From Bacillota bacterium (lineage in GTDB: Bacteria > Bacillota > Sulfobacillia > JAJZYS01 > JAJYTV01): a DNA stretch of 64,000 bases. The first letter of the stretch is position 1. Every line of letters begins with the position of its first letter. A program made the position numbers and the translations under genes. Positions 1 to 64,000 of the stretch are shown one piece after another. The notes beneath the pieces are model-generated. The model was not told where the DNA came from. It saw only the letters and a list, made by a program, of their open reading frames with translations, and searched no databases. The DNA is taken from positions 430 through 64,429 of the forward strand of contig JAJZQO010000007.1 in NCBI GenBank assembly GCA_021847575.1, written 5' to 3'.

Positions 1-525
1 GAGTCGATCGGCCGCTTCCTGTCGATCTATCCCTGGGACTTCGTGCTCGGCTCGGTGCACTTCGTCGACGGAGTCGGCGTCGATCTCGAGCTGGACAGGC
101 CCAACGCCGTCAGCATGGGCCACGAACGGCTCTGGCGGCGCTACTTCGAGCTGAGCCGCGAGGCGGTGCGCTCGGGGCTGTTCGACGTCCTCACGCATCC
201 CGATCTGCCGAAGATCTTCGGCCAGCCGGCGCCGGACTTCGCGCAGGCCGAGTACGAACGCACCGCCACGGCATTGGCCGAGGCGGACATGGCGCTCGAA
301 TGCAACACGGCGGGCCTGCGCAAGCCCGTCGGCGAGATCTATCCCGTCCCCGCCTACCTGGCCGCGGCACAGGCCGCAGGCGTGCCGGTCAGCCTCGGCT
401 CGGACGCGCACGAACCTGAGAACGTCGGCAGGAATTTCGCTGACGCAATCGCTCTCCTGCGGTCGGTCCAATATGGCTCCGCCGTCCACTTCGTCGGCAG
501 ATGCCGCATCTCGTCGCCGCTCTGA
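1..525 (+). CDS. Histidinol-phosphatase HisJ family (PHP domain), 5' end outside window
   Basis: Frame open from base 1 (..DFVLGSVH); motifs HPDLPK, ECNTAGLRKP, GSDAH. Confidence 0.85.
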   Translation, partial: ESIGRFLSIYPWDFVLGSVHFVDGVGVDLELDRPNAVSMGHERLWRRYFELSREAVRSGLFDVLTHPDLPKIFGQPAPDFAQAEYERTATALAEADMALECNTAGLRKPVGEIYPVPAYLAAAQAAGVPVSLGSDAHEPENVGRNFADAIALLRSVQYGSAVHFVGRCRISSPL

Positions 526-581
526 AGGTCAAGGCCTGGCACTTTCCGCACCAGGTACGTCCACGCGAAAGGAGCGCCGGC

Positions 582-983
582 ATGGCGCCACAAACACCAC
601 GGATCAAGCAGGCCCTCGATACGGCCCTCGGCTTCAGCGTGGTCAAGGAAGCCCCTGGCAGCGTGGAGGCGGATCTGCCGCTCGTGGGCCTCGTCGTCAA
701 CAGCCTCGGCCAGGCACACGGCGGCGCGCTCGTCTCCGTCGCAGACGCCTTGATGGCGAACCTCGCCGGACCGCCGCGCGACCGCCCGGGCGTCCAGGAG
801 GCCGTCACCGTGGACATTCACGCGCACTTCCTGCGCCCGGCGCGCGGCAGTCGCCTGCGCCTCGTCGCAGATCTGCTCCAGACAGGGCGCAGCCTGGCCT
901 TCGCACAGTGCCTCGTCTACGACGGCGAGGGGCGGCTCGCGGCGCAGATCACGGCGAGCTACGCCCTGCGCTCTCAGCCCTGA
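582..983 (+). CDS. PaaI family hotdog-fold thioesterase
   Basis: NSLGQAHGGALVSVAD motif, FLRPA; AAAGGAG RBS before ATG 582. Confidence 0.85.
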   Translation: MAPQTPRIKQALDTALGFSVVKEAPGSVEADLPLVGLVVNSLGQAHGGALVSVADALMANLAGPPRDRPGVQEAVTVDIHAHFLRPARGSRLRLVADLLQTGRSLAFAQCLVYDGEGRLAAQITASYALRSQP

Positions 984-1161
984 CGCTCTGACGCGGGAGC
1001 GGCGGGCCTTCATCTCGGCGCAGGGTCGCCGGGCAGGGACGAACCGGCCTCTCCTCTCCGCGGGCTGCCCACGGGCCGGCAGCCATGTTCCAGCCCCTTC
1101 ACCTCGCAGTCCCCCTCCCGCCCGTGCCCACGCCACAACAGCCCAAGCGCCCGGACCCGCG

Positions 1162-3171
1162 TCAGCCGGCGGCCTCGATCCGCACCCGCACCGTGTAGAA
1201 CGTCGCACCGCCGCCGTAGTCCGAGAGTGCCTGCGACGTGAGGCGGTTGACGTTGCGCCCATGATCCTCGTGGTTCCAGCGCACGGCGTAGCTCACGACG
1301 CTGCCGGGCTGCGGCACGTCGCTCGCCAGGGCCGTCAGCTCCACCTCTCCCCGCTCGTTCCAGACGCGCACCCGCGTGCCGTGGGCGATGCCGAGCCTTG
1401 CCATGTCCTCCCCCGCCATGAGCAGTTCCGGCAGGGGGTGGCCCCTGCGCAGGCTGGGCAAGTTGCCGAAGCTCGACTTGATCGTCTCGCGCGTCGAGGG
1501 CGTCAGGAGATCGAACTCGCCCGGACGCCCTCGACGCGCCGCAACCGCCTGCGCGGTCATGGTGCCTGGCGGCGGTGCCAGCTGCAGGCGGCCGCCGGGC
1601 CGAGGCACAGGCAGGTCGACGAAGGGTCGCGTCTCGGCCGGCAGGCGCAACTTCTGCACAGGCTCGCGCAGGAGCGCCTCGAACGTGATGCCGTCGAGCC
1701 ATGGGTGTCCGCTCGTCAGGGCCTCCTCGATCAGGCTGCGGTCGTCGCTCTGCAGTTCGGCGTCTGTGAGGCCGATCGCCCGCGCGAGGCGGCGGAAGAA
1801 CTCGGGGTTCGAGACCGCTTCCCCCTGTGGCGGCACGGCGGGCAGGCTCAGCTGCACGTAGCGGTGCCAGTAGGAGGTATGCAGGTCCAGGACCTCCATC
1901 GACATGGCGGCCGGCAGCACGAAGTCCGCGTACTTCGCGGTGTCGGTCAGCATTTGCTCGTGCACGACGGTCAGCAGGTCCTCGCGCGCGAGCCCAGCGA
2001 GGACCCTCGACTGGTCCGGCGCCGTGGCGGCCGGATTCGCATTGTAGACGAACAGCGCCTGCACGGGCGGCTTTGTCAGATCGAGCAGGGCGTCGCCGAG
2101 CTGCACCATGTTCACGTTGCGCGCGGCACCTTGCACCGGCGCGAGATCGCGGAGCGGGAAGGCGTCGCCGTTGCCCATGAGCAGTCCGCCGCCGACGTCG
2201 CGCCATGCGCCCGAGATCACGGAAAGGGCCGCGATGGCCCAGACCGTGGCCGCACTGTCGCTCTGGCGCTGCACGCCGTAGCCGGGCCTCAGAAGGAGCG
2301 GGCGGGCCGCCGCAATGCGCTCCGCGAGCTCGGCGATCGCGGCCGGCTCGAGCCCTGTGACCTCGGCCGTGCGCGTGATGCTCCAGGGCTCGACGAGCCC
2401 GAGGTAGTCGCGGAAGCCCTCGGCGCGCTCTTCGGCGAACTCCCGATCGTAGCGGCCGGTCGCGACGAGTTCGCGGCCGAGTCCGAGCGCGAGCGCGAGG
2501 TCCGTGGCGGGGCGGGGCTGGATGTGGCGGTCGTAGCGCCTGGCGGTCTCGGTGCGCAGGGGATCGATCGTCCAGACCTCGCCGCCCGCCTTGCGGGCCT
2601 CATCGAGCAGCGGGATCTGATGGACGTTGGTGGCCATCGGGTTCGCGCCCCAGAGCAGCACGAAGGCCGCCGCGGGAATCGTCTCGGGATCCGGCCCCAT
2701 GACCGTGCCGAAGACCCAGCGCAGGGCAGCGTGGCCAGCTGCGGTGCAGATCGTCCGCTCGAGGCGGCTCGCGCCGATGCGCCCCCAAAGGCGCGCGTCG
2801 AGCGCGCCGCCGGCGAGCAGCCCCATGTTGCCCGCGAAGCTGTAGGGCAGCACCGCCTCGCCGCCGTGCTCGCGCAAGACCCTTTGCACGCGCTCCCCGA
2901 TCTCCGCCATCGCCTCGTCCCAGGTGACCCGCTCGAACTCCCCCGCCCCCTTGGCGCCCCGCCGGCGCAGGGGATGCAGCAAGCGTTGCGGGTGGTTGAG
3001 ACGTTCGAGATAGTGGTTCACTTTGTAGCAGAGGAAGCCGCGCGTCAAGGGGTGCGACGGGTCGCCCTCGATGCGGCGGATGACGCCGTCCTGGACGTGG
3101 ACCCGCAGGGAACACGTGTCGTAGCAGTCGTGCGGGCAGGCGCCATGCACCGCAATCTCCCCGGCCGCCAA
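1162..3171 (-). CDS. Molybdopterin oxidoreductase (DMSO reductase superfamily, YyaE-like)
   Basis: N-terminal CPHDCYDTC...C Fe-S motif, ICTAAG, C-terminal molybdopterin dinucleotide-binding domain. Confidence 0.85.
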   Translation of the reverse strand: MAAGEIAVHGACPHDCYDTCSLRVHVQDGVIRRIEGDPSHPLTRGFLCYKVNHYLERLNHPQRLLHPLRRRGAKGAGEFERVTWDEAMAEIGERVQRVLREHGGEAVLPYSFAGNMGLLAGGALDARLWGRIGASRLERTICTAAGHAALRWVFGTVMGPDPETIPAAAFVLLWGANPMATNVHQIPLLDEARKAGGEVWTIDPLRTETARRYDRHIQPRPATDLALALGLGRELVATGRYDREFAEERAEGFRDYLGLVEPWSITRTAEVTGLEPAAIAELAERIAAARPLLLRPGYGVQRQSDSAATVWAIAALSVISGAWRDVGGGLLMGNGDAFPLRDLAPVQGAARNVNMVQLGDALLDLTKPPVQALFVYNANPAATAPDQSRVLAGLAREDLLTVVHEQMLTDTAKYADFVLPAAMSMEVLDLHTSYWHRYVQLSLPAVPPQGEAVSNPEFFRRLARAIGLTDAELQSDDRSLIEEALTSGHPWLDGITFEALLREPVQKLRLPAETRPFVDLPVPRPGGRLQLAPPPGTMTAQAVAARRGRPGEFDLLTPSTRETIKSSFGNLPSLRRGHPLPELLMAGEDMARLGIAHGTRVRVWNERGEVELTALASDVPQPGSVVSYAVRWNHEDHGRNVNRLTSQALSDYGGGATFYTVRVRIEAAG

Positions 3172-3198
3172 GCCGCCACCTCCTTCGCAATCGCGGTG

Positions 3199-4503
3199 TC
3201 AGTCTCCGCTGGGAGCGGCGCCCGGCTGCGCCTCGTCCCGCTCGAGATAGAGCTGGCGGGACTCCTGGTCGTAGGCGAAGATCTCGGCGTAGCGGCCCCA
3301 CTCGATCAGGGTGTCGACCTGCCGCTCCGCCTCCTCGACACCGTAGCTCTGCTCCATCGCGTCGACGAAGAACTCGCGGTTCATCCGCCCGTTGGACTTC
3401 TGAACCAGAACGCGCTCGATCTGCGCCAGCGCGGGACAGCGCTCGAGCGCCTGCGTGCGGAAGATCTCCTTGCGCTCGAGCAGGTTCGCGCCAGCGTAGC
3501 GCCGCCCCTGCGGCGTCAGCTCGATGTCGCCCTCGTGCACCTTGGCGAGACCCAGGAGTTCGAGGCCCTCGACAATCGGCAGGAGGTCGTCGACGTCGAA
3601 CTGCAGCTCCTCGCCCAGACGGTAGATGTCCTCGCGCGGGGCGTCCTCCAAAAGCTCAACCAGGCCGTTGAGCGCTCCCGAGCGCACGGCCGGGATCGGC
3701 TCGGGGCGCCTGCGCCCCTGGGCCGTCTCCTTCTCGCCAGCGCGCTGCGTCAGCAGGGAATAGATCTGGTCGACGATCTGCGCGAAGCGCCTGTCCTCGC
3801 GGTCGCGCCAGTGCGGCAGGGTGATCGCCACCTCCGCGCGCACCTCGGCGGGGTCGCGCGACAGCACGATGGCCCGGACCGCGAGGTAGACGGCCTCCTC
3901 GATCGAGTGGGTCACGATCACGACCGCCCTGGTCGGGATGCGCCGCTCGAGCCAGAGCTCGAGCAGGTCGCGCCTCAGGTTCTCCGCGGTCAGGACGTCG
4001 AGCGCCGAGAACGGCTCGTCCATCAGCAGCACGTCCGGGTCGACGACGAGCGCCCGCGCGAACCCGACGCGCTGTCGCATGCCCCCCGACAGTTCCTTCG
4101 GGTAGGCGCCCTCGAAGCCGTCGAGGCCGATCATGTCGATCACGCGCAAGGCCCGCTCGTGTCGCTCGGCCTCGATCAGCCCCTGTGCCTTGAGGCCGAG
4201 TTCGACGTTCTCCTGCACCGTCAGCCAGGGGAAGAGCGCGAACGACTGGAAGACCATGGCCACCCCGTTGCCACCGCGCTGGGCCATGGCGCCGTGGTAG
4301 GTGATGCGGCCGCGCGTCGGCGCGACGAGTCCCGCGATGATGCGCAGCAGGGTGGACTTGCCGGAGCCGGAGGGGCCGAGCACAGCCAGCACCTCGCCCT
4401 CGCGCACCGCGAGGTCGATGCCGCGCAAAACCTGCTTGCCGCCGCCGCCAGGCATCTCGTAGATCTTGTCGATGTGCTCGGCCACGATCAGCGGCTCCAG
4501 CAT
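3199..4503 (-). CDS. NitT/TauT family ABC transporter ATP-binding protein with C-terminal AAA-associated domain
   Basis: GPSGSGKS, LSGGMRQR, LLMDEPFSALD, extended C-terminus. Confidence 0.9.
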   Translation of the reverse strand: MLEPLIVAEHIDKIYEMPGGGGKQVLRGIDLAVREGEVLAVLGPSGSGKSTLLRIIAGLVAPTRGRITYHGAMAQRGGNGVAMVFQSFALFPWLTVQENVELGLKAQGLIEAERHERALRVIDMIGLDGFEGAYPKELSGGMRQRVGFARALVVDPDVLLMDEPFSALDVLTAENLRRDLLELWLERRIPTRAVVIVTHSIEEAVYLAVRAIVLSRDPAEVRAEVAITLPHWRDREDRRFAQIVDQIYSLLTQRAGEKETAQGRRRPEPIPAVRSGALNGLVELLEDAPREDIYRLGEELQFDVDDLLPIVEGLELLGLAKVHEGDIELTPQGRRYAGANLLERKEIFRTQALERCPALAQIERVLVQKSNGRMNREFFVDAMEQSYGVEEAERQVDTLIEWGRYAEIFAYDQESRQLYLERDEAQPGAAPSGD

Positions 4504-4515
4504 GGCGGTCGCCTC

Positions 4516-6225
4516 CTAGTCGAGATGATAGCGCGTCTCGGCGAGCCGGTAGAGCGGACGCCAGACGAGGCGGTTCATGGCGATGACGAAGAGCGACATC
4601 ACAGCGATGCCGAGGAGCACCTGCGAGCCGTCGCCACGGGCCGTGGCGAGCGTGATGTAGGCCCCGAGGCCCTGCGCCACCAGCGTGTGGTGCTGCCAGC
4701 TCGCGACCTCCGCGACGATCGAGGCGTTCCAGGCCCCCCCCGCCGCCGTCACGCCACCCGTGACGAGCGACGGGAAGATGGCCGGCAGCACGAGTTCCCG
4801 CCAGCGCAGCAGCCCCTTGAGGCCGAAGATGCGTCCCGCCTCCTTGAGGTCCTGCGGGATCGCGAGGCTGCCCGCGATGACGTTGAACAGGATGTACCAC
4901 TGCGTGCCGAGCATCATCAGCGGGATCGCGCCGATGTCGAGGCCGGCCCGCACGCGCAAGAGCCACGCGACCACGATCGGGAAGAGCATGTTGGCGGGGA
5001 ACGATGCCGCGATCTGCGCGAGCGGCTGCGCCCAGCGCGAGACGCGCGGGCTGAGGCCGATCGCCACGCCGACCGGCACCGTCCAGATGGCGCCGAGCAG
5101 CACGGCCGCCATCACCCGCAGCCAGGTCAGGATGCCGAGCCAGCCGACGTGCACGATCTCGTGCGGCGCGATGCCCGACAGCAGGCGCCAGCCGGTGCGC
5201 AGGGCCAGAGCGAGCACAAGGACGCCGAGCAGGCCGAACAGCACGCGCCAGACCACGCTGGACTGCGCGCCCGCAGGCCTTCGCGCAGGCGGCCGGCTGA
5301 ACCATCGCCAGAGCGTCTCCCAGGCGGGATGCAGGAGACGCCAGAGCCCCTCGACCAGCGCGGAGCGGCGCAGGAGCGTGAGCACGAACGACGTCGGCCC
5401 CTCCGCGGCTGGGGTCTGCTCGAGCTTGAAGCGCTGCGACCAGGCGACGATGGGACGCCAGAAGAGCTGGTCGACCAGCACGATCAGCACGATCATGACC
5501 GCGACGGCGGCGAGCATGGCGGGCGTATCGCCGCGCTGCTCGGCGAGCGCCATGTAGGAGCCGATGCCCGGCAGCATGACCCGCCGTCCGGAGAACGTCA
5601 CCGTCTCAGATGCCGCAAGGAAGAACCAGGAGCCGCCGAACGACATCATGCTGTTCATCACGAGCGTGATGGCGGAACTCGGCAATTCGAGGTACCATAG
5701 CCGCGACCAGCGGCCCAGGCGGTAGACGTGGGATGCTTCCTCGAGATCGGCCGGCAGGGTGACGAGCGTGTGGTAGAAGGCGAAGGTCATGTTCCAGGCC
5801 TGCGCCGTGAAGATGGCGAAGACGGCGGCGATCTCCAGTCCGAGCGAACTGCCTGGGAAGAGGCCCGCGAAGAAGGCCAGGGTCGCCGAGAGGAAACCAA
5901 GCACAGGCACCGACTGCAGGATGTCGAGCAAGGGCACGAGAACGCGCCCGGCCCAGGGGCTTTTGGCGGCGAGGTAGCCGTAGACGACGGCGAAGACGAG
6001 CGAGGCGAGGAAGGCGATGAAGATGCGCAAAAGGCTCTCGCCCGCGTACAGCGGCAGTGCGGCCGGGCTCAGCGATATCGTGCCCACGTCGTGCAGCGGC
6101 AGGGCCATGCGGCCGCCAAGGCGCAGCACCGCCAGAAGCATGAGGAGCACCGCCGCGAATACGAGCAGGTCCACCCAGCCCAGGCGGACGCGGCGGGCGA
6201 TGCCAGGTGCGGGAAACCAGCTCAC
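4516..6225 (-). CDS. ABC transporter permease with duplicated membrane domains (NitT/TauT type)
   Basis: DILQSVPVLGF and ASFPANMLFP repeats; GTG at 6225 with GGAGGT RBS (ORF-track start 6693 is too long). Confidence 0.85.
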   Translation of the reverse strand: MSWFPAPGIARRVRLGWVDLLVFAAVLLMLLAVLRLGGRMALPLHDVGTISLSPAALPLYAGESLLRIFIAFLASLVFAVVYGYLAAKSPWAGRVLVPLLDILQSVPVLGFLSATLAFFAGLFPGSSLGLEIAAVFAIFTAQAWNMTFAFYHTLVTLPADLEEASHVYRLGRWSRLWYLELPSSAITLVMNSMMSFGGSWFFLAASETVTFSGRRVMLPGIGSYMALAEQRGDTPAMLAAVAVMIVLIVLVDQLFWRPIVAWSQRFKLEQTPAAEGPTSFVLTLLRRSALVEGLWRLLHPAWETLWRWFSRPPARRPAGAQSSVVWRVLFGLLGVLVLALALRTGWRLLSGIAPHEIVHVGWLGILTWLRVMAAVLLGAIWTVPVGVAIGLSPRVSRWAQPLAQIAASFPANMLFPIVVAWLLRVRAGLDIGAIPLMMLGTQWYILFNVIAGSLAIPQDLKEAGRIFGLKGLLRWRELVLPAIFPSLVTGGVTAAGGAWNASIVAEVASWQHHTLVAQGLGAYITLATARGDGSQVLLGIAVMSLFVIAMNRLVWRPLYRLAETRYHLD

Positions 6226-6324
6226 GCTGCACCTCCCCGGCCTGCCGCGCAGGCGTTCGCGGCAGAAAGCTTGGCCATTATACCTTGGCCCTGAGGCGGC
6301 CGAAACGTCCGGGCGGCGCCACGC

Positions 6325-7842
6325 ATGACCTTCGACTGGGTCACGCTGCAGGCGGTCGCCCGGGAACTTGCAGACCTGAGGGGCGCTCGCGTCGACCGGG
6401 TGGACGTCGAGGAGCGGCGCATCGTGCTGGTGCTCAGGCACGGGCAGGCATCCGCTCTCGCCTTCGACACCCGCGCGGAGATCGCGCCCGTCTACCTCCC
6501 GCCCGTGCCGGGCCGCCGGACGACCGCAGCCTCTGCGGCGGAACTCCTGCTCCGCCGCCACCTCGAGGGAGCGCGGATCAAAGGGGCGCGCAGTCCCTTC
6601 GGCGAGCGGCTCGTGCAACTCTGCCTCGAGGGGCGGGACCGTTTCGGCGATCTGCGCGACCTCTACCTTGTGGCCGAGTTCTTCGGCACGCACCCCGATC
6701 TCCTGCTGGTCGCCGACGCCCAGGTGGTCTGGACGCTCTACGGGCGGCGCAAGGGCCTGGGCGCTCCCTACGCTGTGCCAGGCCCGAGACTCCTGCCGCC
6801 CTCCGTCAAGCCGCCCCTCTACGGACCCTCAGCCGCCGAGATCGCGCTGCGGGTCCAGGAGGGCAGGTACGAGCCGGTCCTCCTAGCAGCTGAGGGTCAG
6901 CCTCTGCGCGCCCTGCCATTCCCCCCCGCCTCCGGCCACGCGTCGCCACTGCCCGGCCTGCTCACGGGACTCTCGCAGGTCGCGGCGGCCGAACTGCGCC
7001 GGCGCCAGGAGCACGATCTGCGCCAGAGCCTGCTGAAGTCCCTCGCGCAGCGCACGCGAGCCCGCGGCACGGCGCTCGCCCGCAAGGAGGAGGAGCACCG
7101 CGAGACGCTGGGGGCGGAAGGTCTGCGCCACGACGGCGAGAGCCTCAAGGCAGGCCTGCATCTGGTCCGACCAGGACAGGCGAGCGCCGTGCTGCCGGAC
7201 GCCCTCGAGCCCGACCGGACCCGCACGATCGTTCTCGACCCGCAGCTTGCGCCGAGCGAAAACATGGCCGCCATCTTCCGTCGCTACCGCAAGCTGAGAA
7301 GCCGCGAGCAGCATCTCGCGGGCGACCTCGAAAGCCTGCGCGAAGAGCTCGCCGAGCTCGAGCGGCTCCGCCAGGAGGTGCAGTCTGCGGCGGACCTCGC
7401 CCAGCTCGAGGCCCTGCGCGAGACGGTGCTCGGCACGCGCCGGGAGAGCCGGCAGGGTCGCGACCAAGGCCCCATGCGCTTCCGCACGGCCGGCGGCCAT
7501 GAAGTGCTCGTGGGCCGCAGCGCCAAGGAGAACGACGTCCTGACGCGCGCTGCGCGGCCGAGCGACCTCTGGTTCCACACGAAGGACAGGCAGGGAGCGC
7601 ACTGCATCCTGCGCCCCCTGCCCGGCCGCGCCGTCGGCGCCCCGGACCGCCTGGAGGCGGCGCTCCTCGCCGCCTACTATTCGAAGCAGCGCCACTCAAG
7701 CCAGGTTCCCGTCGACTACACGTTCGTGCGCCATGTGCGGCGGCCGCGTGGCGCGGCCCCCGGATTCGTGCTCTACGACCACCACGAGACGCTCTTCGTC
7801 ACGCCGAGCGAAGAGGCGATCGCCCCTATCAGGGCCCGTTGA
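6325..7842 (+). CDS. rqcH: Rqc2/RqcH (NFACT, FbpA-like) ribosome quality-control protein
   Basis: N-terminal MTFD, coiled coil, VGRSAKEND, DLWFHTKD..GAH, VPVDYT NFACT-R motifs. Confidence 0.85.
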   Translation: MTFDWVTLQAVARELADLRGARVDRVDVEERRIVLVLRHGQASALAFDTRAEIAPVYLPPVPGRRTTAASAAELLLRRHLEGARIKGARSPFGERLVQLCLEGRDRFGDLRDLYLVAEFFGTHPDLLLVADAQVVWTLYGRRKGLGAPYAVPGPRLLPPSVKPPLYGPSAAEIALRVQEGRYEPVLLAAEGQPLRALPFPPASGHASPLPGLLTGLSQVAAAELRRRQEHDLRQSLLKSLAQRTRARGTALARKEEEHRETLGAEGLRHDGESLKAGLHLVRPGQASAVLPDALEPDRTRTIVLDPQLAPSENMAAIFRRYRKLRSREQHLAGDLESLREELAELERLRQEVQSAADLAQLEALRETVLGTRRESRQGRDQGPMRFRTAGGHEVLVGRSAKENDVLTRAARPSDLWFHTKDRQGAHCILRPLPGRAVGAPDRLEAALLAAYYSKQRHSSQVPVDYTFVRHVRRPRGAAPGFVLYDHHETLFVTPSEEAIAPIRAR

Positions 7843-8938
7843 GGTAGCTCCAGATGCTCGGATCCTCGAGGCCGAGGCGCCAGAGCACGATGCCGCGCAG
7901 CCCGTAGCTCGAGGCCAGGCGCACCTTGCTCTCGAAGTCGCTGAGGCCTTCGTAGTAGGCGATGTGGCGCACGCCGTCCTGCCAGTAGACCAGGTCCTGG
8001 GATGTGGGCGACGCGCCGTGCTGCAGGGCGAGTTCCCGGAAAGCGCCGAACGAGAGGCCCTGTGCCGTGCCGCCGCCACCCCAGTCGTAGCCGTACAGGG
8101 GAATGCCCAGGACCACACGCCGCGGCGGGATCGTCCGCGCGGCGTAGTTGGACACCTGCCGCACCCAGGCGGTGCTCGCGATCGGCCCGGCGCTGCCGCC
8201 GGCGTAGTGCTGGTCGTAGGCCATGACCATGACGAGGTCGGCCTCCTTGCCGAGCGTCTTGTAGTCGTAGGCTCCTGTCCAGGAGTCGTGCGGCTCGTCG
8301 TTCGTCTCGGCCGGCACCGAGAGGGTGAGGTAGTAGCCGTAGCGGTGCAAGAGGTCTGCGAGCTGGCCCACGAAATTCGAGTAGGCTTGCCGATCGCTGG
8401 GCGGCACACCCTCGAAGTCCAGGTTGATGCCGTCGAAGCCATCCTGCTCGCAGAGTGCGAGCAGGCTCTCCATGGCCCGGCGCGAGGCGACAGCGCTCTC
8501 GAGCAGCGGTCCCAGGATCTGCCCGCCGTATTGGTTCTGCTGCACCATCGCGAAGACCCAGAGCTTGTGGCTGCGGGCATAGTCGAGCACCCTCTGGTCG
8601 GGCTGGCCGGTGACGGCGCCGTCCGCCCAGATGGTGTACCAGTCGGGCACGATGCCCGAGAGCAGGTGCGCGTCTTCCTGCAGGCTTTGGTAGCCGCCCC
8701 CGTTCGCGCCGCCCGCGTAGTAGCCCAGCACGATCGGCGTCGGCAGGCCGTCGCCGTGCGGTGCGCCGAGCATCGCCACCTCCTGGGCTTGGCCCCTGCC
8801 GTGCAGCGGCGTCAGGAGCGCATCCACGCCGCGTGCGACGCGCGCGAGGAAGGCATGGTCGAAAAGCGCCCCCGCAGCGGCGATCCCGAGGATCAGCACG
8901 GCAAGGGCGACGAGATCCGTAAAGATGCCGCGCCGCAC
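7829..8938 (-). CDS. GH18 family spore peptidoglycan hydrolase (YaaH/YdhD-like) with N-terminal membrane anchor
   Basis: FDGINLDFE, VMAYDQH, LGIPLYGYDW, WRLGLED; GTG 8938 after GGAGGGAG. Confidence 0.85.
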   Translation of the reverse strand: MRRGIFTDLVALAVLILGIAAAGALFDHAFLARVARGVDALLTPLHGRGQAQEVAMLGAPHGDGLPTPIVLGYYAGGANGGGYQSLQEDAHLLSGIVPDWYTIWADGAVTGQPDQRVLDYARSHKLWVFAMVQQNQYGGQILGPLLESAVASRRAMESLLALCEQDGFDGINLDFEGVPPSDRQAYSNFVGQLADLLHRYGYYLTLSVPAETNDEPHDSWTGAYDYKTLGKEADLVMVMAYDQHYAGGSAGPIASTAWVRQVSNYAARTIPPRRVVLGIPLYGYDWGGGGTAQGLSFGAFRELALQHGASPTSQDLVYWQDGVRHIAYYEGLSDFESKVRLASSYGLRGIVLWRLGLEDPSIWSYLNGP

Positions 8939-9001
8939 AGGCTCCCTCCACCTTCCGGGTTCGCCCATGCCTATGCGGCGCAGAGCCACCGCATGCGCCC
9001 C

Positions 9002-9397
9002 TCAGGGCCGCTGCGCCACCGCCTCGATCTCGACGAGCTGGCCCTGATAGCCGAGGAAGGTCACGCCGAGCAAGGTGCTTGGCGCCGGATGCTCCTTGAA
9101 GAACTCCTCCACCACCCGCCATGCCTCGATCAGGCCGTTGCGCTCCGGCGCCGCGACGAAGACCGTGGTCTTGAGAACATCGCGGATCGTGCAGCCGGCC
9201 GCGGCGAGGCCGATCTCGAGGTTGCGGCAGGCCCTCTGCATCTGCGCGGAGATGTCGCCTGGCGCGACGACCGCCCCCTCTTCGTCCAGCGGACAGGCAC
9301 CCGCGGTGAACACGAGTCCCGTCCCTGCCGCGAGGGCGGCGTAGGAGTAGGGAGCGTCCGGGTAGAGCTCTTTGGATCCGAGCAGCGTGACGGCCAT
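9002..9397 (-). CDS. RidA/YjgF family protein
   Basis: VFTAGACP, APSTLLGV..L, LVEIEAVA. Confidence 0.85.
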   Translation of the reverse strand: MAVTLLGSKELYPDAPYSYAALAAGTGLVFTAGACPLDEEGAVVAPGDISAQMQRACRNLEIGLAAAGCTIRDVLKTTVFVAAPERNGLIEAWRVVEEFFKEHPAPSTLLGVTFLGYQGQLVEIEAVAQRP

Positions 9398-9465
9398 CAG
9401 CTTTAGCCTCCTCGTACCGAACCGAACCGAGTTTGCCGCCCGAAGCGGTCAGTTCCGCAGGCGCG

Positions 9466-9792
9466 TCAGGTCAGCCTCTGCCAGGGCCACCCACGCACCC
9501 CGGCGGGCCAGGGCGCGAAGGCACGCCAAGCCCAGGTGCCCTTCCCCGTCTGCGCAGCGGCCGCAGGCGCGAGAGCCTGGGCGTACAGATCTGCATGGAA
9601 CCCGACGAGCACCTCGTCCCCAATCTTCGTCACCGGTACGCTCCTGGCATCGGTCAACTGGCGCATCTCGCGCATGTACCTGGCGCTCGTGAAAACGTTG
9701 CGCTCCTCCCACCTGACTCCTCTCGCCGAGAGGAAGCGCCTCGCCTGGGCGCAATGCGGTCAGAGCGGAACGACATACACGACGACTTGCAT
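9466..9792 (-). CDS. Glutaredoxin/NrdH-like selenoprotein (UPHC active site)
   Basis: MQVVVYVVPL-TGA(9762-9760)-PHCAQARRFLSARGVRWEERNV...SVPVTKIGDEVLVGF continuous in one frame; RBS AAGGGGG; SECIS-like hairpin downstream. Confidence 0.8.
9717..9735 (-). promoter_or_regulatory. Putative bacterial SECIS hairpin
   Basis: TTCCTCTC-GGC-GAGAGGAG stem beginning 25 nt after the UGA, G at the start of the loop. Confidence 0.65.
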
Positions 9793-9796
9793 CGTG

Positions 9797-10393
9797 CTAT
9801 CCCCCTTCGGCTTCTGCGGGCGGGACCGACTTCCTCCGCCGTACATCGACGTGGAGCTCGAGATGGATGATGTGGCCGCCCGCGACGATGACGACCGGCC
9901 AGTAGCCCGGGGTCGTCCTCGTGCCCACCTCCCATGTCCAGGTGACGTAGCCTTGCGCGTCGGACGTCCGCGGCCCAAGGCCCGAGGCATGGCTCGGCCC
10001 GCTACGGTAGTCGACCGTGATCGTCGCGGCGGCATGCGGCGCCGTGCGGATCTCGACGCTGGCGTCCTGCCCGGGTGGCACATCAAGGCTCCGCGAGACG
10101 ACGGTCAGGCCCTGAACAGAGTCGGCTCCAGCGGAAACGCCGCCCAAATGGGACCCTTGCAACGGGCAGTCCCTGTCTTTGTTGCCACAGACGCCTGTCG
10201 TAACCGATGCGGCGGCCGCAGCCGGAGAGTATTCCGCCGTGGCGTGCCCCTTGACGATCCATGCCGGATGGATCTCGTTCCAGCCATGGTCCTTGTCGTC
10301 GACCCACGCCCCTGTGACGGTGATGCGCTGGCCGACCCGGGGAACAGGAATGTGGGGTCTTGCGCGACATTGGCCAAGGACGCTGTGGGCCTC
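9797..10393 (-). pseudogene. 5'-truncated gene for a probable extracellular protein (GWNEIHP region plus Ig-like C-terminal domain)
   Basis: Protein-like frame (HIPVPRVGQRITVTGAWVDDKDHGWNEIHP...GYVTWTWEVGTRTTPG) continues upstream of TTG 10162 with no start codon before an in-frame TGA at 10394-10396. Confidence 0.55.
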
Positions 10394-10743
10394 TCAAGGT
10401 CGTCTTGAGGCGATCTGATGCGATACCCTGTCTCGGTCGTAACGTAGGTCGTCCCTGCGGGGAGTAGCGCCACCTCCCCGAGGGGAGGTGGCCGATTTTG
10501 GTCAAACTGCAATATGGATCTAGGCGCTAGACGTTCAGTTGCCCGGTTTCTTCTTTACGTCATACAAAGCCTGATGGTCGATGGTAGTCAAGTGAGGCGG
10601 TCTGCCGCGAGCAGCCAACTCCTTCCTGTTGCTCGCCGCCAGTCGCGACGCTCACATTTGGACATGGTGGATGGATTGCTCTGTCATCGGGTCGAAAGCT
10701 GGATGCTACAATCAGTGCAACTTGAGGCAAAGGGGGCCTCGCC

Positions 10744-12231
10744 ATCAAAAGCCGACCTAAAGCAATATTCTGTTTGCTCATCTCGTTGACTTTGGGCGGG
10801 TGCGGCACCGCCTCAAACGGAGGCACCTCTGCCATGCCTTCCCCGCATGGCGTACAGTCTGCCAAGGCCGTGCCTATAAACCTTGTGCTCCACGTGCAGG
10901 ATACGCCGCTAACCACTAGTCTAAATGCTGTCTGGCAGAATCGGGATAGTGGCAGCGTAGGAGGTTCCCCCCTCTCGTGGGCGACCAACACGAAGCAGCA
11001 TCCCGACACATACACCTATCGAACGAGGCTTGTCCCTGGCGACTACAGGCTTGGCGTCTATGAGTCTGGACTGGAGTCGGGCGCGTCGATCGGGGCAGTG
11101 GCGAGCCTTCACGTCCCGCCCACGGGCGGGCAGGTAAACCTGCGGCTCCAGGCTCGCCCCTTCAAGGCCGGCACGAATCACGAGACTGCTGTCGTAGGCA
11201 CCGTGGTCGGCCCGGACGGCAAGCCGACGCGCGACGGACTCGTCCTCGCCATGCCTGTCGGGGCCGGGAACCTCTTTCAGGCGGCCGCCCACACTGCGGC
11301 GGATGGGAGCTTTCGGCTCACACTCCCTAGTCAGGGCGTCTACGACCTCTTCGCCGTGCAGCCCGGCAACGGCGGCGTGGGCGCTGCCGCCGTGGGGACG
11401 CTGACCCAGGGCACAGCGCACGTGAAAATCCATCTGCCCTCGTGGCAGGGCCGGCGCTATGTGGTGGTCCTGCAACAGGGGCTCGCGTACACCGGCAAGC
11501 CCGTCTGGGTGTGGGGGAATCTCCCCGGCAAAGCGCCGGATCTCGCTCTCAAACCCATGCCAGGAGTGCAGACACTCCTCACCGTGCATCTTCCTACGAA
11601 GAACGGCCTCTTCACGTGGTCGGGAGTGCTCCGCACTCAGCAGCAGTATGAAAACCTGACAGCCACCTACGCCATCCAGCAGGGGACGGATCTCGCCGCC
11701 GCCTTCGCACTTCCTGGAGTTCCCACAGGGTCGAACGGCAACGATTACTGGCCGGAGAACGTTGCCCCCTACCACCTGGCGTGGGGTAGTGCGAGCGAAG
11801 CCGGAGGCAAGGTGTCCTTCGACATCGGAGGCTCTGCCGTCGTAAGCCCTTGGGGACTCTTCCCCCGACCGGACGGGCAAGTGCCTCTCCCGGTTGGGAT
11901 CGGCTCCCCGTGGGCCCAGACAGTCGCTTACATGCCTGTAGCGATCCCATCCCAGCCCCTGCTCTCCGTGTACGACGTACAGGGCGGACCGCTCGTGCCG
12001 CCCAAGGACTCCTGGCTTGGAGGCTTTCGTCTGTCCTCGGGGCGGGACTTCCCACTGGGGCTGCAGGGCGCGCAGTTCTGGAGCGTCAACATGCTGACCA
12101 CGTCGGCCGGATGGGCAAACACACGGGACAACCAGGTCCTGACCACGAATGACGGCGGAGCGACGTGGTTGGACGTGACGCCGGAGGGCATGCCCAACGT
12201 CGAACCTGCCATGGTCAGCTTGGCGTCGTAG
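10744..12231 (+). CDS. Lipoprotein with beta-sandwich domains and one terminal BNR/Asp-box repeat; ATC start, possibly a pseudogene
   Basis: AAAGGGGG-7nt-ATC gives (M)KSRPKAIFCLLISLTLGGC lipobox; ends soon after TTNDGGATWLDVTP. Confidence 0.55.
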   Translation: MKSRPKAIFCLLISLTLGGCGTASNGGTSAMPSPHGVQSAKAVPINLVLHVQDTPLTTSLNAVWQNRDSGSVGGSPLSWATNTKQHPDTYTYRTRLVPGDYRLGVYESGLESGASIGAVASLHVPPTGGQVNLRLQARPFKAGTNHETAVVGTVVGPDGKPTRDGLVLAMPVGAGNLFQAAAHTAADGSFRLTLPSQGVYDLFAVQPGNGGVGAAAVGTLTQGTAHVKIHLPSWQGRRYVVVLQQGLAYTGKPVWVWGNLPGKAPDLALKPMPGVQTLLTVHLPTKNGLFTWSGVLRTQQQYENLTATYAIQQGTDLAAAFALPGVPTGSNGNDYWPENVAPYHLAWGSASEAGGKVSFDIGGSAVVSPWGLFPRPDGQVPLPVGIGSPWAQTVAYMPVAIPSQPLLSVYDVQGGPLVPPKDSWLGGFRLSSGRDFPLGLQGAQFWSVNMLTTSAGWANTRDNQVLTTNDGGATWLDVTPEGMPNVEPAMVSLAS

Positions 12232-12370
12232 GCCTGCCCCCGGTTCGGCGGATAGTCTAAGAGATTGAGGTGCAACATGAACCGTGCCGCACAGAGTCAA
12301 CTGTAGGCAAGTTCGGCGAGAGGTACACGAGGACGAATAGTACCCGCCGGGGGCACGGCACCCTAGGACC

Positions 12371-13840
12371 ATGGACGAAATCTCCGACCTCGCCACCCAC
12401 TGCCGCGGAGTCCTCAACACGATCGATGCCGCCGCATGGACGGGTATGTCCATGGTCGAGAGCCATGAACAGCGCTTGGCGCGGTTGAGGCGCATGTTGG
12501 GCAATCCAGCCGACCTATGTGTCCGCCCGGTGGGATCGCTCGTGACCGTGATGTACCTATCGACGATTGTCGACGAGGCGCAGGTCCAGGACACTCTGGT
12601 TGGGCCGCTCTCGCAACAGTTTGACAGCCCTCCCGCCCTGGCCAACCGTCTTGCGCCCATCGACACATACGGGGACGCTCTGAATGCGCTGTTGTCGGGC
12701 AAGGCGATTGCCCTTATGCGCCAGGTGCCCGGGGCTTTGGCCGCCAACACAGGAAAGTGGCCCAAGCGCGACCCTACCGAACCGCCAGCTGAGGTCATCA
12801 GCCGTGGACCGCACACCGGCTTCATCGAGAGACTGGATACCAACGTTGCTCTGATTCGCATGGGCGTGCCGGACCCGCGCTTGCGCTACGAGAATTTCGT
12901 CATGGCAAGTCGTAGTGGCACCAAGGCCGGCCTCTTCTATATCGAGGGTCTTGTATCACCCAAGGTTCTACAGCGGGTGCGCGGCACACTCAATAGCGTG
13001 CGGCCGTCTATGGTCACGGATGCGAGGATGTTGGCCCAGCATCTCACTCCAAGCGCTCACCTGTTCCCGACCGTGGGTTCTACCGAACGCCCAGATGTGG
13101 CCTACGGCGCGCTTCTGGATGGTCGCGTCGTGGTGCTCACCGATGGTTCGCCAACGGCCCTGCTCATTCCCCAAGTGTTTGCGAACCTGCTGTCCGTGCC
13201 CGACGATTACTACAACCGCGGGATCGTTGCGTCGTTCGAGCGGGCCTTTCGCTTTCTAGGGCTGCTTGGCACGCTGACCATCTCCGCGCTATACGTATCG
13301 CTGGCTTCCATCAATCAAGAGCTTGTTCCCACGCCACTCTTTCTGTCGATCGCTCAAGCGCGACTCGGCATCCCGATGCCCTTGGTGCTTGAGATCCTCA
13401 CGTTGGAGGCCACCATCGAACTCATCCGACAGGCAGGCCTTAGGCTACCCAGTTCGTTCGGCCAATCGATTGCTATCGTAGGCGCGGTTGTGATCGGTCA
13501 GAGCGCGGTGTTGGCGGGTCTGCTCAGTGCTCCCGCAGTGGTGGTGGTGTCCGTGGGGTTCATTATGTCCTTCATCCTTCCGTCGCAGGCGACGGCGATG
13601 AGCCTACGCATCCTGCGGTTTCCTCTTATCTTACTCGCAAGCGCGTTCGGCCTATTCGGCTTAGTTTGGGGCTTGCTGTTGCTCTTCATTTACTTGAGCT
13701 CACTCGAGTCGTTTGGGGTTCCCTATCTTTCGCCCGTGACACCGCTTCGCCTCCGTGGCCTTCAGGACACGATCGTGCGGCGCTCGCTTCGTAAGCTTCG
13801 ACGCTCCTTTGTGGCCCGTCCCAGCCCGACCACGGAATGA
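12371..13840 (+). CDS. gerAA: Spore germination receptor subunit A (GerA family); start uncertain
   Basis: GPHTGFIE..NVALIR, TERPD, DGSP, DDYY, ELIRQAGLRLP, SFGVPYLSP. Confidence 0.92.
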   Translation: MDEISDLATHCRGVLNTIDAAAWTGMSMVESHEQRLARLRRMLGNPADLCVRPVGSLVTVMYLSTIVDEAQVQDTLVGPLSQQFDSPPALANRLAPIDTYGDALNALLSGKAIALMRQVPGALAANTGKWPKRDPTEPPAEVISRGPHTGFIERLDTNVALIRMGVPDPRLRYENFVMASRSGTKAGLFYIEGLVSPKVLQRVRGTLNSVRPSMVTDARMLAQHLTPSAHLFPTVGSTERPDVAYGALLDGRVVVLTDGSPTALLIPQVFANLLSVPDDYYNRGIVASFERAFRFLGLLGTLTISALYVSLASINQELVPTPLFLSIAQARLGIPMPLVLEILTLEATIELIRQAGLRLPSSFGQSIAIVGAVVIGQSAVLAGLLSAPAVVVVSVGFIMSFILPSQATAMSLRILRFPLILLASAFGLFGLVWGLLLLFIYLSSLESFGVPYLSPVTPLRLRGLQDTIVRRSLRKLRRSFVARPSPTTE

Positions 13841-14937
13841 CCATGAAACAGGGGCGAGTCAACGCCAGCCAGCTCTTTGGGTTAGGGATCATAAGCATGC
13901 TCGCTACCTTACTTCTCACAGTACCTGGCGAATTGCTGCGTTTAGCCGGTCGCGGCGCCTGGTGGACACCTCTGGTGGCCGCCGTCCCGGCAGTGCCCTT
14001 TGCGTATGCTGTTGGGAAACGGGCAGGCAAGCAAGGCGACGCGGTCGCCCTGCTTCGCCGCCTCCTTGGGCCTTTCGTCAGCAGGGTCCTCCTTCTGCTG
14101 GTATGGCTCGCAGTCGCGATAGACATGGCCATAATCACACGCGAAGTCGCCGAAGGCGCGAGCGCCAGCTTCTCCAGCGCCATCGTCCCTATGCCGGTGC
14201 TCGTGGCGCTCGTTCTGGTGCCTGGCATGTGGCTGGCCTGGCTTGGGCCGGTGGCAATCGGCCGTGTGGCGACGGTGATAAGCGCGGGTATCATCGTCAC
14301 GTATGTTGTTGGCTTTCTCGCCATCGTGCCTCTCATGCATGTGCTCTGGACCCGTCCGGTGATACCGACAGACGCGCGCTTTCTGGGCGGTGCCCCCATC
14401 GAGTTGTCATGGCTGTGGCTCATCGAACCGGCCTTAATCGGGGTACTGATCATGCACGAGGTGCAGCCTTCGGCTCGCCGCGTGGCCGGGGGCATTTTGG
14501 CAGGGGCGACGGCGTCGGGTGCGATCTTGCTGTCGGGGGCTATCTGGCTTGTGATTGCGGATTTCGGGCCGACCCGCGCGGCGGAGTTTGCGGTGCCGAT
14601 CCTGCACACCGCGAAAGAACTTCCATACAGCATCCACCTGGAGCGCATTGATTCGCTGGTGATAACTGTAGAACTCCTCGGTGCCCTGGTGAAGGTGGGG
14701 TTGTTCCTGTGGATTTGGGCGCGCGTATCCGAGGGCATCGTCCGTGTCCGCACTGCGTATCTATTGCCCAGCTTAGCTGTGGCGAGCGGCATCTCCAGCA
14801 TCGTAATGTTCGCCAACCCACTGGCGCTGGATCGCTCGATATACAGCTACGGGCTATACATCCTTCCGACGTTCTTTGTGCTCATGGCTGTCTCGTATTT
14901 GCCCAGTAGAACCTGGGCCTCCCGTAGTCCGGTATGA
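13837..14937 (+). CDS. gerAB: Spore germination receptor subunit B (APC-fold membrane protein)
   Basis: About 10 hydrophobic segments, LERIDS motif, ATGA overlap with the A subunit. Confidence 0.85.
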   Translation: MTMKQGRVNASQLFGLGIISMLATLLLTVPGELLRLAGRGAWWTPLVAAVPAVPFAYAVGKRAGKQGDAVALLRRLLGPFVSRVLLLLVWLAVAIDMAIITREVAEGASASFSSAIVPMPVLVALVLVPGMWLAWLGPVAIGRVATVISAGIIVTYVVGFLAIVPLMHVLWTRPVIPTDARFLGGAPIELSWLWLIEPALIGVLIMHEVQPSARRVAGGILAGATASGAILLSGAIWLVIADFGPTRAAEFAVPILHTAKELPYSIHLERIDSLVITVELLGALVKVGLFLWIWARVSEGIVRVRTAYLLPSLAVASGISSIVMFANPLALDRSIYSYGLYILPTFFVLMAVSYLPSRTWASRSPV

Positions 14938-16109
14938 CAATCGGAGTACGACGGGTAGTGCTCACTACTGCACTTCTTGCGCTATCGCTCGCGTTCGCCG
15001 GGTGTTGGGACGCGCCACCGATCGAGGAGGTCGGCCTTGTCACTATGATGGCCATCGACCAGTCACCCAAGGGCGAATTGAAGGTTACCGTGAGCATCAA
15101 CATGCCTTCCACGTCGTCGGCAACGCCAGGTCTTGGTCAGACCGCCACGGCCTTGCTGCGCCAGGCTAGTGGACGCACCTTGGTCGAAGCCATCGGACAT
15201 CTGCGCACTATGACGTATTTGAGTTTGGAGTTTGCCCACCTGGAAGAGCTATTCGTCTCCGAACCAATAGCTCAGGCCGGTCTCGCGAGACCACTAGGCT
15301 ACATAGCGACCTCCCCGAGCTTTGTGTCAACGCCGTATCTCCTCGTGGTGCGTCACGGCAGCGCCGAGAACGTGATTGAACAGATGCAAGCCGCCAAACC
15401 GCGACCGGAGGTCGTGGTGACCGATACAATAGAACAGGCACGCAAGCGAACTCCCTATCACCCCAAACGCGTCTACGAGTTTCAAGAACGGGTTCAGATC
15501 CCAGGAGACCAATTCACAACCGCTGGGGTCGTCGTCAACCCTGCAGAGGGAAGCGCCGCCACAGTCGCCCTTGAGATCCAAGGAGAGGCGCTATTCGACC
15601 GCGACCGGTTGGTCGGCTGGTTGGACGAGGACTCCACCGTTGGATGGGATGTGGCGACTGGCCAACCCGGTCATCTGGTGTTGCAGCTCCCATCCGGCAA
15701 GGGCGGACTTGGATTGGAACTGCTTCGTACGCATCGTGATGTGCACATCCGACATGGTTACACCGGACCTACAGCCGACATGGACATTTCGGTCAAGACG
15801 CGCCTCGTTGCTGCGGAAGGCGTACCCGCCGCTTGGTGGGCCGACCCAGTGGCCGTGCAACGCATGGCGACCGATGCTGCTGTCAAACTGACCCACGATG
15901 TCATTGCCAGTCTTCAAGCCGCACAGCAGGCGAGGGCCGACGTTTTCAGCCTCGGTGAGTTCGTGCGGGTACTGGATCCGTCGGATTGGTCACGGCTTGA
16001 GACACGCTGGGATACTGAAGGATTCCCCAATGTGCCGGTCCGAGTACACGTTCATGTATCTGTAGATAACCTAGGCAGCCTTGTGTGTCCCGCCTTTCAG
16101 GCATGCTGA
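14934..16109 (+). CDS. gerAC: Spore germination receptor subunit C, Ger(x)C lipoprotein
   Basis: LAFAGCWD lipobox, MAID, ADVFSLGE; ATGA overlap. Confidence 0.88.
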   Translation: MTIGVRRVVLTTALLALSLAFAGCWDAPPIEEVGLVTMMAIDQSPKGELKVTVSINMPSTSSATPGLGQTATALLRQASGRTLVEAIGHLRTMTYLSLEFAHLEELFVSEPIAQAGLARPLGYIATSPSFVSTPYLLVVRHGSAENVIEQMQAAKPRPEVVVTDTIEQARKRTPYHPKRVYEFQERVQIPGDQFTTAGVVVNPAEGSAATVALEIQGEALFDRDRLVGWLDEDSTVGWDVATGQPGHLVLQLPSGKGGLGLELLRTHRDVHIRHGYTGPTADMDISVKTRLVAAEGVPAAWWADPVAVQRMATDAAVKLTHDVIASLQAAQQARADVFSLGEFVRVLDPSDWSRLETRWDTEGFPNVPVRVHVHVSVDNLGSLVCPAFQAC

Positions 16110-16586
16110 CGCGCGTCGCCATTTGCGTTTCGTGCCTAGCGGTACTTGCGCAGATATCGGTGTCCGCTGCGAGAAAGAGGCTCTACGGGCTTGCGCCCGT
16201 CGATTTCGGCCTTAAGAACTAGCCTCTTTCTTGGTCTGTTCCTTCGACAGACACCCAGCCAACGCCGGGCATCCAGTGATGATCCAGCCATCTTTGCCGA
16301 ACTCAGAGCGTGGAGGACTGCGACCTGCACGCCTCGCACAGGCCTGACCCAAACCCGCGGCAAGTCGCCGAAAAAGAGTTGCAGACGCAAAGGCGTCTGA
16401 CTAGGCCTTGGCTGACAGTGGGCGCCGACTTGCGCTGGTTGTTCTAGGCACCCGACGTGGAGCCAAGGGACAACGGTCCCGCTGTTTTCAGCGGCAGACC
16501 GTTCGCACCGTCATGGGGACGATCTGCACCTTGCTCAGTCGAGAGCCCTTGTCCGCAGTTCAAGCCTGCAGCTTGGCGTCTCAGCC

Positions 16587-17423
16587 TCAGGTATCGTTCG
16601 CGACAGGTGCAACTCTCAAGATCTTCGCCGCGTTGCCGAAAAGGATGCCTTCGATGGCAGCCGGGGGCAGCGGCAGGCGCCGAACCGCCTCGATGTTCCG
16701 CTCGATCGTGCGATCGCCCGGCCAGTCCGAGCCGAAGATCAGCTTATGGCCCAAGCGATCGGCGTTCGGCAGGTAGGTGAGGAGATTCTTCGGCGGCAGC
16801 CCAGCGATGTCGAGATAGACGTTCTCGTGGTAGCGGGCCATGAACTCCGCCTCCGCGTACCAGATCGGCCGCCCGGCATGCGAGAGCACCAGCGTGAGGC
16901 CGGGGAAGTCGACGGCGACGTCGTCGAGGAAGAGCGGGTTCCCGTACTTGATGCGCGAGCCGGGAAAGACCGAGCTGCCGGTGTGCAGCATCACTGGCAC
17001 CCCGAGCTCCTGCGCCTTCGCATAGAAAGGGTAGAGCATGGGGTCGTTCGGATAGAAGTACTCGTACGTCGGGTAGAGCTTGATGCCGCGCACACCGTCG
17101 GAGACGAGACCTGCGAGCACGGCGGGCATGTCCATATCGCGCCTGAAGTTGAGGGTGCCGAACGGGATCAGCATGTCCTGGCCGCGGCAGAGCTCGAGCA
17201 GGCTCTGGTTGTCCATCCTGCCGGTGAGCGCGTTGACCTCCGCCAGGACCACCGCGCGGTCGACTCCGCAGCTGCGCAGGTAGGCGGCGAGGCCAGGCCC
17301 CGTGCCGCACTCCGCCTGCACCGCGACGAGCTCGTCCCGGTCCCAGGCCTGTGCGAGAAACCGCTCGAAGTCCGGCGTGACCTCAGGCCAGCGCACGGGA
17401 TGCACGTGAAAGTCGATGACCAT
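16587..17423 (-). CDS. Amidohydrolase_2 family metal-dependent hydrolase (paralog 1)
   Basis: IDFHVH, GIKLYPTY, HTGSS, SHAGRP, FGSDWP. Confidence 0.88.
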   Translation of the reverse strand: MVIDFHVHPVRWPEVTPDFERFLAQAWDRDELVAVQAECGTGPGLAAYLRSCGVDRAVVLAEVNALTGRMDNQSLLELCRGQDMLIPFGTLNFRRDMDMPAVLAGLVSDGVRGIKLYPTYEYFYPNDPMLYPFYAKAQELGVPVMLHTGSSVFPGSRIKYGNPLFLDDVAVDFPGLTLVLSHAGRPIWYAEAEFMARYHENVYLDIAGLPPKNLLTYLPNADRLGHKLIFGSDWPGDRTIERNIEAVRRLPLPPAAIEGILFGNAAKILRVAPVANDT

Positions 17424-17805
17424 CCCTGTCTCCCCCTCAGTGCCCCCACTCGGAGTCCGCCTCCCGTTGCCCTCGGCTCCATGCGGCCCAGAGGTGCCGC
17501 CCCGGGACAGGCCAGGACCGGTCGTCCCGCGCCGAAGGCTGCCGCCGTGCACCCCCACCTGGCCGCACAGCCCGCGAGCGACTTCTTGCCGCGGCGCCGG
17601 TCTGCCTGCCGTTCCGGGGGTAACGTGATTTGCCCCCAACGGAGGCACTGTGCGGCCGACCCGACCAAAGCGAGCACGAGGCGGACGCATCGGGCCCGAT
17701 CTCGACGTCACAGCTCGGCGCGGCCCGCGAGCGGGGGCAGCGCCACATCTCCTGTCATCCTCCGCATCGCCCACGGGGCCGCTTGGACCCCGCGGGAGCG
17801 ACCCG

Positions 17806-19404
17806 CTAGCGCTGCGCGGCGAGTCCCGTCCTCAGCTTGTAGCGCTGGATCTTCCCCGTCGCGGTCTTCGGCAGCTCGTCGACGAAGTAGAAGGCGCGCG
17901 GCACCTTGAAGTGCGCCAGCTGGTCCCGCGCGAAGGATCTCAGGGAATCCTCCAGCTCCTTGCTGGGTACGTGGCCCACGTTGAGGATGACGTGCGCGAC
18001 CGGCTTGTCGAGTCCCGCCGCGTCCGGCACAGCCACGACCGCCGCCTCCGCCACGGCGTCGTGGCGCAGAAGCGCGTTCTCGACCTCGCTGGGCGACACC
18101 CACATGCCGCCCACCTTCATCATGTCGTCCGAGCGTCCCGCGTAGCAATAGTAGCCATCGGGGTCCATGTAGTACTTGTCGCCTGTGCGGTACCACTCCC
18201 CCACCATCGCGGACTGGGTCTTCGCAGTCTGGTTCCAGTAGAAGGCCGCAACGCTGCCACCCTTCACGTAGAGGTCGCCAATCTCGCCCTGCGGCACGGG
18301 CACGCCGCCCTCATCGACGATCTTCACCTCGTAGCCCGGCACGACGAGCCCGCTCGCGCCTGGCCGACAGGAGCCCAGCCGGTTGCTGATGTAGATGTGG
18401 AGAACCTCTGTGGAGCCGATGCCGTCCACGATCTCGACACCATAGCGCTCCTGCCAGCGCAGGAAGATCTCCGCCGGCAGGGGTTCGCCCGCCGAGACGC
18501 ACGCGCGCAGCGACGGGAAGCTGTACTCGCGCGTCTGCACCCGAAGCATCGCATTGTAGAGGGTCGGCACGCCGAAGAAGAGCGTGGGCGAAGTCCGCTC
18601 GATGGTGTCGAGGACGAGGACCGGCTCGACCTTCTCGGGCATGAGGACAACCGACGCGCCGTTCGCGAAGGCGAAGTACGAGCCGTTGCCCAGCCCGTAG
18701 GCAAAGTAGAGCTTGGAGGCGCTGAACAGCACGTCGTCGCGCGCGATGGCGAGCACCTCTCGGCCGTAGGTGTCGTTGCAGAAGATCATGTCCTTGTGGC
18801 AGTGCACCGCCCCTTTGGGCTTGCCGGTGCTGCCGGAGCTGTACAGCCAAAAGGCCGCCTCGTCGGGCGACGTCGCAGCCGCCTCGAGCTCGGGCGCCAT
18901 GCGCGGCACGAAGTCCTCGTAGAACACGAAAGGGCCGGGGTGTCCGGACGGCGCGAGCTGCGCCGTCGAGAGCCCGGGCAGGATCATCACCAGCGAGACG
19001 TCGGGCGCGCGGCCCGCGAGGCGCGGCGCGAGGTCGTGCCAGATCTCCGGTTCCACCGCCAGCAGCTTCGCGCGGCTGTCCTCGAGGAAGTAGGCGTAGT
19101 CGTCGAGCGGCAGGTACGGGTTGACCGGGATCGGCACCGCGCCGATCTTCATCGCCCCGTACATCAGCGCGACGAAGTGCGGCGAGTCGTAGGCAATCAG
19201 CAGGATGCGCTCCTCGCGTCGCACGCCGAGCGCCTTGAGGGCGTTGCCCGCCCGGTTGATCTCCGATATCAACCGGCGGTACGACCAGACCGTGCCCCTA
19301 TAGTGGATCGCGGGTTGCTGTTCCGCATCCGGGGTATCCCAGGGATCGAAGATGGCGCTCGTCACGTTCAGCGTCCTCTGCTCGGCGCCGGTTGCCTCTG
19401 GCAT
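17806..19404 (-). CDS. bclA: Benzoate-CoA ligase family aryl-CoA ligase
   Basis: FWLYSSGSTGKPKGAVH, SKLYFAYGLGN, DGIGSTEVLHIYISN, PKTATGKIQR; GGAGGTGA RBS. Confidence 0.9.
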   Translation of the reverse strand: MPEATGAEQRTLNVTSAIFDPWDTPDAEQQPAIHYRGTVWSYRRLISEINRAGNALKALGVRREERILLIAYDSPHFVALMYGAMKIGAVPIPVNPYLPLDDYAYFLEDSRAKLLAVEPEIWHDLAPRLAGRAPDVSLVMILPGLSTAQLAPSGHPGPFVFYEDFVPRMAPELEAAATSPDEAAFWLYSSGSTGKPKGAVHCHKDMIFCNDTYGREVLAIARDDVLFSASKLYFAYGLGNGSYFAFANGASVVLMPEKVEPVLVLDTIERTSPTLFFGVPTLYNAMLRVQTREYSFPSLRACVSAGEPLPAEIFLRWQERYGVEIVDGIGSTEVLHIYISNRLGSCRPGASGLVVPGYEVKIVDEGGVPVPQGEIGDLYVKGGSVAAFYWNQTAKTQSAMVGEWYRTGDKYYMDPDGYYCYAGRSDDMMKVGGMWVSPSEVENALLRHDAVAEAAVVAVPDAAGLDKPVAHVILNVGHVPSKELEDSLRSFARDQLAHFKVPRAFYFVDELPKTATGKIQRYKLRTGLAAQR

Positions 19405-19463
19405 CGTCTGCTCACCTCCCGGTTCCTTGGCTCCTCCGCCCTGCTTTTCGGGACCGTGCGGCT

Positions 19464-20465
19464 TCACTCAACCACCCTTGCGTGCTCGATGTTCGAGCTG
19501 TGCGGCAGGTGGGGACTCGCCTCCGGGTGCAGGATGTGGCGCATGCGGGCGACGGCGATGGCGATCTCGCCGAATCCTGTGGCGATCAGCACGACCTTCC
19601 CCGGATAGGTGGCGATGTCGCCCGCCGCGAAGACGTGCCGGCGGCCCGTTTCCATGCTCTCCGGCCGCACCACGATGCGCGGTCCCTCCCAACTGAAACC
19701 CCAGTCCTTCATCGGCCCCAGATTCGGCACGAAGCCGAGCCCGCTCACGACATCGTCGAGCGCGATCTCCTCAAGGCGCTTCTCCGCCGTCCATTCGACG
19801 CGGATCGCCTCGACCCGCTCCGTCCCCAACACCGCGCGCAGCTCGGCTGGCGCCAGGAGCCGCACGTGCGGCAGCCCGAGGAGCTGGCGCAGGCTCGCCT
19901 CCTGGGCGCGGAAGCCGGTGCGCCGGTGGATCAGGACAACCTTGTCGGCGTAGTCCGAGATGGCGAGCGCCCAGTCGACCGCGGTGTCGCCCCCGCCGAC
20001 CACGGCCACCCCCTTGCCCGCGAAGTCGGCGAAGGACGGCACGAAGTAGTGCACGCCTCTGCCCTCGAAGGCGTCCGCCCCTTCGGCAGGCATCCGTCTG
20101 GGCGCGAAGGCGCCGATGCCCGCCGTCACCAGGGCAAGGCGCGTCGGGTGGTCGCCGCCCGCTGTGATGACATGCAGCAGCCCATCCAGGTCCTCCTCGA
20201 TCCTTTCGACCCGCTCGCCCAGGCACACGTCGGGCTCCTGCGCCATCGCCTGCTCGACGAGCGCCGCGGCGAGGTCCCTCGCCCGCACGGCCTTGAATCC
20301 GCCGACGTCGTACACCAGCTTTTCGGGATAGACCGCGGCGAGCTGCCCACCGAGCTCAGGCAAGCTCTCGAGGATCTTCACGCGCATCCCGTGCAGACCC
20401 GCGAGCGCCGCTCCGAACAGTCCGACCGGTCCGCCTCCGATGATCACCAGATCTACCGGTTCCAC
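19464..20465 (-). CDS. Ferredoxin--NADP+ reductase, TrxR-type (YumC-like)
   Basis: GGGPVG, GGQL..YPEK.VYDVGG, GGGDTAVDWA, GDIATYPGK..LIATGFGE, HSS tail; no CxxC. Confidence 0.88.
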   Translation of the reverse strand: MEPVDLVIIGGGPVGLFGAALAGLHGMRVKILESLPELGGQLAAVYPEKLVYDVGGFKAVRARDLAAALVEQAMAQEPDVCLGERVERIEEDLDGLLHVITAGGDHPTRLALVTAGIGAFAPRRMPAEGADAFEGRGVHYFVPSFADFAGKGVAVVGGGDTAVDWALAISDYADKVVLIHRRTGFRAQEASLRQLLGLPHVRLLAPAELRAVLGTERVEAIRVEWTAEKRLEEIALDDVVSGLGFVPNLGPMKDWGFSWEGPRIVVRPESMETGRRHVFAAGDIATYPGKVVLIATGFGEIAIAVARMRHILHPEASPHLPHSSNIEHARVVE

Positions 20466-20500
20466 GTTGTGCCCCCCACCTTCACCGTTCCTTAGCCCCG

Positions 20501-20533
20501 GATGCCCCCGGCTTTGGCCGTGGGGTGGTTGAC
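20501..20533 (-). mobile_element. Isolated IS200/IS605-superfamily terminal hairpin remnant
   Basis: Minus strand GTCAACCACCCCACGGCCAAAGCCGGGGGCATC resembles GTCAACnACCCC..GGCTAAAGCC.GGGG element ends; no transposase. Confidence 0.5.
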
Positions 20534-20551
20534 GCACCTTCCGGTTGGCTC

Positions 20552-21868
20552 TCAGGCGGAGGACGCCGGCGTGTCGACCGCCTGCGCTGTCGGCCTTTGC
20601 ATGTGTCCCGGGTATACGGCGGTCAGCAGCACGATGCCGCCGATCAGCGGCAGGATGCCCGCGACCAGGAAGGCCGGCAGGAAGTCCGCGCCGTGGATCA
20701 GGAAGGCGCCCGTGATCACAGGCGATAGCGTGACGAAGAGGTTGGCGATCAGGAAGATCCAGCCGGTCGCGGAGCCCGCCCGGTCGGCGAGCGTGTCGAC
20801 GGGGATCACCTGGAATATCGAGGCGGAGAGCTCGTTGCAGCCTTCGGCGATGAAGAGCAGCACAGCGACCGCCGCGATGCTCTGCGCGAAGAGGGTTGCC
20901 AGGATGGCGAGACCGAAGATGAACTGGCCCGCCGCCGCAAGGTAGCTGCGCGCCTTGCGCAGGTCCCGGGTACGGTGGTAGACCGCGTCGGTGATGAAGC
21001 CGGCCAGGAGGCCCATCAGCGCGCCGCCGATCCACGGTCCGACCGTCGCGGCGGCGGCCTGCTCCAGGTTCAGGTGCTTGGCCACGACGAAATACGCCGG
21101 CAGCCAGGCCACGAGAAAGATGAACGACCAGCCCGAGAGACCCCAGGCGAGGCCTGTGCCGGTGATGGTCGACGACCGGATGATCGTGCGCAGCGGGATG
21201 CGCTCGGCCTGCGTCGGCTTCGGCATGTAGGAAGCCTGCTGCGCGGGGACGAAGCGGCTCTCCTGGGGTCGGTTGTGCACGAAGGCGAGCCAGAGGACCA
21301 GCACCACGACGCCCAGGCCGCCCAGCAGGTAGAGCGGCGTCTGCCAGCCATGGGCGAACTCGAGCGGCAGGCCAATGCCAATCAGCACGAGCGTGCCCAA
21401 CGGGAAGGTGAAGTTGAAGATCGCCGCCGCCCGGCCACGCTCAGGTGGAGGGGTCCACAGGCCAATCACCCGGTTGCCTACGGGTGTCGCCCCTCCGTTG
21501 CCCCCGATCCCGTAGATGACGCGGGCCAGGATCATCGAGCCCATCGAACCGGAGGCGCCCCAGAGGAAGTCGCCGACCGTCGCGAGAGCCAGCAGAACGC
21601 CGCCGACCAGCTTGGGGCCGTAGCGGTCCGCGAGATAGCCGCCGACCATCGCCATCGCGATCGCGATCCAGCTGCTCACCGAGGAAAGCGCCCCGACCTG
21701 GGCCGAGCTGAAGTGGAAGACCTTGAGGAGCACGGGGTTTACGATGCTTGTCGCGAGCAGGGACATGTTCTCGAAGAGGCCGAACAGGAAGATGATGGCG
21801 ATGATGGCCCAGCGGTACCCCGGGTAGCTGGCGGTCGCCGGACCGCCCCTTGGCAGTCTCTCGTCCAT
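20552..21868 (-). CDS. MFS transporter (ACS/organic anion-like)
   Basis: 12 hydrophobic segments, GYLADRYGPK, WTPPPERGRA, WLPAYF. Confidence 0.88.
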   Translation of the reverse strand: MDERLPRGGPATASYPGYRWAIIAIIFLFGLFENMSLLATSIVNPVLLKVFHFSSAQVGALSSVSSWIAIAMAMVGGYLADRYGPKLVGGVLLALATVGDFLWGASGSMGSMILARVIYGIGGNGGATPVGNRVIGLWTPPPERGRAAAIFNFTFPLGTLVLIGIGLPLEFAHGWQTPLYLLGGLGVVVLVLWLAFVHNRPQESRFVPAQQASYMPKPTQAERIPLRTIIRSSTITGTGLAWGLSGWSFIFLVAWLPAYFVVAKHLNLEQAAAATVGPWIGGALMGLLAGFITDAVYHRTRDLRKARSYLAAAGQFIFGLAILATLFAQSIAAVAVLLFIAEGCNELSASIFQVIPVDTLADRAGSATGWIFLIANLFVTLSPVITGAFLIHGADFLPAFLVAGILPLIGGIVLLTAVYPGHMQRPTAQAVDTPASSA

Positions 21869-21884
21869 CTCGTCCGCTCCTTTT

Positions 21885-23054
21885 CTAGGACACCCTCGCG
21901 CCCACCCCGGGCGTGAGCCGCGCCGCCCGCAGGTAGGTCGTACCGTCGAGCAGCAGGCGGGCGGTGCGCAGATAGCCGGCCCGCACGATCTCGATCTCCC
22001 GGCCCGCGACCCTGACCTCCACCTCCACCTCCATTCGCCCGCTGGGATGGCCGATGCGCAGGAGGGCGTCCTGCGCGGGGCGCGCCACCTCGTAGGCCAC
22101 CGTACCCGGGATGCGGGCACCCACGGCGAGCGTGACGCTCGCCGCGCCGGGGAAGGCCTTGTGCAGCGTCAGCGGCTGACCGCCGTTGACCTGCGCCGCG
22201 ATGTCCATCGCGTCCGCCGACACCTCGCCCGTGCCGACCACGAGCGGGTACTGGTGCGGCGCGGCCACCAGGATCGGGATCGGCGTGAGCCGGCCCTCGG
22301 GCACGCCGACGTGCCGCGCGACCGCGCGCTGCAGGAGATCCGTGCGCCGCAGGGCCTCCTCGTCCGGTGCCGAAGGCAGGCGCGCCGGGTCCAGGCCGAG
22401 TTCTTCGGCCCGCACCATGAAGCAGAGGTTCGCGATGTCGACGATCGACACCGTGACGGTGCCGAGCCCATCCACCTGCAGGCGGTCCTGCACGTTGCCG
22501 GTGGGCAGGAGGCGACCGGTGGTGCTGCCCGCCGTCAGGCGGTAGTCCATGCGGACCCTGGCGCCTGTGCCGGGCACGCCGTCGATCGCGAGGTCTCCCT
22601 CGACGGCCGCGTGCCCGGCCACGACCGGCACATCCGAGAGCAGGACGGTCCTTGTGTTGTGGTTGTAGATGCGCACCTGCGTCCAAGGTTCGACCGCTGC
22701 CACGAGCCCCTTCTCGATCGCGTACACGCCCACGGCCGCCGAGATGTTGCCGCACAGCATGTCGAAGTGCACCTGCGCGGTATGGGTCCCGACCTGCGCG
22801 AAGGTGTAGTCGATGTCGGCTCCAGGCACGGAAGGGGCGCCGACGATCGCCACCTTGCTCGTCAGAAGGTCTGCGCCGCCGAGACCGTCGATCTGCCTGG
22901 GATCGGGGCTGCCCATCAGCGCCAGGAGGAACTGTGCGCGCTCCGCCTCCCCGGCCGGCACCGCGGACTCCGGCAGGAACACGGCCTTGCTCGTACCGCC
23001 GCGCATGATGGTGCAGGGCACCGCGGTCATCTCCGTACCGTACGCGCTGCTCAT
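21885..23054 (-). CDS. PrpF family isomerase (methylitaconate isomerase/PrpF/LigU-like)
   Basis: MRGGTSK, GSPDPRQIDGLGG..LTSKVAIV, CGNISAAVG, IGHPSG, RTAR. Confidence 0.9.
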   Translation of the reverse strand: MSSAYGTEMTAVPCTIMRGGTSKAVFLPESAVPAGEAERAQFLLALMGSPDPRQIDGLGGADLLTSKVAIVGAPSVPGADIDYTFAQVGTHTAQVHFDMLCGNISAAVGVYAIEKGLVAAVEPWTQVRIYNHNTRTVLLSDVPVVAGHAAVEGDLAIDGVPGTGARVRMDYRLTAGSTTGRLLPTGNVQDRLQVDGLGTVTVSIVDIANLCFMVRAEELGLDPARLPSAPDEEALRRTDLLQRAVARHVGVPEGRLTPIPILVAAPHQYPLVVGTGEVSADAMDIAAQVNGGQPLTLHKAFPGAASVTLAVGARIPGTVAYEVARPAQDALLRIGHPSGRMEVEVEVRVAGREIEIVRAGYLRTARLLLDGTTYLRAARLTPGVGARVS

Positions 23055-23073
23055 GACAGCCCCTCCCTATCGC

Positions 23074-24216
23074 CTACAGCGTCAGGATGTTGACGGTGCA
23101 GGCCGTGCCCTCGACACCGCGCGCCTTGCCGCCGCGGCAGTGCGCCAGCCCGACCTTCAGCCCCTGCACCTGGCGGTCGCCCGCCTCGCCGCGCAGCTGC
23201 TTGACGATCTCGATGACCTGCGCGACGCCTGTGGCGCCCAAGGGGTGCCCCTTGCCGAGCAGGCCGCCGCTCGTGTTCACCGGCAAACGGCCGCCGAGAC
23301 TGGCCTCGCCGCGCTCCACGGCCTTCGGGTACTCGCCGAACGGGAAGAGGTGCAGCCCTTCGATGCGCGTCGTCTCCGCGATCGAGAAGCAGTCGTGCAC
23401 CTCGGCCATCTGGATGTCCTCGGGCCCCAGCCCCGCCTGCTCGTACGCCGCGAGCGCCGTCCGCCAGGTCAGGTCCTCCCTGGTCATGTCGACGAGCCCA
23501 ACCTCCATCCGCCCGCTGCGCAAGGCGGACGCCACAAGCCGCACGGTCCGCGCCTGGCCGAGCTGCCGGCGCTTCTTCTCGCTCACGAGCACGACGGCGG
23601 CCGCCCCGTCGGAGACGGGCGCGCACTCGTCGCGGTGCAGGGGTTCGGCGATCAACGGGCCCGCAAGGACCTCGTCCACGCTGATCGGCTTCTTGAACTG
23701 GGCGAGCGGGTTGAGCGAGGCGTTGAACTTGTTCTTGGCGGCGATCGCGGCGAGCTGGCGCGGCGTCGTGCCGTACTGCTCGAAGTGCCTGCGGGCCCGC
23801 ATCGCGTAGACCGACGGCATGGTCAGCCCGATCTGCGCCTCGATATCGCTCTCGTCGGGCTGCAGCGCACCGCGGAACTTGGTCGAGAGGTGCTCGACGC
23901 CAACCGCCAGCACCATGTCGTAGGCGCCCGCCCGCAGCGCGGTCGCGGCCTCGAAGATCGCGGTCGAGCCGCTCGAGCAGGCGTTCTCCACGTTGGTGAT
24001 CGGCAGGCCCGAGAGACCGGCCGCGCCGAGTGCGCGCTGGCCCATCGCCATGCCCTGGTAGACGTGTCCGACCCATGCCGCCTCGATATCCATCGTGCCG
24101 ACCCCGGCATCGTCCAGCGCGCCCAGGATCGCCTCCGCGGCGAGATCCGCCGCGGAGCGGTCCGGGTGCTTGCCGAACGCGGTCATGCCGACGCCGGCGA
24201 TGTAGACGCCTTCCAT
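23074..24216 (-). CDS. SCP-x/BbsB-type thiolase
   Basis: ENACSSGS, EVHDCF, GHPLGATG; adjacent DUF35 partner. Confidence 0.88.
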   Translation of the reverse strand: MEGVYIAGVGMTAFGKHPDRSAADLAAEAILGALDDAGVGTMDIEAAWVGHVYQGMAMGQRALGAAGLSGLPITNVENACSSGSTAIFEAATALRAGAYDMVLAVGVEHLSTKFRGALQPDESDIEAQIGLTMPSVYAMRARRHFEQYGTTPRQLAAIAAKNKFNASLNPLAQFKKPISVDEVLAGPLIAEPLHRDECAPVSDGAAAVVLVSEKKRRQLGQARTVRLVASALRSGRMEVGLVDMTREDLTWRTALAAYEQAGLGPEDIQMAEVHDCFSIAETTRIEGLHLFPFGEYPKAVERGEASLGGRLPVNTSGGLLGKGHPLGATGVAQVIEIVKQLRGEAGDRQVQGLKVGLAHCRGGKARGVEGTACTVNILTL

Positions 24217-24228
24217 CGCGCCGCCTCC

Positions 24229-24636
24229 TTACTTCTGGACGGGCCTGGCGTGGACGAGCGGCACGAGATTGCCTGCCTCGACGCGCGGGCCGTCTTCCAT
24301 CGCGAGTTCGACCTTGTCCCCGATCTGCGGCTCCGCCGTGTCGGACAAGGGCATCAGTACCCGCACGTCCTGCGGGAAGTCGACATAGACGAGCACGTAC
24401 GGCGGCTTGAACTCCGGCGTCGAGCGGTGCACGCGGCTCCAGGTGTAGACGGTGCCCTCGGGCCCGAGCAGGAGCTTATCCCCGCCCCGGTGGCCACAGC
24501 GCGCGCAGACGGCCTGCGGCGGGTAGAACGCGGCACCGCACTGCGGGCAGCTGCTGCCGACGAGGCACAGCCGCCCTCCCTCGTACTCGAAGACATCCGG
24601 GCCGTGGACCTCGGGTGCGCTCTTCATCTCCGACAC
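24229..24636 (-). CDS. DUF35 Zn-ribbon/OB-fold thiolase partner (BbsA-like)
   Basis: CPQCG..FYPP...CARCG, GTVYTWSRV, PPYVLVYVD. Confidence 0.88.
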   Translation of the reverse strand: MSEMKSAPEVHGPDVFEYEGGRLCLVGSSCPQCGAAFYPPQAVCARCGHRGGDKLLLGPEGTVYTWSRVHRSTPEFKPPYVLVYVDFPQDVRVLMPLSDTAEPQIGDKVELAMEDGPRVEAGNLVPLVHARPVQK

Positions 24637-24668
24637 TCTGTCCCCTTCCTTCTCTGTGGCTGCAGCCG

Positions 24669-25418
24669 CTAGTAGGCTCCTACGCTGCGACCGCCGCAGA
24701 CGTAGATGACCTGCCCGTTGATGTAGCCGGAGTCGTCGTCGGCGAAGAAGGCGACGGCATCGGCCACCTCCTCCGGTCTGCCGACGCGCTGCACCGGTAC
24801 GGTCTTCGCCATGCGCTCCTGGTGTTCGGGCTTTAGGGCCCTGTAGAGCGGCGTGTCGATGAGGCCCGGCGCGACTGCGTTCGTCGTGATCTGGTAGCGC
24901 CCGCTCTCCAGCGCGAGCGTGCGCGTCAGGCTGACGATGCCGCCCTTCGACGCGCTGTAGTTGACCTGGCCGGCGCCGCCGAGCCAGGCGCGCGACGCGA
25001 TGTTGACGATGCGGCCGTACTGCTTCTCGATCATCACGCGCGTCGCGGCACGCGCGAGCAGGAAGGCGGACTTGAGGTTGACGCGGATGACGTCGTCGAA
25101 CATCTCGTCGGTCATCTTCGTGAGATAGGCGTCCCTGGCGATGCCGGCGTTGTTCACGAGGATGTCGAGCGTGCCGAACGTCTTGACCGCGTGCTCGACC
25201 GCCGCGTCGGCCACCTCCGCCTGGGAGATGTCGCCGACGAACGCGGAAACCGTGAAGCCCTCCTGGCGCAGGGTCTGCTCGATCTCCTGCGCCCGCTCCG
25301 CGGCGACGTCGTTCAGCACGACCTTGGCCCCCGCCTGGCAGAGGCGCCTCGCGATCGCCGCCCCGATGCCCTGGCCGCTGCCGGTGACCAGTGCGACCCT
25401 CTGCTGCATGCCCTTCAT
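24669..25418 (-). CDS. Short-chain dehydrogenase/reductase (hydroxyacyl-CoA dehydrogenase-like)
   Basis: TGSGQGIG, NNAG, YSASK; Asp at the end of beta2 suggests NAD. Confidence 0.88.
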   Translation of the reverse strand: MKGMQQRVALVTGSGQGIGAAIARRLCQAGAKVVLNDVAAERAQEIEQTLRQEGFTVSAFVGDISQAEVADAAVEHAVKTFGTLDILVNNAGIARDAYLTKMTDEMFDDVIRVNLKSAFLLARAATRVMIEKQYGRIVNIASRAWLGGAGQVNYSASKGGIVSLTRTLALESGRYQITTNAVAPGLIDTPLYRALKPEHQERMAKTVPVQRVGRPEEVADAVAFFADDDSGYINGQVIYVCGGRSVGAY

Positions 25419-25437
25419 GCCGACCGCCCCTTTCCTG

Positions 25438-26220
25438 TCACTGTCCGGTGAACTGCGGCTCGCGCTTCTCGACGAAGGCGCGCATGCCTTCCTCGCGATC
25501 GCGCGACTTGCGCAGGATCGCGTGGCTCTGCGCCTCGAACGCGAGCCCTGACGCGAGGTCGGTACTCTCCGCCACGTAAACGCACTGCTTGATCGCCGCG
25601 ATGGAGAGCGGAGCCCGCTTCGCCATCGCCGCCGCCCACGCCAGGCTGGCCTCGTCGAGCTCGCCCTGCTCCACGACCTTCTCGACGAGTCCCCACTGCA
25701 GCGCCTGGTCGGCGCCGATGCGTTCCCCGGAGAACATCAGACTCATCGCCCTGCCTGGTCCGACCAGCCGCGGCAGGCGCTGCGTGCCGCCGGCGCCGGG
25801 CAGGCTGCCGACGTTCGCCTCAGGGAAGCCGAACTTCGCCGTGCGGTCTGCGATGCGCAGATCGCAGGCCAGGGCGAGCTCGAGGCCGCCGCCCAGCACG
25901 TAGCCGGCGAGCGCGGCGATCACGGGCTTCGACATGCTCTCGATGTAGGCAAAGAGCTCCCGGATGATCACGCCCAGGGGATCCCGCAGGGCGCCCGCCT
26001 CGTACTCGGCGACCCGACCCTTGATGTCCGCCCCGACCGAGAACGCCTTCGGCTGCCCTGCCAGCACCACCGCCCGCACGTCGCCGTCGAGGTCTAGCTC
26101 GCCCAGCATGCGCCTGAGGTCCGCGAGCATCTCCGGCGTGAGCGCGTTCAGGGCCGACTCGCGGTTGATCCTGATGCGCGCCACCTTGTCGTGCCGCTCC
26201 AGCTGCAGGAGTTCGTCCAT
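25438..26220 (-). CDS. Enoyl-CoA hydratase (crotonase family)
   Basis: [20 protein letters not shown]...[12 protein letters not shown]; both catalytic Glu present. Confidence 0.9.
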
Positions 26221-26265
26221 CGCATTGGCCTCCTCAAGAGATTGCCTGCCTAAAGCGCAGGCGGA

Positions 26266-27504
26266 TCAGGACCTGCCTTGCGCCTGCGCGGCCTCGTCCA
26301 GGTCCTGCGCCGCCCGCACGGCCCCGCGCTCGAGGAGGTCCCTGATCTCCTCCGGCGCGCAGCCGATCTCCACCAGGATCTGCCGGCTGTGCTCCCCGAC
26401 GAGCGGCGCCGGCCCGGCCGGCTGCGCGGGCGACTCGGCCAACAGCGCGGGCACCGCGACGCCTGGCACCGCGCCGAGCACAGGGTGCGTCAGCTGCGGG
26501 AAGCGCCCAGGGTTCATCACGTGCGGCAGGGCCGCGAGAGCGTCGAAGTCCAGCACCTGCGCGCAGAGGATGTCCTCCCGCTCGAGGATCTCGACCCACT
26601 CGCCCGTGCTGCGCACGCGAAAGTACCCACTCAATGCCTCGTACAGCGCGGGGCGGTTCTCCACCCTGCTGGCGACGTCCTTGAAGCGGGGATCCGTCGC
26701 CAGGTCCGCTGCGCCCAGCAGGCGCGTGAGGCGAGCCCAGCGGTCAGGCCAGTAGGCGGCCACCATCAGGAAGCCGTCCTGCGTGGGGTAGACCTCGTTC
26801 GGCGCCGAGTAGGGGGCGGCGCTCCCCATGCGCCCTGGCGACTTGCCGCTCGCGAGGTACATCGACCAGGGCACGGTCTGGAAAAAAAGGAGGCTCTGCA
26901 GGAGCGAGACGTCCACGCGTTGCCCGCGGCCGGTCTGTGTCCTGTGCAACAGCGCCAGCAGGATGCCCTGCACCGCGTTCATCGCGGCCACCATGTCCGC
27001 GGCCGGCACCCCGACCTTCACCGGCTGGCCGGCAGGCTCGCCGGTAATGCTCATCAGCCCGCTCATCGCCTGCACGATGCCGTCGACCCCTGGCTTGTCG
27101 CGCCAGGGCCCGTCCTGCCCGAAGGCGGTGATGGCGCAGTAGACGAGCTCCGGGTGCTCGCGCGAGAGTTCCTCGTAGCCGAGGCCGAGCCTGGCCATGA
27201 CCCCTGGCCTGAAGCTCTCCAGGACGACATCGGCGCCCCGCGCCAGGCGGCGCACGATCTCGGGGCCCTCCGGCGACTTGAGGTTGACCGCGATCGAGCG
27301 CTTGTTGCGGTTCATGCCGAGGTATGCGGCGGCGTCCTCGCCGAGGAAGGGTGGGCCAAGCCTGCGGCCCCACTCCCCCTCCGGCGGGTCCACCTTGGTC
27401 ACCTTGGCACCGTAGTCGCCCAGGATCATCGCGGCCGTCGGGCCGGCCGCGCCCTGCGAGAGGTCGAGGACGGTGATCCCCTCAAGGACCGACGGACTCG
27501 GCAT
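26266..27504 (-). CDS. Class III (CaiB/BaiF) CoA transferase
   Basis: LDLS..AGP, NRNKRS, ESFRPG, QAMSGLMSITG, catalytic D in PAADM. Confidence 0.9.
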   Translation of the reverse strand: MPSPSVLEGITVLDLSQGAAGPTAAMILGDYGAKVTKVDPPEGEWGRRLGPPFLGEDAAAYLGMNRNKRSIAVNLKSPEGPEIVRRLARGADVVLESFRPGVMARLGLGYEELSREHPELVYCAITAFGQDGPWRDKPGVDGIVQAMSGLMSITGEPAGQPVKVGVPAADMVAAMNAVQGILLALLHRTQTGRGQRVDVSLLQSLLFFQTVPWSMYLASGKSPGRMGSAAPYSAPNEVYPTQDGFLMVAAYWPDRWARLTRLLGAADLATDPRFKDVASRVENRPALYEALSGYFRVRSTGEWVEILEREDILCAQVLDFDALAALPHVMNPGRFPQLTHPVLGAVPGVAVPALLAESPAQPAGPAPLVGEHSRQILVEIGCAPEEIRDLLERGAVRAAQDLDEAAQAQGRS

Positions 27505-28048
27505 GCAGCGTCCCTCCCTGCGCCATGGCCATCAGCTCCCAGCCCCTGGCCACCGCGATCCGGTTCACGCCGCTGAACCCCTTGGGCGCCCGGCGCTGCG
27601 CCGCCTCCTGCAGAACCGCGCAGGGGATCCGCTCCAGCACGACGCCGACCGCGCCGAGCGCGAGCATGTTGGCGACGATCTTCTCCCTCAGCTCCAGGCG
27701 CGCCGTCCGCTCAAAGGGCAGCACCCAGGCGCTCTGGGGGGCGGCGACCCGCACGCGGTCCCTGTCCACGATCGCGACGGCCTGCGCCTCCAGCTTGGGG
27801 CTGAAGCGGTCCCACGCCTTCTGGCTGAGCGCCAGCAGGACCTGCGGCGCAGCGAACCAGGGGTTGGCGACCGGCTGGTCCGAGAGGGTGACGTCGGCGC
27901 GGCTGGCGCCGCCACGCGCCTCGGGTCCGTAGGACTGCATGATCGTGGCGTAGAGCCCGGCCTGCAGCGCGGCGTCGGCGAGCACCATCGCCGCCAGCCC
28001 CAAACCCTGTCCACCCGAGCCGGCGAGACGGATCTCCTTGCGCCACAT
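27482..28048 (-). CDS. korC: 2-oxoacid:ferredoxin oxidoreductase gamma subunit
   Basis: EIRLAGSGGQG, QSYGPEARGGAS, NMLALG. Confidence 0.85.
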   Translation of the reverse strand: MWRKEIRLAGSGGQGLGLAAMVLADAALQAGLYATIMQSYGPEARGGASRADVTLSDQPVANPWFAAPQVLLALSQKAWDRFSPKLEAQAVAIVDRDRVRVAAPQSAWVLPFERTARLELREKIVANMLALGAVGVVLERIPCAVLQEAAQRRAPKGFSGVNRIAVARGWELMAMAQGGTLHAESVGP

Positions 28049-28050
28049 GG

Positions 28051-28887
28051 CTAGGTCTCCTTCCTCTTGTAGCCCGGTAGCCCGAGGGACTCCTCGAACG
28101 CCGGACGGCTGTCCTCGGACAGCACCCCGATCGGCTGCGTCTCCCGCACCTGCCAGCCCTCCCCGGGTCGCAGCGAAGGCCACTCGGAGAGGTCCCGCGA
28201 GACCTCCTCGTCGGAGCGGGATTGCGTGAACAGGAGGTCCGAGCCGCCGCCGAGGGAGTTCTTGCGCCCGAAGTACTCGGTGCAGTCGGTCATCACCTCG
28301 ACGAACGAGAAGCCGCGGTGGTCGAGCGCCCTCTCGAGCACCTCCTCGAGCGCGTCCGGGCGGAAGGCCTGGCCGCGCCCGACGAAGGAGGCGCCGGCCG
28401 CAGTGGCCAAGGCGGCGGCGTCGAAGTGCGGTTCGGTGTTGCCGGCTGGGCTCGTCGTGGTGAAGGCCTCTCGCACGGTGGTCGGGGCGAGCTGGCCGCC
28501 CGTCATTCCGTACGTCTCGTTGTTGAAGAGAATGCAGGTGAGATCGATGTTGCGGCGCGCCGCGTGGATCAGGTGGTTGCCGCCGATGCCGAGGCCGTCC
28601 CCGTCGCCCGTGACCACGATCACCTTGAGCTCCGGGCGGGCCAGCTTGAGGCCGGACGCGAACGTCAGCGCGCGCCCGTGCGTGGTGTGCAGGGTATTGG
28701 CGTCGATGTAGCCGACAATGCGGCTCGAGCAGCCGATGCCCGCCACGAGCGCAACGTTGTTCAGGTTGTCGTAGCGCCTCGCGAGGACGCGCAGCATGGT
28801 GTTCATCACGATGCCGTGCCCGCAGCCCGGGCAAAGGATGTGCGGCATCATCTCCCGCCGCAGGAGTGCCTTCGCGGTCGTCGTCAT
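28051..28887 (-). CDS. korB: 2-oxoacid:ferredoxin oxidoreductase beta (TPP) subunit
   Basis: CPGCGHG, GIGCSSR, HTTHGRA, GDGDG..IGGNH.IHAARRN, YGMTGGQ. Confidence 0.88.
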   Translation of the reverse strand: MTTTAKALLRREMMPHILCPGCGHGIVMNTMLRVLARRYDNLNNVALVAGIGCSSRIVGYIDANTLHTTHGRALTFASGLKLARPELKVIVVTGDGDGLGIGGNHLIHAARRNIDLTCILFNNETYGMTGGQLAPTTVREAFTTTSPAGNTEPHFDAAALATAAGASFVGRGQAFRPDALEEVLERALDHRGFSFVEVMTDCTEYFGRKNSLGGGSDLLFTQSRSDEEVSRDLSEWPSLRPGEGWQVRETQPIGVLSEDSRPAFEESLGLPGYKRKET

Positions 28888-30026
28888 GAGGACTTCACGC
28901 TCCTCGGCTGGAGATCGGCGGCCGCCGCCAAGAGCTCGTCGGTCGTCACCGGCTCGCCGCCGCTCTTGCCGTGGCTCACGATGCGGATCGACCTGGGCAG
29001 GGCCCTGGCCACCACGTCGACCCACTGGCCACGGTTCAGCTCGGCCACCACAACCGTCTCCGCCCCGGCGAGATCCTCACGCAGCTGCGCGTCCGCCACG
29101 GGCCAGAGCACGCGCGGCCGGTAGAGCCCTGCCGCGACGCCCTCCTCGCGCAGGCGGTCCACCGCCTCGCGCGCGACGCGCGAGACGGCGCCGTACGCGA
29201 CGAAGACGAAGCTCGCGTCTCCCAGGCGGTACTTCTCCGGCGGCAGCCAGAACGGCACCGGCGCCAGCTTGCGCTCGAGCCGCTCGAGGGTCTGCCGCAC
29301 CAGCTCGGCGTTCGTCGAGGGGTAGCCCCGCTCGTCGTGGAAGAGGCCCGTCACATGGAAGCGGTAGCCGTCGCCGAAGCGGGGCATCTGCGCGACCCCC
29401 TCCTCGTTCGGGGCGTAGGCGCGATGGCCGGAGCCCGGCGGGCCCACGGGATCGGGGCGCCGCCAGATGTCCTCGGGCCTGGGTGGCACGAGCTCGACGC
29501 CCTCGCGCATGTGGCCGATGACCTCGTCGAACATCACGACGACGGGGGCGCGCAAGCGGTCCGCGATGTTGAAGGCCTGCACGGTGAGGTCGTAGACCTC
29601 CGCGACGGAGGCCGGGGCGAGCGCCAGGGCCGCCCTGTCGCCGTGCGAGCCCCAGCGCGCCTGCATCACGTCGCCCTGCGAGGGTGCCGTCGGCACGCCC
29701 GTGCTGGGGCCGACACGCATCACGTCGATCACGACGCAGGGGATCTCCGCGAGGCTCGCGTAGCCGAGGTGCTCCTGCATCAGGGTGAAGCCCGGGCCGG
29801 ACGTCGCTGTCATCGCGCGCAGGCCACCGAGCGAGGCACCGATCACCGAGCCGAGCGAGGCCATCTCGTCCTCCATCTGGACGAAGACGCCGCCGGCGCG
29901 CGGCAAGCGCGACGACAGGATCTCGGCGATCTCGGACGACGGCGAGATCGGGTAGCCGCCGAAGAACTTGAGACCCGCCGCCAGGGCCCCGCGCGCGCAC
30001 GCCTCGTTCCCTTGGATCAGTTCCAT
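28884..30026 (-). CDS. korA: 2-oxoacid:ferredoxin oxidoreductase alpha subunit (2-oxoglutarate type)
   Basis: GNEACA, GYPISPSSEI, QMEDE, TATSGPGF.LMQE, RVGPSTG.PT..SQGD..QARWGSHGD. Confidence 0.88.
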   Translation of the reverse strand: MELIQGNEACARGALAAGLKFFGGYPISPSSEIAEILSSRLPRAGGVFVQMEDEMASLGSVIGASLGGLRAMTATSGPGFTLMQEHLGYASLAEIPCVVIDVMRVGPSTGVPTAPSQGDVMQARWGSHGDRAALALAPASVAEVYDLTVQAFNIADRLRAPVVVMFDEVIGHMREGVELVPPRPEDIWRRPDPVGPPGSGHRAYAPNEEGVAQMPRFGDGYRFHVTGLFHDERGYPSTNAELVRQTLERLERKLAPVPFWLPPEKYRLGDASFVFVAYGAVSRVAREAVDRLREEGVAAGLYRPRVLWPVADAQLREDLAGAETVVVAELNRGQWVDVVARALPRSIRIVSHGKSGGEPVTTDELLAAAADLQPRSVKSS

Positions 30027-30027
30027 G

Positions 30028-30885
30028 TCACGCACCTCCCGCCAGGTGCAGGAGGTCGCTCTCCTGCTCACGTACGACGTCGATGGCGAAGTCGGGGCAC
30101 AGCTTCTCGCAAATCCGGCAGCCGGTGCAGCGCTCGGGCGCCGTCGGCCGCGCGATCTCCAGCGCGTCGAGCTGCCAGATCCGCTCCGGGCAGACGTCGA
30201 CGCAGATGCTGCAGCCCTTGCACCACGCCTCCTCGAGCTGCAGCCTGAAGCGCGCCTGCTGCGTCGGGGAGCTGTGCAGGGGCTTCGGCGGTGCGGTGTC
30301 CTGCCAGGCGCGGCCGAGCTCGAAGGCCCGCAGGTTGGCCTCGAGCGCCTTCTTGGGCACCCAGCGCCCGAGCGCGTCGCGCCAGGCCGCGACGGGAAAG
30401 CCGAGCTCGGTCGAGAGCGCGCCGAGCAGCACGACGCCGGCCGTCTTGACGTTGCCTGCCTCTTTCGCCAGCGACTCCGCGTCGACCGCGCGCACTCTGG
30501 GATGCTCGAACGCGGCGAGCGGGTAGTTCACGCCGCCCGCGACGCGGTCCCGCTGCGCGGCCGGCGGCAGGATGCGCTCAGAGCTTGCGAAGACGAGTCC
30601 GTCCGGTGCGAGCAGGGGCAGCCAGCGCAGGGCCTCCGCCCACTCGAAGCCGAGCACGTACTGCAGGCTGCCCTGCTCGATCACCACGTTGTGGACCTCC
30701 GGGCCGAAGCGCACCTGCGCCGAGACGGAGCCGCCGCGCTGCGACATGCCGTGGACCTCGGCCTTCTTGACGTCCAGGCCGTGGCTGAGGCAGAGGTCTG
30801 CGATGATGTTGCCGGCCAGCACCACTCCCTGGCCGCCGACGCCGGCGATGACGACGTTCCCCTGCTGCGGCACCTTGGCTTGCAT
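30028..30885 (-). CDS. iorB: Indolepyruvate/arylpyruvate oxidoreductase beta subunit fused to a C-terminal 2[4Fe-4S] ferredoxin (KorD-like)
   Basis: GVGGQG, EVHGMSQRGGSV..VRFG; C-terminal CKGCSICVDVCP and CTGCRICEKLCPDFAI. Confidence 0.85.
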   Translation of the reverse strand: MQAKVPQQGNVVIAGVGGQGVVLAGNIIADLCLSHGLDVKKAEVHGMSQRGGSVSAQVRFGPEVHNVVIEQGSLQYVLGFEWAEALRWLPLLAPDGLVFASSERILPPAAQRDRVAGGVNYPLAAFEHPRVRAVDAESLAKEAGNVKTAGVVLLGALSTELGFPVAAWRDALGRWVPKKALEANLRAFELGRAWQDTAPPKPLHSSPTQQARFRLQLEEAWCKGCSICVDVCPERIWQLDALEIARPTAPERCTGCRICEKLCPDFAIDVVREQESDLLHLAGGA

Positions 30886-30907
30886 GGCCATCCTCCTTCC
30901 CACTGCC

Positions 30908-32704
30908 CTATCCCCGCGACGCCGGAGCGATGGCGAGGTGCGGGCAGATCTGGGCGCAGACCGTGCAGCCCGTGCACTGGTCGGGGTCGATGCGGACCCT
31001 GTGGCGGTTCTCGTAGGGCTCCGCCTCAAGGTCCCAGCCGAGGGCCGGGCAGCCCGTGTTCATGCACAGCTGGCAGCCGACGCAGCGCCCCGGGTCGATC
31101 TCGTAGCGCCGCCCGACGAGCTTGTCGGGCGCCTGCACGCAGGGCCGGCTCGTGATCACGACCGACACGCCGCGGCTGCGGGTGGCCGCGAGCAGGGTGC
31201 GGTGCACCGCGCCCACGTCGTAGGGGTCCACCGCCACGACCGGGTCCGCGCCGAGCGCCCGGCAGACCCCCGCCAGGTCGATGCGCGCGGTCTCCGTGCC
31301 GCGGACGTTCGCGCCGAACTCCACCGTCGGCTGGCCCCCGGTCATGGCGGCGACGCCGTTGTCGAGGATCACGACGGTGAGGTCGGCCTGGTTCCAGACC
31401 GCGTCCGCCAGGGCGGGAACGCCGCCGTGCAGGAAGGTCGAGTCGCCGATCGCGGCGACGATCGGGTGCTGCTTGAGGCCTGCCTTCCACATGCCGACCG
31501 CCATGCCGATGCTCGATCCCATCGAGACGCAGGTGTCCATCGCGCGCAGCGGCTCCGAGGCGCCGAGCGTGTAGCAGCCGATGTCGCCGCTGACGTAGGC
31601 CTCGAGCTCCCGCAGGACCATGAACGGCGTCACGTGCGGGCAACCCGGGCAGAGCACGGGCGGGCGCGCGACGGCCGCCGGCCAGTCCTGCGCGGCAGGA
31701 GCCTGCTGCGGCGCGAGGACGCCTGCGGCGATGAAGCCCTTGCGCACCAGCTCAGGGGTAAGCTCGCCGGCCTGCGGGAAGAAGGTCTTGCCCTCGACCG
31801 CCAGGCCGAGCGCCTTGACGGCGTCCTCGAGATAGGGGTCCGTCTCCTCCACGACGAACAGCCGGTCCACTTTGCCGGCGAAGGCGCGGATCCGCTCCTT
31901 GGGCAGGGGATGCGTGATGCCGAGCTTGAGCACGCTCGCATCGGGCAGCACCTCGCGCACGTGCTGGTAGGAGATGCTCGAGGTGATGACGCCGACTGCG
32001 GTGTCGCGCATCTCCTCGCGCGTGAAGGGGTGCTGCTCGCACCAGGCGGCGAGACGCCCAAGCCGCTCGAGCAGCCGCTCCCGGCCCATGCGGGCGTAGA
32101 CCGGCAGCATGACGTACTTCGCGGGGTTGCGCTCGAAGCTGCGCTCACCCGGCGCCTCGGCGGCCGAGGGCAGAACGCGCGAGCGCGAATGCGAGACGCG
32201 CGTCGTCGTGCGCACGAGGCACGGCGTGTCGAACTGCTCGCTGACGCGGTATGCCTCGCGCATGAAGTCGTAGATCTCCTGGCTGTCGGACGGCTCGAAC
32301 ATCGGCACACCGGCAAACTTGCCGAGGTAGCGGCTGTCCTGCTCGTTCTGCGAGCTGTGCATGCCGGGGTCGTCCGCGCAGAGCAGGACGAGCCCGCCGT
32401 TGACGCCGACGAGCGGCGATGTCATCCAGGCGTCCATCGCCACGTTGAGGCCGACGTGCTTCATCGTCACCAGCACCCGCGCACCCGCCAGGGAGGCGCC
32501 GATGCCTTCGTCCAGGGCCACCTTCTCGTTGGTGGCCCACTGCACCTGAACCGACTCGGGCGCGATGCGGGCCATGTGCTCGATGATCTCCGTGGACGGG
32601 GTTCCGGGATAGCCTGTGGCCACCCGCACCCCTGCATGAAGCGCTCCCAACGCCACCGCCTCGTTGCCGAGCAGGAGCTGCTGGGTCGAGACCTCTGTCG
32701 CCAC
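30908..32704 (-). CDS. iorA: Indolepyruvate/arylpyruvate:ferredoxin oxidoreductase alpha subunit
   Basis: LLGNEAVA, GYPGTPSTEI, NEKVA, MKHVGLNVA, DDPGMHSSQNEQDSR, CPGCPH, GDIGCY, C-terminal ferredoxin. Confidence 0.9.
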   Translation of the reverse strand: MATEVSTQQLLLGNEAVALGALHAGVRVATGYPGTPSTEIIEHMARIAPESVQVQWATNEKVALDEGIGASLAGARVLVTMKHVGLNVAMDAWMTSPLVGVNGGLVLLCADDPGMHSSQNEQDSRYLGKFAGVPMFEPSDSQEIYDFMREAYRVSEQFDTPCLVRTTTRVSHSRSRVLPSAAEAPGERSFERNPAKYVMLPVYARMGRERLLERLGRLAAWCEQHPFTREEMRDTAVGVITSSISYQHVREVLPDASVLKLGITHPLPKERIRAFAGKVDRLFVVEETDPYLEDAVKALGLAVEGKTFFPQAGELTPELVRKGFIAAGVLAPQQAPAAQDWPAAVARPPVLCPGCPHVTPFMVLRELEAYVSGDIGCYTLGASEPLRAMDTCVSMGSSIGMAVGMWKAGLKQHPIVAAIGDSTFLHGGVPALADAVWNQADLTVVILDNGVAAMTGGQPTVEFGANVRGTETARIDLAGVCRALGADPVVAVDPYDVGAVHRTLLAATRSRGVSVVITSRPCVQAPDKLVGRRYEIDPGRCVGCQLCMNTGCPALGWDLEAEPYENRHRVRIDPDQCTGCTVCAQICPHLAIAPASRG

Positions 32705-32730
32705 GTTCTTCCCTCCCCGGTCCGCTCCGC

Positions 32731-33975
32731 CTAGACCGACGCGCTGTGCTGCAGCTGGCCGATCGTCGCCAGAATCTCCGCGTCCGTGAGGACGTGGTCG
32801 GTCGCCTTGGCCAGGCCCAGCACGGCCGCGAGCCGCTCCGGCGTGGCCTCGACGCCATGGTCCTTGAGCCAGAACTCGGCGTTCGAGCGACCGCTCATCG
32901 GGCCGATCTTGATCGCCTGCCGCCGGCCGACGAGCGCCGCCGGCACGGAGCTGTAGACCCGGTCCGCCAGCCACTGGTCGCCCTTCTGGTACGCCTTCGC
33001 GACGGCCGCCGCGTGTACGCCGGTGCTCGTGGCGAACGCGTCCTCGCCCATCACGGGGTAGTTGCGCGGCAGCTCGGAGCGCGTCATCTCGACGGCCAGG
33101 CGACAGTATTCGGCGAGCGTGCTGAGGTCCTGGTCGAGCCAGCCCAGCATCACGAGGTTGACGAGCACCGTGTCCATGGCCGCGTTGCCGACCCGCTCGC
33201 CGATGCCCGCCGCGCAGGCGTGCACGCGCGTGGCGCCCGCCGCCAGGGCGGCCAGGCTGTTGATCACGTCGAGGCCGCGGTCGCGGTGGCCGTGCCAGTC
33301 GATCTCCGGAGTGACGCCGCGGCGCTCCAGGCTCGCCTTGACGAACTGCACGAGCCGCTGCGTGCCGGACGGCGTCGCGTGGCCCACCGTGTCGGCGACG
33401 CAGAAGCGCTTCGCCCCCGCGTCCGCCGCCGCGCCATACATCGCCTCGATATCGGCCGGGCGGGCGCGGGTGGTGTCCTCCGTCACGAACATCACTTCGA
33501 GACCCTCGCGTGTCGCGAGGCCGACGGCCTCGTCGATGGTGTGCAGGAGCCGCTCCAGCGTCCAGCCCTCGACCCACTGCCGGATCGGGCTGGAACCGAT
33601 GAACAGGGCCGCCTGGATTGGCACGCCGGTTTCCTGCTGCGCGCGCACCATCGGCATGATGTCCGCCTGGTGCGTGCGCCCGGCGCAGTTGGGGCTGACC
33701 GGCAAGTGCTCGTCGCGGATCAGGCGGGCGAGGCGCACCACGTCGCCGTAGGCCTGCTCGCTCGCGCCGGGGTAGCCGATGTTGGCCGAACCGATGCCCA
33801 GGGCAGGCAAGAGGCGCACGAACGCCTCCTTCTCGGCGATCGTCGGCTGGCGCACGGACGGGCTCTGCAACCCGTCGCGCAGCGTCTCGTCGTTCAGCTC
33901 GACGCGGCTCGGCCGCGTGAGGTCGGCGGTGAGCGGCTGGACCTCGTTCCAGTCGTGCAGCAGCGGCGATTCCAT
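32731..33975 (-). CDS. LeuA-family (DRE-TIM) acetyl-CoA:2-oxoacid condensing enzyme lacking the regulatory domain
   Basis: DETLRDGLQ, HGHRDRG, GIGERVGN, GVHA; only 414 aa. Confidence 0.85.
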   Translation of the reverse strand: MESPLLHDWNEVQPLTADLTRPSRVELNDETLRDGLQSPSVRQPTIAEKEAFVRLLPALGIGSANIGYPGASEQAYGDVVRLARLIRDEHLPVSPNCAGRTHQADIMPMVRAQQETGVPIQAALFIGSSPIRQWVEGWTLERLLHTIDEAVGLATREGLEVMFVTEDTTRARPADIEAMYGAAADAGAKRFCVADTVGHATPSGTQRLVQFVKASLERRGVTPEIDWHGHRDRGLDVINSLAALAAGATRVHACAAGIGERVGNAAMDTVLVNLVMLGWLDQDLSTLAEYCRLAVEMTRSELPRNYPVMGEDAFATSTGVHAAAVAKAYQKGDQWLADRVYSSVPAALVGRRQAIKIGPMSGRSNAEFWLKDHGVEATPERLAAVLGLAKATDHVLTDAEILATIGQLQHSASV

Positions 33976-33997
33976 GGCCTAACCTCCTCGCATCCCG

Positions 33998-35284
33998 TCA
34001 GCGGGCGTAGGTGAGCTTGCGGCGGTCGACCACACGGACTGCCTTGCCCTCGCTGCGGGGAATGCTGAGCGGATCCATGACGGCAACCATGACGCTCACG
34101 CCGAGCACCTCGTTGAGCCTGCGCTGCACCGCCGCCGCCAGCACCCCGCGCTCGGCCTCGGTCTCGCGCGGCTCCACGTGGACCTCGAGCACGTCGAGCG
34201 CCTGGTGGCGGTCGAGCACGAGCTGGTAGACGGGCGCCAGGGCATCCATGTCGAGCAGCGCGGACTCCACGTCGCGCGGGAAGAGGTTCACGCCGCGCAG
34301 CGTGAACATGTCGTCGACGCGCCCGAGGATGTGGTCCATGCGCCGCGTCGTCCGGCCGCACTCGCAGCTGCCAGGGATGACGCGCGTGATGTCGCCTGTG
34401 CGGTAGCGCACGACGGGCGAGGCCTCGCGCCGCAAGGCGGTCAGCACGAGCTCGCCGAGCGTGCCGTCCGGGACCGGCTTGCCAGTCTGCGGATCGATGA
34501 CTTCGAAGTAGAAGAGGTCTTCCGAGACGTGCAGGCCCTTGTGCCCCTCGGCGCATTCGCTCGCGACGCCCGGACCGATGATCTCCGCCAGGCCGTAGAC
34601 GTCGAGCGCCGTGATGCCCATCTCGCTCTCGATCTCGTCGCACATCTGCTGCGACCAGGCCTCGGCGCCGAAGACGCCGACGCGCAGGCTCATCTCGTCC
34701 TTGGCCACGCCCATCTGCCGCATGACCTCTGCGATGTGCTGGCCGTAGGACGGTGTGCAGGTGAGGACCGTCGCCTTGAGGTCGCGCAGCATCGTCACCT
34801 GGCGCTGCGTCTGGCCGCCGGAGATGGGCAGGACCGTCACACCAGTCTCGAGTGCCGCGTAGTGGAAGCCGAGGCCGCCGGTGAAGAGGCCGTAGCCGTA
34901 GGCGTTGTGCACGATGTCGCCACGGTGCACGCCGGCCCGCTGCAGGACGCGCTTCATGGCCGTGCGCCAAAGCTGCAGGTCACTGGCGGTGTAGCCCGTG
35001 ACTACGGCGGAGCCCGTCGTGCCGGAGGAGGCATGCAACTCCATGACATCCGTGAGCGGCACGCCGATCGCGCTGGGGTAGGGCTGTGCGCGCAGGTCCG
35101 CCTTGTTCGTCGTCGGCACCAGCGCGATGTCCTCCGGCGTCCGGATGGCGTCCGGGTCGACATCCCTCAGCCGTTCCGCGTAGAACGGCATGGTGCGCTT
35201 CACCCGCCGCACGGTCTCGCGGAACAGCTCGATCTCCTTGGCGGCCAGTTCGCTCTGCGGAACCCTCTCGTCGTCCCAGTCCAT
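33998..35284 (-). CDS. paaK: Phenylacetate-CoA ligase
   Basis: HASSGTTG, AYGYGLFTGGLGFHY, FGAEAW, YGLAEIIGPGVA, RYRTGD, RSEGKA. Confidence 0.9.
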   Translation of the reverse strand: MDWDDERVPQSELAAKEIELFRETVRRVKRTMPFYAERLRDVDPDAIRTPEDIALVPTTNKADLRAQPYPSAIGVPLTDVMELHASSGTTGSAVVTGYTASDLQLWRTAMKRVLQRAGVHRGDIVHNAYGYGLFTGGLGFHYAALETGVTVLPISGGQTQRQVTMLRDLKATVLTCTPSYGQHIAEVMRQMGVAKDEMSLRVGVFGAEAWSQQMCDEIESEMGITALDVYGLAEIIGPGVASECAEGHKGLHVSEDLFYFEVIDPQTGKPVPDGTLGELVLTALRREASPVVRYRTGDITRVIPGSCECGRTTRRMDHILGRVDDMFTLRGVNLFPRDVESALLDMDALAPVYQLVLDRHQALDVLEVHVEPRETEAERGVLAAAVQRRLNEVLGVSVMVAVMDPLSIPRSEGKAVRVVDRRKLTYAR

Positions 35285-35304
35285 GCCCGACACCCCTCTC
35301 TCCG

Positions 35305-35826
35305 TCACTCGGCCGTCGACCCTTGGTCCGCGGCGATCGCGCGCAGCATCGGCACGATGCCTCCGCGCGCGAGGACCGCAAGCATCTCCGGCGGAATCCT
35401 TTCGGCCTGAAGGGCCGTCCCGTCGGAGCGAACCACCTCCCCCGCGACCACATCGACCGCGACTATCTCCCCGTCCTGGACAAGCCCGCCGACGCCCTGG
35501 CAGGTCAGAACGGGCAGTCCGATGGCGATGGCGTTGCGCGCGAAGATGCGCGCGAACGACTCCGCCACCACGACCGCCACGCCGAGGTCCTTGAGGTGCT
35601 GCGGTGCGGATTCGCGACTCGACCCGACGCCGAAGTTGCGCCCGCCGACGACGATATCCCCGTGCCGCACCCCAGACGCGAAGTCCGGACGGACCGCCTC
35701 GAGCACGTGGCGCAGGCGCTCGGCCATGGGCGCGTGCACGTACGGGCCCGGCGAGAGGACGTCCGTCGAGATGTTGTCGCCGAGCAGCCAGGCCCTGCCG
35801 CGCAGCACCGGGAACAGATCGCTCAT
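35305..35826 (-). CDS. LeuD/HacB/DmdB family dehydratase small subunit
   Basis: GDNISTD, NFGVGSSRE, SFARIFARNA. Confidence 0.88.
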   Translation of the reverse strand: MSDLFPVLRGRAWLLGDNISTDVLSPGPYVHAPMAERLRHVLEAVRPDFASGVRHGDIVVGGRNFGVGSSRESAPQHLKDLGVAVVVAESFARIFARNAIAIGLPVLTCQGVGGLVQDGEIVAVDVVAGEVVRSDGTALQAERIPPEMLAVLARGGIVPMLRAIAADQGSTAE

Positions 35827-37055
35827 GACGGCACCCCCTCGGCCGCAAGCCCTGCGAGCAAGGATCTGGGGTCCGCGATCTCGCCCGCGATCGCCGTCGC
35901 GGCAGCCGTGAGGGGCGACGCGAGGTAGATCTCGGCGTCCGGGCTGCCCATGCGCCCCTGGAAGTTGCGGTTGTGCGTGCCGAGACAGCGCTCTCCCGGC
36001 GCCAGGAGTCCGAGGTGGCCACCGAAGCAGGGGCCGCAGCTGGCCCCCTCCACGATCGCGCCTGCCGCGACCAGGGCGTCCAGGATCCCTTCCTGCATCG
36101 CCTGCCGGTAGATCTCGCGCGAGGCCGGCGTGACGACGAGGCGCACTCCTGGTGCGATCTGCCTGCCCTGCAGCAGCGAGGCCGCGTCCCGCAGATCCTG
36201 CAGGCGCCCGTTGGTGCACGAGCCGATGAACACCTGGTCGATCCGCGTGCCGACCATCTCCTGGACCGGTCGCACGTTCTCGACGTGGTGCGGGCACGCA
36301 ACCATCGGTTGCAGGCTGGAAAGGTCGACGCTGTAGCTGGCCGCGTAGGCCGCACCCTGCGGCAGGTCCTCGCCCGGCGGGAAGACGGCGAACTTCGAGC
36401 CCATCTCGACCCCCATGTTGCAGACCGTGAGCCTGTCGGCGAGGGTAAGGGACGAGGTGCCGGGACCGCGGAACTCGAGCGAGCGCGCCTGCGCGATGTC
36501 GGAACCGACGATGCGCATCAGGGCGAGGATCAGATCCTTGCCGGAGGTGGCGGGTGCAAGCCGCCCGCTCAGGCGGATCAGCACGCTCTCCGGCACCTTG
36601 AACCAGAGCGTGCCGGTCGCGAGCGCGTACGCCATCTCGGTCGAGCCGATGCCAGTGCTCAGCGCGCCTACGCCGCCGTAGGTGGTGGTGTGGGAGTCGG
36701 TGGCGACGACGAGGTCGCCCTCGCGCACGCGCTTTTCCTCCACCATCACCTGGTGCGAGACGCCGCGCCCCATCTCGTGGAAGTTCGCGATACCGTACCG
36801 CCGCGCGAGCTCGCGCGCCGTCCTCTGGTGGGCGGCTGCGGCCACCGAGGGCGGCGGCACCATGTGGTCGAAGACGACCGTCACCCGCGACGGGTCGTGC
36901 AGTTCCCTGATGCCCACCTCTGCCAACAGGCCGAGCACGTCCGCCGCGAAGATGTCGTGCATCATGAAGCCGTCCGGCCGCGCGACAACGTACTCGCCGG
37001 CCACTGCCTTCTCAAGTCCGGACTTCTTGGCCAGAATCTCCTCTGCCCAGGTCAC
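35823..37055 (-). CDS. LeuC/HacA/DmdA family aconitase-type dehydratase large subunit
   Basis: DH..P, DSHTTTYG, TVCNM, IGSCTNGR, CGPCFG, NRNFQGRMG. Confidence 0.88.
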   Translation of the reverse strand: MTWAEEILAKKSGLEKAVAGEYVVARPDGFMMHDIFAADVLGLLAEVGIRELHDPSRVTVVFDHMVPPPSVAAAAHQRTARELARRYGIANFHEMGRGVSHQVMVEEKRVREGDLVVATDSHTTTYGGVGALSTGIGSTEMAYALATGTLWFKVPESVLIRLSGRLAPATSGKDLILALMRIVGSDIAQARSLEFRGPGTSSLTLADRLTVCNMGVEMGSKFAVFPPGEDLPQGAAYAASYSVDLSSLQPMVACPHHVENVRPVQEMVGTRIDQVFIGSCTNGRLQDLRDAASLLQGRQIAPGVRLVVTPASREIYRQAMQEGILDALVAAGAIVEGASCGPCFGGHLGLLAPGERCLGTHNRNFQGRMGSPDAEIYLASPLTAAATAIAGEIADPRSLLAGLAAEGVPS

Positions 37056-38041
37056 AGCACTGGCTCCCTTCGCTCCATCTCCATGTCGCCGAGCGCCCGC
37101 ACGACGAGACCGCGCACTGCGATCTGCCGCCCCGCGACGTTCAGCTGGCCGTTGTCGTAGGGGTGGACGGCCCGGCGGGCCAGGTCGCCCGCCGCGAGGA
37201 TGCGCTCCTCGGACCACGCGCTGCCGTCGAGCAGGCTCTCCGCGGCCTGCACCCGGATCGGCGCGGGACCGACGGCACTCACGACGACGACCGGCTCGCG
37301 CCAGGCGCCGTCGCGCCAGACGGCCGACACGGCCGCATTGGCCTCCGGAAAGTCGATGCTGGCCCTCGTCCGCCACTTGCGGAAGGCGGCCCGCGGCGGC
37401 GCGGCAGGTAGCCGCAGTGCGGCCAGGAACTCGCCCGGGGCAATGTGCAGATGATGCGTGCCATCGCCGGTGTAGATCTCCTCGATCGGCAGGCGGCGGG
37501 GCCTGCGGCCCCAGATCTCGGCCTCCGCCCGCAGCGCCACGAGCGCGGGCACCGTGTCTCCGGAGAGGATCGCGACGCAGGTCTCCTTGGCGGGCGCGGC
37601 GTGGCAGACCTCGCCGCCGCTCTGCCAGCAGGGCGCGAGCGCCTCCCGCCAGAGCGGCGGCTGGTTGCGGAAGCGGCAGCGCGTACCGAGGCAGACGTTG
37701 CCGCCGAGCGTCCCCTGCGCCCGGAGCTCCGGCGACCCGACCGCCTGGGCGGCATCCGCCAAGGCCGGATAACCTACGCGGATGAGGGGGTGGCGCACGA
37801 TGTCCGCGAGGGTCGCCATCGCGCCGATGCGCAGGCGGCCATCCTCCTCCGTCTCGATGCGCCGCAGCGCGTCGAGGCCGGCCAGGCTGACGAGCGTATC
37901 GCACGTGGGGATCTCCCAGGCGAGCCCCGGGATCAGGTCGCTGCCACCGGCCAGGACTGCCGCCCCCTCGGCGGCGAGCGCCGCCACGGTCTCCTCCGGC
38001 CGGGACGGCGTAGTGAGGCTGAGCGGACGCAAGGGCATCAT
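37052..38041 (-). CDS. hcrB: 4-hydroxybenzoyl-CoA reductase-like FAD subunit with [4Fe-4S] insertion
   Basis: AGGSDL, GTLGGN, insertion C..TRC..NQ...WR....C...GG..CH......C. Confidence 0.8.
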   Translation of the reverse strand: MMPLRPLSLTTPSRPEETVAALAAEGAAVLAGGSDLIPGLAWEIPTCDTLVSLAGLDALRRIETEEDGRLRIGAMATLADIVRHPLIRVGYPALADAAQAVGSPELRAQGTLGGNVCLGTRCRFRNQPPLWREALAPCWQSGGEVCHAAPAKETCVAILSGDTVPALVALRAEAEIWGRRPRRLPIEEIYTGDGTHHLHIAPGEFLAALRLPAAPPRAAFRKWRTRASIDFPEANAAVSAVWRDGAWREPVVVVSAVGPAPIRVQAAESLLDGSAWSEERILAAGDLARRAVHPYDNGQLNVAGRQIAVRGLVVRALGDMEMERREPVL

Positions 38042-40341
38042 CGGGCGTTCCCCCTTCGCCGCTTGGCGTCGAGCGCGCGGAGGATCCGGTCCGGCGTGAC
38101 GGGCGTCTCGTGCAGCTCGATGCCGACGGCGTCCTGCACGGCGTTGAGCACGGCGGGGATCACCGGGTTCAAAGGGCCCTGACCGACCTCTTTGGCGCCC
38201 AAAGGCCCGTTCGGGTCGGGCTGGCCGACCACGGCGATCTCGATCTCCGGCACGTCGAGCATGGTCGGGATGCGGTAGCCGAGCAGGTGCGGACCGCGGT
38301 GCCGACCGTCGGGGTTGAAGGCCTGCGCCTCCATCAGCACCTCGCCCAGGCCCATCACGACGCCGCCGCGGATCTGCCCTTCGACCGACTGGGGGTTGAG
38401 CGGCGTGCCGGGGTCGTGGGCCACATAGAGGCGCTGCACCTGAAGGCGCCCGTCGAGTTCGTCGACCTCCACCTCCGCGATGCAGGCCGAAAAGGAGTAG
38501 GCCGGCGATGGCCCGACGCCGGATCCCTTGTGGCGCCCTCGCGGTGGCGCTGGCGTGTAGCCGCCGGCCGTCACGAGGGGCCCGAAGTCCGCTTCCGCCC
38601 AGCGCGCGACCTCGGTCCAGGCCGCCCGCTCGTCCCTGCCCAGGACGGCGAAATCCTCACCATCCCGCGCGATCTCCTGCGCCGGTACCTGCCAGTGCCT
38701 GGCCGCGGCCTGTCGCAACAGGTCGAGCATGCGCTCCGCGGCCGTGAGCAGGGCGTTGCCCGCCATCAAGGTGACACGGCTCGAGTACGAGCCGAGATCG
38801 ACAGGCGTCGTGCCCGTATCGGCGCTCGTCACCCGCACGCGGCCGAGGGCGACCCCGAGCGAGCGCGCCGCCAGGATGGCGAGCACCGTGTTGGCGCCCT
38901 GGCCGATGTCGGTGATGCCGCACGCCACCTGCACGCCGCCGTCGCGGCCTATGGCGATGCGCGCGCCGCTGTGCGGCAGGGGGTTCCAATAGATCGGCAG
39001 CCCCGCACCGCTCAGGTAGCTCGAGCAGGCGAAGCCCAGTCCGCGGCCCTTGCCGAGGCGGCCGCGGCGCTCCTTCCAGCCGCTCATCCGCTCGACCGCG
39101 TCAAGGCACTCGGCGAGGCCGGACGTCGTGATGTCGAGCTGGTTCACAGTCACGGAGAACGGCGGCTGCAGGATCTCGCGCCGCAGCTCGATCGGGTCGA
39201 GGCCGAGGTCGCGCGCCACGCGGTCCATGTGCACCTCGAGCAGGGCCCGCGGCTGCGTCGTGCCGTGGCCCCGCTTGGGGCCGCAGGGCGGCTTCGTCGT
39301 GAACCAGCGCTCGCCGTGGAACCTGTACGCGCCGATCTGGTAGGTCGTCGGCTGCAGGGCCCCGGTGTAGTAGGTGCTGGCAATGCCGTAGGAGCTGTAT
39401 GCCCCGCCGTCCAGCCGGCTCTCGAACGACATCGCCTGGAGCCGGTGCTGCCGATCGAAGCCGGTCGCCACCTTCATCTCGACGGGATGGCGGCCACGGT
39501 GCGTGTAGAAGACGTCCTCCCGGCTCAAGGTGATGCGCACGGGACGCCCGCAGCTGCGCGAGAGCAGCGCGGCGGCGACCTCGTGCGGGAACAGCTCGCT
39601 CTTGCCGCCGAAGCCGCCGCCAAGCGTCGGCACCATGACCCTGATCTGGTGCTCCGGCAGGCCGAGCGCCCGCGCCAGGGAGCGCTGGACGTAGTGCGGC
39701 ACCTGTGTCGAGCTCTCAAGCACGAGTTGGCCGTCCGGCTGCCAGAACGCGGTGACCGCGTGCGGTTCGAGCGCCAAATGGTTGTTTCCCTGAAAGAAGA
39801 ACTCGTCCGTGCGCGTGAACTGCGCCTCGCGCAGGCCCGCGGCGACGTCCCCGAACTCGAGGTCGACCGCCTTGTGCAGATTGCCGTCGCCGGCGTCCTC
39901 GCGGACCTGCGGCGCCGCCTTCTGCTGCGAGCCCGTCTTCAGCACCGGCGCCAGGGGCTCGTACGCCACGCGCACGGCCCGCGCCGCCGCACGGGCCGTG
40001 CGGAGCGTCTCGGCGGCAATCGCCAGCAGCGGCTCGCCGAAGTACGTGACCTTGCCCGTCGCCAGCGCGTGCTCGTCCTGGTTCGACGGCATGATGCCAT
40101 AGGGCGCCGTGCTGCCGGGGCCCGCCAGCACGGCGAGCACGCCTGGCATCGAACGGGCGGCCTCCAGATCGACGGAAACGATCCTCGCGTGGGCGTGGGG
40201 GCTGCGCACAAGGTAGCCGTACGCCATGTTCGGCCAGGCGACGTCGTCCGCGTAGAGCGCCTGTCCGGTCACCTTGGCCCAGCCCTCGATACGGTTCGGG
40301 ACCGCCACCGCGCTGGGCGAGGAGGGCGCCTCAAGCTTCAT
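38038..40341 (-). CDS. hcrA: 4-hydroxybenzoyl-CoA reductase-like molybdenum subunit (xanthine oxidase family)
   Basis: GGGFGGK, HRGRHP, KRGHG, DLGSYSSRVT, GAKEVGQGP. Confidence 0.75.
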   Translation of the reverse strand: MKLEAPSSPSAVAVPNRIEGWAKVTGQALYADDVAWPNMAYGYLVRSPHAHARIVSVDLEAARSMPGVLAVLAGPGSTAPYGIMPSNQDEHALATGKVTYFGEPLLAIAAETLRTARAAARAVRVAYEPLAPVLKTGSQQKAAPQVREDAGDGNLHKAVDLEFGDVAAGLREAQFTRTDEFFFQGNNHLALEPHAVTAFWQPDGQLVLESSTQVPHYVQRSLARALGLPEHQIRVMVPTLGGGFGGKSELFPHEVAAALLSRSCGRPVRITLSREDVFYTHRGRHPVEMKVATGFDRQHRLQAMSFESRLDGGAYSSYGIASTYYTGALQPTTYQIGAYRFHGERWFTTKPPCGPKRGHGTTQPRALLEVHMDRVARDLGLDPIELRREILQPPFSVTVNQLDITTSGLAECLDAVERMSGWKERRGRLGKGRGLGFACSSYLSGAGLPIYWNPLPHSGARIAIGRDGGVQVACGITDIGQGANTVLAILAARSLGVALGRVRVTSADTGTTPVDLGSYSSRVTLMAGNALLTAAERMLDLLRQAAARHWQVPAQEIARDGEDFAVLGRDERAAWTEVARWAEADFGPLVTAGGYTPAPPRGRHKGSGVGPSPAYSFSACIAEVEVDELDGRLQVQRLYVAHDPGTPLNPQSVEGQIRGGVVMGLGEVLMEAQAFNPDGRHRGPHLLGYRIPTMLDVPEIEIAVVGQPDPNGPLGAKEVGQGPLNPVIPAVLNAVQDAVGIELHETPVTPDRILRALDAKRRRGNAR

Positions 40342-40852
40342 CGGGCGTCGCCTCCCCCATGCGGCCCGCCGCGAGCTCGACCGCATGGATGATCTGTTCG
40401 TAGCCGGTGCAGCGGCACAGATGACCGGAGAGCGCTTCCCGGATCTCCTCGCGCCCCGGCGCCGGCGTGTCGCGCAGCAGAGCCGCGCCCGCCATGAGCA
40501 TGCCTGGCGTGCAGAAGCCGCATTGCACCGCGCCCGCCTCCACGGCAGCGGTCTGCAGCGGATGGAACGCCGCGGCTCCCTCTCCCGGGCGCTCCCTGCC
40601 CCACCAGCCGGCCAGCCCCTCGATCGTGACGACGTCGCGCCCCTCGACCGTCTTCGCCAGGGTGACGCACGACAGCCGCGGCACCCCGTCGAGCCAAACG
40701 GTGCAGGTGCCGCAGCTGCCAACGGCACAGCCGTCCTTGGTGCCGTGCAGGTGGAGCTGCTCGCGCAGCACCTCGAGCAGAGTCGCCTCGTCGCTCACCA
40801 CAAGGTGGTGTTCACGTCCATTGACCCGTAGCCGCATGACCGATTCCGCCAT
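40331..40852 (-). CDS. hcrC: 2[2Fe-2S] small subunit, xanthine oxidase family
   Basis: GTKDGC..G.CGTC, QCGFCTPG, CRCTGY. Confidence 0.8.
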   Translation of the reverse strand: MAESVMRLRVNGREHHLVVSDEATLLEVLREQLHLHGTKDGCAVGSCGTCTVWLDGVPRLSCVTLAKTVEGRDVVTIEGLAGWWGRERPGEGAAAFHPLQTAAVEAGAVQCGFCTPGMLMAGAALLRDTPAPGREEIREALSGHLCRCTGYEQIIHAVELAAGRMGEATPDEA

Positions 40853-40914
40853 GGCGCAAACCTCCGCACCTTCAGGCTAGCTATGACATGTGACAGCAAC
40901 TTGATCTGTTCAAC

Positions 40915-40951
40915 TGATTCTTGTCACATACCGGCCAATCGGCCAGAATCA
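40915..40951. promoter_or_regulatory. Candidate PaaX-type operator upstream of the long minus-strand operon
   Basis: TGATTC-N25-GAATCA inverted repeat, 63 bp upstream of the hcrC start. Confidence 0.45.
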
Positions 40952-41156
40952 CTTGCGTCATCTGGATTGGTCCGTTTGCTTCACGACTGTTGGCCGAGTC
41001 ATGGCGCCGCGCCGTGCCGTCCACGGGCCGCAGGTGGGTCGCCAAGCGCCCGGGGTGGCACAATCTGCCCACCTCGACGATGCAAATGCATCATGGCGCC
41101 GACCACGTGGCCCTTGTTACATTGGCTTCGAACGGACATTCGATTGAACCCGGGGA

Positions 41157-41561
41157 GTGATGCATCGCATGGCTGCGCTGACCACCCTGCTCGACGAGCA
41201 CCAGACCCTGCGCCCGTTCCTCGGGCGTCTGCGCACCGCCGCGGAGACCGGCACCGACGACGAGATCGGCCAGGCGGTCGCCGCCGCCGAGCGGGCGCTC
41301 TGCCAGGACCTTGACAGGCACATCGACCTCGAGGACCACGAGTTCTTTCCAGAGATCGCCGATCTCTTGCACGCTTCGATCGTGGAGCCGTTCGTCGAGG
41401 ACCACCGCGCGATCGAGCAGGCGCGCGACGCCCTCTACCTGCAGACGGCCCAAGGCGACGATCTGCGCCGCAAGTGCATCACGCTGTGCAGCCTGCTCGA
41501 AAGCCATCTCCTGCGCGAGGAGGAGATGCTCTTCCCGATGTACCGCAGCGCGCAGGCCTAG
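41157..41561 (+). CDS. Hemerythrin HHE-domain protein
   Basis: LLDEH, HIDLED..FFP, EDH, HLLREEEMLFP. Confidence 0.85.
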   Translation: MMHRMAALTTLLDEHQTLRPFLGRLRTAAETGTDDEIGQAVAAAERALCQDLDRHIDLEDHEFFPEIADLLHASIVEPFVEDHRAIEQARDALYLQTAQGDDLRRKCITLCSLLESHLLREEEMLFPMYRSAQA

Positions 41562-42298
41562 GCGCACGGAGTGCCGTCATCCGTCGGCGGGCGAGGCCCC
41601 TTCTGCTCGGCGCGAAGCCCCCACCTGGACGGCATGATCCGGCAGAGCCGCCGGAGCGACATGTTGCGAGGGCAGCCTGCGTCCTGGCAGGGCCGGGTTT
41701 GCGGAGCCGCTGCGGAAACCCGCGTGCCAAGGGTACGTGCCGGCCTGTTGCGTGCGGGTACCACGGGTACGGGCCGCAACGCCGTGAGCCATCCCGTCGC
41801 CGTAGGCTCCGCGGCAGCATCGCTTCCGCGAGGAACGCGCGGTCGCCATTCAGTTCTGGTTTGTGGGCCGGTTGGCGCCTCCCTGGACCTTTGGGCTGGT
41901 CCGACCGGGGTACCCCGTCGACACGTGCGACCTGCCGCTCCCGGCCCTGCGCTGACGGCACCGCGGCTCGCTGCCATCCGCCCGCAAACCCCTGCAGCAG
42001 CTCCATCCGGCCCTGCGCCGCGATCTCTCAGGTCGCCGGGCAGACCGCAACCTCAGCGCAGGCCGTTCAGGCCTCCACACCGCACCGTCAGGCGTCGCTG
42101 CGGCCCGTGCAAAAACACCACTTGTGAGACATGCGAGACATGTGCTAACTTTCTTGTCACAGGACTCAATGTACCACATCGTGCCGAATGATCGGCCACC
42201 TTGCTTTTGCGCTCGCAAGTCCCGAGTCGAACTGGTCGATGCGTGTCCCCCCTTCACCATTGAGGCTCTCTCGCAGAGACAGGAAGGCGGTGTACGCG

Positions 42299-43027
42299 GT
42301 GTATCCACGCCAGAGTCCCGACGAGGGCGAACTTGTCCCCCTGGACACGCTGGCCAGGATATTCGAGCATACGGCGGTCGGGGTGATGGGATTCGACCCC
42401 TCGGGCAGGGTACTGCTCTGGAACAAGACCGCCAGCGACCTCTTCGGCTATTCGACGCAGCAGGTCATGACCCACCGCTGCTTCGAGCTCGTCAACGGCT
42501 GCGACGCGCGCGGCAATCTGCTGTGCCATGCCGGCTGTTCGATCATGCTGATGTTCCGGCACGGACGGCCGCCCAACGACTATCTGCTGCGCGCCCAGTC
42601 CGCAGACGAGCGCAGCCTCCTGCTCAATGTGAGCACGGTCTTCGTCGACACCGAGACCTCCCCCGTATGCCTGCACCTCTTCCATGACGTGCACTGGATG
42701 GGCGAAGCGCCTGCCGGGGAGCCCAGGCGCCAGCCGGAGGCGGCGACGTCGCCGCTGATCACCTTGACGGCCCGCGAGCGGGAGATCCTGCAGCTCATGG
42801 TCGAGGGACGCGACTCCCACGAGATGCAGAAGCTCCTGCACATCAGCTACGCGACTGTGCGCAACCACATCCAAAACATTTTGGACAAGCTGGAGGTGCA
42901 CACGCGCGTCGCGGCCGTTGTGGTCGCCATGCGCGAGAACCTGGTGGAGGATCCGACGCGCCTCGAGCACAAGGTCCGGCAGGCTGAGGCCGTGGTCCCG
43001 CCTGCAGGCTACCCGACGCCCAAGTAG
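42299..43027 (+). CDS. PAS + LuxR-HTH transcription regulator with Cys-rich PAS; start uncertain
   Basis: WNKTASDLFGY PAS; C-X6-C-X7-C-X3-C; LTAREREIL..TVRNHIQNILDKL. Confidence 0.85.
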   Translation: MYPRQSPDEGELVPLDTLARIFEHTAVGVMGFDPSGRVLLWNKTASDLFGYSTQQVMTHRCFELVNGCDARGNLLCHAGCSIMLMFRHGRPPNDYLLRAQSADERSLLLNVSTVFVDTETSPVCLHLFHDVHWMGEAPAGEPRRQPEAATSPLITLTAREREILQLMVEGRDSHEMQKLLHISYATVRNHIQNILDKLEVHTRVAAVVVAMRENLVEDPTRLEHKVRQAEAVVPPAGYPTPK

Positions 43028-43710
43028 CCCTCGGCCAGCAGGTGCCCCGCCTCCCCCGGCGTGCCCTCGAACGTCATCTTGCCGCTCTGCAGCACATATA
43101 CGCGGTCGGCGAGTTCGAGCGCCCCTGGCGTGTTCTGCTCGGCCAGCAGGATCGTCATCCCCTCGCCCTTCAGGCGGTGCAGCGTCTCGAAGACGTCCTG
43201 CACAGCGCGCGGCGCGAGGCCGAGACTCGGCTCGTCGAGCAGCAGGACCTGCGGCTTGGCCATCAGAGCCCGCCCGATCGCCAGCATCTGCTGCTCGCCG
43301 CCGGACAGCCACCGGGCCGCCCGGCGGCGGTGCTTCTTCAGACCGGGAAAGATCTCGAACATGCCCTCGATCTCCTGCTGCAGGCCCTTGCGGTCGTGGC
43401 GGTGGTAGGCGCCGAGCGCGAGGTTCTCCTCCGCCGTGAGCGATCCGAAGATCTGGCGCCGCTCCGGCACCAGCGCGACCCCGCGGCTGACGCGCCGGTA
43501 CGCCGGCAGCCTGGCGATGTCGCTGCCATCGAGACACACCTGTCCCGTCGGCGACCCGAACAGGCCCATGATCGTACCGAGCATGGTCGACTTGCCGGCC
43601 CCGTTCGGTCCGAGCAGCGCGACCACCTCGCTGCCCTGCAGGTGAAGACCACAGCCGTGCAGCACCTGCAAGCGGCCCCGCCTCGTCGTCAGTCCCGCCA
43701 CCTCGAGCAT
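43009..43710 (-). CDS. livF: Branched-chain/aromatic acid ABC transporter ATPase
   Basis: GPNGAGKS, LSGGEQQMLAIGRALM, DEPSLGLAP. Confidence 0.88.
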   Translation of the reverse strand: MLEVAGLTTRRGRLQVLHGCGLHLQGSEVVALLGPNGAGKSTMLGTIMGLFGSPTGQVCLDGSDIARLPAYRRVSRGVALVPERRQIFGSLTAEENLALGAYHRHDRKGLQQEIEGMFEIFPGLKKHRRRAARWLSGGEQQMLAIGRALMAKPQVLLLDEPSLGLAPRAVQDVFETLHRLKGEGMTILLAEQNTPGALELADRVYVLQSGKMTFEGTPGEAGHLLAEGYLGVG

Positions 43711-44519
43711 CACTGCGCCATCCCTCCCTGGCCTGCCGCCCGCTCCTGCCCGGCCTCCCGACCGAGGTAGACGCGGCGGACGTTCTCGTCCCGCTGCACC
43801 TCTGCCGGGGTGCCCTCCGCGATCAGGCGTCCTTCCGCCAGGACGACGATGCGGTCCGCGACGGCGAGGACGCTCGGCAGGTCGTGCTCCACGAGCAGCA
43901 CGGCGCGTCCCGCGCCGCGGATCTGGCGGATGAGGCCCAGGACGACGCCCGCCTCTTCGCGCGTCAAGCCCGAGAGAGGCTCGTCGAGCAGCAGGACCCG
44001 CGGGTCGAGCGCGAGGGCCCGGTAGATCTCGAGCAGGCGCTGGTGACCGAACGGCAGGTCTCCGGCCAGCCGTCCGCCCTCGTCGCGCAGCAGGCTGTCC
44101 CGCAGGAGCCGGTCGGCCTCCTCGCCCGCCCGCGCCTCGCATCGCCGGGCGCTTGGCAGGCCGAGGCCCACCGCGATGAGCCACGGGGTCTGGCGCGAGA
44201 GGATGGCCGCCAGCATGTTCTCGCGCACGGTGATCTGCGGAAAGATCTCCGGCGTCTGCAGCGTGCGGGCTATTCCCGCGCGCGCGATGCGATGCGTCGT
44301 CCAGCCGCTGACCGACGCCCCCGACAGCTTCACGTCGCCGTGCGAGAGCGGCACGAGCGCCGTGAGGGCATTGAAGAGCGTCGTCTTGCCTGCGCCGTTC
44401 GGGCCGATGACGCCGAGCACCTCGCCGGCCCTGACGCGGAAGCTCACGTCGTCCACGGCGACGATGCCACCGAAGGCGACCGTCACACCCTCCACTTCGA
44501 GCAGCCACTCGGTCTGCAT
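43710..44519 (-). CDS. livG: Branched-chain/aromatic acid ABC transporter ATPase
   Basis: GPNGAGKTT, LPFGHQRLLE, VEHD, YLG. Confidence 0.88.
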   Translation of the reverse strand: MQTEWLLEVEGVTVAFGGIVAVDDVSFRVRAGEVLGVIGPNGAGKTTLFNALTALVPLSHGDVKLSGASVSGWTTHRIARAGIARTLQTPEIFPQITVRENMLAAILSRQTPWLIAVGLGLPSARRCEARAGEEADRLLRDSLLRDEGGRLAGDLPFGHQRLLEIYRALALDPRVLLLDEPLSGLTREEAGVVLGLIRQIRGAGRAVLLVEHDLPSVLAVADRIVVLAEGRLIAEGTPAEVQRDENVRRVYLGREAGQERAAGQGGMAQ

Positions 44520-44537
44520 GGGGCCACCTCCGCGCTG

Positions 44538-45416
44538 TCAGACCCGGCGGTTCAAGGACGTGCCCAGGATGCCCTGGGGACGCACCAGCAGCATGATGAG
44601 CAGCACTGCGAACGCGACCCCGTCGGCCCAGTCGCTCGAGATGTAGCCGGCCGAGAGGCTGGTCACGATGCCGAGCGCGATGCCGCCCACGGCGGCGCCC
44701 GGCAGGCTGTCGAGGCCGCCGAGAATGGCGCCCACGAACCCGTAGAGTCCCAGTTCCAGCCCCATGTTCGTGTTGGCCATCGTCATCGGCGCAAAGACGA
44801 CCCCGCCGAAAGCCCCGATCGCCGCCGCGAGCACCCACGCGTAAAGTCCGAAGCGCAGCGGGTTCATGCCGTAGAGGCGGGCCGCGGTGGGATTGTCCAT
44901 CGCCGCCGTCATGCCCTGGCCGAAATAGGTGCGCTCCAGCAGGAAGTAGAGCAGCGCCGCCACGATCACCACCGCGCCGAAGATCCACAGGTTCTGGGTC
45001 GGCACGACCGCGCCCAGCACATGCAGCACGCCGTTGCCCGAGAACGCCTGCACCGCGACGGGGTTGACGCCCCATACCAAGGTGCCGAGGCCGCGCAGGG
45101 CGGTGTCGAGGCCGAGCGTGATGAAGATGAGCGTGAGCACCGAAGCCTGGGCGGCGGGGTACATCACGAACCGCCCGATCGCCGCGCCCACCGCCGCCGC
45201 GATCGCCACCGCGACCACAAGGGCCGGCACGAGCGGGATACCGTGGCTCTGCAACAGCCAGAACGACATGGATCCGATCATGGCGAACTCGCCCTGGGCG
45301 AAGTTGATCACGCCGGTCACCTTGTAGATGAGGGAGAAGCCGATCGCGACGAGCGCATAGACGCTGCCCATCCCGATCCCCGCCAAGACCAGTTGCAAAA
45401 GCGTCGCCATGCCCAT
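44538..45416 (-). CDS. livH: ABC transporter permease
   Basis: YALVAIGFSLIY..TGVINFAQGE, ILGG. Confidence 0.88.
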   Translation of the reverse strand: MGMATLLQLVLAGIGMGSVYALVAIGFSLIYKVTGVINFAQGEFAMIGSMSFWLLQSHGIPLVPALVVAVAIAAAVGAAIGRFVMYPAAQASVLTLIFITLGLDTALRGLGTLVWGVNPVAVQAFSGNGVLHVLGAVVPTQNLWIFGAVVIVAALLYFLLERTYFGQGMTAAMDNPTAARLYGMNPLRFGLYAWVLAAAIGAFGGVVFAPMTMANTNMGLELGLYGFVGAILGGLDSLPGAAVGGIALGIVTSLSAGYISSDWADGVAFAVLLIMLLVRPQGILGTSLNRRV

Positions 45417-45422
45417 CCCCCC

Positions 45423-46466
45423 CTAGGACCGCTGCGCGCCATCAACCACTTGGCCCCCATCGCGCTCGTGCCCGTCCACGCTTTGCAAGGGCAGTTGCGG
45501 GCCGGCGGTTCGCCGCGCGCGCGAGCGCGCCCCGAGGCCCGTCACGAGCCCTTCCGGCCAGTAGATCATGATGACCACCAGCGCCAGGCCGTAAATGGTG
45601 AGCTGCAAGGCCCCGCTCGTGGCCGGAGCGAGACTGGCGCCCGCAAACTTCAGGATCTGGTTGATCGCCTCGACGCCGGCGGCACCCAGCACGGCCCCGA
45701 CTACGCTGCGCAGTCCGCCCACGACCGCCATCAGCACCAGATTGATGGACAGCGCGAACGTGAAGACGGTCGGGTCGATGTAGCCCTCCCAGCTCGCGTA
45801 GATGCCGCCCGCGGCGGCTGCGAGCACGGCGGAGACGATGAAGGCCTGCCGCTTGACGGTGGCCGGGTCGGCACCCATCAGGGCTGTGGCCACTTCGCTC
45901 GAGCGCACCGCCTCGAGCAGGCTGCCCGTGCCGGAACGCACGAGCCGGTTGGTGAACCAGCTGCCGAGCGCCACTGCGCCCCAGGTGAGGGCGAGAAAGC
46001 CGATCGCGTTCAGGGTGAAGGCCGGGATGCCGTAGAGACCGGAGTTGCCGCCCGTGAGCGGCAGCTGCTGGAACGCGACGTCGGCGATGATGCCGAAGGC
46101 GAGCGTCGCCAACGCAAGGTAGTGCTGCATCAGATGAAGCGCGAGCACGCCGAGCAGCCAGGCGGCGGCGGCGGCCAGCACCATGCCGAGGACGAGACCG
46201 ATCCAGGGCGCAAGGCCGAAGTGCGTGCTGGCTATGCCGACGGCATATGCGCCGATACCGAAAAATCCCGCCTGCCCGAGCGACACCTGGCCGGCGTAGC
46301 CCATGAACAGGTTCAGGCCGATGACCACGAGCGTGTACATGCCGACCAGTGTCAACTCGCTGACCCAGTACGGGCCGACGACGAGGCCCAGCGCGAGGGG
46401 TATGGCGAGCACCAGGAGGGCTTGCACGGCCGGATTGCGGGCAGTTCCCAACAGCTGTCGCGACAC
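45423..46466 (-). CDS. livM: ABC transporter permease
   Basis: GYAGQVSLGQAGFFGIGAY, YLALATLAFG, VVGG. Confidence 0.88.
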   Translation of the reverse strand: MSRQLLGTARNPAVQALLVLAIPLALGLVVGPYWVSELTLVGMYTLVVIGLNLFMGYAGQVSLGQAGFFGIGAYAVGIASTHFGLAPWIGLVLGMVLAAAAAWLLGVLALHLMQHYLALATLAFGIIADVAFQQLPLTGGNSGLYGIPAFTLNAIGFLALTWGAVALGSWFTNRLVRSGTGSLLEAVRSSEVATALMGADPATVKRQAFIVSAVLAAAAGGIYASWEGYIDPTVFTFALSINLVLMAVVGGLRSVVGAVLGAAGVEAINQILKFAGASLAPATSGALQLTIYGLALVVIMIYWPEGLVTGLGARSRARRTAGPQLPLQSVDGHERDGGQVVDGAQRS

Positions 46467-46605
46467 GGTTTGACCACCTGCCCATCACCCGGACAAAAAC
46501 GGCGCGGGGTAGATTCGGCGGAGCCTGCGAGCCGCGCCTTTCCATCCCCGCCGTCATCAGGGCGCTATTGCGTCGGAGGGAAGCAGCGTCCGGCGGCAGG
46601 GGTTT

Positions 46606-46634
46606 AGGGGGACCTGGCCATGCCCGGTCCCCCT
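46606..46634 (-). terminator. Hairpin after the binding-protein gene (terminator or mRNA stabiliser)
   Basis: AGGGGGACC/GGTCCCCCT inverted repeat 5 nt after the stop; no strong U tract. Confidence 0.45.
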
Positions 46635-46638
46635 CCCC

Positions 46639-47874
46639 TCACTCGTTCGCGCCAGTGAAGCCCGGCACCAGGGTCCACTTCTGGTTCTGCACCTGCAGCA
46701 GCACCTCGGAGGTCGGGTCGAGACCGCTGTGGTCTTGCGGCGTCAGGTGCATCACGCCCGTGACACCGTCGTAGTTGAGGTGCTCGAGCGCGCCCCGCAC
46801 GCTGGCCGGGGTTGCGCCTTTGCCAGCCGCGGCGATGGCGTCCTTGAACATGTAGACCGCGTCGTAGCCGAAAGCGCCGAACATGTTGGCAGGTCCTGCG
46901 GACGTGCTGGCGTACGCCTGGTCATAGCTCTTGACGTACTTCTCGATGATCGACTTCTGCGGGTCGCTGTTCGGCAGGCTACTGGCGACGAAGATCTTGG
47001 TGCTCGCCACGAAGTCGCCGTTCACGGCGTTGCCCGCGAGCGTCAGGAAGACGTCGTTGCTCGCCCCGTCGGAGAAGAATATCGGCCACTTGAAGCCCAG
47101 AGAGGCGTAGCCCTTGGCGATCGTGTCGGCCGAGGGCGGGACATCCCAGACGACGACGGCCTGCGGCGCCGGCGAGAAGTTCTTCAGCGCGGTGAGCGCC
47201 GGCGTGGCGTCCGTCGCCGTCATGTCGACGGGCACGCTGCCCACGACCTGGATACCCTGCGGCACGGCGTACTTCTGGAAGTCCGCGAGGCCGCCGGTGC
47301 CGTACGGGAAGTTGCCGTAGGCGAACGCGACGCGGCTGATGCCGTGCGCCTTGAAGTAGTTGATCATGACCTGCATGACGGTCGTGTCGACCGCCGGCAC
47401 CTTGAAGATCCACTGGCGCTGCGCCACAGGCTGCACGATCTCGGCGTCGGATGCCAGCGAGATGAGCGGGATCTTGGCCTGCGTCGCGATCGGGATGGCG
47501 ACCATCGTCGAGCCGGTGGAGGCGTCACCGATCAGTCCGATCGGGTGGTCCTGCACGAGCTGCTTGAACTGCTGGCCCGCCGTGGTCGGGTTCGTGCCGT
47601 TGTCGAGGGAGATGACCTTGAGCTTGCGACCGTTGACGCCGCCCGCGGCGTTGATCTGCTGTACGGCCAAGTTGATGCTGTTCAGCTCGGGAACACCGAG
47701 CGAGTCGTACGGCCCTGTCAGGGGCAAGTCGACGCCGAGCACGTAGGGACCCGTGGCAGTACTCTTCGCTGAAGTCGGAGCGGAGGAGCCGCAGCCTGCA
47801 AGGCTGATCGCGAGCCCTCCCGCAAGGGCTAGGCCCAATGCGGTACGCATCTTCTGGCTGGATCTGCTGGCCAA
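46639..47874 (-). CDS. ABC substrate-binding lipoprotein (LivK/aromatic acid-binding type)
   Basis: TTG start after GAGGTG; LAGC lipobox; INAAGGVNGRKL; FGYDAV. Confidence 0.85.
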   Translation of the reverse strand: MASRSSQKMRTALGLALAGGLAISLAGCGSSAPTSAKSTATGPYVLGVDLPLTGPYDSLGVPELNSINLAVQQINAAGGVNGRKLKVISLDNGTNPTTAGQQFKQLVQDHPIGLIGDASTGSTMVAIPIATQAKIPLISLASDAEIVQPVAQRQWIFKVPAVDTTVMQVMINYFKAHGISRVAFAYGNFPYGTGGLADFQKYAVPQGIQVVGSVPVDMTATDATPALTALKNFSPAPQAVVVWDVPPSADTIAKGYASLGFKWPIFFSDGASNDVFLTLAGNAVNGDFVASTKIFVASSLPNSDPQKSIIEKYVKSYDQAYASTSAGPANMFGAFGYDAVYMFKDAIAAAGKGATPASVRGALEHLNYDGVTGVMHLTPQDHSGLDPTSEVLLQVQNQKWTLVPGFTGANE

Positions 47875-48419
47875 CGTCGTCACCTCGTGATTTCCGCCGC
47901 GGTCTCTCTTTTTCAGGGGACAGACCGCGCCGAGTCTGACATCGGATCGTGGGTGAGTCGCCGAGCCTCGCCATTCGAGGGGGGCTGGATGCGCTACGCC
48001 GCAATTCCGATGTGCCTTGGGAAATTGCGCGGCGCTTGGGAGCAGGAATCTCGGCCCATAAAGTGCTGCTCGCGTTTCCATTGTGAAATGGCTCTCGCCT
48101 CCGCGTTTTAGCACTTTCAACGTGGAGGCTTTTCGACCCAGACCCTCGACAAAAGCTTCCGGCTATCACCTCGCTCGCCGGGACATACAGCTTTCGCTCA
48201 GTATACGAAGACGCGAAAGTGAGGTGGACCAACCGATGATCCTATCTCTTCTGAGGCGCTTGCCTCATCTTCCAAGTAGAGCTGATACCGGCCGGGCGGC
48301 GCCGGCCAGCTCCGGCGCGCGGGCCCGGCAAAGGGCCGACTCATGCAAACGGCCTAGGTGATTTGAGGTTTCTGCATCATTTCCGGCCCTCGGGGCGGCT
48401 CTACGATGAATTTGTCGAT

Positions 48420-48433
48420 CGAACGTCCGATTG
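48420..48433. promoter_or_regulatory. Candidate TetR (PaaR-like) operator
   Basis: CGAACGTCCGATTG, one mismatch to CNAACGNNCGTTNG, 30 bp upstream of tetR. Confidence 0.3.
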
Positions 48434-48462
48434 CCTCGGGGTCCAAGCAAGGGGGCGATGCG

Positions 48463-49074
48463 ATGGCGGGCTTCGACCAGAGGCGTGAGCAGGTTCTCGA
48501 CGGCTGTGCCCGCGCCTTTGCGCTCAAAGGCTACCAGGGGGCCTCCATCCGAGACATCGCGCGCGCGGTGCCGATGAGTGCGGGCGGCCTCTACCACTAT
48601 TGCTCCAACAAACAGGAGTTCCTCTACCAGGTATGCGACAGGGCCTTCCACAGCCTGATCGAGCGCCTCACGACGGGCCTCGACGGGATCGACGACCCGA
48701 GCGAGCGCGTGCACACCGTGTTCAAGTCGCATCTCGCCTACTTCCTCGAGCGTCCCGACGAGCTGATCACGCTCACGGAGGACCTGTCGTCGCTCGAGGC
48801 GCCGTGGGCTTCCCGCGTGCGCGTCCTGCAGCGCCAGTACTACGGCATCGTGTCCGACGTGCTCGCGCCGTTCGCAGTGCCAGGCGGGATCTCGCTGCGC
48901 GTCGCGACGATGAGCCTTTTCGGCATGATCAACTGGGTCCACACCTGGTACCGCCGCGGTGCCGACCCTGGCGCGGACGCTCTGGCGCGCCAGATGTCCG
49001 ATCTCTTCCTGAGCGGCTTCGCTGCCGCGGCGCCGGAGACGGCGAGAAGTGTGCAAGGAGGTAGCGAACGGTGA
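48463..49074 (+). CDS. TetR family regulator (KstR2/PaaR-like, probably acyl-CoA sensing)
   Basis: FALKGYQGASIRDIA..GGLYHY..NKQEFL; GMINWVHTWYR. Confidence 0.88.
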   Translation: MAGFDQRREQVLDGCARAFALKGYQGASIRDIARAVPMSAGGLYHYCSNKQEFLYQVCDRAFHSLIERLTTGLDGIDDPSERVHTVFKSHLAYFLERPDELITLTEDLSSLEAPWASRVRVLQRQYYGIVSDVLAPFAVPGGISLRVATMSLFGMINWVHTWYRRGADPGADALARQMSDLFLSGFAAAAPETARSVQGGSER

Positions 49075-49835
49075 TGGACGGCATCCGGACCGAGCGGTCG
49101 GCCCGCCTGATGACGGTGACGCTCTGCGAGCAGCCGCTCAACATCCTCGGGCGGCGCCACATCCTCGCCCTGAACGAACTGCTCGGCGAGCTCGCGGCGG
49201 ACCGGGACACGGACGTCCTGTGGCTCCGGGCCGAGGACACGCGGGCCTTCTGCGCGGGCGTCGCCATCGAGGATCACCTGCCGGACGTGGCCGCGGACAT
49301 GCTCGACGCGTTCCGCCGCCTCGGCGAGGCCTTCCTGCGCCTGCCGCAGGTGGTGGTCGCGGAGGTGTACGGGGCGGCACTCGGCGGCGGCTTCGAACTC
49401 GTGCTGCTCTCCGACCTCGTCGTGGCGGCGGACGATGTGAAGTTCGGCCTGCCGGAAGTCACGCTGGCCGCGACGCCGCCGATCGGCGCGGCGCTACTGC
49501 CCTTGCGCATCGGTTGGCAGGAGGCCGCGCGGGTCTGCCTGCTCGGCCAGACGGTCGACGGCGCCTGGGCGGAGCGCAGGGGCCTGGTTGCCGAGCTCGT
49601 GCCCCGCGCGCAGCTGCACGACGCGGCCCAAGCGGTCGTGACACGGCTGCTGGGCATGAGCGGCGCCGCGCTGCGCACGACCAAGCAGATCCTCGGCAGC
49701 GGCGCCCCGGCCACTGAGGCGGCGATGCAGAGCGGCTTTGCGATCTACGTGCGGGATCTCCTGCCCAGCCACGACAGCCGCGAGGGCATCGAGGCGTTTG
49801 TGGCCAGGCGGCCGCCCATCTGGACCCACCGCTGA
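49071..49835 (+). CDS. dch: Cyclohexa-1,5-diene-1-carbonyl-CoA hydratase
   Basis: Crotonase fold; PLNIL, FCAGVAIEDHLP, Y..DLL.SHD..EGI.AF; context. Confidence 0.8.
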   Translation: MMDGIRTERSARLMTVTLCEQPLNILGRRHILALNELLGELAADRDTDVLWLRAEDTRAFCAGVAIEDHLPDVAADMLDAFRRLGEAFLRLPQVVVAEVYGAALGGGFELVLLSDLVVAADDVKFGLPEVTLAATPPIGAALLPLRIGWQEAARVCLLGQTVDGAWAERRGLVAELVPRAQLHDAAQAVVTRLLGMSGAALRTTKQILGSGAPATEAAMQSGFAIYVRDLLPSHDSREGIEAFVARRPPIWTHR

Positions 49836-49878
49836 ACGAACGCGGCACGCACATCCGTCTGCTTGAGGAGGCATCACG

Positions 49879-50823
49879 ATGGCTGAAGAATTCAAGGATA
49901 TCGTCTACGAGGTTTCCGACAAGGGCGTAGCGCGTCTGACGATCAACCGGGAGTACGCCTACAACGCCTACACGACCGAGACGCTGAAGGAGATCCACAC
50001 CGCTGCCCGCATGGCCTCCTTCGACCCCAGCGTCTATGTCTTCGTGCTCACCGGCGCCGGCAGCCGGGCGTTCTGCACGGGCGGCGACGTCAAGGAGTAC
50101 GCGGCGAAGTTCGTCGACAAGCCGAGCGGCTTCCTCGAGTACATGGTCCACTTCCAGGACTGCCTCGACGCCATCCGGCACATGGGCAAGCCGACGATCG
50201 CCCGCCTCAACGGCATGACGGTCGGCGGCGGCAACGAGTTCAACATGGCGTGCGACCTCGCGGTGATGTCCGACACCGCCTTCATCCGTCAGGTGGGAAC
50301 CCGGGTCGGCAGCGTCGCCGCCGGCGGCGGCACGCAGTGGCTGCCGATCATCGTGGGCGACCGGCGCGCGCGCGAGCTCCTGTTCTTTTCCGAGCCGATC
50401 ACAGCGCAGACCGCCCTCGACTGGGGCCTCGTCAACAAGGTGGTGCCGTACGACAAGCTCGACGAGGCGATCGACGAATGGGTCGAGAAGCTGACCGACA
50501 AGTTCGCCGAATCCCTGCGCTACACCCAGGAGGCGACGAACTTCTGGAAGGACCTCGCCTGGTACAACACGATCGGCCACGCCCGCGAGTGGCTGAGCCT
50601 GCACTTCGCCCACCCCGGGGCGCAGGAAGGCATGCTCTCGTTCGTCGAGAAGCGCCAGCCGGACTACCGCGGCCTGCGCGAGATGACGAGCGACGGCCAC
50701 GGCGACTTCTGGCACGGCGCCCCCACCAGGTCCTGCCCGTCCTGCAACGCCAAGGGCATCCCCTCCGGCTTCCAGTTCTGCGGTGTGTGCGGCAAGCCCC
50801 TCGACGCGGGGGTGGCGGAGTGA
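49879..50823 (+). CDS. oah: 6-oxocyclohex-1-ene-1-carbonyl-CoA hydrolase-like ring-opening crotonase with C-terminal Zn ribbon
   Basis: YNAYTT, AFCTGGDVKEYA, GM.VGGG.E..MACD, QVG.RVGS, REWL; tail CPSC...CGVC. Confidence 0.8.
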   Translation: MAEEFKDIVYEVSDKGVARLTINREYAYNAYTTETLKEIHTAARMASFDPSVYVFVLTGAGSRAFCTGGDVKEYAAKFVDKPSGFLEYMVHFQDCLDAIRHMGKPTIARLNGMTVGGGNEFNMACDLAVMSDTAFIRQVGTRVGSVAAGGGTQWLPIIVGDRRARELLFFSEPITAQTALDWGLVNKVVPYDKLDEAIDEWVEKLTDKFAESLRYTQEATNFWKDLAWYNTIGHAREWLSLHFAHPGAQEGMLSFVEKRQPDYRGLREMTSDGHGDFWHGAPTRSCPSCNAKGIPSGFQFCGVCGKPLDAGVAE

Positions 50824-51845
50824 AAGCCGCCGTCTTCTACGGGCCCCACCAGCCCCTCAAGATCGAGACCGTGGCCGACCCGACGCCGGCTGCGGGCGAA
50901 CTGCTGGTCAAGGTGGCCGCCTGCGGGCTCTGCCACACCGACCTGCACTACATCGACCACGACGTGCCGACAGCCAAGCGGCCGCCCCTGATCCTTGGCC
51001 ACGAGGCCTCGGGCACGGTGACGGCGGTCGGTCAGGACGTCAAGGGCTTCGCGGTCGGCGACCGCGTGCTCGTGCCCGCGGTGTTCAGTTGCGGCGAGTG
51101 CCGGCAGTGCCGCCGCGGCCGCGAGAACATCTGCGAGCGGATGGTGATGCCCGGCAACCACGTCGACGGTGCCTACGCGGAGTACATGGTGGCCCCCGCG
51201 AAGGACGTGCTGCACCTGCCGGACGAGATCCCGCTGGTCGACGCCTGCATCATCGCCGACGCGGTCTCGACGCCCTACAACGCGGTGAAGAACCGCGGGC
51301 AGGTGAGGCCGGGCGACACGGTCGCGGTCTTCGGTTGCGGCGGCGTCGGCCTGAACGTCGTACAGATCGCGGCAGCCTCAGGCGCCAACGTCATCGCCGT
51401 CGACATCTCGGACGAGAAGCTCGAGCACGCCAGGCGGTTCGGCGCGCACGCGACCGTCAAGGGCGGCGAGGGCAAAGAGGTGTCCAAGGAGATCAAGAGG
51501 CTCAGCGGCGGCGGCGTCGACATCGCCTTCGAGGCGATCGGCTACCCGCCGACGATCGTGCAGGCCTTCGACAGCCTGGCGCGGGGCGGACGCCTCGTGC
51601 AGGTGGGCTACTGCCAGCACCCTGTGCAGCTCAACGTCTCGCGCCTGATGTTCTTCGAGATGGAGGTCATCGGGTCGCTCGGCTGCAGTCCGCTCGACTA
51701 CCTGCCGTTGATCGACCTCGTGGCGCGCGGGCGCCTCAAGCTCTCGGAGCTGATCTCGCACCGCGTCCCGCTGGACCGGATCAACGAGGGCCTCGACTAT
51801 CTGCGCCAGGGCCAAGGCATCCGCAACATCGTGGTCATGGACTGA
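50820..51845 (+). CDS. had: 6-hydroxycyclohex-1-ene-1-carbonyl-CoA dehydrogenase (Zn-ADH)
   Basis: CGLCHTDL, LGHE, CGECRQC..GRENIC..M.MPGN, ADAVSTPY, LMFFE..G..GC. Confidence 0.85.
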   Translation: MKAAVFYGPHQPLKIETVADPTPAAGELLVKVAACGLCHTDLHYIDHDVPTAKRPPLILGHEASGTVTAVGQDVKGFAVGDRVLVPAVFSCGECRQCRRGRENICERMVMPGNHVDGAYAEYMVAPAKDVLHLPDEIPLVDACIIADAVSTPYNAVKNRGQVRPGDTVAVFGCGGVGLNVVQIAAASGANVIAVDISDEKLEHARRFGAHATVKGGEGKEVSKEIKRLSGGGVDIAFEAIGYPPTIVQAFDSLARGGRLVQVGYCQHPVQLNVSRLMFFEMEVIGSLGCSPLDYLPLIDLVARGRLKLSELISHRVPLDRINEGLDYLRQGQGIRNIVVMD

Positions 51846-51870
51846 GGTCCGAGCCAGAGGAGGGTTACCC

Positions 51871-53058
51871 ATGGCGACGGCAGCGATGTCCGAGATAGAG
51901 CAGGTGCAGGACCTGACGGCGCTTGTCGATGGGCTGCGGGTCCTGTTCGAGGATCCGGAGTTCAAGGTCGTCTCCGAGATCAAGCGCCTGACCGGCAAGC
52001 CGATCATCGGCAACTTCCCGGTCTACAGCCCGGTGGAGCTGTTCCACGCGGCAGGTGCGCACCCGGTCGGGCTCGTTGGGGCAGGCAACCAGATCGAGAT
52101 CGCGCACGCCGACTCCCGTTTCCAGTCGTTCGTCTGCTCGGTGATCAAGAGCACGCTCGAACTCGGTCTGACGGACCGCTTGCAAGACTTCGAGGGCATC
52201 GTGTTCCACTCCATCTGCGACCCCGCGCGCAACCTCGCCTCGGTCTTCAAGCGCAACTTCCCGGACAAGTGGGTCGAGTACATCCACTTCCCGCAGAACC
52301 TCGTCACCGAGAGCAGCGTCGACTACCTCGAGAACGAGTACCGCCGCCTGCTGGATCGCCTGCAGGAGCTCACGGGCAAGACCGTCACGAACGCGGACGT
52401 GAACAACTCGATCGCCCTCTACAACACGGCCCGCAGCCTGATGGGCACGCTCTACGCCTTCCGCCGCGACCACCCCCACATCCTCACCACCCGCGAGCTC
52501 TACAGCCTGGTGCGTGCCGGGCACATCCTCACGGTCGAGGAGCACATCCGCCTGCTCGAGCACGCGCTGCGCCTCGTCCGGACGAAGCCGGGCCACGAGC
52601 GCGACCACATCCGCGTCATTCTCGTCGGCTCGTTCTGCGAGCAACCGTCGCTGGACCTGATCAGCGCCATGGAGGAGGCCGGCCTCGACATCCTGGACGA
52701 CGACTTCCTGCTCGGGCGCCGCTGGTTCACGGAAGACCTGCCGACGGACGGCAACGGCGTGCGCACCCTGGCGAGTGCCTACCGCGACCGCTCCGTGATC
52801 TCGTCGGTCAAGCACGACTCCCGCCGCCACAAGGGCGACGAGCTGGTCGCGCAGGTGAAGAGCTCCGGGGCCGACGCCGTGATCGTGAGCGTGCCCAAGT
52901 TCTGCGAGCCGGGCCTCTTCGACTACGCCATCTACCGCCGGGCGCTGCTCGATGCCGGCATCCCGCACCTGTTCGTGGAGTACGAGGAGAAGATGTGGCT
53001 GTTCGACAAGGTCCAGACGGAGGTCGAAACCTTCGTCGAGTCGCTGCTGCTCGACTAG
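51871..53058 (+). CDS. bcrC: Class I benzoyl-CoA reductase subunit C/N
   Basis: PVYSPVEL, QSFVCS, SICDPARNL, GSFCEQP, FCEPGL, ETFVES. Confidence 0.82.
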   Translation: MATAAMSEIEQVQDLTALVDGLRVLFEDPEFKVVSEIKRLTGKPIIGNFPVYSPVELFHAAGAHPVGLVGAGNQIEIAHADSRFQSFVCSVIKSTLELGLTDRLQDFEGIVFHSICDPARNLASVFKRNFPDKWVEYIHFPQNLVTESSVDYLENEYRRLLDRLQELTGKTVTNADVNNSIALYNTARSLMGTLYAFRRDHPHILTTRELYSLVRAGHILTVEEHIRLLEHALRLVRTKPGHERDHIRVILVGSFCEQPSLDLISAMEEAGLDILDDDFLLGRRWFTEDLPTDGNGVRTLASAYRDRSVISSVKHDSRRHKGDELVAQVKSSGADAVIVSVPKFCEPGLFDYAIYRRALLDAGIPHLFVEYEEKMWLFDKVQTEVETFVESLLLD

Positions 53059-53071
53059 GGAGGGGAGCACC

Positions 53072-54340
53072 GTGGCCGAGAAGATCGAGTACCGGGGACA
53101 CCTGCACGATCTCCAGAAGGACCTGATGAACGACTACTTCGACCAGATGACGCGCTCCGCGCAGGGCGAAGGGAGCCCCGCCGTCTACCTCCTGATCAGC
53201 GGCAACCCCGTCGAGCTGTTGCGCGCGTTCGACCTCCTGCCGGTCTACCCGGAGATCAACGCCCTGCAGACCGCGGTCAAGAAGCAGGCCCTGCCCTTCA
53301 TCCAGAAGGCCGAGGAGCTTGGCTACTCCACCGACAACTGCGCCTACGTGAAGGCGGACATCGGCCTCTTCTACTCCGGCAACAAGGCGCCCATGGCCAC
53401 CGTTCCGCCGCCCGGCCTCCTGCTGACGAACTACGTCGGCTGCAACGTCTACCTGCACTGGTGGGAGCACCTTGCGGAGCTGACGGGCGCACCGATCTTC
53501 GACATCGACATCCCCTTCCTGCGCTCGCTCGACGGCGAGCCGAGCCGGGAGGACCTCCAGTACGTCGTGCGCCAGCTCGAGGAGCTGATCCCGGTCCTCG
53601 AGAAGATCTCGGGCAAGAAGTACGACCCTGACCGGCTGCGCGAGGTCGTACAGTACTCGCTCGAGACCGGCGAGTACTGGGCCAAGATCAAGATGATGCC
53701 ACAGCTCAAGCCGGCGCCCTACGACGCCTACTTCGACGCCGTGACCATGATGGGCCCGCTCTACGCACTGCGCGGCACGAAGGAAGGGCGGGACTACTTC
53801 CGCGCCGCCTACGAGGAGCTGCAGAAGAGGGTGGCCCTGCAAGAGGGACCCCTGCCCGAGGAGAAGTACCGGCTCGTGATCGAGGGACCGCCGCCCTGGC
53901 CCTACCTGCGCACCTTCCGGGACATGTTCGCGCGCTGGGGCGCCGTGTTTGTGGCCTCGAGCTACTCCACGGTCGGCGGTCTCTGGGAGTTCGGCTTCCG
54001 CCACGACCCCAGCAATCCCATCGAGAGCATCGCGATGCACATGCTCAAGTGGAACTTGACGAACCGCAACTTCCTGCAGCGCTACGCGCAGCTGAAGAGC
54101 TACGTCGAGGACTGGAACGCCGACGGACTCGTGATCCACTCGGTGAAGAGCTGCCGGCTGTTCTCCGCGGGGCAGGGCGACATGCGCGAGTACTTCGCGC
54201 GCGAGCTCAACGTACCGACGCTGCTCGTCGAGTCCGACCTCGAGGACCAGCGGTACTTCTCACCCGCCCAGATGCGCACGCGCATCGACGCCTTCATGGA
54301 GTCGCTGGAACACCACAAGCTGGTCGGGCACCAGCGCTAG
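53072..54340 (+). CDS. bcrB: Class I benzoyl-CoA reductase subunit B/O
   Basis: PEINALQ, GYSTDNCAYVKADIG, YVGCN, HSVKSC..FSAGQ, ESDLED.RYFS. Confidence 0.85.
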   Translation: MAEKIEYRGHLHDLQKDLMNDYFDQMTRSAQGEGSPAVYLLISGNPVELLRAFDLLPVYPEINALQTAVKKQALPFIQKAEELGYSTDNCAYVKADIGLFYSGNKAPMATVPPPGLLLTNYVGCNVYLHWWEHLAELTGAPIFDIDIPFLRSLDGEPSREDLQYVVRQLEELIPVLEKISGKKYDPDRLREVVQYSLETGEYWAKIKMMPQLKPAPYDAYFDAVTMMGPLYALRGTKEGRDYFRAAYEELQKRVALQEGPLPEEKYRLVIEGPPPWPYLRTFRDMFARWGAVFVASSYSTVGGLWEFGFRHDPSNPIESIAMHMLKWNLTNRNFLQRYAQLKSYVEDWNADGLVIHSVKSCRLFSAGQGDMREYFARELNVPTLLVESDLEDQRYFSPAQMRTRIDAFMESLEHHKLVGHQR

Positions 54341-54363
54341 GTCCGAGAGAGGGAGGGGATCGC

Positions 54364-55155
54364 ATGCGCTACTTTGCGGGTGTGGACGTCGGGTCCACGC
54401 AAACCAAGGCGGTCTTGGTGGACGAGGCGGGCGACATGGTCGCGAAGGTCCTCGTCGACACCGGCAGCAACGTCGTCAAGGCTGCGGAGCGGGCCTTCCT
54501 GGAGGCGGTCGCGCAGGCCGGCACGCGGCGCGAGGACGTCGACTACATCGTCGGCACAGGCTATGGTCGCTTCAACGTGACGTTCGGCAACGACCAGGTC
54601 ACGGAGATCAGCTGCCACGCCAAGGGGATCGCGCACGTCAACCCGAACGTGCGGACCGTCATCGACATCGGCGGCCAGGACGCCAAGGCCATCAAGATCG
54701 ACGCGACCGGCGACGTCAAGGACTTCGTCATGAACGACAAGTGCGCGGCGGGCACCGGGCGCTTCCTCGGCAACTCGGCGGAGGTTCTCAACCTCTCCCT
54801 GGACGAGATCGGCCCGCGCTCCCTGGAGGCGAAGGTCCCGGTGCGCCTCAGCACGGTGTGCACGGTCTTCGTCGAGACCGACATCCTCTCCCACCTGGCG
54901 CTCGGCCGGAGCGTCGAAAACATCCTGGGCGGCGTGCACAGCGCCGTCGCGGCGCGCGTGGTCGCGCTCGCGCGGCGCGTCGGCATCGAGCGCGACGTTG
55001 CGCTGACCGGCGGAGTCTCCCGCAACGTCGGCATGGTGCGTGCGCTCGAGCACCACCTGGATGTCCCGATCTACGTCAGCCCCGATGCGCACTTCATGGG
55101 CGCGCTGGGCGCTGCCCTCTTCGCCCGCGAGCGGGCGATGGCGGTCGCGGGCTAA
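54364..55155 (+). CDS. bcrA: Class I benzoyl-CoA reductase ATP-binding activator subunit (A/Q type)
   Basis: GVDVGSTQTK, TGYGR, TEISCH, DIGGQD, MNDKCAAGTGRFL, CTVF. Confidence 0.8.
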   Translation: MRYFAGVDVGSTQTKAVLVDEAGDMVAKVLVDTGSNVVKAAERAFLEAVAQAGTRREDVDYIVGTGYGRFNVTFGNDQVTEISCHAKGIAHVNPNVRTVIDIGGQDAKAIKIDATGDVKDFVMNDKCAAGTGRFLGNSAEVLNLSLDEIGPRSLEAKVPVRLSTVCTVFVETDILSHLALGRSVENILGGVHSAVAARVVALARRVGIERDVALTGGVSRNVGMVRALEHHLDVPIYVSPDAHFMGALGAALFARERAMAVAG

Positions 55156-55179
55156 ATGCGCAGCGAGGAGGATGTCGAC

Positions 55180-55971
55180 ATGATCTGTCTCGGCCTCGAC
55201 ATGGGATCGCGCTACACCAAGGCGGTCCTGATGGATGAAAGCAGCACGATTCTCGGATCGGCCGTGATGCGCACCCAGCCGCCGTTCGTCGACACGGCCG
55301 CCAAGGCCAGGGCGATGGTGCTCGACCAGGCCGGATTGCGCGAGGCTGACATCGACTACACGGTCACGACGGGCTTCGCCCGTTTCGCCGTTCCGTTCCG
55401 CCAGCTTCAGATCACCGACATGACCTGTGCCGCACGCGGTGCGATCATGCTCTTCCCCGAGACCCGCACGGTGCTCGACATCGGTTTCCAGAGCACCCGC
55501 ACCATCCGCGTCCTGCCGAACGGCCACGTCAAGGAGTTCAAGACGAACGACAAGTGCGCGGCCGGCGCGGGCGGCTTCGTCGAGCGCAGCGCGAAGTACC
55601 TCGAGGTGACGCTCGACCAGGTCGGGGAGCTCTCGCAAAACGCCAAGGCGCCCGTCACGATCTCGAGCGTGTGCGCAGTCCTCGCGGAGTCCGAGATCAT
55701 CAACCACGTCTCCGACAACCGCCAGGTGGAGGACATCCTGCGCGGCGTCCACAACTCCCTCGCGACCCGTGCCCTGGGGCTGATGCGCCGCATCGGCGTC
55801 GAGGCGGAACTGACGATGGTCGGCGGCATGGCGCTGCAGGCCGGGATGATCGAGGAAGTGGCGAAGGTCTTCCAGATGAAGGTCAACGTACCCGAGAACC
55901 CGCCACTCGCCACAGCCATGGGCGCGGCGCGCCTCGGGCTCAACCGCGCACTGGCCAAGCGGGCGGTCTGA
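55180..55971 (+). CDS. bcrD: Class I benzoyl-CoA reductase ATP-binding activator subunit (D/P type)
   Basis: GLDMGS, NDKCAAGAGGF.E...YL, ISSVCAVLAESEIIN. Confidence 0.8.
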   Translation: MICLGLDMGSRYTKAVLMDESSTILGSAVMRTQPPFVDTAAKARAMVLDQAGLREADIDYTVTTGFARFAVPFRQLQITDMTCAARGAIMLFPETRTVLDIGFQSTRTIRVLPNGHVKEFKTNDKCAAGAGGFVERSAKYLEVTLDQVGELSQNAKAPVTISSVCAVLAESEIINHVSDNRQVEDILRGVHNSLATRALGLMRRIGVEAELTMVGGMALQAGMIEEVAKVFQMKVNVPENPPLATAMGAARLGLNRALAKRAV

Positions 55972-56021
55972 GCATTGCACGTCGGCACCGATACGGGCCC
56001 GAGAGCGAGGTGGCAACGGAA

Positions 56022-56267
56022 ATGGCATACGTGATCGCGGAACCTTGCATCGACGTGAAGGACCTCTCGTGCATCGACACCTGTCCGGTCGACTGCATCG
56101 CGTCGCCCGACGATGCGAACATGTGCTACATCGACCCCGTGGCTTGCATCGACTGCGGCGCCTGCGAGTCGGTCTGCCCTGTGAACGCGATCTTCGAGGT
56201 GGGTGCGCTCCCGGCGGAGTGGTCGCACTTCGCCCAGATCAACGCCGACTACTTCGCCAGCCTCTAG
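56022..56267 (+). CDS. fdx: 7Fe-type dicluster ferredoxin
   Basis: MAYVIAEPCIDVKDLSCIDTCPVDCI...CIDCGACESVCPV; GAGGTGG RBS. Confidence 0.9.
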   Translation: MAYVIAEPCIDVKDLSCIDTCPVDCIASPDDANMCYIDPVACIDCGACESVCPVNAIFEVGALPAEWSHFAQINADYFASL

Positions 56268-56282
56268 AACGGGCGACCGCAA

Positions 56283-56320
56283 GCGCAGCGGCCGGCGGCC
56301 CAGTCCGCCGGCCGCTGCGC
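56283..56320 (+). terminator. Strong hairpin ending the bcr operon
   Basis: Perfect 16-bp stem GCGCAGCGGCCGGCGG / CCGCCGGCCGCTGCGC, 6-nt loop. Confidence 0.6.
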
Positions 56321-56515
56321 CGCTCGCGCCGGGCACCGGCACCTCGCGCCAGGCTCTTTGGCGCCGATTCCGCACCGCTCCCCCCCATTCGGCAAGCCTG
56401 TCGTCGGGTGGCCCGGCAATCTCGACAGCCGGGCAGCGACATGCTACCGTGTGGGTACTCGGCGTGCCGCAGGCCTGTTGAGGCCGCGCGGCGCGGCCTC
56501 GGTGGAGGGGTTGTC

Positions 56516-57310
56516 GTGAGCGCCCGGTCGATCCTGTTCACCCTGTGGGGCGACGTCTTTCTGGATCGTGAGGATGCCGTTCCACTCGCCACCGCCACGT
56601 CCTTCATGCAGGCGCTCGGCTTCAGGCCCGACGCCGTGCGCGCAGCCCTTGCGCGCATGGCCCGCGAGGGCTGGTATGTCAGCGCTCGCCACGGCCGGCA
56701 GAGCTCGTACAGCCTCACCCCGATCGGCAACGAGCGCCTGCGCGACGCCCGCAGGCGCATCTATCAGGTCGACGAGGAACCATGGCAGGGAACCTTCCGC
56801 ACGCTCGGCCTCCCGTCCCCCGCCCCGCCTCCCGCCAGGCGGCGCCCCCTTTTGCGCGAGCTGCAGTGGGTGGGCTGGGCGCAGGTGGGCCCATACCAGT
56901 GGCTGAGCCCGATCGCGCGCCTGGAGGAGACGTTCGTGGTGCTGTCGCGGTACGGCATCCACGGCGCCTGGGTGCTCAGCGGCAGCCTCAGCGGCAAGGA
57001 TCCGATCCGCTGGATCGAGGAGCTCTACCCTATCGCCGAGATCGACGCGCGCTACCAGAGCTTCCTGCAGGACTGGGCCTCCGTCGCAACGGTGCGCAGC
57101 GAGGCCGAGGCGTTCGTCGGGCGCATTGAGCTGGTGCACGCCTGGCGCAAGCTTCTCTTCGTCGATCCCGGCCTGCCGCGTACCCTCCTGCCACCGCACT
57201 TCGCCCGCAGCGAGGCGCGGGCACTTTTCCGCGAGCTGTACGCGGCGTGGCTCGAGCCCTCGGCCGCCTTCGTCGCACGCCAGATGGGCAGTCCGGTGCT
57301 CGTTTCCTGA
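56516..57310 (+). CDS. paaX: PaaX family phenylacetyl-CoA-responsive repressor
   Basis: ARSILFTLWGD, VRAALARM..EGW, RRIY, LVHAWRKLLFVDPGLP..LLP. Confidence 0.9.
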   Translation: MSARSILFTLWGDVFLDREDAVPLATATSFMQALGFRPDAVRAALARMAREGWYVSARHGRQSSYSLTPIGNERLRDARRRIYQVDEEPWQGTFRTLGLPSPAPPPARRRPLLRELQWVGWAQVGPYQWLSPIARLEETFVVLSRYGIHGAWVLSGSLSGKDPIRWIEELYPIAEIDARYQSFLQDWASVATVRSEAEAFVGRIELVHAWRKLLFVDPGLPRTLLPPHFARSEARALFRELYAAWLEPSAAFVARQMGSPVLVS

Positions 57311-57315
57311 AAGAT

Positions 57316-57354
57316 GCGAGAGGGGCCGGTGCGGCGAGCACCGGCCCCTCTCGC
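57316..57354. terminator. Hairpin between convergent genes (bidirectional terminator candidate)
   Basis: Perfect 17-bp stem GCGAGAGGGGCCGGTGC / GCACCGGCCCCTCTCGC. Confidence 0.65.
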
Positions 57355-57383
57355 GTGCGGCGCAGGTGGCCGCCGGAAGTCCC

Positions 57384-58217
57384 TCAGTCGCTGCCCGGCT
57401 GGGCCACGCCCAGGATCCGCGCCGCGTTCGCCCCGAGAATGCGCTCCAGGGCCTCGGCAGGCAGCGGCAGGTCGCGCATCGCCTGGAGGTTCGAGGCGAT
57501 GCTTGGCGCACCGGGCCAGTCCGAGCCGAAGACCACCTTCGACGTCAGGCGGTGCAGGTTCGGCAGGTAGGAGAGCAGGTTTTTCGGCGGCAGCCCCGCC
57601 AGGTCCAGGTACACGTTTTCATGGTAGCGGGCAAGGAACTCGGCGTGGTCGAACCAGAACGGCCGACCCGCGTGCGAGACGACGATCTTGAGGCGCGGGA
57701 AGTCGACCGCGACGTCGTCGAGCGTCAAGGGATCGCCGTACTTCATGCGCGAGCCGGTGAAGACCGACGAGCCCGTGTGCACCATGATCGGGACGCCGAG
57801 TTCCTGCGCCTTGGCGTAGAGCGGATACAGCACCCGGTCGTTGGTGTAGAAGAGGTTGTACGTCGGATAGAGCTTGAAGCCCCGCATCCCCCGCGCGACG
57901 AGATCCTCGGCGTAGCGGGCGAGATCTGGGCTCAAGCCCGGAAAGACGGTACCGAACGGGATCAGCCCGTCCACGCCGCGGCAGAGCGCGAGGACGTCCT
58001 CGTTGTTGAAAATGCCGGTCGTAGGCGTGTTCTCGGCCAGAATGACCGCGTGATCGACTCCCTGCGCCCGCAGGAACTGCGCGAAGCTCTCCCCCGTCGC
58101 GCAGTTCTCGACCATGGTCTGGAGCTCTGCCGCGGTCCAAAACTCCGAGAGCAGTCCATTGAGGCTCGCGGATCCCCCCTGCCAGCGCAAGGGGTGGACA
58201 TGAAAGTCGATGACCAT
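57384..58217 (-). CDS. Amidohydrolase_2 family metal-dependent hydrolase (paralog 2)
   Basis: IDFHVH, KLYPTY, HTGSS, FGSDWP; collinear with 16587..17423. Confidence 0.88.
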   Translation of the reverse strand: MVIDFHVHPLRWQGGSASLNGLLSEFWTAAELQTMVENCATGESFAQFLRAQGVDHAVILAENTPTTGIFNNEDVLALCRGVDGLIPFGTVFPGLSPDLARYAEDLVARGMRGFKLYPTYNLFYTNDRVLYPLYAKAQELGVPIMVHTGSSVFTGSRMKYGDPLTLDDVAVDFPRLKIVVSHAGRPFWFDHAEFLARYHENVYLDLAGLPPKNLLSYLPNLHRLTSKVVFGSDWPGAPSIASNLQAMRDLPLPAEALERILGANAARILGVAQPGSD

Positions 58218-58343
58218 GATCGTGCGCCCGGCTCGCCAGACGCTCGCGAGCCTGCGGCTCGCAGGCGTCCGGCAGGCCAGGCCTTCGCTCCTTTCGTTTC
58301 CGGTTGCGCCGCTCGGCCAGCCCTGGGCAGCCGCGGGGCCAAT

Positions 58344-59189
58344 CTAGCCCGCGAGTTCCCTTGCGATCGCGATCTCGCCGGCGTACTCGCGGTAGTCGTC
58401 GACGGGCGTCTCCAGGATCAGCGGCAAGGAGCGCAGGAAGTCGTTGCGCAGGATCGCCTGCATGCCCTCCACCCCGATCGCCCCCTGGCCGATCTTCTCG
58501 TGGCGGTCGCGGTGGGAGCCGAGCGGGCCCTTCGAGTCGTTGAGGTGCATCGCACGCACATGCTGGAGCCCGACGATGTCCCCAAGCTCCGCGACCATGT
58601 GGGCTACTCCCGTCGGGGTGCGCAGGTCGTAGCCGGCGGCGAAAAGGTGACAGCTGTCCAGACAGACCCCGAGCCGCGGGTCCTTGACGCGATCGAGCAT
58701 CTCCCGGATCTGCGCGAAGGTGCAGCCCACTTCGCTCCCCTGCCCGGACATCGTCTCGATCAGCAGCATCGTCTCGCCGGTCGGCACGGCCAGCACGTCC
58801 TCGAGCGTGGCGACGAGGCGGTCGAGCCCTGCCGCGGGGCCGTCGCCCTGGTGGCTGCCGGGATGGAAGTTCAGGAATTCGCCGCCGAAGCTGTTGGCGC
58901 GCAGGAGATCGTCGCGCAGCACCATGCGGGCGAACTCGGCCACCTTTTGATCACGGCCCGCGGGGTTGACCGTGTAGGGCAGGTGCCCGACCGTCTGTCG
59001 CACGTCGGTTTCCCGGCTGAGCGCCAAAAAGCGCTCAGCCTCCTCTGCGGGAATCAGGCGGGCGGCCCCGCCGCGCGGGTTGCGCGTGAAGTAGGCGAAC
59101 GTGTTGGCCCCGATCGCCTGGGCATCCTCTATGGCCTTGGCCAGGCCCCGGCTGATCGAAAGATGTGCGCCCAGTCTGAGCTCTGCCAT
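58344..59189 (-). CDS. nfo: Endonuclease IV
   Basis: GAHLSI, FTRNPR, HPGSH, ETMSGQGSE, CLDSCH, HLNDSK..GS.RDRH, ILETP. Confidence 0.92.
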   Translation of the reverse strand: MAELRLGAHLSISRGLAKAIEDAQAIGANTFAYFTRNPRGGAARLIPAEEAERFLALSRETDVRQTVGHLPYTVNPAGRDQKVAEFARMVLRDDLLRANSFGGEFLNFHPGSHQGDGPAAGLDRLVATLEDVLAVPTGETMLLIETMSGQGSEVGCTFAQIREMLDRVKDPRLGVCLDSCHLFAAGYDLRTPTGVAHMVAELGDIVGLQHVRAMHLNDSKGPLGSHRDRHEKIGQGAIGVEGMQAILRNDFLRSLPLILETPVDDYREYAGEIAIARELAG

Positions 59190-60046
59190 CAGGCGTAGTC
59201 GTAGAAGCCGGCGCCCGACTTGCGGCCCATGCGGCCCGCCCGCACCAGCTGGTGCAGCAGAAGCGGCGGCTTGTAGGCCGGGTCGCCGAATTCCCGGTAG
59301 AAGTAGTCCATCACGGCATAGCAGACGTCGACGCCAGTGAAGTCGAGCAGCGTGAACGGCCCCATCGGGTGGTTGAGCCCGAGCTTCACCGCCGTGTCGA
59401 CATCCTCGACGCTCGCGACGCCCTCCTCGACCACCTTGCACGCCTCGGCCAGGAAGGGCATCAGCACGCGGTTGACGACGAACCCCGGCTGGTCCTTCTG
59501 CACGGCGATCGGCGTCTTGCCGAGCTCCCGCGCGAAGGCCTGCGCTTCGGCCATCGTCTCGTCGCTCGTGTTGTAGCCGCGCACCACCTCGACCAGTTTC
59601 ATCACCTGCGCCGGGTTGAAGAAGTGCAGGCCGCAGGTGCGCTCGGGGCGCCCTGTCACACGGCCGATCTCGGTGATGGACATCGACGAGGTGTTGGTCG
59701 CGAGCACGACGCCTGGTCGGACCACCTCGTCCAGGCGGCGGAAGATCGCCTTCTTCGCCTCGAGATCCTCGTAGATCGCCTCGACGCAGAAGTCCGCCTG
59801 GGCGAGGGCGTCCAGGTCGGCCTCGAAGGACAGGCGCCGGAAGGTCTCTTCGGCCGCCTCTTCCGTCAGGCGGCCCTTGGCGATCGAGCGCCGGTCGATC
59901 TCGCGGATGTAGTCCTCGGCCCTTTGCCGCTGCCGTCCGTCCGTCTCGACGACCAGCACCCTGAGTCCCGACTGCGCCGCGACATGCGCGATGCCCGATC
60001 CCATGGTGCCCGCACCGACAACGCCCAGCGTCCTCACGTCCGCCAT
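59189..60046 (-). CDS. hbd: 3-hydroxybutyryl/3-hydroxyacyl-CoA dehydrogenase
   Basis: GAGTMGSGIA, NTSS, GLHFFNP, PGFVVNR, HPMGP. Confidence 0.88.
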   Translation of the reverse strand: MADVRTLGVVGAGTMGSGIAHVAAQSGLRVLVVETDGRQRQRAEDYIREIDRRSIAKGRLTEEAAEETFRRLSFEADLDALAQADFCVEAIYEDLEAKKAIFRRLDEVVRPGVVLATNTSSMSITEIGRVTGRPERTCGLHFFNPAQVMKLVEVVRGYNTSDETMAEAQAFARELGKTPIAVQKDQPGFVVNRVLMPFLAEACKVVEEGVASVEDVDTAVKLGLNHPMGPFTLLDFTGVDVCYAVMDYFYREFGDPAYKPPLLLHQLVRAGRMGRKSGAGFYDYA

Positions 60047-60062
60047 ATCGCCGCCTCCCCGC

Positions 60063-61232
60063 TCACTCGCGTTCGATCGCCATGGCGATGCCCTGGCCGC
60101 CGCCGATGCAGAGCGCCGCAACGCCGCGCCTGAGACCCTGGCGCCGCAACTGGTAGCCGAGCGTCAGCAGCAGCCTGGCGCCGCTCGCCCCGACCGGGTG
60201 GCCGAGCGCGATCGCGCCGCCCTGCACGTTCGTGCGCTCGCGCGGCAGCGAAAGCGCCTGCTCCACCGCAAGGTACTGGGCCGCAAACGCCTCGTTGACC
60301 TCGAAGAGGTCGACATCGCCAAGCTTCCAGCCTGCCATGTCGAGGGCCTTCTCGATCGCCGCGACGGGCCCGATGCCCATATAGCGCGGGTCGACGCCGA
60401 CCGAGGCGTAGCCCGCGATGCGCCCAAGGGGTGCCTGGCCGAGGCTGCGGAGCGTCACCGCCCCCGCCACCACCACCGCGGCGGCGCCGTCGTTGATGCC
60501 CGACGCGTTCCCGGCCGTCACGGTGCCATTCTGGCGGAAGCGCGCCGGGAGCTTCGCGAGCTTCTCGAGGCTCGTCTCCCGCGGGTGCTCGTCCTGCACC
60601 ACGTCGCCCTTCTTGGTCGGGACCGCGACGATCTCCTCGGCCATCAGGCCATCCGCCTGCGCCTTGCGGGCGCGTTCGTGGCTCAGCAGGCTGAAGGCGT
60701 CCTGCGCCTCGCGGGAGATCTCGTGGCGCTCGGCGAGGTTCTCCGCCGTATCGGCCATCGCACAGCCGCAGTAGTCGTCGGTCAGGGTGTCCCAGAGCGC
60801 GTCCAGCACCTGCGCGCCGCCAAGCCCCCAGCCGAAGCGCACACCCTGCAGTTGGTAGGGCGCGTTCGACATCGACTCCGTGCCGCCCGCCAGCACCGCC
60901 TGGGCCTCGCCCAGCACGATCGCCTTGTAGGCCTGCACGGCCGCTTCGAGCCCGCTGCCGCAGAGCCTGTTCACGGTGAGCGCGGGCACGCGCTCGCCGA
61001 GGCCGCTTCTGAGGGCCACGTGGCGGGCGAGATAGGCGGCGCCGCGTCCGCCCTGGATCACATTGCCGAAGAAGCAGGCGTCGAGCGCGTCGGGGCCGAT
61101 GCCGCTGCGCGCGATCGCGCCTTTGGCGGCGTATACGCCGAGCTCGAGCGCAGACACATCCTTCAGTCCACCGCCGAAACCGCCGAAGGCCGTGCGGGCA
61201 CCCTCGACCACGTAAACCTCAGGTCCGGACAT
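60063..61232 (-). CDS. Acetyl-CoA C-acyltransferase (classical thiolase)
   Basis: NRLCGSG, NEAFA, GHPVGASG, LCIGGGQG. Confidence 0.9.
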   Translation of the reverse strand: MSGPEVYVVEGARTAFGGFGGGLKDVSALELGVYAAKGAIARSGIGPDALDACFFGNVIQGGRGAAYLARHVALRSGLGERVPALTVNRLCGSGLEAAVQAYKAIVLGEAQAVLAGGTESMSNAPYQLQGVRFGWGLGGAQVLDALWDTLTDDYCGCAMADTAENLAERHEISREAQDAFSLLSHERARKAQADGLMAEEIVAVPTKKGDVVQDEHPRETSLEKLAKLPARFRQNGTVTAGNASGINDGAAAVVVAGAVTLRSLGQAPLGRIAGYASVGVDPRYMGIGPVAAIEKALDMAGWKLGDVDLFEVNEAFAAQYLAVEQALSLPRERTNVQGGAIALGHPVGASGARLLLTLGYQLRRQGLRRGVAALCIGGGQGIAMAIERE

Positions 61233-61717
61233 CAGTCCGCCTCCTCCATGCGATGCTTCTCGCGCAGCTTGAGGCGCTCCTCGCGGCGCTCTCCGGCCTG
61301 ACGGAAGCGCAGGCGCTCCTCGTCGCTCTCGAGTTCGAGGCGCGATACCTCCTTCGGCCGACCCGCCTCGTCCACGGCCACCATGGTCAGGAAGGCCGTC
61401 GACGTGCGGCGCCGCTCCCCAGTCCGGAGGTTCTCCGCGAGGACCTCGACTTGCGCCTCCATCGAGCTGCGGCCGACCCAGTTGAGCCAGGAGCGCACGA
61501 CGATGGCCTCACCCACGTGGACAGGGGCCCGGAACTCCAGGCTGTCCGCGGATGCTGTCACCACGTTGCAGCGCGCATGGCGCAAGCAGGTGATCGAAGC
61601 CGCGATATCCATGAGCTGCATGACGCGGCCGCCGAAGATCGTGCCGAGCGGATTCGCGTCGTTCGGCATCACGATCTCGGTCATTTCCACGCGGGAATCC
61701 GCTACACGCCTCGCCAA
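61232..61717 (-). CDS. Acyl-CoA thioesterase (YciA/hotdog)
   Basis: PNDANPLGTIFGG..MD, VGRSSME, TMVAVD. Confidence 0.88.
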   Translation of the reverse strand: MARRVADSRVEMTEIVMPNDANPLGTIFGGRVMQLMDIAASITCLRHARCNVVTASADSLEFRAPVHVGEAIVVRSWLNWVGRSSMEAQVEVLAENLRTGERRRTSTAFLTMVAVDEAGRPKEVSRLELESDEERLRFRQAGERREERLKLREKHRMEEAD

Positions 61718-61849
61718 TATACCACCACCACACAGAACCTACCGCGTCGCGTGGGTGAACACAAGCCGAGGTGCGGCATGCGGCAGTCCGCCCGGAATCG
61801 ACGCGAAACGCCCGTGCCAAGTGGTAGGATCGGGTTGGAGGGATGCGTC

Positions 61850-62479
61850 ATGTCGGACGGGCGCCTGCCTGAGCGACTGGCAGAGGTGATCGCGCAGCGC
61901 TACTGCACCGCTGCCGACCTTCCCCTGCCCTCCGAGCGGCGGCTTGCGGCAGATCTCGGCGCCAGCCGCGCCATGGTGCGCGAGGCTTTGGCGATCCTGC
62001 GCGCGCAGGGCCTCATCCGCGGCGAGGGAGGCCATCCCGCCGTGACGGCCGCTGCCGAACCCAGGCCCAGGGCGCCGATCGTCGACCGCCTGAGCTTCCT
62101 CGAGGCCCGCAGCGTGCTCGAGGGCGAGATCGCCGCGCTGGCCGCCATGCGGGCCGGGCCCGATGGCCACGCGGAGCTGCGCGAGCATCTGCGCCGCCTG
62201 TTCGCGGCGGATACGCCCGAGGCGGCCTGGCAGGCCGAGGCCGACCTGCACAGGGCCTTGCTCAGGGCGGCGGGCAACCCCCTGCTCGAAAGCCTCTGCC
62301 TGCCCCTGATCGAGTCCACCTACCAGCAGTCGCCGCAGGCGTCGGGCCCCGAGCGGTTGCGCGCCCACCAGCGCCTGATCGCCGCGATCGGCCGTCAGCA
62401 GCCCCAGCTCGCCCGCGACCTCCTGCTCGAGCTTTTCAGCCTGCGCGAGCTGTCGCCCAGCGCTACAAGTAGCGATTGA
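61850..62479 (+). CDS. GntR/FadR family regulator
   Basis: LPSERRLA..LGASR..VREAL, EAR..LE, H......GNP. Confidence 0.82.
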   Translation: MSDGRLPERLAEVIAQRYCTAADLPLPSERRLAADLGASRAMVREALAILRAQGLIRGEGGHPAVTAAAEPRPRAPIVDRLSFLEARSVLEGEIAALAAMRAGPDGHAELREHLRRLFAADTPEAAWQAEADLHRALLRAAGNPLLESLCLPLIESTYQQSPQASGPERLRAHQRLIAAIGRQQPQLARDLLLELFSLRELSPSATSSD

Positions 62480-64000
62480 ACCAGTCCAGGATGGCCCGGT
62501 AACGGTGCACCCTGTGCCACGGTTTGCCTGTGCGGCTCATGCCGTGGCTCTCGCCTGGGTAGCGCAGCATCTCCACCCTGCGGCCGAGCAGCCTGAGCGC
62601 CGTGAAAAGCTGCTCGCCCTGCTCGATCGGCAGGCGCATGTCCTGCTCCTGATGTTCGATCAGGAGCGGCGTGCGGATCTCCGAGGCATACGTCAACGGG
62701 GACTGCTGCAGGTATGGCGAGGGATCCTCCCACCAGAGCGGACCGTACTGCGGCACGCGCTCGAAGCCGACGTCCGCCGAACCCATCGCGCTCATCCGGT
62801 TGACGACCGAGCGCATCGTCACCGCCGCCCGAAAGCGCCTCGAGTGGGATATCGCCCAATTCACCATGAAGCCGCCGTAGCTGCCGCCGGCGATGCCGAG
62901 GCGCAGGGGCGAAAGCTGCGGGAAACGGATCAAGGCCTCGTCGATGGCTGCCATGACGTCCTTGAAGTCCTTGTCGCCCCAGCGCCCGACGATGGCGTTG
63001 CAGAACGCCTCGCCGTAGCCCTGGCTGCCGCGCGGGTTGGTGAAAAGCACCGCGTAGCCCGCGGCGCGCAACAGCTGGAACTCGAGATGCAGTCTCATGC
63101 CGTACATGCTCATCGGCCCGCCGTGCACCTCGACGACGAGGGGCAGCTGGCCGCTGGAGCCATCCGGCAGCAGGAGCCAGCAGTCGAGCTCGGGCCCGCC
63201 GTCCGCCCGCGCGGTGAAGTGCCGCGGCTCCCGCACCTGCCGCACGAGGCTCTCGGGCAGGCTGCCGGAGATCAGCTCCCGCTCCCCCGCCGCGTCGACG
63301 ATGGCGATGGCGGACGCGCGGCGGAAGTCCGCGTAGGCGATCGCGAAGCCTCGCGCGGGATGGTGGTCGAAGGCGAAGATGACGCGGTCGCCCTGGAGCA
63401 CAGGCCGGCAATCGTCGTCGCTGATCTGCCAGATTCCGACGCGCCCCTCGTCGGAAACCTGCGCGTAGACGCCGCCGCCGCGGGCGACAAGGCTCAATTC
63501 CGAAGATGCGCCGATATCGCTGCCGCTCTGGTCGCCCAGAGAGCGGTCCAGACGGCGCGAGATGCAGCGCGCCCCGTCCCCCTCGCGCCAGGCGTAGAGG
63601 CGCGTCTGGCCGTAGCCGAGGTCGACCGGGTCGTCCGCGGCGAAGTAGACGGCCTCGCCGTCCTCCGCGAAGGCCAGGGACACGATGCCGAGGCGTCCGT
63701 CCGTCAGCCGGCGCGCACCGCGCAGGCCGAGATCGTAGAGGTAGATGTCCTGCAGGCCCGGCCGCCGCTCGGCGTCGGGCCTGCGATAGGAGAGAAAGGC
63801 GATGCGGGAGCCGTCCGGCGACGCGACCGGATGCAGGCAATCGTACTCCCCGCTCTGCAGGACTTCGATCGCCCCGCCGCACACGTCCAGGAGGGCGAGC
63901 GCACGCCGCGTCTCGGGGAAGAACCCCTCGCCGTCCAGCTTGTGGTAGAGGGACGTGACGCGACGCACGTCCGCATTGAAGCGCGTGTAGGGATCGTCGC
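62463..64000 (-). CDS. S9 family peptidase (acylaminoacyl peptidase-like), 5' end outside window
   Basis: HGGP, NPRGS.GYG, GGSYGG, D.R.P..Q, H in ESHG. Confidence 0.9.
   Translation of the reverse strand, partial: DDPYTRFNADVRRVTSLYHKLDGEGFFPETRRALALLDVCGGAIEVLQSGEYDCLHPVASPDGSRIAFLSYRRPDAERRPGLQDIYLYDLGLRGARRLTDGRLGIVSLAFAEDGEAVYFAADDPVDLGYGQTRLYAWREGDGARCISRRLDRSLGDQSGSDIGASSELSLVARGGGVYAQVSDEGRVGIWQISDDDCRPVLQGDRVIFAFDHHPARGFAIAYADFRRASAIAIVDAAGERELISGSLPESLVRQVREPRHFTARADGGPELDCWLLLPDGSSGQLPLVVEVHGGPMSMYGMRLHLEFQLLRAAGYAVLFTNPRGSQGYGEAFCNAIVGRWGDKDFKDVMAAIDEALIRFPQLSPLRLGIAGGSYGGFMVNWAISHSRRFRAAVTMRSVVNRMSAMGSADVGFERVPQYGPLWWEDPSPYLQQSPLTYASEIRTPLLIEHQEQDMRLPIEQGEQLFTALRLLGRRVEMLRYPGESHGMSRTGKPWHRVHRYRAILDWFNRYL

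Follow-up and report, generated by a model that had tools for sequence, protein, structure and literature searches.

The question raised by this locus is what passes through a tightly packed run of genes in which leu-type carbon-skeleton enzymes stand together with relatives of the Bbs proteins. We put the chances at about even that the run is a peripheral pathway feeding aromatic acids into the adjoining benzoyl-CoA pathway via an arylmalate route, a reading that comes from sequence comparison. Genes in the window, i.e. the whole 64,000-nucleotide stretch of DNA that was analysed, were identified by a codon-usage gene call and then by Pfam and NCBIfam profiles. An earlier note had described a co-directional set of named families at 21885-37055, and every gene that it listed was recovered there, on the minus strand throughout. 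Its account was incomplete, since the run comprises 21 co-directional genes on the minus strand at 17806-40801 (gaps of -23 to +104 bp by the gene call) and a three-subunit 2-oxoacid:ferredoxin oxidoreductase, which sits between IorB and the family III CoA-transferase, had been overlooked. HcrCAB-like genes (37052-40801) extend the run upstream, and downstream it continues at 17806-21868 with an MFS transporter, a thioredoxin-reductase-like flavoprotein and a member of the benzoate-CoA ligase family. The note's statement that the run lacks both a LeuB-type dehydrogenase and an acyl-CoA dehydrogenase was borne out by the Pfam search, which found neither an Iso_dh (LeuB-type) domain nor an acyl-CoA dehydrogenase domain in any gene of the run. 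A weak hint of expression comes from the X6 RNA library, whose contigs cover 29 of the 30 bins of 21001-41000; such contigs may contain DNA.

The leu-type genes of the run are additional paralogues beside a housekeeping set; housekeeping leuA, leuC, leuD and leuB all lie on contig C33. The LeuC-like large subunit (35823-37055; Pfam Aconitase), a putative 2-benzylmalate dehydratase of the aconitase family, shares 42% of its residues with the housekeeping LeuC. It exceeds the cut-offs of NCBIfam NF001614 (499.7 against 385) and of the hacA family (486.2 against 385.7) and does not reach the LeuC equivalog models of NCBIfam. The LeuD/DmdB-family small subunit (35305-35826; NCBIfam TIGR02087, 156.5, above the cut-off of 108.95) has the substrate loop YVHA, in contrast to YLRT in homoaconitase 2pkp and YLVY in isomerase 3vba. 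The LeuA-family protein (32731-33975), proposed to be a 2-benzylmalate or 4-hydroxybenzylmalate synthase, has the Pfam HMGL-like domain alone, without a regulatory domain. Its identity with the housekeeping LeuA is 29%, and all NCBIfam synthase models fall short, the best of them scoring 186.5 bits where 517 are required. The PrpF-family protein (21885-23054; Pfam PrpF, 315 bits), a candidate benzylmaleate/phenylitaconate isomerase, is nearest among solved homologues to the 3-methylitaconate isomerase Mii (3g7k, 262.4 bits), ahead of LigU (199.7) and PrpF (164.8). Its K67 and C101 line up with K62 and C96 of Mii, so that the likeness to Mii drawn in the earlier note stands.

The comparison with the Bbs proteins also held, in that the SDR, the thiolase and the DUF35 protein are nearest to BbsD, BbsB and BbsA among solved structures. 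The SDR (24669-25418), a candidate 2-(hydroxy(aryl)methyl)succinyl-CoA dehydrogenase, matches BbsD (7pcs_B) at 238.6 bits, the second full-length match being at 196.9. The margins are small for the SCP-x-type thiolase (23074-24216), a putative aroylsuccinyl-CoA thiolase (BbsB 7pxp_C 254.1 bits, runner-up 243.1; NCBIfam BbsB model 274.6, below the cut-off of 750), and for the DUF35 zinc-ribbon/OB protein (24229-24636; Pfam OB_ChsH2_C and zf-ChsH2), which scores 40.6 bits with BbsA 7pxp_A against 40.1 with 6esq_E and whose sole NCBIfam match is BbsA at 50.7, below the cut-off of 250. The enoyl-CoA hydratase (25438-26220; Pfam ECH_1, 217.5 bits), proposed to act on phenylitaconyl-CoA, is a generic crotonase, and its NCBIfam and solved-structure matches are only to generic crotonases.

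On the arylmalate reading, the LeuA-like synthase would condense acetyl-CoA and an arylpyruvate, either phenylpyruvate or 4-hydroxyphenylpyruvate, into a 2-benzylmalate, from which the LeuCD-like dehydratase would remove water to give benzylmaleate. The Mii-like isomerase would then shift the double bond to yield phenylitaconate (benzylidenesuccinate), and the family III CoA-transferase would convert this to its CoA ester, drawing the CoA from succinyl-CoA. The hydratase, the SDR and the DUF35/thiolase pair would take the roles of BbsH, BbsCD and BbsAB, as the Bbs steps are given in the introduction of PMC10818641, and release (4-hydroxy)benzoyl-CoA and succinyl-CoA. No acyl-CoA dehydrogenase would be needed because dehydration and isomerisation create the double bond, and no LeuB-type dehydrogenase because the chain is not extended to a longer 2-oxoacid.

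That the substrates belong to the arylpyruvate/arylacetate series is what we infer from these comparisons, and the same chemistry may act on a non-aromatic substrate, e.g. the dicarboxylate 2-oxoadipate. The five pocket positions given in Table 1 of PMC12961565 are A/D/A/M/S in HphA, H/R/T/S/H in homocitrate synthase and L/E/S/N/E in IPMS, and that paper names the Ala as the decisive residue for HphA selectivity. Alignments place A98/M162/V164/C192/H252 at these positions in the LeuA-like protein. By that table it shares with HphA, a benzylmalate synthase, the Ala at the aromatic-selectivity position, as the earlier comparison with HphA would have it, differs from HphA at the other four of the five positions, and has neither the Arg nor the Thr found in homocitrate synthase, whose substrate is polar and acidic. 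Across loci, A98, M162 and V164 are conserved. The pocket is not module-specific, however, because identical motifs occur in 29 LeuA-like homologues outside the module, a Mii-like gene (E <= 1e-60) was found in only 3 of the 30 genomes with a module-free homologue, and two such homologues adjoin a LeuB-type gene. The CoA-transferase (26266-27504; Pfam CoA_transf_3, 416 bits), which would be a succinyl-CoA:phenylitaconate CoA-transferase, is nearer to SUGCT 9br6, its top solved homologue at 256 bits, than to BbsEF 9fn0 (150 to 154), and its top NCBIfam model is succinate-glutarate CoA-transferase (300.9, below the cut-off of 750). None of the substrate-specific NCBIfam models for LeuA, HCS, CimA, PaaK, BbsA, BbsB and HcrA reaches its cut-off in the run.

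The accessory steps of the proposed arylmalate route are less sure. The PaaK-like arylacetate-CoA ligase (33998-35293; Pfam AMP-binding_C_2; NCBIfam TIGR02155 472.5, below the cut-off of 646.3) and the IOR might admit arylacetates through reductive carboxylation of arylacetyl-CoA. IorA (30908-32704), the indolepyruvate:ferredoxin oxidoreductase alpha subunit, occurs once in the genome and scores 641.6 with TIGR03336, 9 bits short of the cut-off of 650.9. IorB (30028-30891; Pfam POR and Fer4) is fused at its C terminus to a delta-type ferredoxin domain with two [4Fe-4S] clusters. This domain is hit by the OorD, OGOR_delta and PorD_KorD models, and both of its cluster motifs are conserved in all 31 of 31 loci. 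IOR is normally oxidative and would thus compete with the synthase for arylpyruvate; that it works here in the reductive direction is speculative. Any model must account for the second oxidoreductase, which could provide succinyl-CoA and low-potential electrons. Its alpha subunit (28884-30026) exceeds the NF006412 cut-off (481.9 against 411) and stays below that of the 2-oxoglutarate synthase alpha model (361.9, cut-off 579), and the beta (28051-28887; Pfam TPP_enzyme_C; NF007207 265.3, cut-off 364) and gamma (27482-28048; Pfam POR; NF006323 129.3, cut-off 235) subunits fall short of their NCBIfam models.

The 4-hydroxy group might be stripped by the Hcr-like molybdenum enzyme, which resembles 4-hydroxybenzoyl-CoA reductase. 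Its 2Fe-2S subunit HcrC (40331-40801; TIGR03193 151.7 bits, cut-off 257.8) shares 11 bp with the gene that follows, and for the molybdenum subunit HcrA (38038-40341) the 4-hydroxybenzoyl-CoA reductase alpha model TIGR03194 ranks first with 771 bits (cut-off 994.55), followed by XdhA with 483.5. The FAD subunit HcrB (37052-38041; Pfam FAD_binding_5 and CO_deh_flav_C) carries an extra cysteine loop. Its top solved homologue is the 4-hydroxybenzoyl-CoA reductase beta subunit 1rm6_B (172.6 bits), with every loop cysteine aligned, and these cysteines are conserved in 17 to 19 of 19 loci. The run closes with the benzoate-CoA ligase family protein (17806-19467; TIGR02262 549.6, above the cut-off of 375.25), the thioredoxin-reductase-like flavoprotein (19464-20447; Pfam Pyr_redox_2; TIGR01292 129.8, cut-off 343), a possible ferredoxin/NAD(P) link, and the MFS transporter (20552-21868; Pfam MFS_1), which has weak NCBIfam matches to aromatic-acid symporters. 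Neither the flavoprotein nor the transporter was found in the other loci of our survey.

For that survey, 68 loci with the LeuA-like protein were fetched and further members were called at 40% identity or more. Conservation of the gene set exceeds chance, as the earlier note had expected of a unit: 37 of the 68 loci, from Bacillota, Actinomycetota and Armatimonadota, carry at least two further members. Within the fetched DNA, 23 of these 37 module loci have the CoA-transferase, hydratase, SDR, DUF35 and thiolase genes, and nine have the LeuC-like and PrpF-like genes as well; five loci had been cut off at the thiolase gene, and in each of them a PrpF-like gene follows immediately 3'. Gene order varies by lineage while the set is retained. 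LeuCD precedes LeuA in Bacillota and Actinomycetes, and in Acidimicrobiia LeuC follows the SDR and a divergent operon holds DUF35-thiolase-PrpF-Hcr. The core stands without the IOR and the second oxidoreductase in L022, L028 and L038. The two dehydrogenases missing from the run are lacking across loci: a LeuB-type gene occurs in three of the 68, none of them a module locus, and an acyl-CoA dehydrogenase in only three of the 68, each at least 7 kb from the LeuA-like gene.

The PaaK-like ligase is present in only 4 of the 37 module loci. Its gene separates LeuD from LeuA in the window and in L002, L016, L027 and L068, and Liv-type ABC genes accompany it in L016 and L027. Together with the PaaX-like regulator (56516-57310, plus strand; Pfam PaaX and PaaX_C; TIGR02277 163.5, cut-off 264.55), the ligase could instead serve the aerobic PaaA pathway, and PaaA is indeed encoded in the genome. 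The earlier finding that the canonical Pad pathway is unrecognisable holds genome-wide: no Pad enzyme was recognisable in the 99.4% complete genome, no match to the PadG model exceeding 287 bits (cut-off 700), and the four PF00384 proteins are Fdh-like, NasA-like and two NuoG. Fumarate addition cannot feed the module, since the same genome has no PFL-like glycyl-radical enzyme.

The link of the proposed arylmalate module with bcr genes, which serve anaerobic ring breakdown, had been anticipated in the earlier note and was confirmed. The aromatic genes of the window are bcr-like, dch/had/oah-like, Hcr-like, benzoate-CoA ligase and PaaX-like genes. Those at 49071-55971 on the plus strand encode, by Pfam, two crotonases, a Zn-dehydrogenase, two HGD-D subunits and two BcrAD-type ATPases, and the BcrB model TIGR02260 matches there over its full length at 310.4 bits, below the cut-off of 486.55; a class I benzoyl-CoA reductase-like enzyme might carry out ring reduction downstream. 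Of 39 module genomes, 34 have full-length BcrB-like matches, all of them below the equivalog cut-off. In a one-class sample of 151 genomes, BcrB-like proteins accompany the LeuA-like gene in 7 of 7 genomes and occur in 4 of the 144 without it (Fisher p = 1e-9), and six of the seven pairs share a contig. These genome counts are phylogenetically non-independent. The LeuA-like gene is embedded among bcr-like genes in two loci, L047 and L049.

The benzylmalate/phenylitaconate reading is partly supported. All computational checks suggested in the earlier note favoured it, and conservation, the bcr link, the homologues, the missing dehydrogenases and Pad enzymes and the pocket Ala speak for it, while the specific NCBIfam models were missed, the reductive working of the IOR is speculative and the second oxidoreductase had been left out. 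Full-text searches of the literature found no description of such a route. If the reading is true, it would be an undescribed conversion of phenylalanine- and tyrosine-derived acids to benzoyl-CoA, present in several phyla.

The genes in question form an unbroken co-directional run of 21 on the minus strand (17806-40801), which was delimited with a codon-usage gene call and a plot of third-position G+C, its members being named by their Pfam and NCBIfam matches. Raw lists of open reading frames are crowded because the window has about 70% G+C. In the order of transcription the run opens with three subunits resembling HcrC, HcrA and HcrB (40801 down to 37052), followed by a LeuC-like and a LeuD-like protein, a PaaK-like ligase, a LeuA-like synthase and IorA. 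Next come an IorB with a fused two-cluster ferredoxin domain and the alpha, beta and gamma subunits of a second 2-oxoacid:ferredoxin oxidoreductase (27482-30026), and then a family III CoA-transferase, a crotonase, a short-chain dehydrogenase (SDR), a DUF35 protein, an SCP-x-type thiolase and a PrpF-family isomerase whose gene ends at 21885. The tail, ending at 17806, encodes an MFS transporter, a TrxR-like flavoprotein and a benzoate-CoA ligase family protein. Neighbouring genes overlap by at most 23 bp or are separated by at most 104 bp. The gene list and coordinates of the earlier note agree with the codon-usage call and with the Pfam and NCBIfam matches, except that the second oxidoreductase and the ferredoxin fusion of IorB had been overlooked; its statement that LeuB-type and acyl-CoA dehydrogenase domains are absent was borne out by Pfam for every gene of the run.

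On the plus strand, a TetR regulator gene (48463-49074) stands just before a block (49071-55971) that encodes, by Pfam, two crotonases, a zinc dehydrogenase, two HGD-D subunits and two BcrAD-type ATPases, which together match the composition of a class I benzoyl-CoA reductase and its dch/had/oah-type partners. This bcr-like block is followed by genes for a PaaX-like regulator, a 3-hydroxyacyl-CoA dehydrogenase, a classical thiolase and a thioesterase, and it is separated from the minus-strand run by a Liv-type ABC transporter and a PAS-LuxR regulator. Scans of the window for promoters and terminators gave nothing above chance apart from one terminator-like hairpin (16399-16382) 3' of an amidohydrolase gene, and the window holds no tRNA gene and no Rfam match. 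The contigs of one RNA library (X6), which belongs to the same study as the likely source sample and may contain DNA, cover 29 of the 30 bins of 21001-41000; the exception, 38343-39009, is a gap that carries no evidential weight, and the coverage is a weak hint that the run is expressed. The stretch is also present in DNA runs from two further studies.

Two other features of the window were observed in passing. Between 9700 and 16500 the G+C content falls to 0.60-0.63, compared with about 0.70 elsewhere, and this stretch, which may be foreign DNA, carries plus-strand open reading frames at 10774-12231, 12371-13840, 13837-14937 and 14934-16109 that were mostly missed by the codon-usage caller, one of them lacking a Pfam match. 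Three Amidohydro_2 paralogues with mutual identities of 58-63% are encoded at 16587-17423 and 57384-58217 of the window and on another contig of the genome (C5), and an Amidohydro_2 gene follows the benzoate-CoA ligase gene both in the window and in two of the loci gathered from other genomes (L010 and L011).

We propose that the run encodes a route by which an arylpyruvate would be condensed with acetyl-CoA to 2-benzylmalate, which would be dehydrated to benzylmaleate and converted by an allylic shift to phenylitaconate. With succinyl-CoA as the CoA donor, phenylitaconate would become a CoA ester, whose hydration, oxidation and thiolysis would yield aroyl-CoA and succinyl-CoA. This chain was judged the simplest because it uses every core gene and explains both absent dehydrogenases, and to this arylmalate mechanism as a whole we give an even chance of being right. 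It is to be set against this reading that every substrate-specific NCBIfam model is missed, the assignment of substrates being a prediction from sequence.

Conservation of the gene set as a unit, for which the earlier note had proposed a search, held up in other genomes. Using the LeuA-like protein, 68 loci were gathered and the window proteins were mapped onto them by tblastn; in 37 of these, here called module loci, at least two further members are present at an identity of at least 40%. The loci have a median length of 16.5 kb and many are cut short by contig ends or the 10-kb flank, so that the member counts for the 37 module loci are lower bounds: IorA 32, the alpha subunit of the second oxidoreductase 31, DUF35 protein 31, thiolase 30, transferase 28, hydratase 26, SDR 26, LeuC-like 20, PrpF-like 18, HcrA-like 17 and the PaaK-like ligase only 4. 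Where a locus ended at the thiolase, a PrpF-like gene (60-82% identical) was found directly downstream in all five cases. The loci are labelled Bacillota, Actinomycetes, Acidimicrobiia, Gaiellaceae, Armatimonadota and others, and the gene order varies among them: LeuCD precedes LeuA in the Bacillota and Actinomycetes genomes, and in Acidimicrobiia LeuC comes after the SDR and a divergent operon has the order DUF35-thiolase-PrpF-HcrCAB. Because the synthase, dehydratase, isomerase and four beta-oxidation genes persist in three loci (L022, L028 and L038) that have neither IorAB (IOR) nor the second oxidoreductase, we take these genes as the core. An acyl-CoA dehydrogenase gene occurs in only 3 of the 68 loci, far from the module, and a LeuB-type gene in 3 of the 68 and in none of the 37 module loci. 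No conserved extra member emerged from ten open reading frames of unknown function scanned in module loci; four had no match, and the others include a TetR regulator, a fusion of GNAT and acyl-CoA synthetase domains, a Usp universal stress protein, a metallo-beta-lactamase-fold protein, a binding protein and family I CoA-transferase subunits.

Several individual loci have features of their own. The fusion just mentioned (L008 6450-9029, 859 residues) joins a GNAT acetyltransferase to an ADP-forming acyl-CoA synthetase-like protein and is encoded between the Hcr-like genes and the LeuA-like gene. After the LeuA-like gene of L038, which otherwise has no IOR and no second oxidoreductase, lies an open reading frame of 224 residues (11226-11900) that is 51% identical to part of IorA and may be a deletion remnant. 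A 4.9-kb contig labelled Chlamydiales (L050) brings together LeuA-like (46%), LeuC- and LeuD-like (35%) and PrpF-like (41%) proteins, and this set is a more distant version of the module front end. Among the neighbours of stand-alone LeuA-like genes, no single function prevails in the 10 of 135 listed open reading frames that were scanned, which include LeuB-type, second HMGL-like, integrase, peptidase, helicase and bcr-like genes. In two Acidobacteriota-type loci without the module (L048 6751-7809 and L052 8827-9948) a LeuB-type gene lies directly upstream of a LeuA-like homologue with the same pocket motifs, a pair that may belong to a 2-oxoacid homologation pathway.

An alternative explanation is that the run represents no single pathway, only an island of separate functions, in which the IOR, the second oxidoreductase and the ligase would serve oxidative arylpyruvate metabolism and supply electrons to Hcr and Bcr, the LeuA- and LeuCD-like proteins would carry out biosynthetic homologation, and the transferase, hydratase, SDR and thiolase would take part in the beta-oxidation of a ring-cleavage product. 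Such roles are known for each of the families, all the matches lie under the equivalog cut-offs, and in Thauera benzoyl-CoA reductase is known to receive its electrons from 2-oxoglutarate:ferredoxin oxidoreductase. However, the LeuA-, LeuCD- and PrpF-like genes and the four beta-oxidation genes stay together despite their reshuffled order, also where the IOR and the second oxidoreductase have been lost; homologation needs a LeuB-type enzyme, which all 37 module loci lack; the beta-oxidation of 3-hydroxypimeloyl-CoA needs neither a PrpF/Mii-type isomerase nor a dicarboxylate CoA-transferase; and a housekeeping leuA-leuC-leuD-leuB set is present on another contig of the genome. We consider an island of separate functions unlikely.

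The 414-residue LeuA-like protein has PF00682 (138.6 bits) as its only Pfam domain, with no C-terminal LeuA_dimer regulatory domain of the kind present in isopropylmalate synthase (IPMS), and it falls short of the NCBIfam synthase equivalogs (NF002085, 186.5 against a cut-off of 517; NifV, 174.5 against 462.9; CimA, 110.8 against 450). Its metal and substrate motifs (R-D, E-D and H-x-H) align with those of the solved structures 6ktq and 3rmj and are kept in the 68 loci. In a study of the benzylmalate synthase HphA (PMC12961565), five pocket positions are tabulated for HphA (A73, D157, A159, M186 and S242), homocitrate synthase and IPMS, the first of which, Ala in HphA, is described as decisive. 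Our alignments recover the published pocket residues of 6ktq and 3rmj, and they place A98, M162, V164, C192 and H252 of the window protein at these positions, so that only the first is the HphA residue; A98, M162 and V164 are conserved across the loci. We propose that the LeuA-like protein is a benzylmalate-forming synthase, with predicted activity on phenylpyruvate or 4-hydroxyphenylpyruvate and acetyl-CoA. It speaks against this reading that an identical pocket is found in LeuA-like homologues that lack the module, two of which adjoin a LeuB-type gene. As for the subsequent steps, the LeuD-like protein falls within the NCBIfam LeuD/DmdB model, and the PrpF-like protein (PF04303, 315 bits) has Mii (3g7k, 262.4 bits) as its closest solved homologue, followed by LigU (199.7) and PrpF (164.8), and lies below the NCBIfam cut-offs of the OMA tautomerase and PrpF equivalogs. 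In the alignment with Mii chain 3g7k_A, its K67 and C101 stand at positions 62 and 96, the catalytic Lys/Cys pair of that enzyme.

The same chemistry could also act on a dicarboxylic 2-oxoacid that arises in the lower benzoyl-CoA pathway. One of the two oxidoreductases would then reductively carboxylate glutaryl-CoA to 2-oxoadipate, and condensation with acetyl-CoA, dehydration, isomerisation and Bbs-like cleavage would give two succinyl units, a sequence that would replace glutaryl-CoA dehydrogenase. By our own reckoning the carbons balance (C5 + C1 + C2 = 2 x C4), and the existence of a carbon-balanced alternative of this kind counts against the arylmalate reading. Several matches favour it: among solved structures the LeuA-like protein is best matched by the homocitrate synthase 6ktq (120.7 bits), the LeuC-like protein passes the homoaconitase-family NCBIfam model, the CoA-transferase is closest to succinate-glutarate and SUGCT transferases, and the second oxidoreductase is closest to 2-oxoglutarate enzymes in NCBIfam. 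The association with bcr-like genes suits a downstream role equally well, and of the 11 PF02770 (acyl-CoA dehydrogenase) matches in the genome, the 10 that were scanned reach at best 285.9 against the cut-off of 470 of the sole NCBIfam glutaryl-CoA dehydrogenase model, which covers the non-decarboxylating type only. However, the positions that are H, R and T in homocitrate synthase, which acts on a substrate with a polar acidic side chain, are A, M and V in the window protein, and the loop that reads YLRT in the solved homoaconitase 2pkp, whose Arg is presumably important in homoaconitase, reads YVHA in the LeuD-like protein; in a solved isopropylmalate/citramalate isomerase it is YLVY. The window also has a 3-hydroxyacyl-CoA dehydrogenase and a classical thiolase of its own beside the bcr-like genes. 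We rated the dicarboxylate substrate below an arylpyruvate because of the hydrophobic pocket, because it leaves the IOR, the PaaK-like ligase, the ABC and MFS uptake genes and Hcr, all interleaved with the module, with no role, and because the core is kept in the three loci that have neither oxidoreductase; on balance it seems to us quite unlikely.

The link to benzoyl-CoA metabolism bears on a further choice of substrate. Co-occurrence of the module with bcr genes, which had been put forward for a genome search, is extensive: full-length BcrB matches are present in 34 of 39 module genomes, always below the equivalog cut-off, and in 16 of 30 genomes with a stand-alone LeuA-like gene, four of them over it. 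In 151 genomes sampled from the class to which one Acidimicrobiia-type locus belongs, a BcrB-like gene occurs in 11 genomes and a LeuA-like gene in 7, all of which are among the 11; BcrB-like genes are thus found in 7/7 genomes with the LeuA-like gene and in 4/144 without it, and in six of the seven the two genes share a contig, 13-41 kb apart. Fisher's exact p for this association is 1e-9, a value that overstates the case because related genomes do not count as independent observations; three phyla show the link, and in L047 and L049 the LeuA-like gene lies among bcr-like genes. The Hcr-like enzyme resembles the 4-hydroxybenzoyl-CoA reductase of Thauera aromatica (HcrCAB, 1rm6), with which it shares three subunits in the same family order, an alpha subunit that is closest to the Hcr alpha model, and a beta subunit that aligns with 1rm6_B including all the cysteines of an additional loop. 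These cysteines are conserved in 17 to 19 of the 19 loci compared, and the loop, which we take to hold a [4Fe-4S] cluster, is presumably peculiar to 4-hydroxybenzoyl-CoA reductase. It differs in that the alpha and gamma subunits lie under the equivalog cut-offs (TIGR03194, 771 against 994.55; TIGR03193, 151.7 against 257.8), and its substrate is predicted; such an enzyme would fit a 4-hydroxy series derived from tyrosine or 4-hydroxyphenylacetate.

The further choice is another hydrophobic 2-oxoacid with a C3 methylene, such as 2-oxoisocaproate, 4-methylthio-2-oxobutanoate, indolepyruvate or 2-oxobutanoate, which the same chemistry would turn into succinate and an acyl-CoA two carbons shorter, the association with benzoyl-CoA genes then reflecting shared islands and not flux. 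By our reasoning the scheme is valid for any R-CH2-CO-COOH, the LeuA-like pocket is hydrophobic yet not identical to that of HphA, IOR enzymes, as the family name says, also accept indolepyruvate, and homologues with the same pocket occur outside the module, some beside LeuB-type genes. We nevertheless find such a substrate distinctly unlikely: Hcr-like genes, in which the cysteine loop is retained, are interspersed among those of the module, a PaaK-like ligase is present, the BcrB-like link at the genome level (7/7 against 4/144) is strong, and the loci examined showed no branched-chain or methionine genes.

The back end of the module resembles the Bbs enzymes of toluene degraders in that a family III CoA-transferase, a crotonase and an SDR are accompanied by a DUF35 protein paired with an SCP-x-type thiolase. 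Starting with the unsaturated CoA ester (benzylidenesuccinyl-CoA), the intermediates and steps proposed here coincide with the Bbs pathway set out in PMC10818641. The closest solved homologue of the SDR is BbsD (238.6 bits, the next full-length match having 197), that of the thiolase is BbsB (254 against 243 bits for the next) and that of the DUF35 protein is BbsA (40.6 against 40.1 bits), and the hydratase is a generic crotonase by its solved homologues. The module differs from the Bbs system in lacking benzylsuccinate synthase and BbsG and in having one transferase and one SDR gene where Bbs has two of each: the run contains no BbsC-like second SDR subunit, and no two-subunit BbsEF-type transferase, the single transferase scoring 256 bits with SUGCT and about 150 with BbsE and BbsF. 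Its unsaturated intermediate would arise from a LeuA/LeuCD/Mii-type front end and not from a dehydrogenase. That the run is an ordinary benzylsuccinate or 4-hydroxybenzylsuccinate operon for fumarate addition to toluene or p-cresol, as its likeness to BbsA, BbsB and BbsD and a reading of bbsA plus bcrBC as toluene degradation in Acidimicrobiia genomes (PMC12008989) might suggest, is very improbable and largely refuted, since the 99.4% complete genome has no PFL-like glycyl-radical enzyme (no PF02901 match), a BbsG-type acyl-CoA dehydrogenase is absent from the run and from 65 of the 68 loci, the transferase is one gene nearer SUGCT, and the scores lie far below the equivalog cut-offs of BbsA and BbsB (NF053627, 50.7 against 250; NF053628, 274.6 against 750).

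IorA (641.6 against 650.9) and IorB (184.4 against 237) both score below the NCBIfam equivalog cut-offs. IorB carries a C-terminal delta-type domain with two [4Fe-4S] clusters, and the adjacent three-subunit oxidoreductase has no delta gene; both the fusion and its adjacency to the second oxidoreductase are kept in 31 of 31 loci. It is possible that the two 2-oxoacid oxidoreductases are physically linked. Complex prediction for the alpha and beta subunits together with IorB's ferredoxin domain (residues 205-287) gave a score of 0.80, against 0.76 for a control in which chain 1 was replaced, and so speaks on neither side of the question of binding. The second oxidoreductase may feed electrons to the IOR or to Hcr. 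The PaaK-like ligase lies below its equivalog cut-off (TIGR02155, 472.5 against 646.3). Because it is encoded between LeuD and LeuA in five loci of three lineages, twice together with ABC uptake genes, the arrangement suggests that imported arylacetates are one entry to the pathway, and the IOR would therefore have to run towards the arylpyruvate. Because of the delta-type domain fused to IorB, electrons from the oxidation of 2-oxoglutarate could go directly to the IOR, which would use them to carboxylate arylacetyl-CoA; on balance, a 2-oxoacid and an acyl-CoA would exchange a carboxyl group with no free ferredoxin involved, and the irreversible LeuA-type condensation would pull the coupled carboxylation forward. 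Taken together, this would mean that anaerobic or facultative Bacillota, Actinomycetota and Armatimonadota convert arylpyruvates to aroyl-CoA and succinate with no loss of carbon. As a joint claim, a widespread arylmalate pathway with arylacetate entry through a coupled pair of 2-oxoacid oxidoreductases is doubtful.

The Pad pathway, which the earlier note had not recognised in the window, is not recognisable in the source genome (2.86 Mb, 137 contigs) either: no PadG, PadI or PadE equivalog was found with NCBIfam, the best score against the PadG model being 287 in the genome and 67.5 for the window oxidoreductase, compared with a cut-off of 700, and its four PF00384 proteins (two NuoG, one Fdh-like and one NasA-like) do not include a PadB-type molybdenum enzyme. 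The genome has one IorAB and, elsewhere, a second oxidoreductase. It also encodes an aerobic PaaA, which scores over its cut-off on contig C102 (L072), with a further molybdenum subunit of the XDH family a few kb away (XdhA model 455.6, Hcr alpha model 437.3; the two genes are at L072 4201-5118 and 7514-9739), and the organism seems to possess aromatic routes of the aerobic as well as the anaerobic kind. The genome's highest-scoring PF00384 match (C51:21018-22289) contains one in-frame TGA, as expected of a selenocysteine formate dehydrogenase. Two NuoG-NuoH pairs with nearly equal scores are found on contigs C58 and C92 (L069 and L070), one of them only 3.5 kb long, and reflect a duplication either of the complex I locus itself or in the assembly.

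Comparison with other known systems sets the proposed pathway apart from each of them. With HphA/HphCD/HphB, the cyanobacterial homologation of phenylalanine and tyrosine, it would share a LeuA-family synthase and a LeuCD-family dehydratase acting on an arylpyruvate, as well as the Ala at the position of HphA A73; the other four pocket positions differ, however, no module locus has an HphB (LeuB-type) gene, and the context beside bcr genes is catabolic, so that the product would be cleaved and not transaminated. With DmdAB and Mii of nicotinate fermentation in Eubacterium barkeri it would share the pairing of a LeuCD-family hydratase with a PrpF-family isomerase that shifts the double bond between maleate and itaconate, whereas the module would run the opposite way (malate to maleate to itaconate type) on an aryl- and not a methyl-substituted compound; Pfam showed no B12 mutase, enamidase or dimethylmalate lyase among the genes of the window. 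With the Pad enzymes (PadBCD and PadEFGHI, via phenylglyoxylate) it would have in common the start from arylacetyl-CoA, the end at benzoyl-CoA and an oxidoreductase of the 2-oxoacid:ferredoxin type, but the side-chain carbons would end in succinate and not in CO2, and no high-potential acceptor would be needed. The remark of the earlier note that it knew of no description of the route agrees with our full-text search, conducted mostly outside subscription journals, which gave no such catabolic route. What would be new is the joining of Bbs-type beta-oxidation to a LeuA/LeuCD/Mii-type front end, the component systems being already known.

Phenylacetate and 4-hydroxyphenylacetate are major fermentation products of phenylalanine and tyrosine, and the Pad enzymes account for their anoxic conversion to benzoyl-CoA, a route that to our knowledge is documented mainly in denitrifiers. 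If the arylmalate pathway exists, it would provide a testable answer for organisms without Pad, and it would save two side-chain carbons as succinate that are otherwise lost as CO2. The prediction concerns nine enzymes, and its intermediates are known from the biochemistry of toluene or homophenylalanine or, like benzylmaleate, have been chemically synthesised; authentic standards for benzylmaleate and (E)- or (Z)-phenylitaconate go back to Migaud et al. 1996, as cited in PMC10818641. It would also give PrpF/Mii-type isomerases a new role. Finally, the bbsA and bcrBC genes of Acidimicrobiia that PMC12008989 takes as toluene degradation are probably the present module, and the pathway would correct annotations of this kind.
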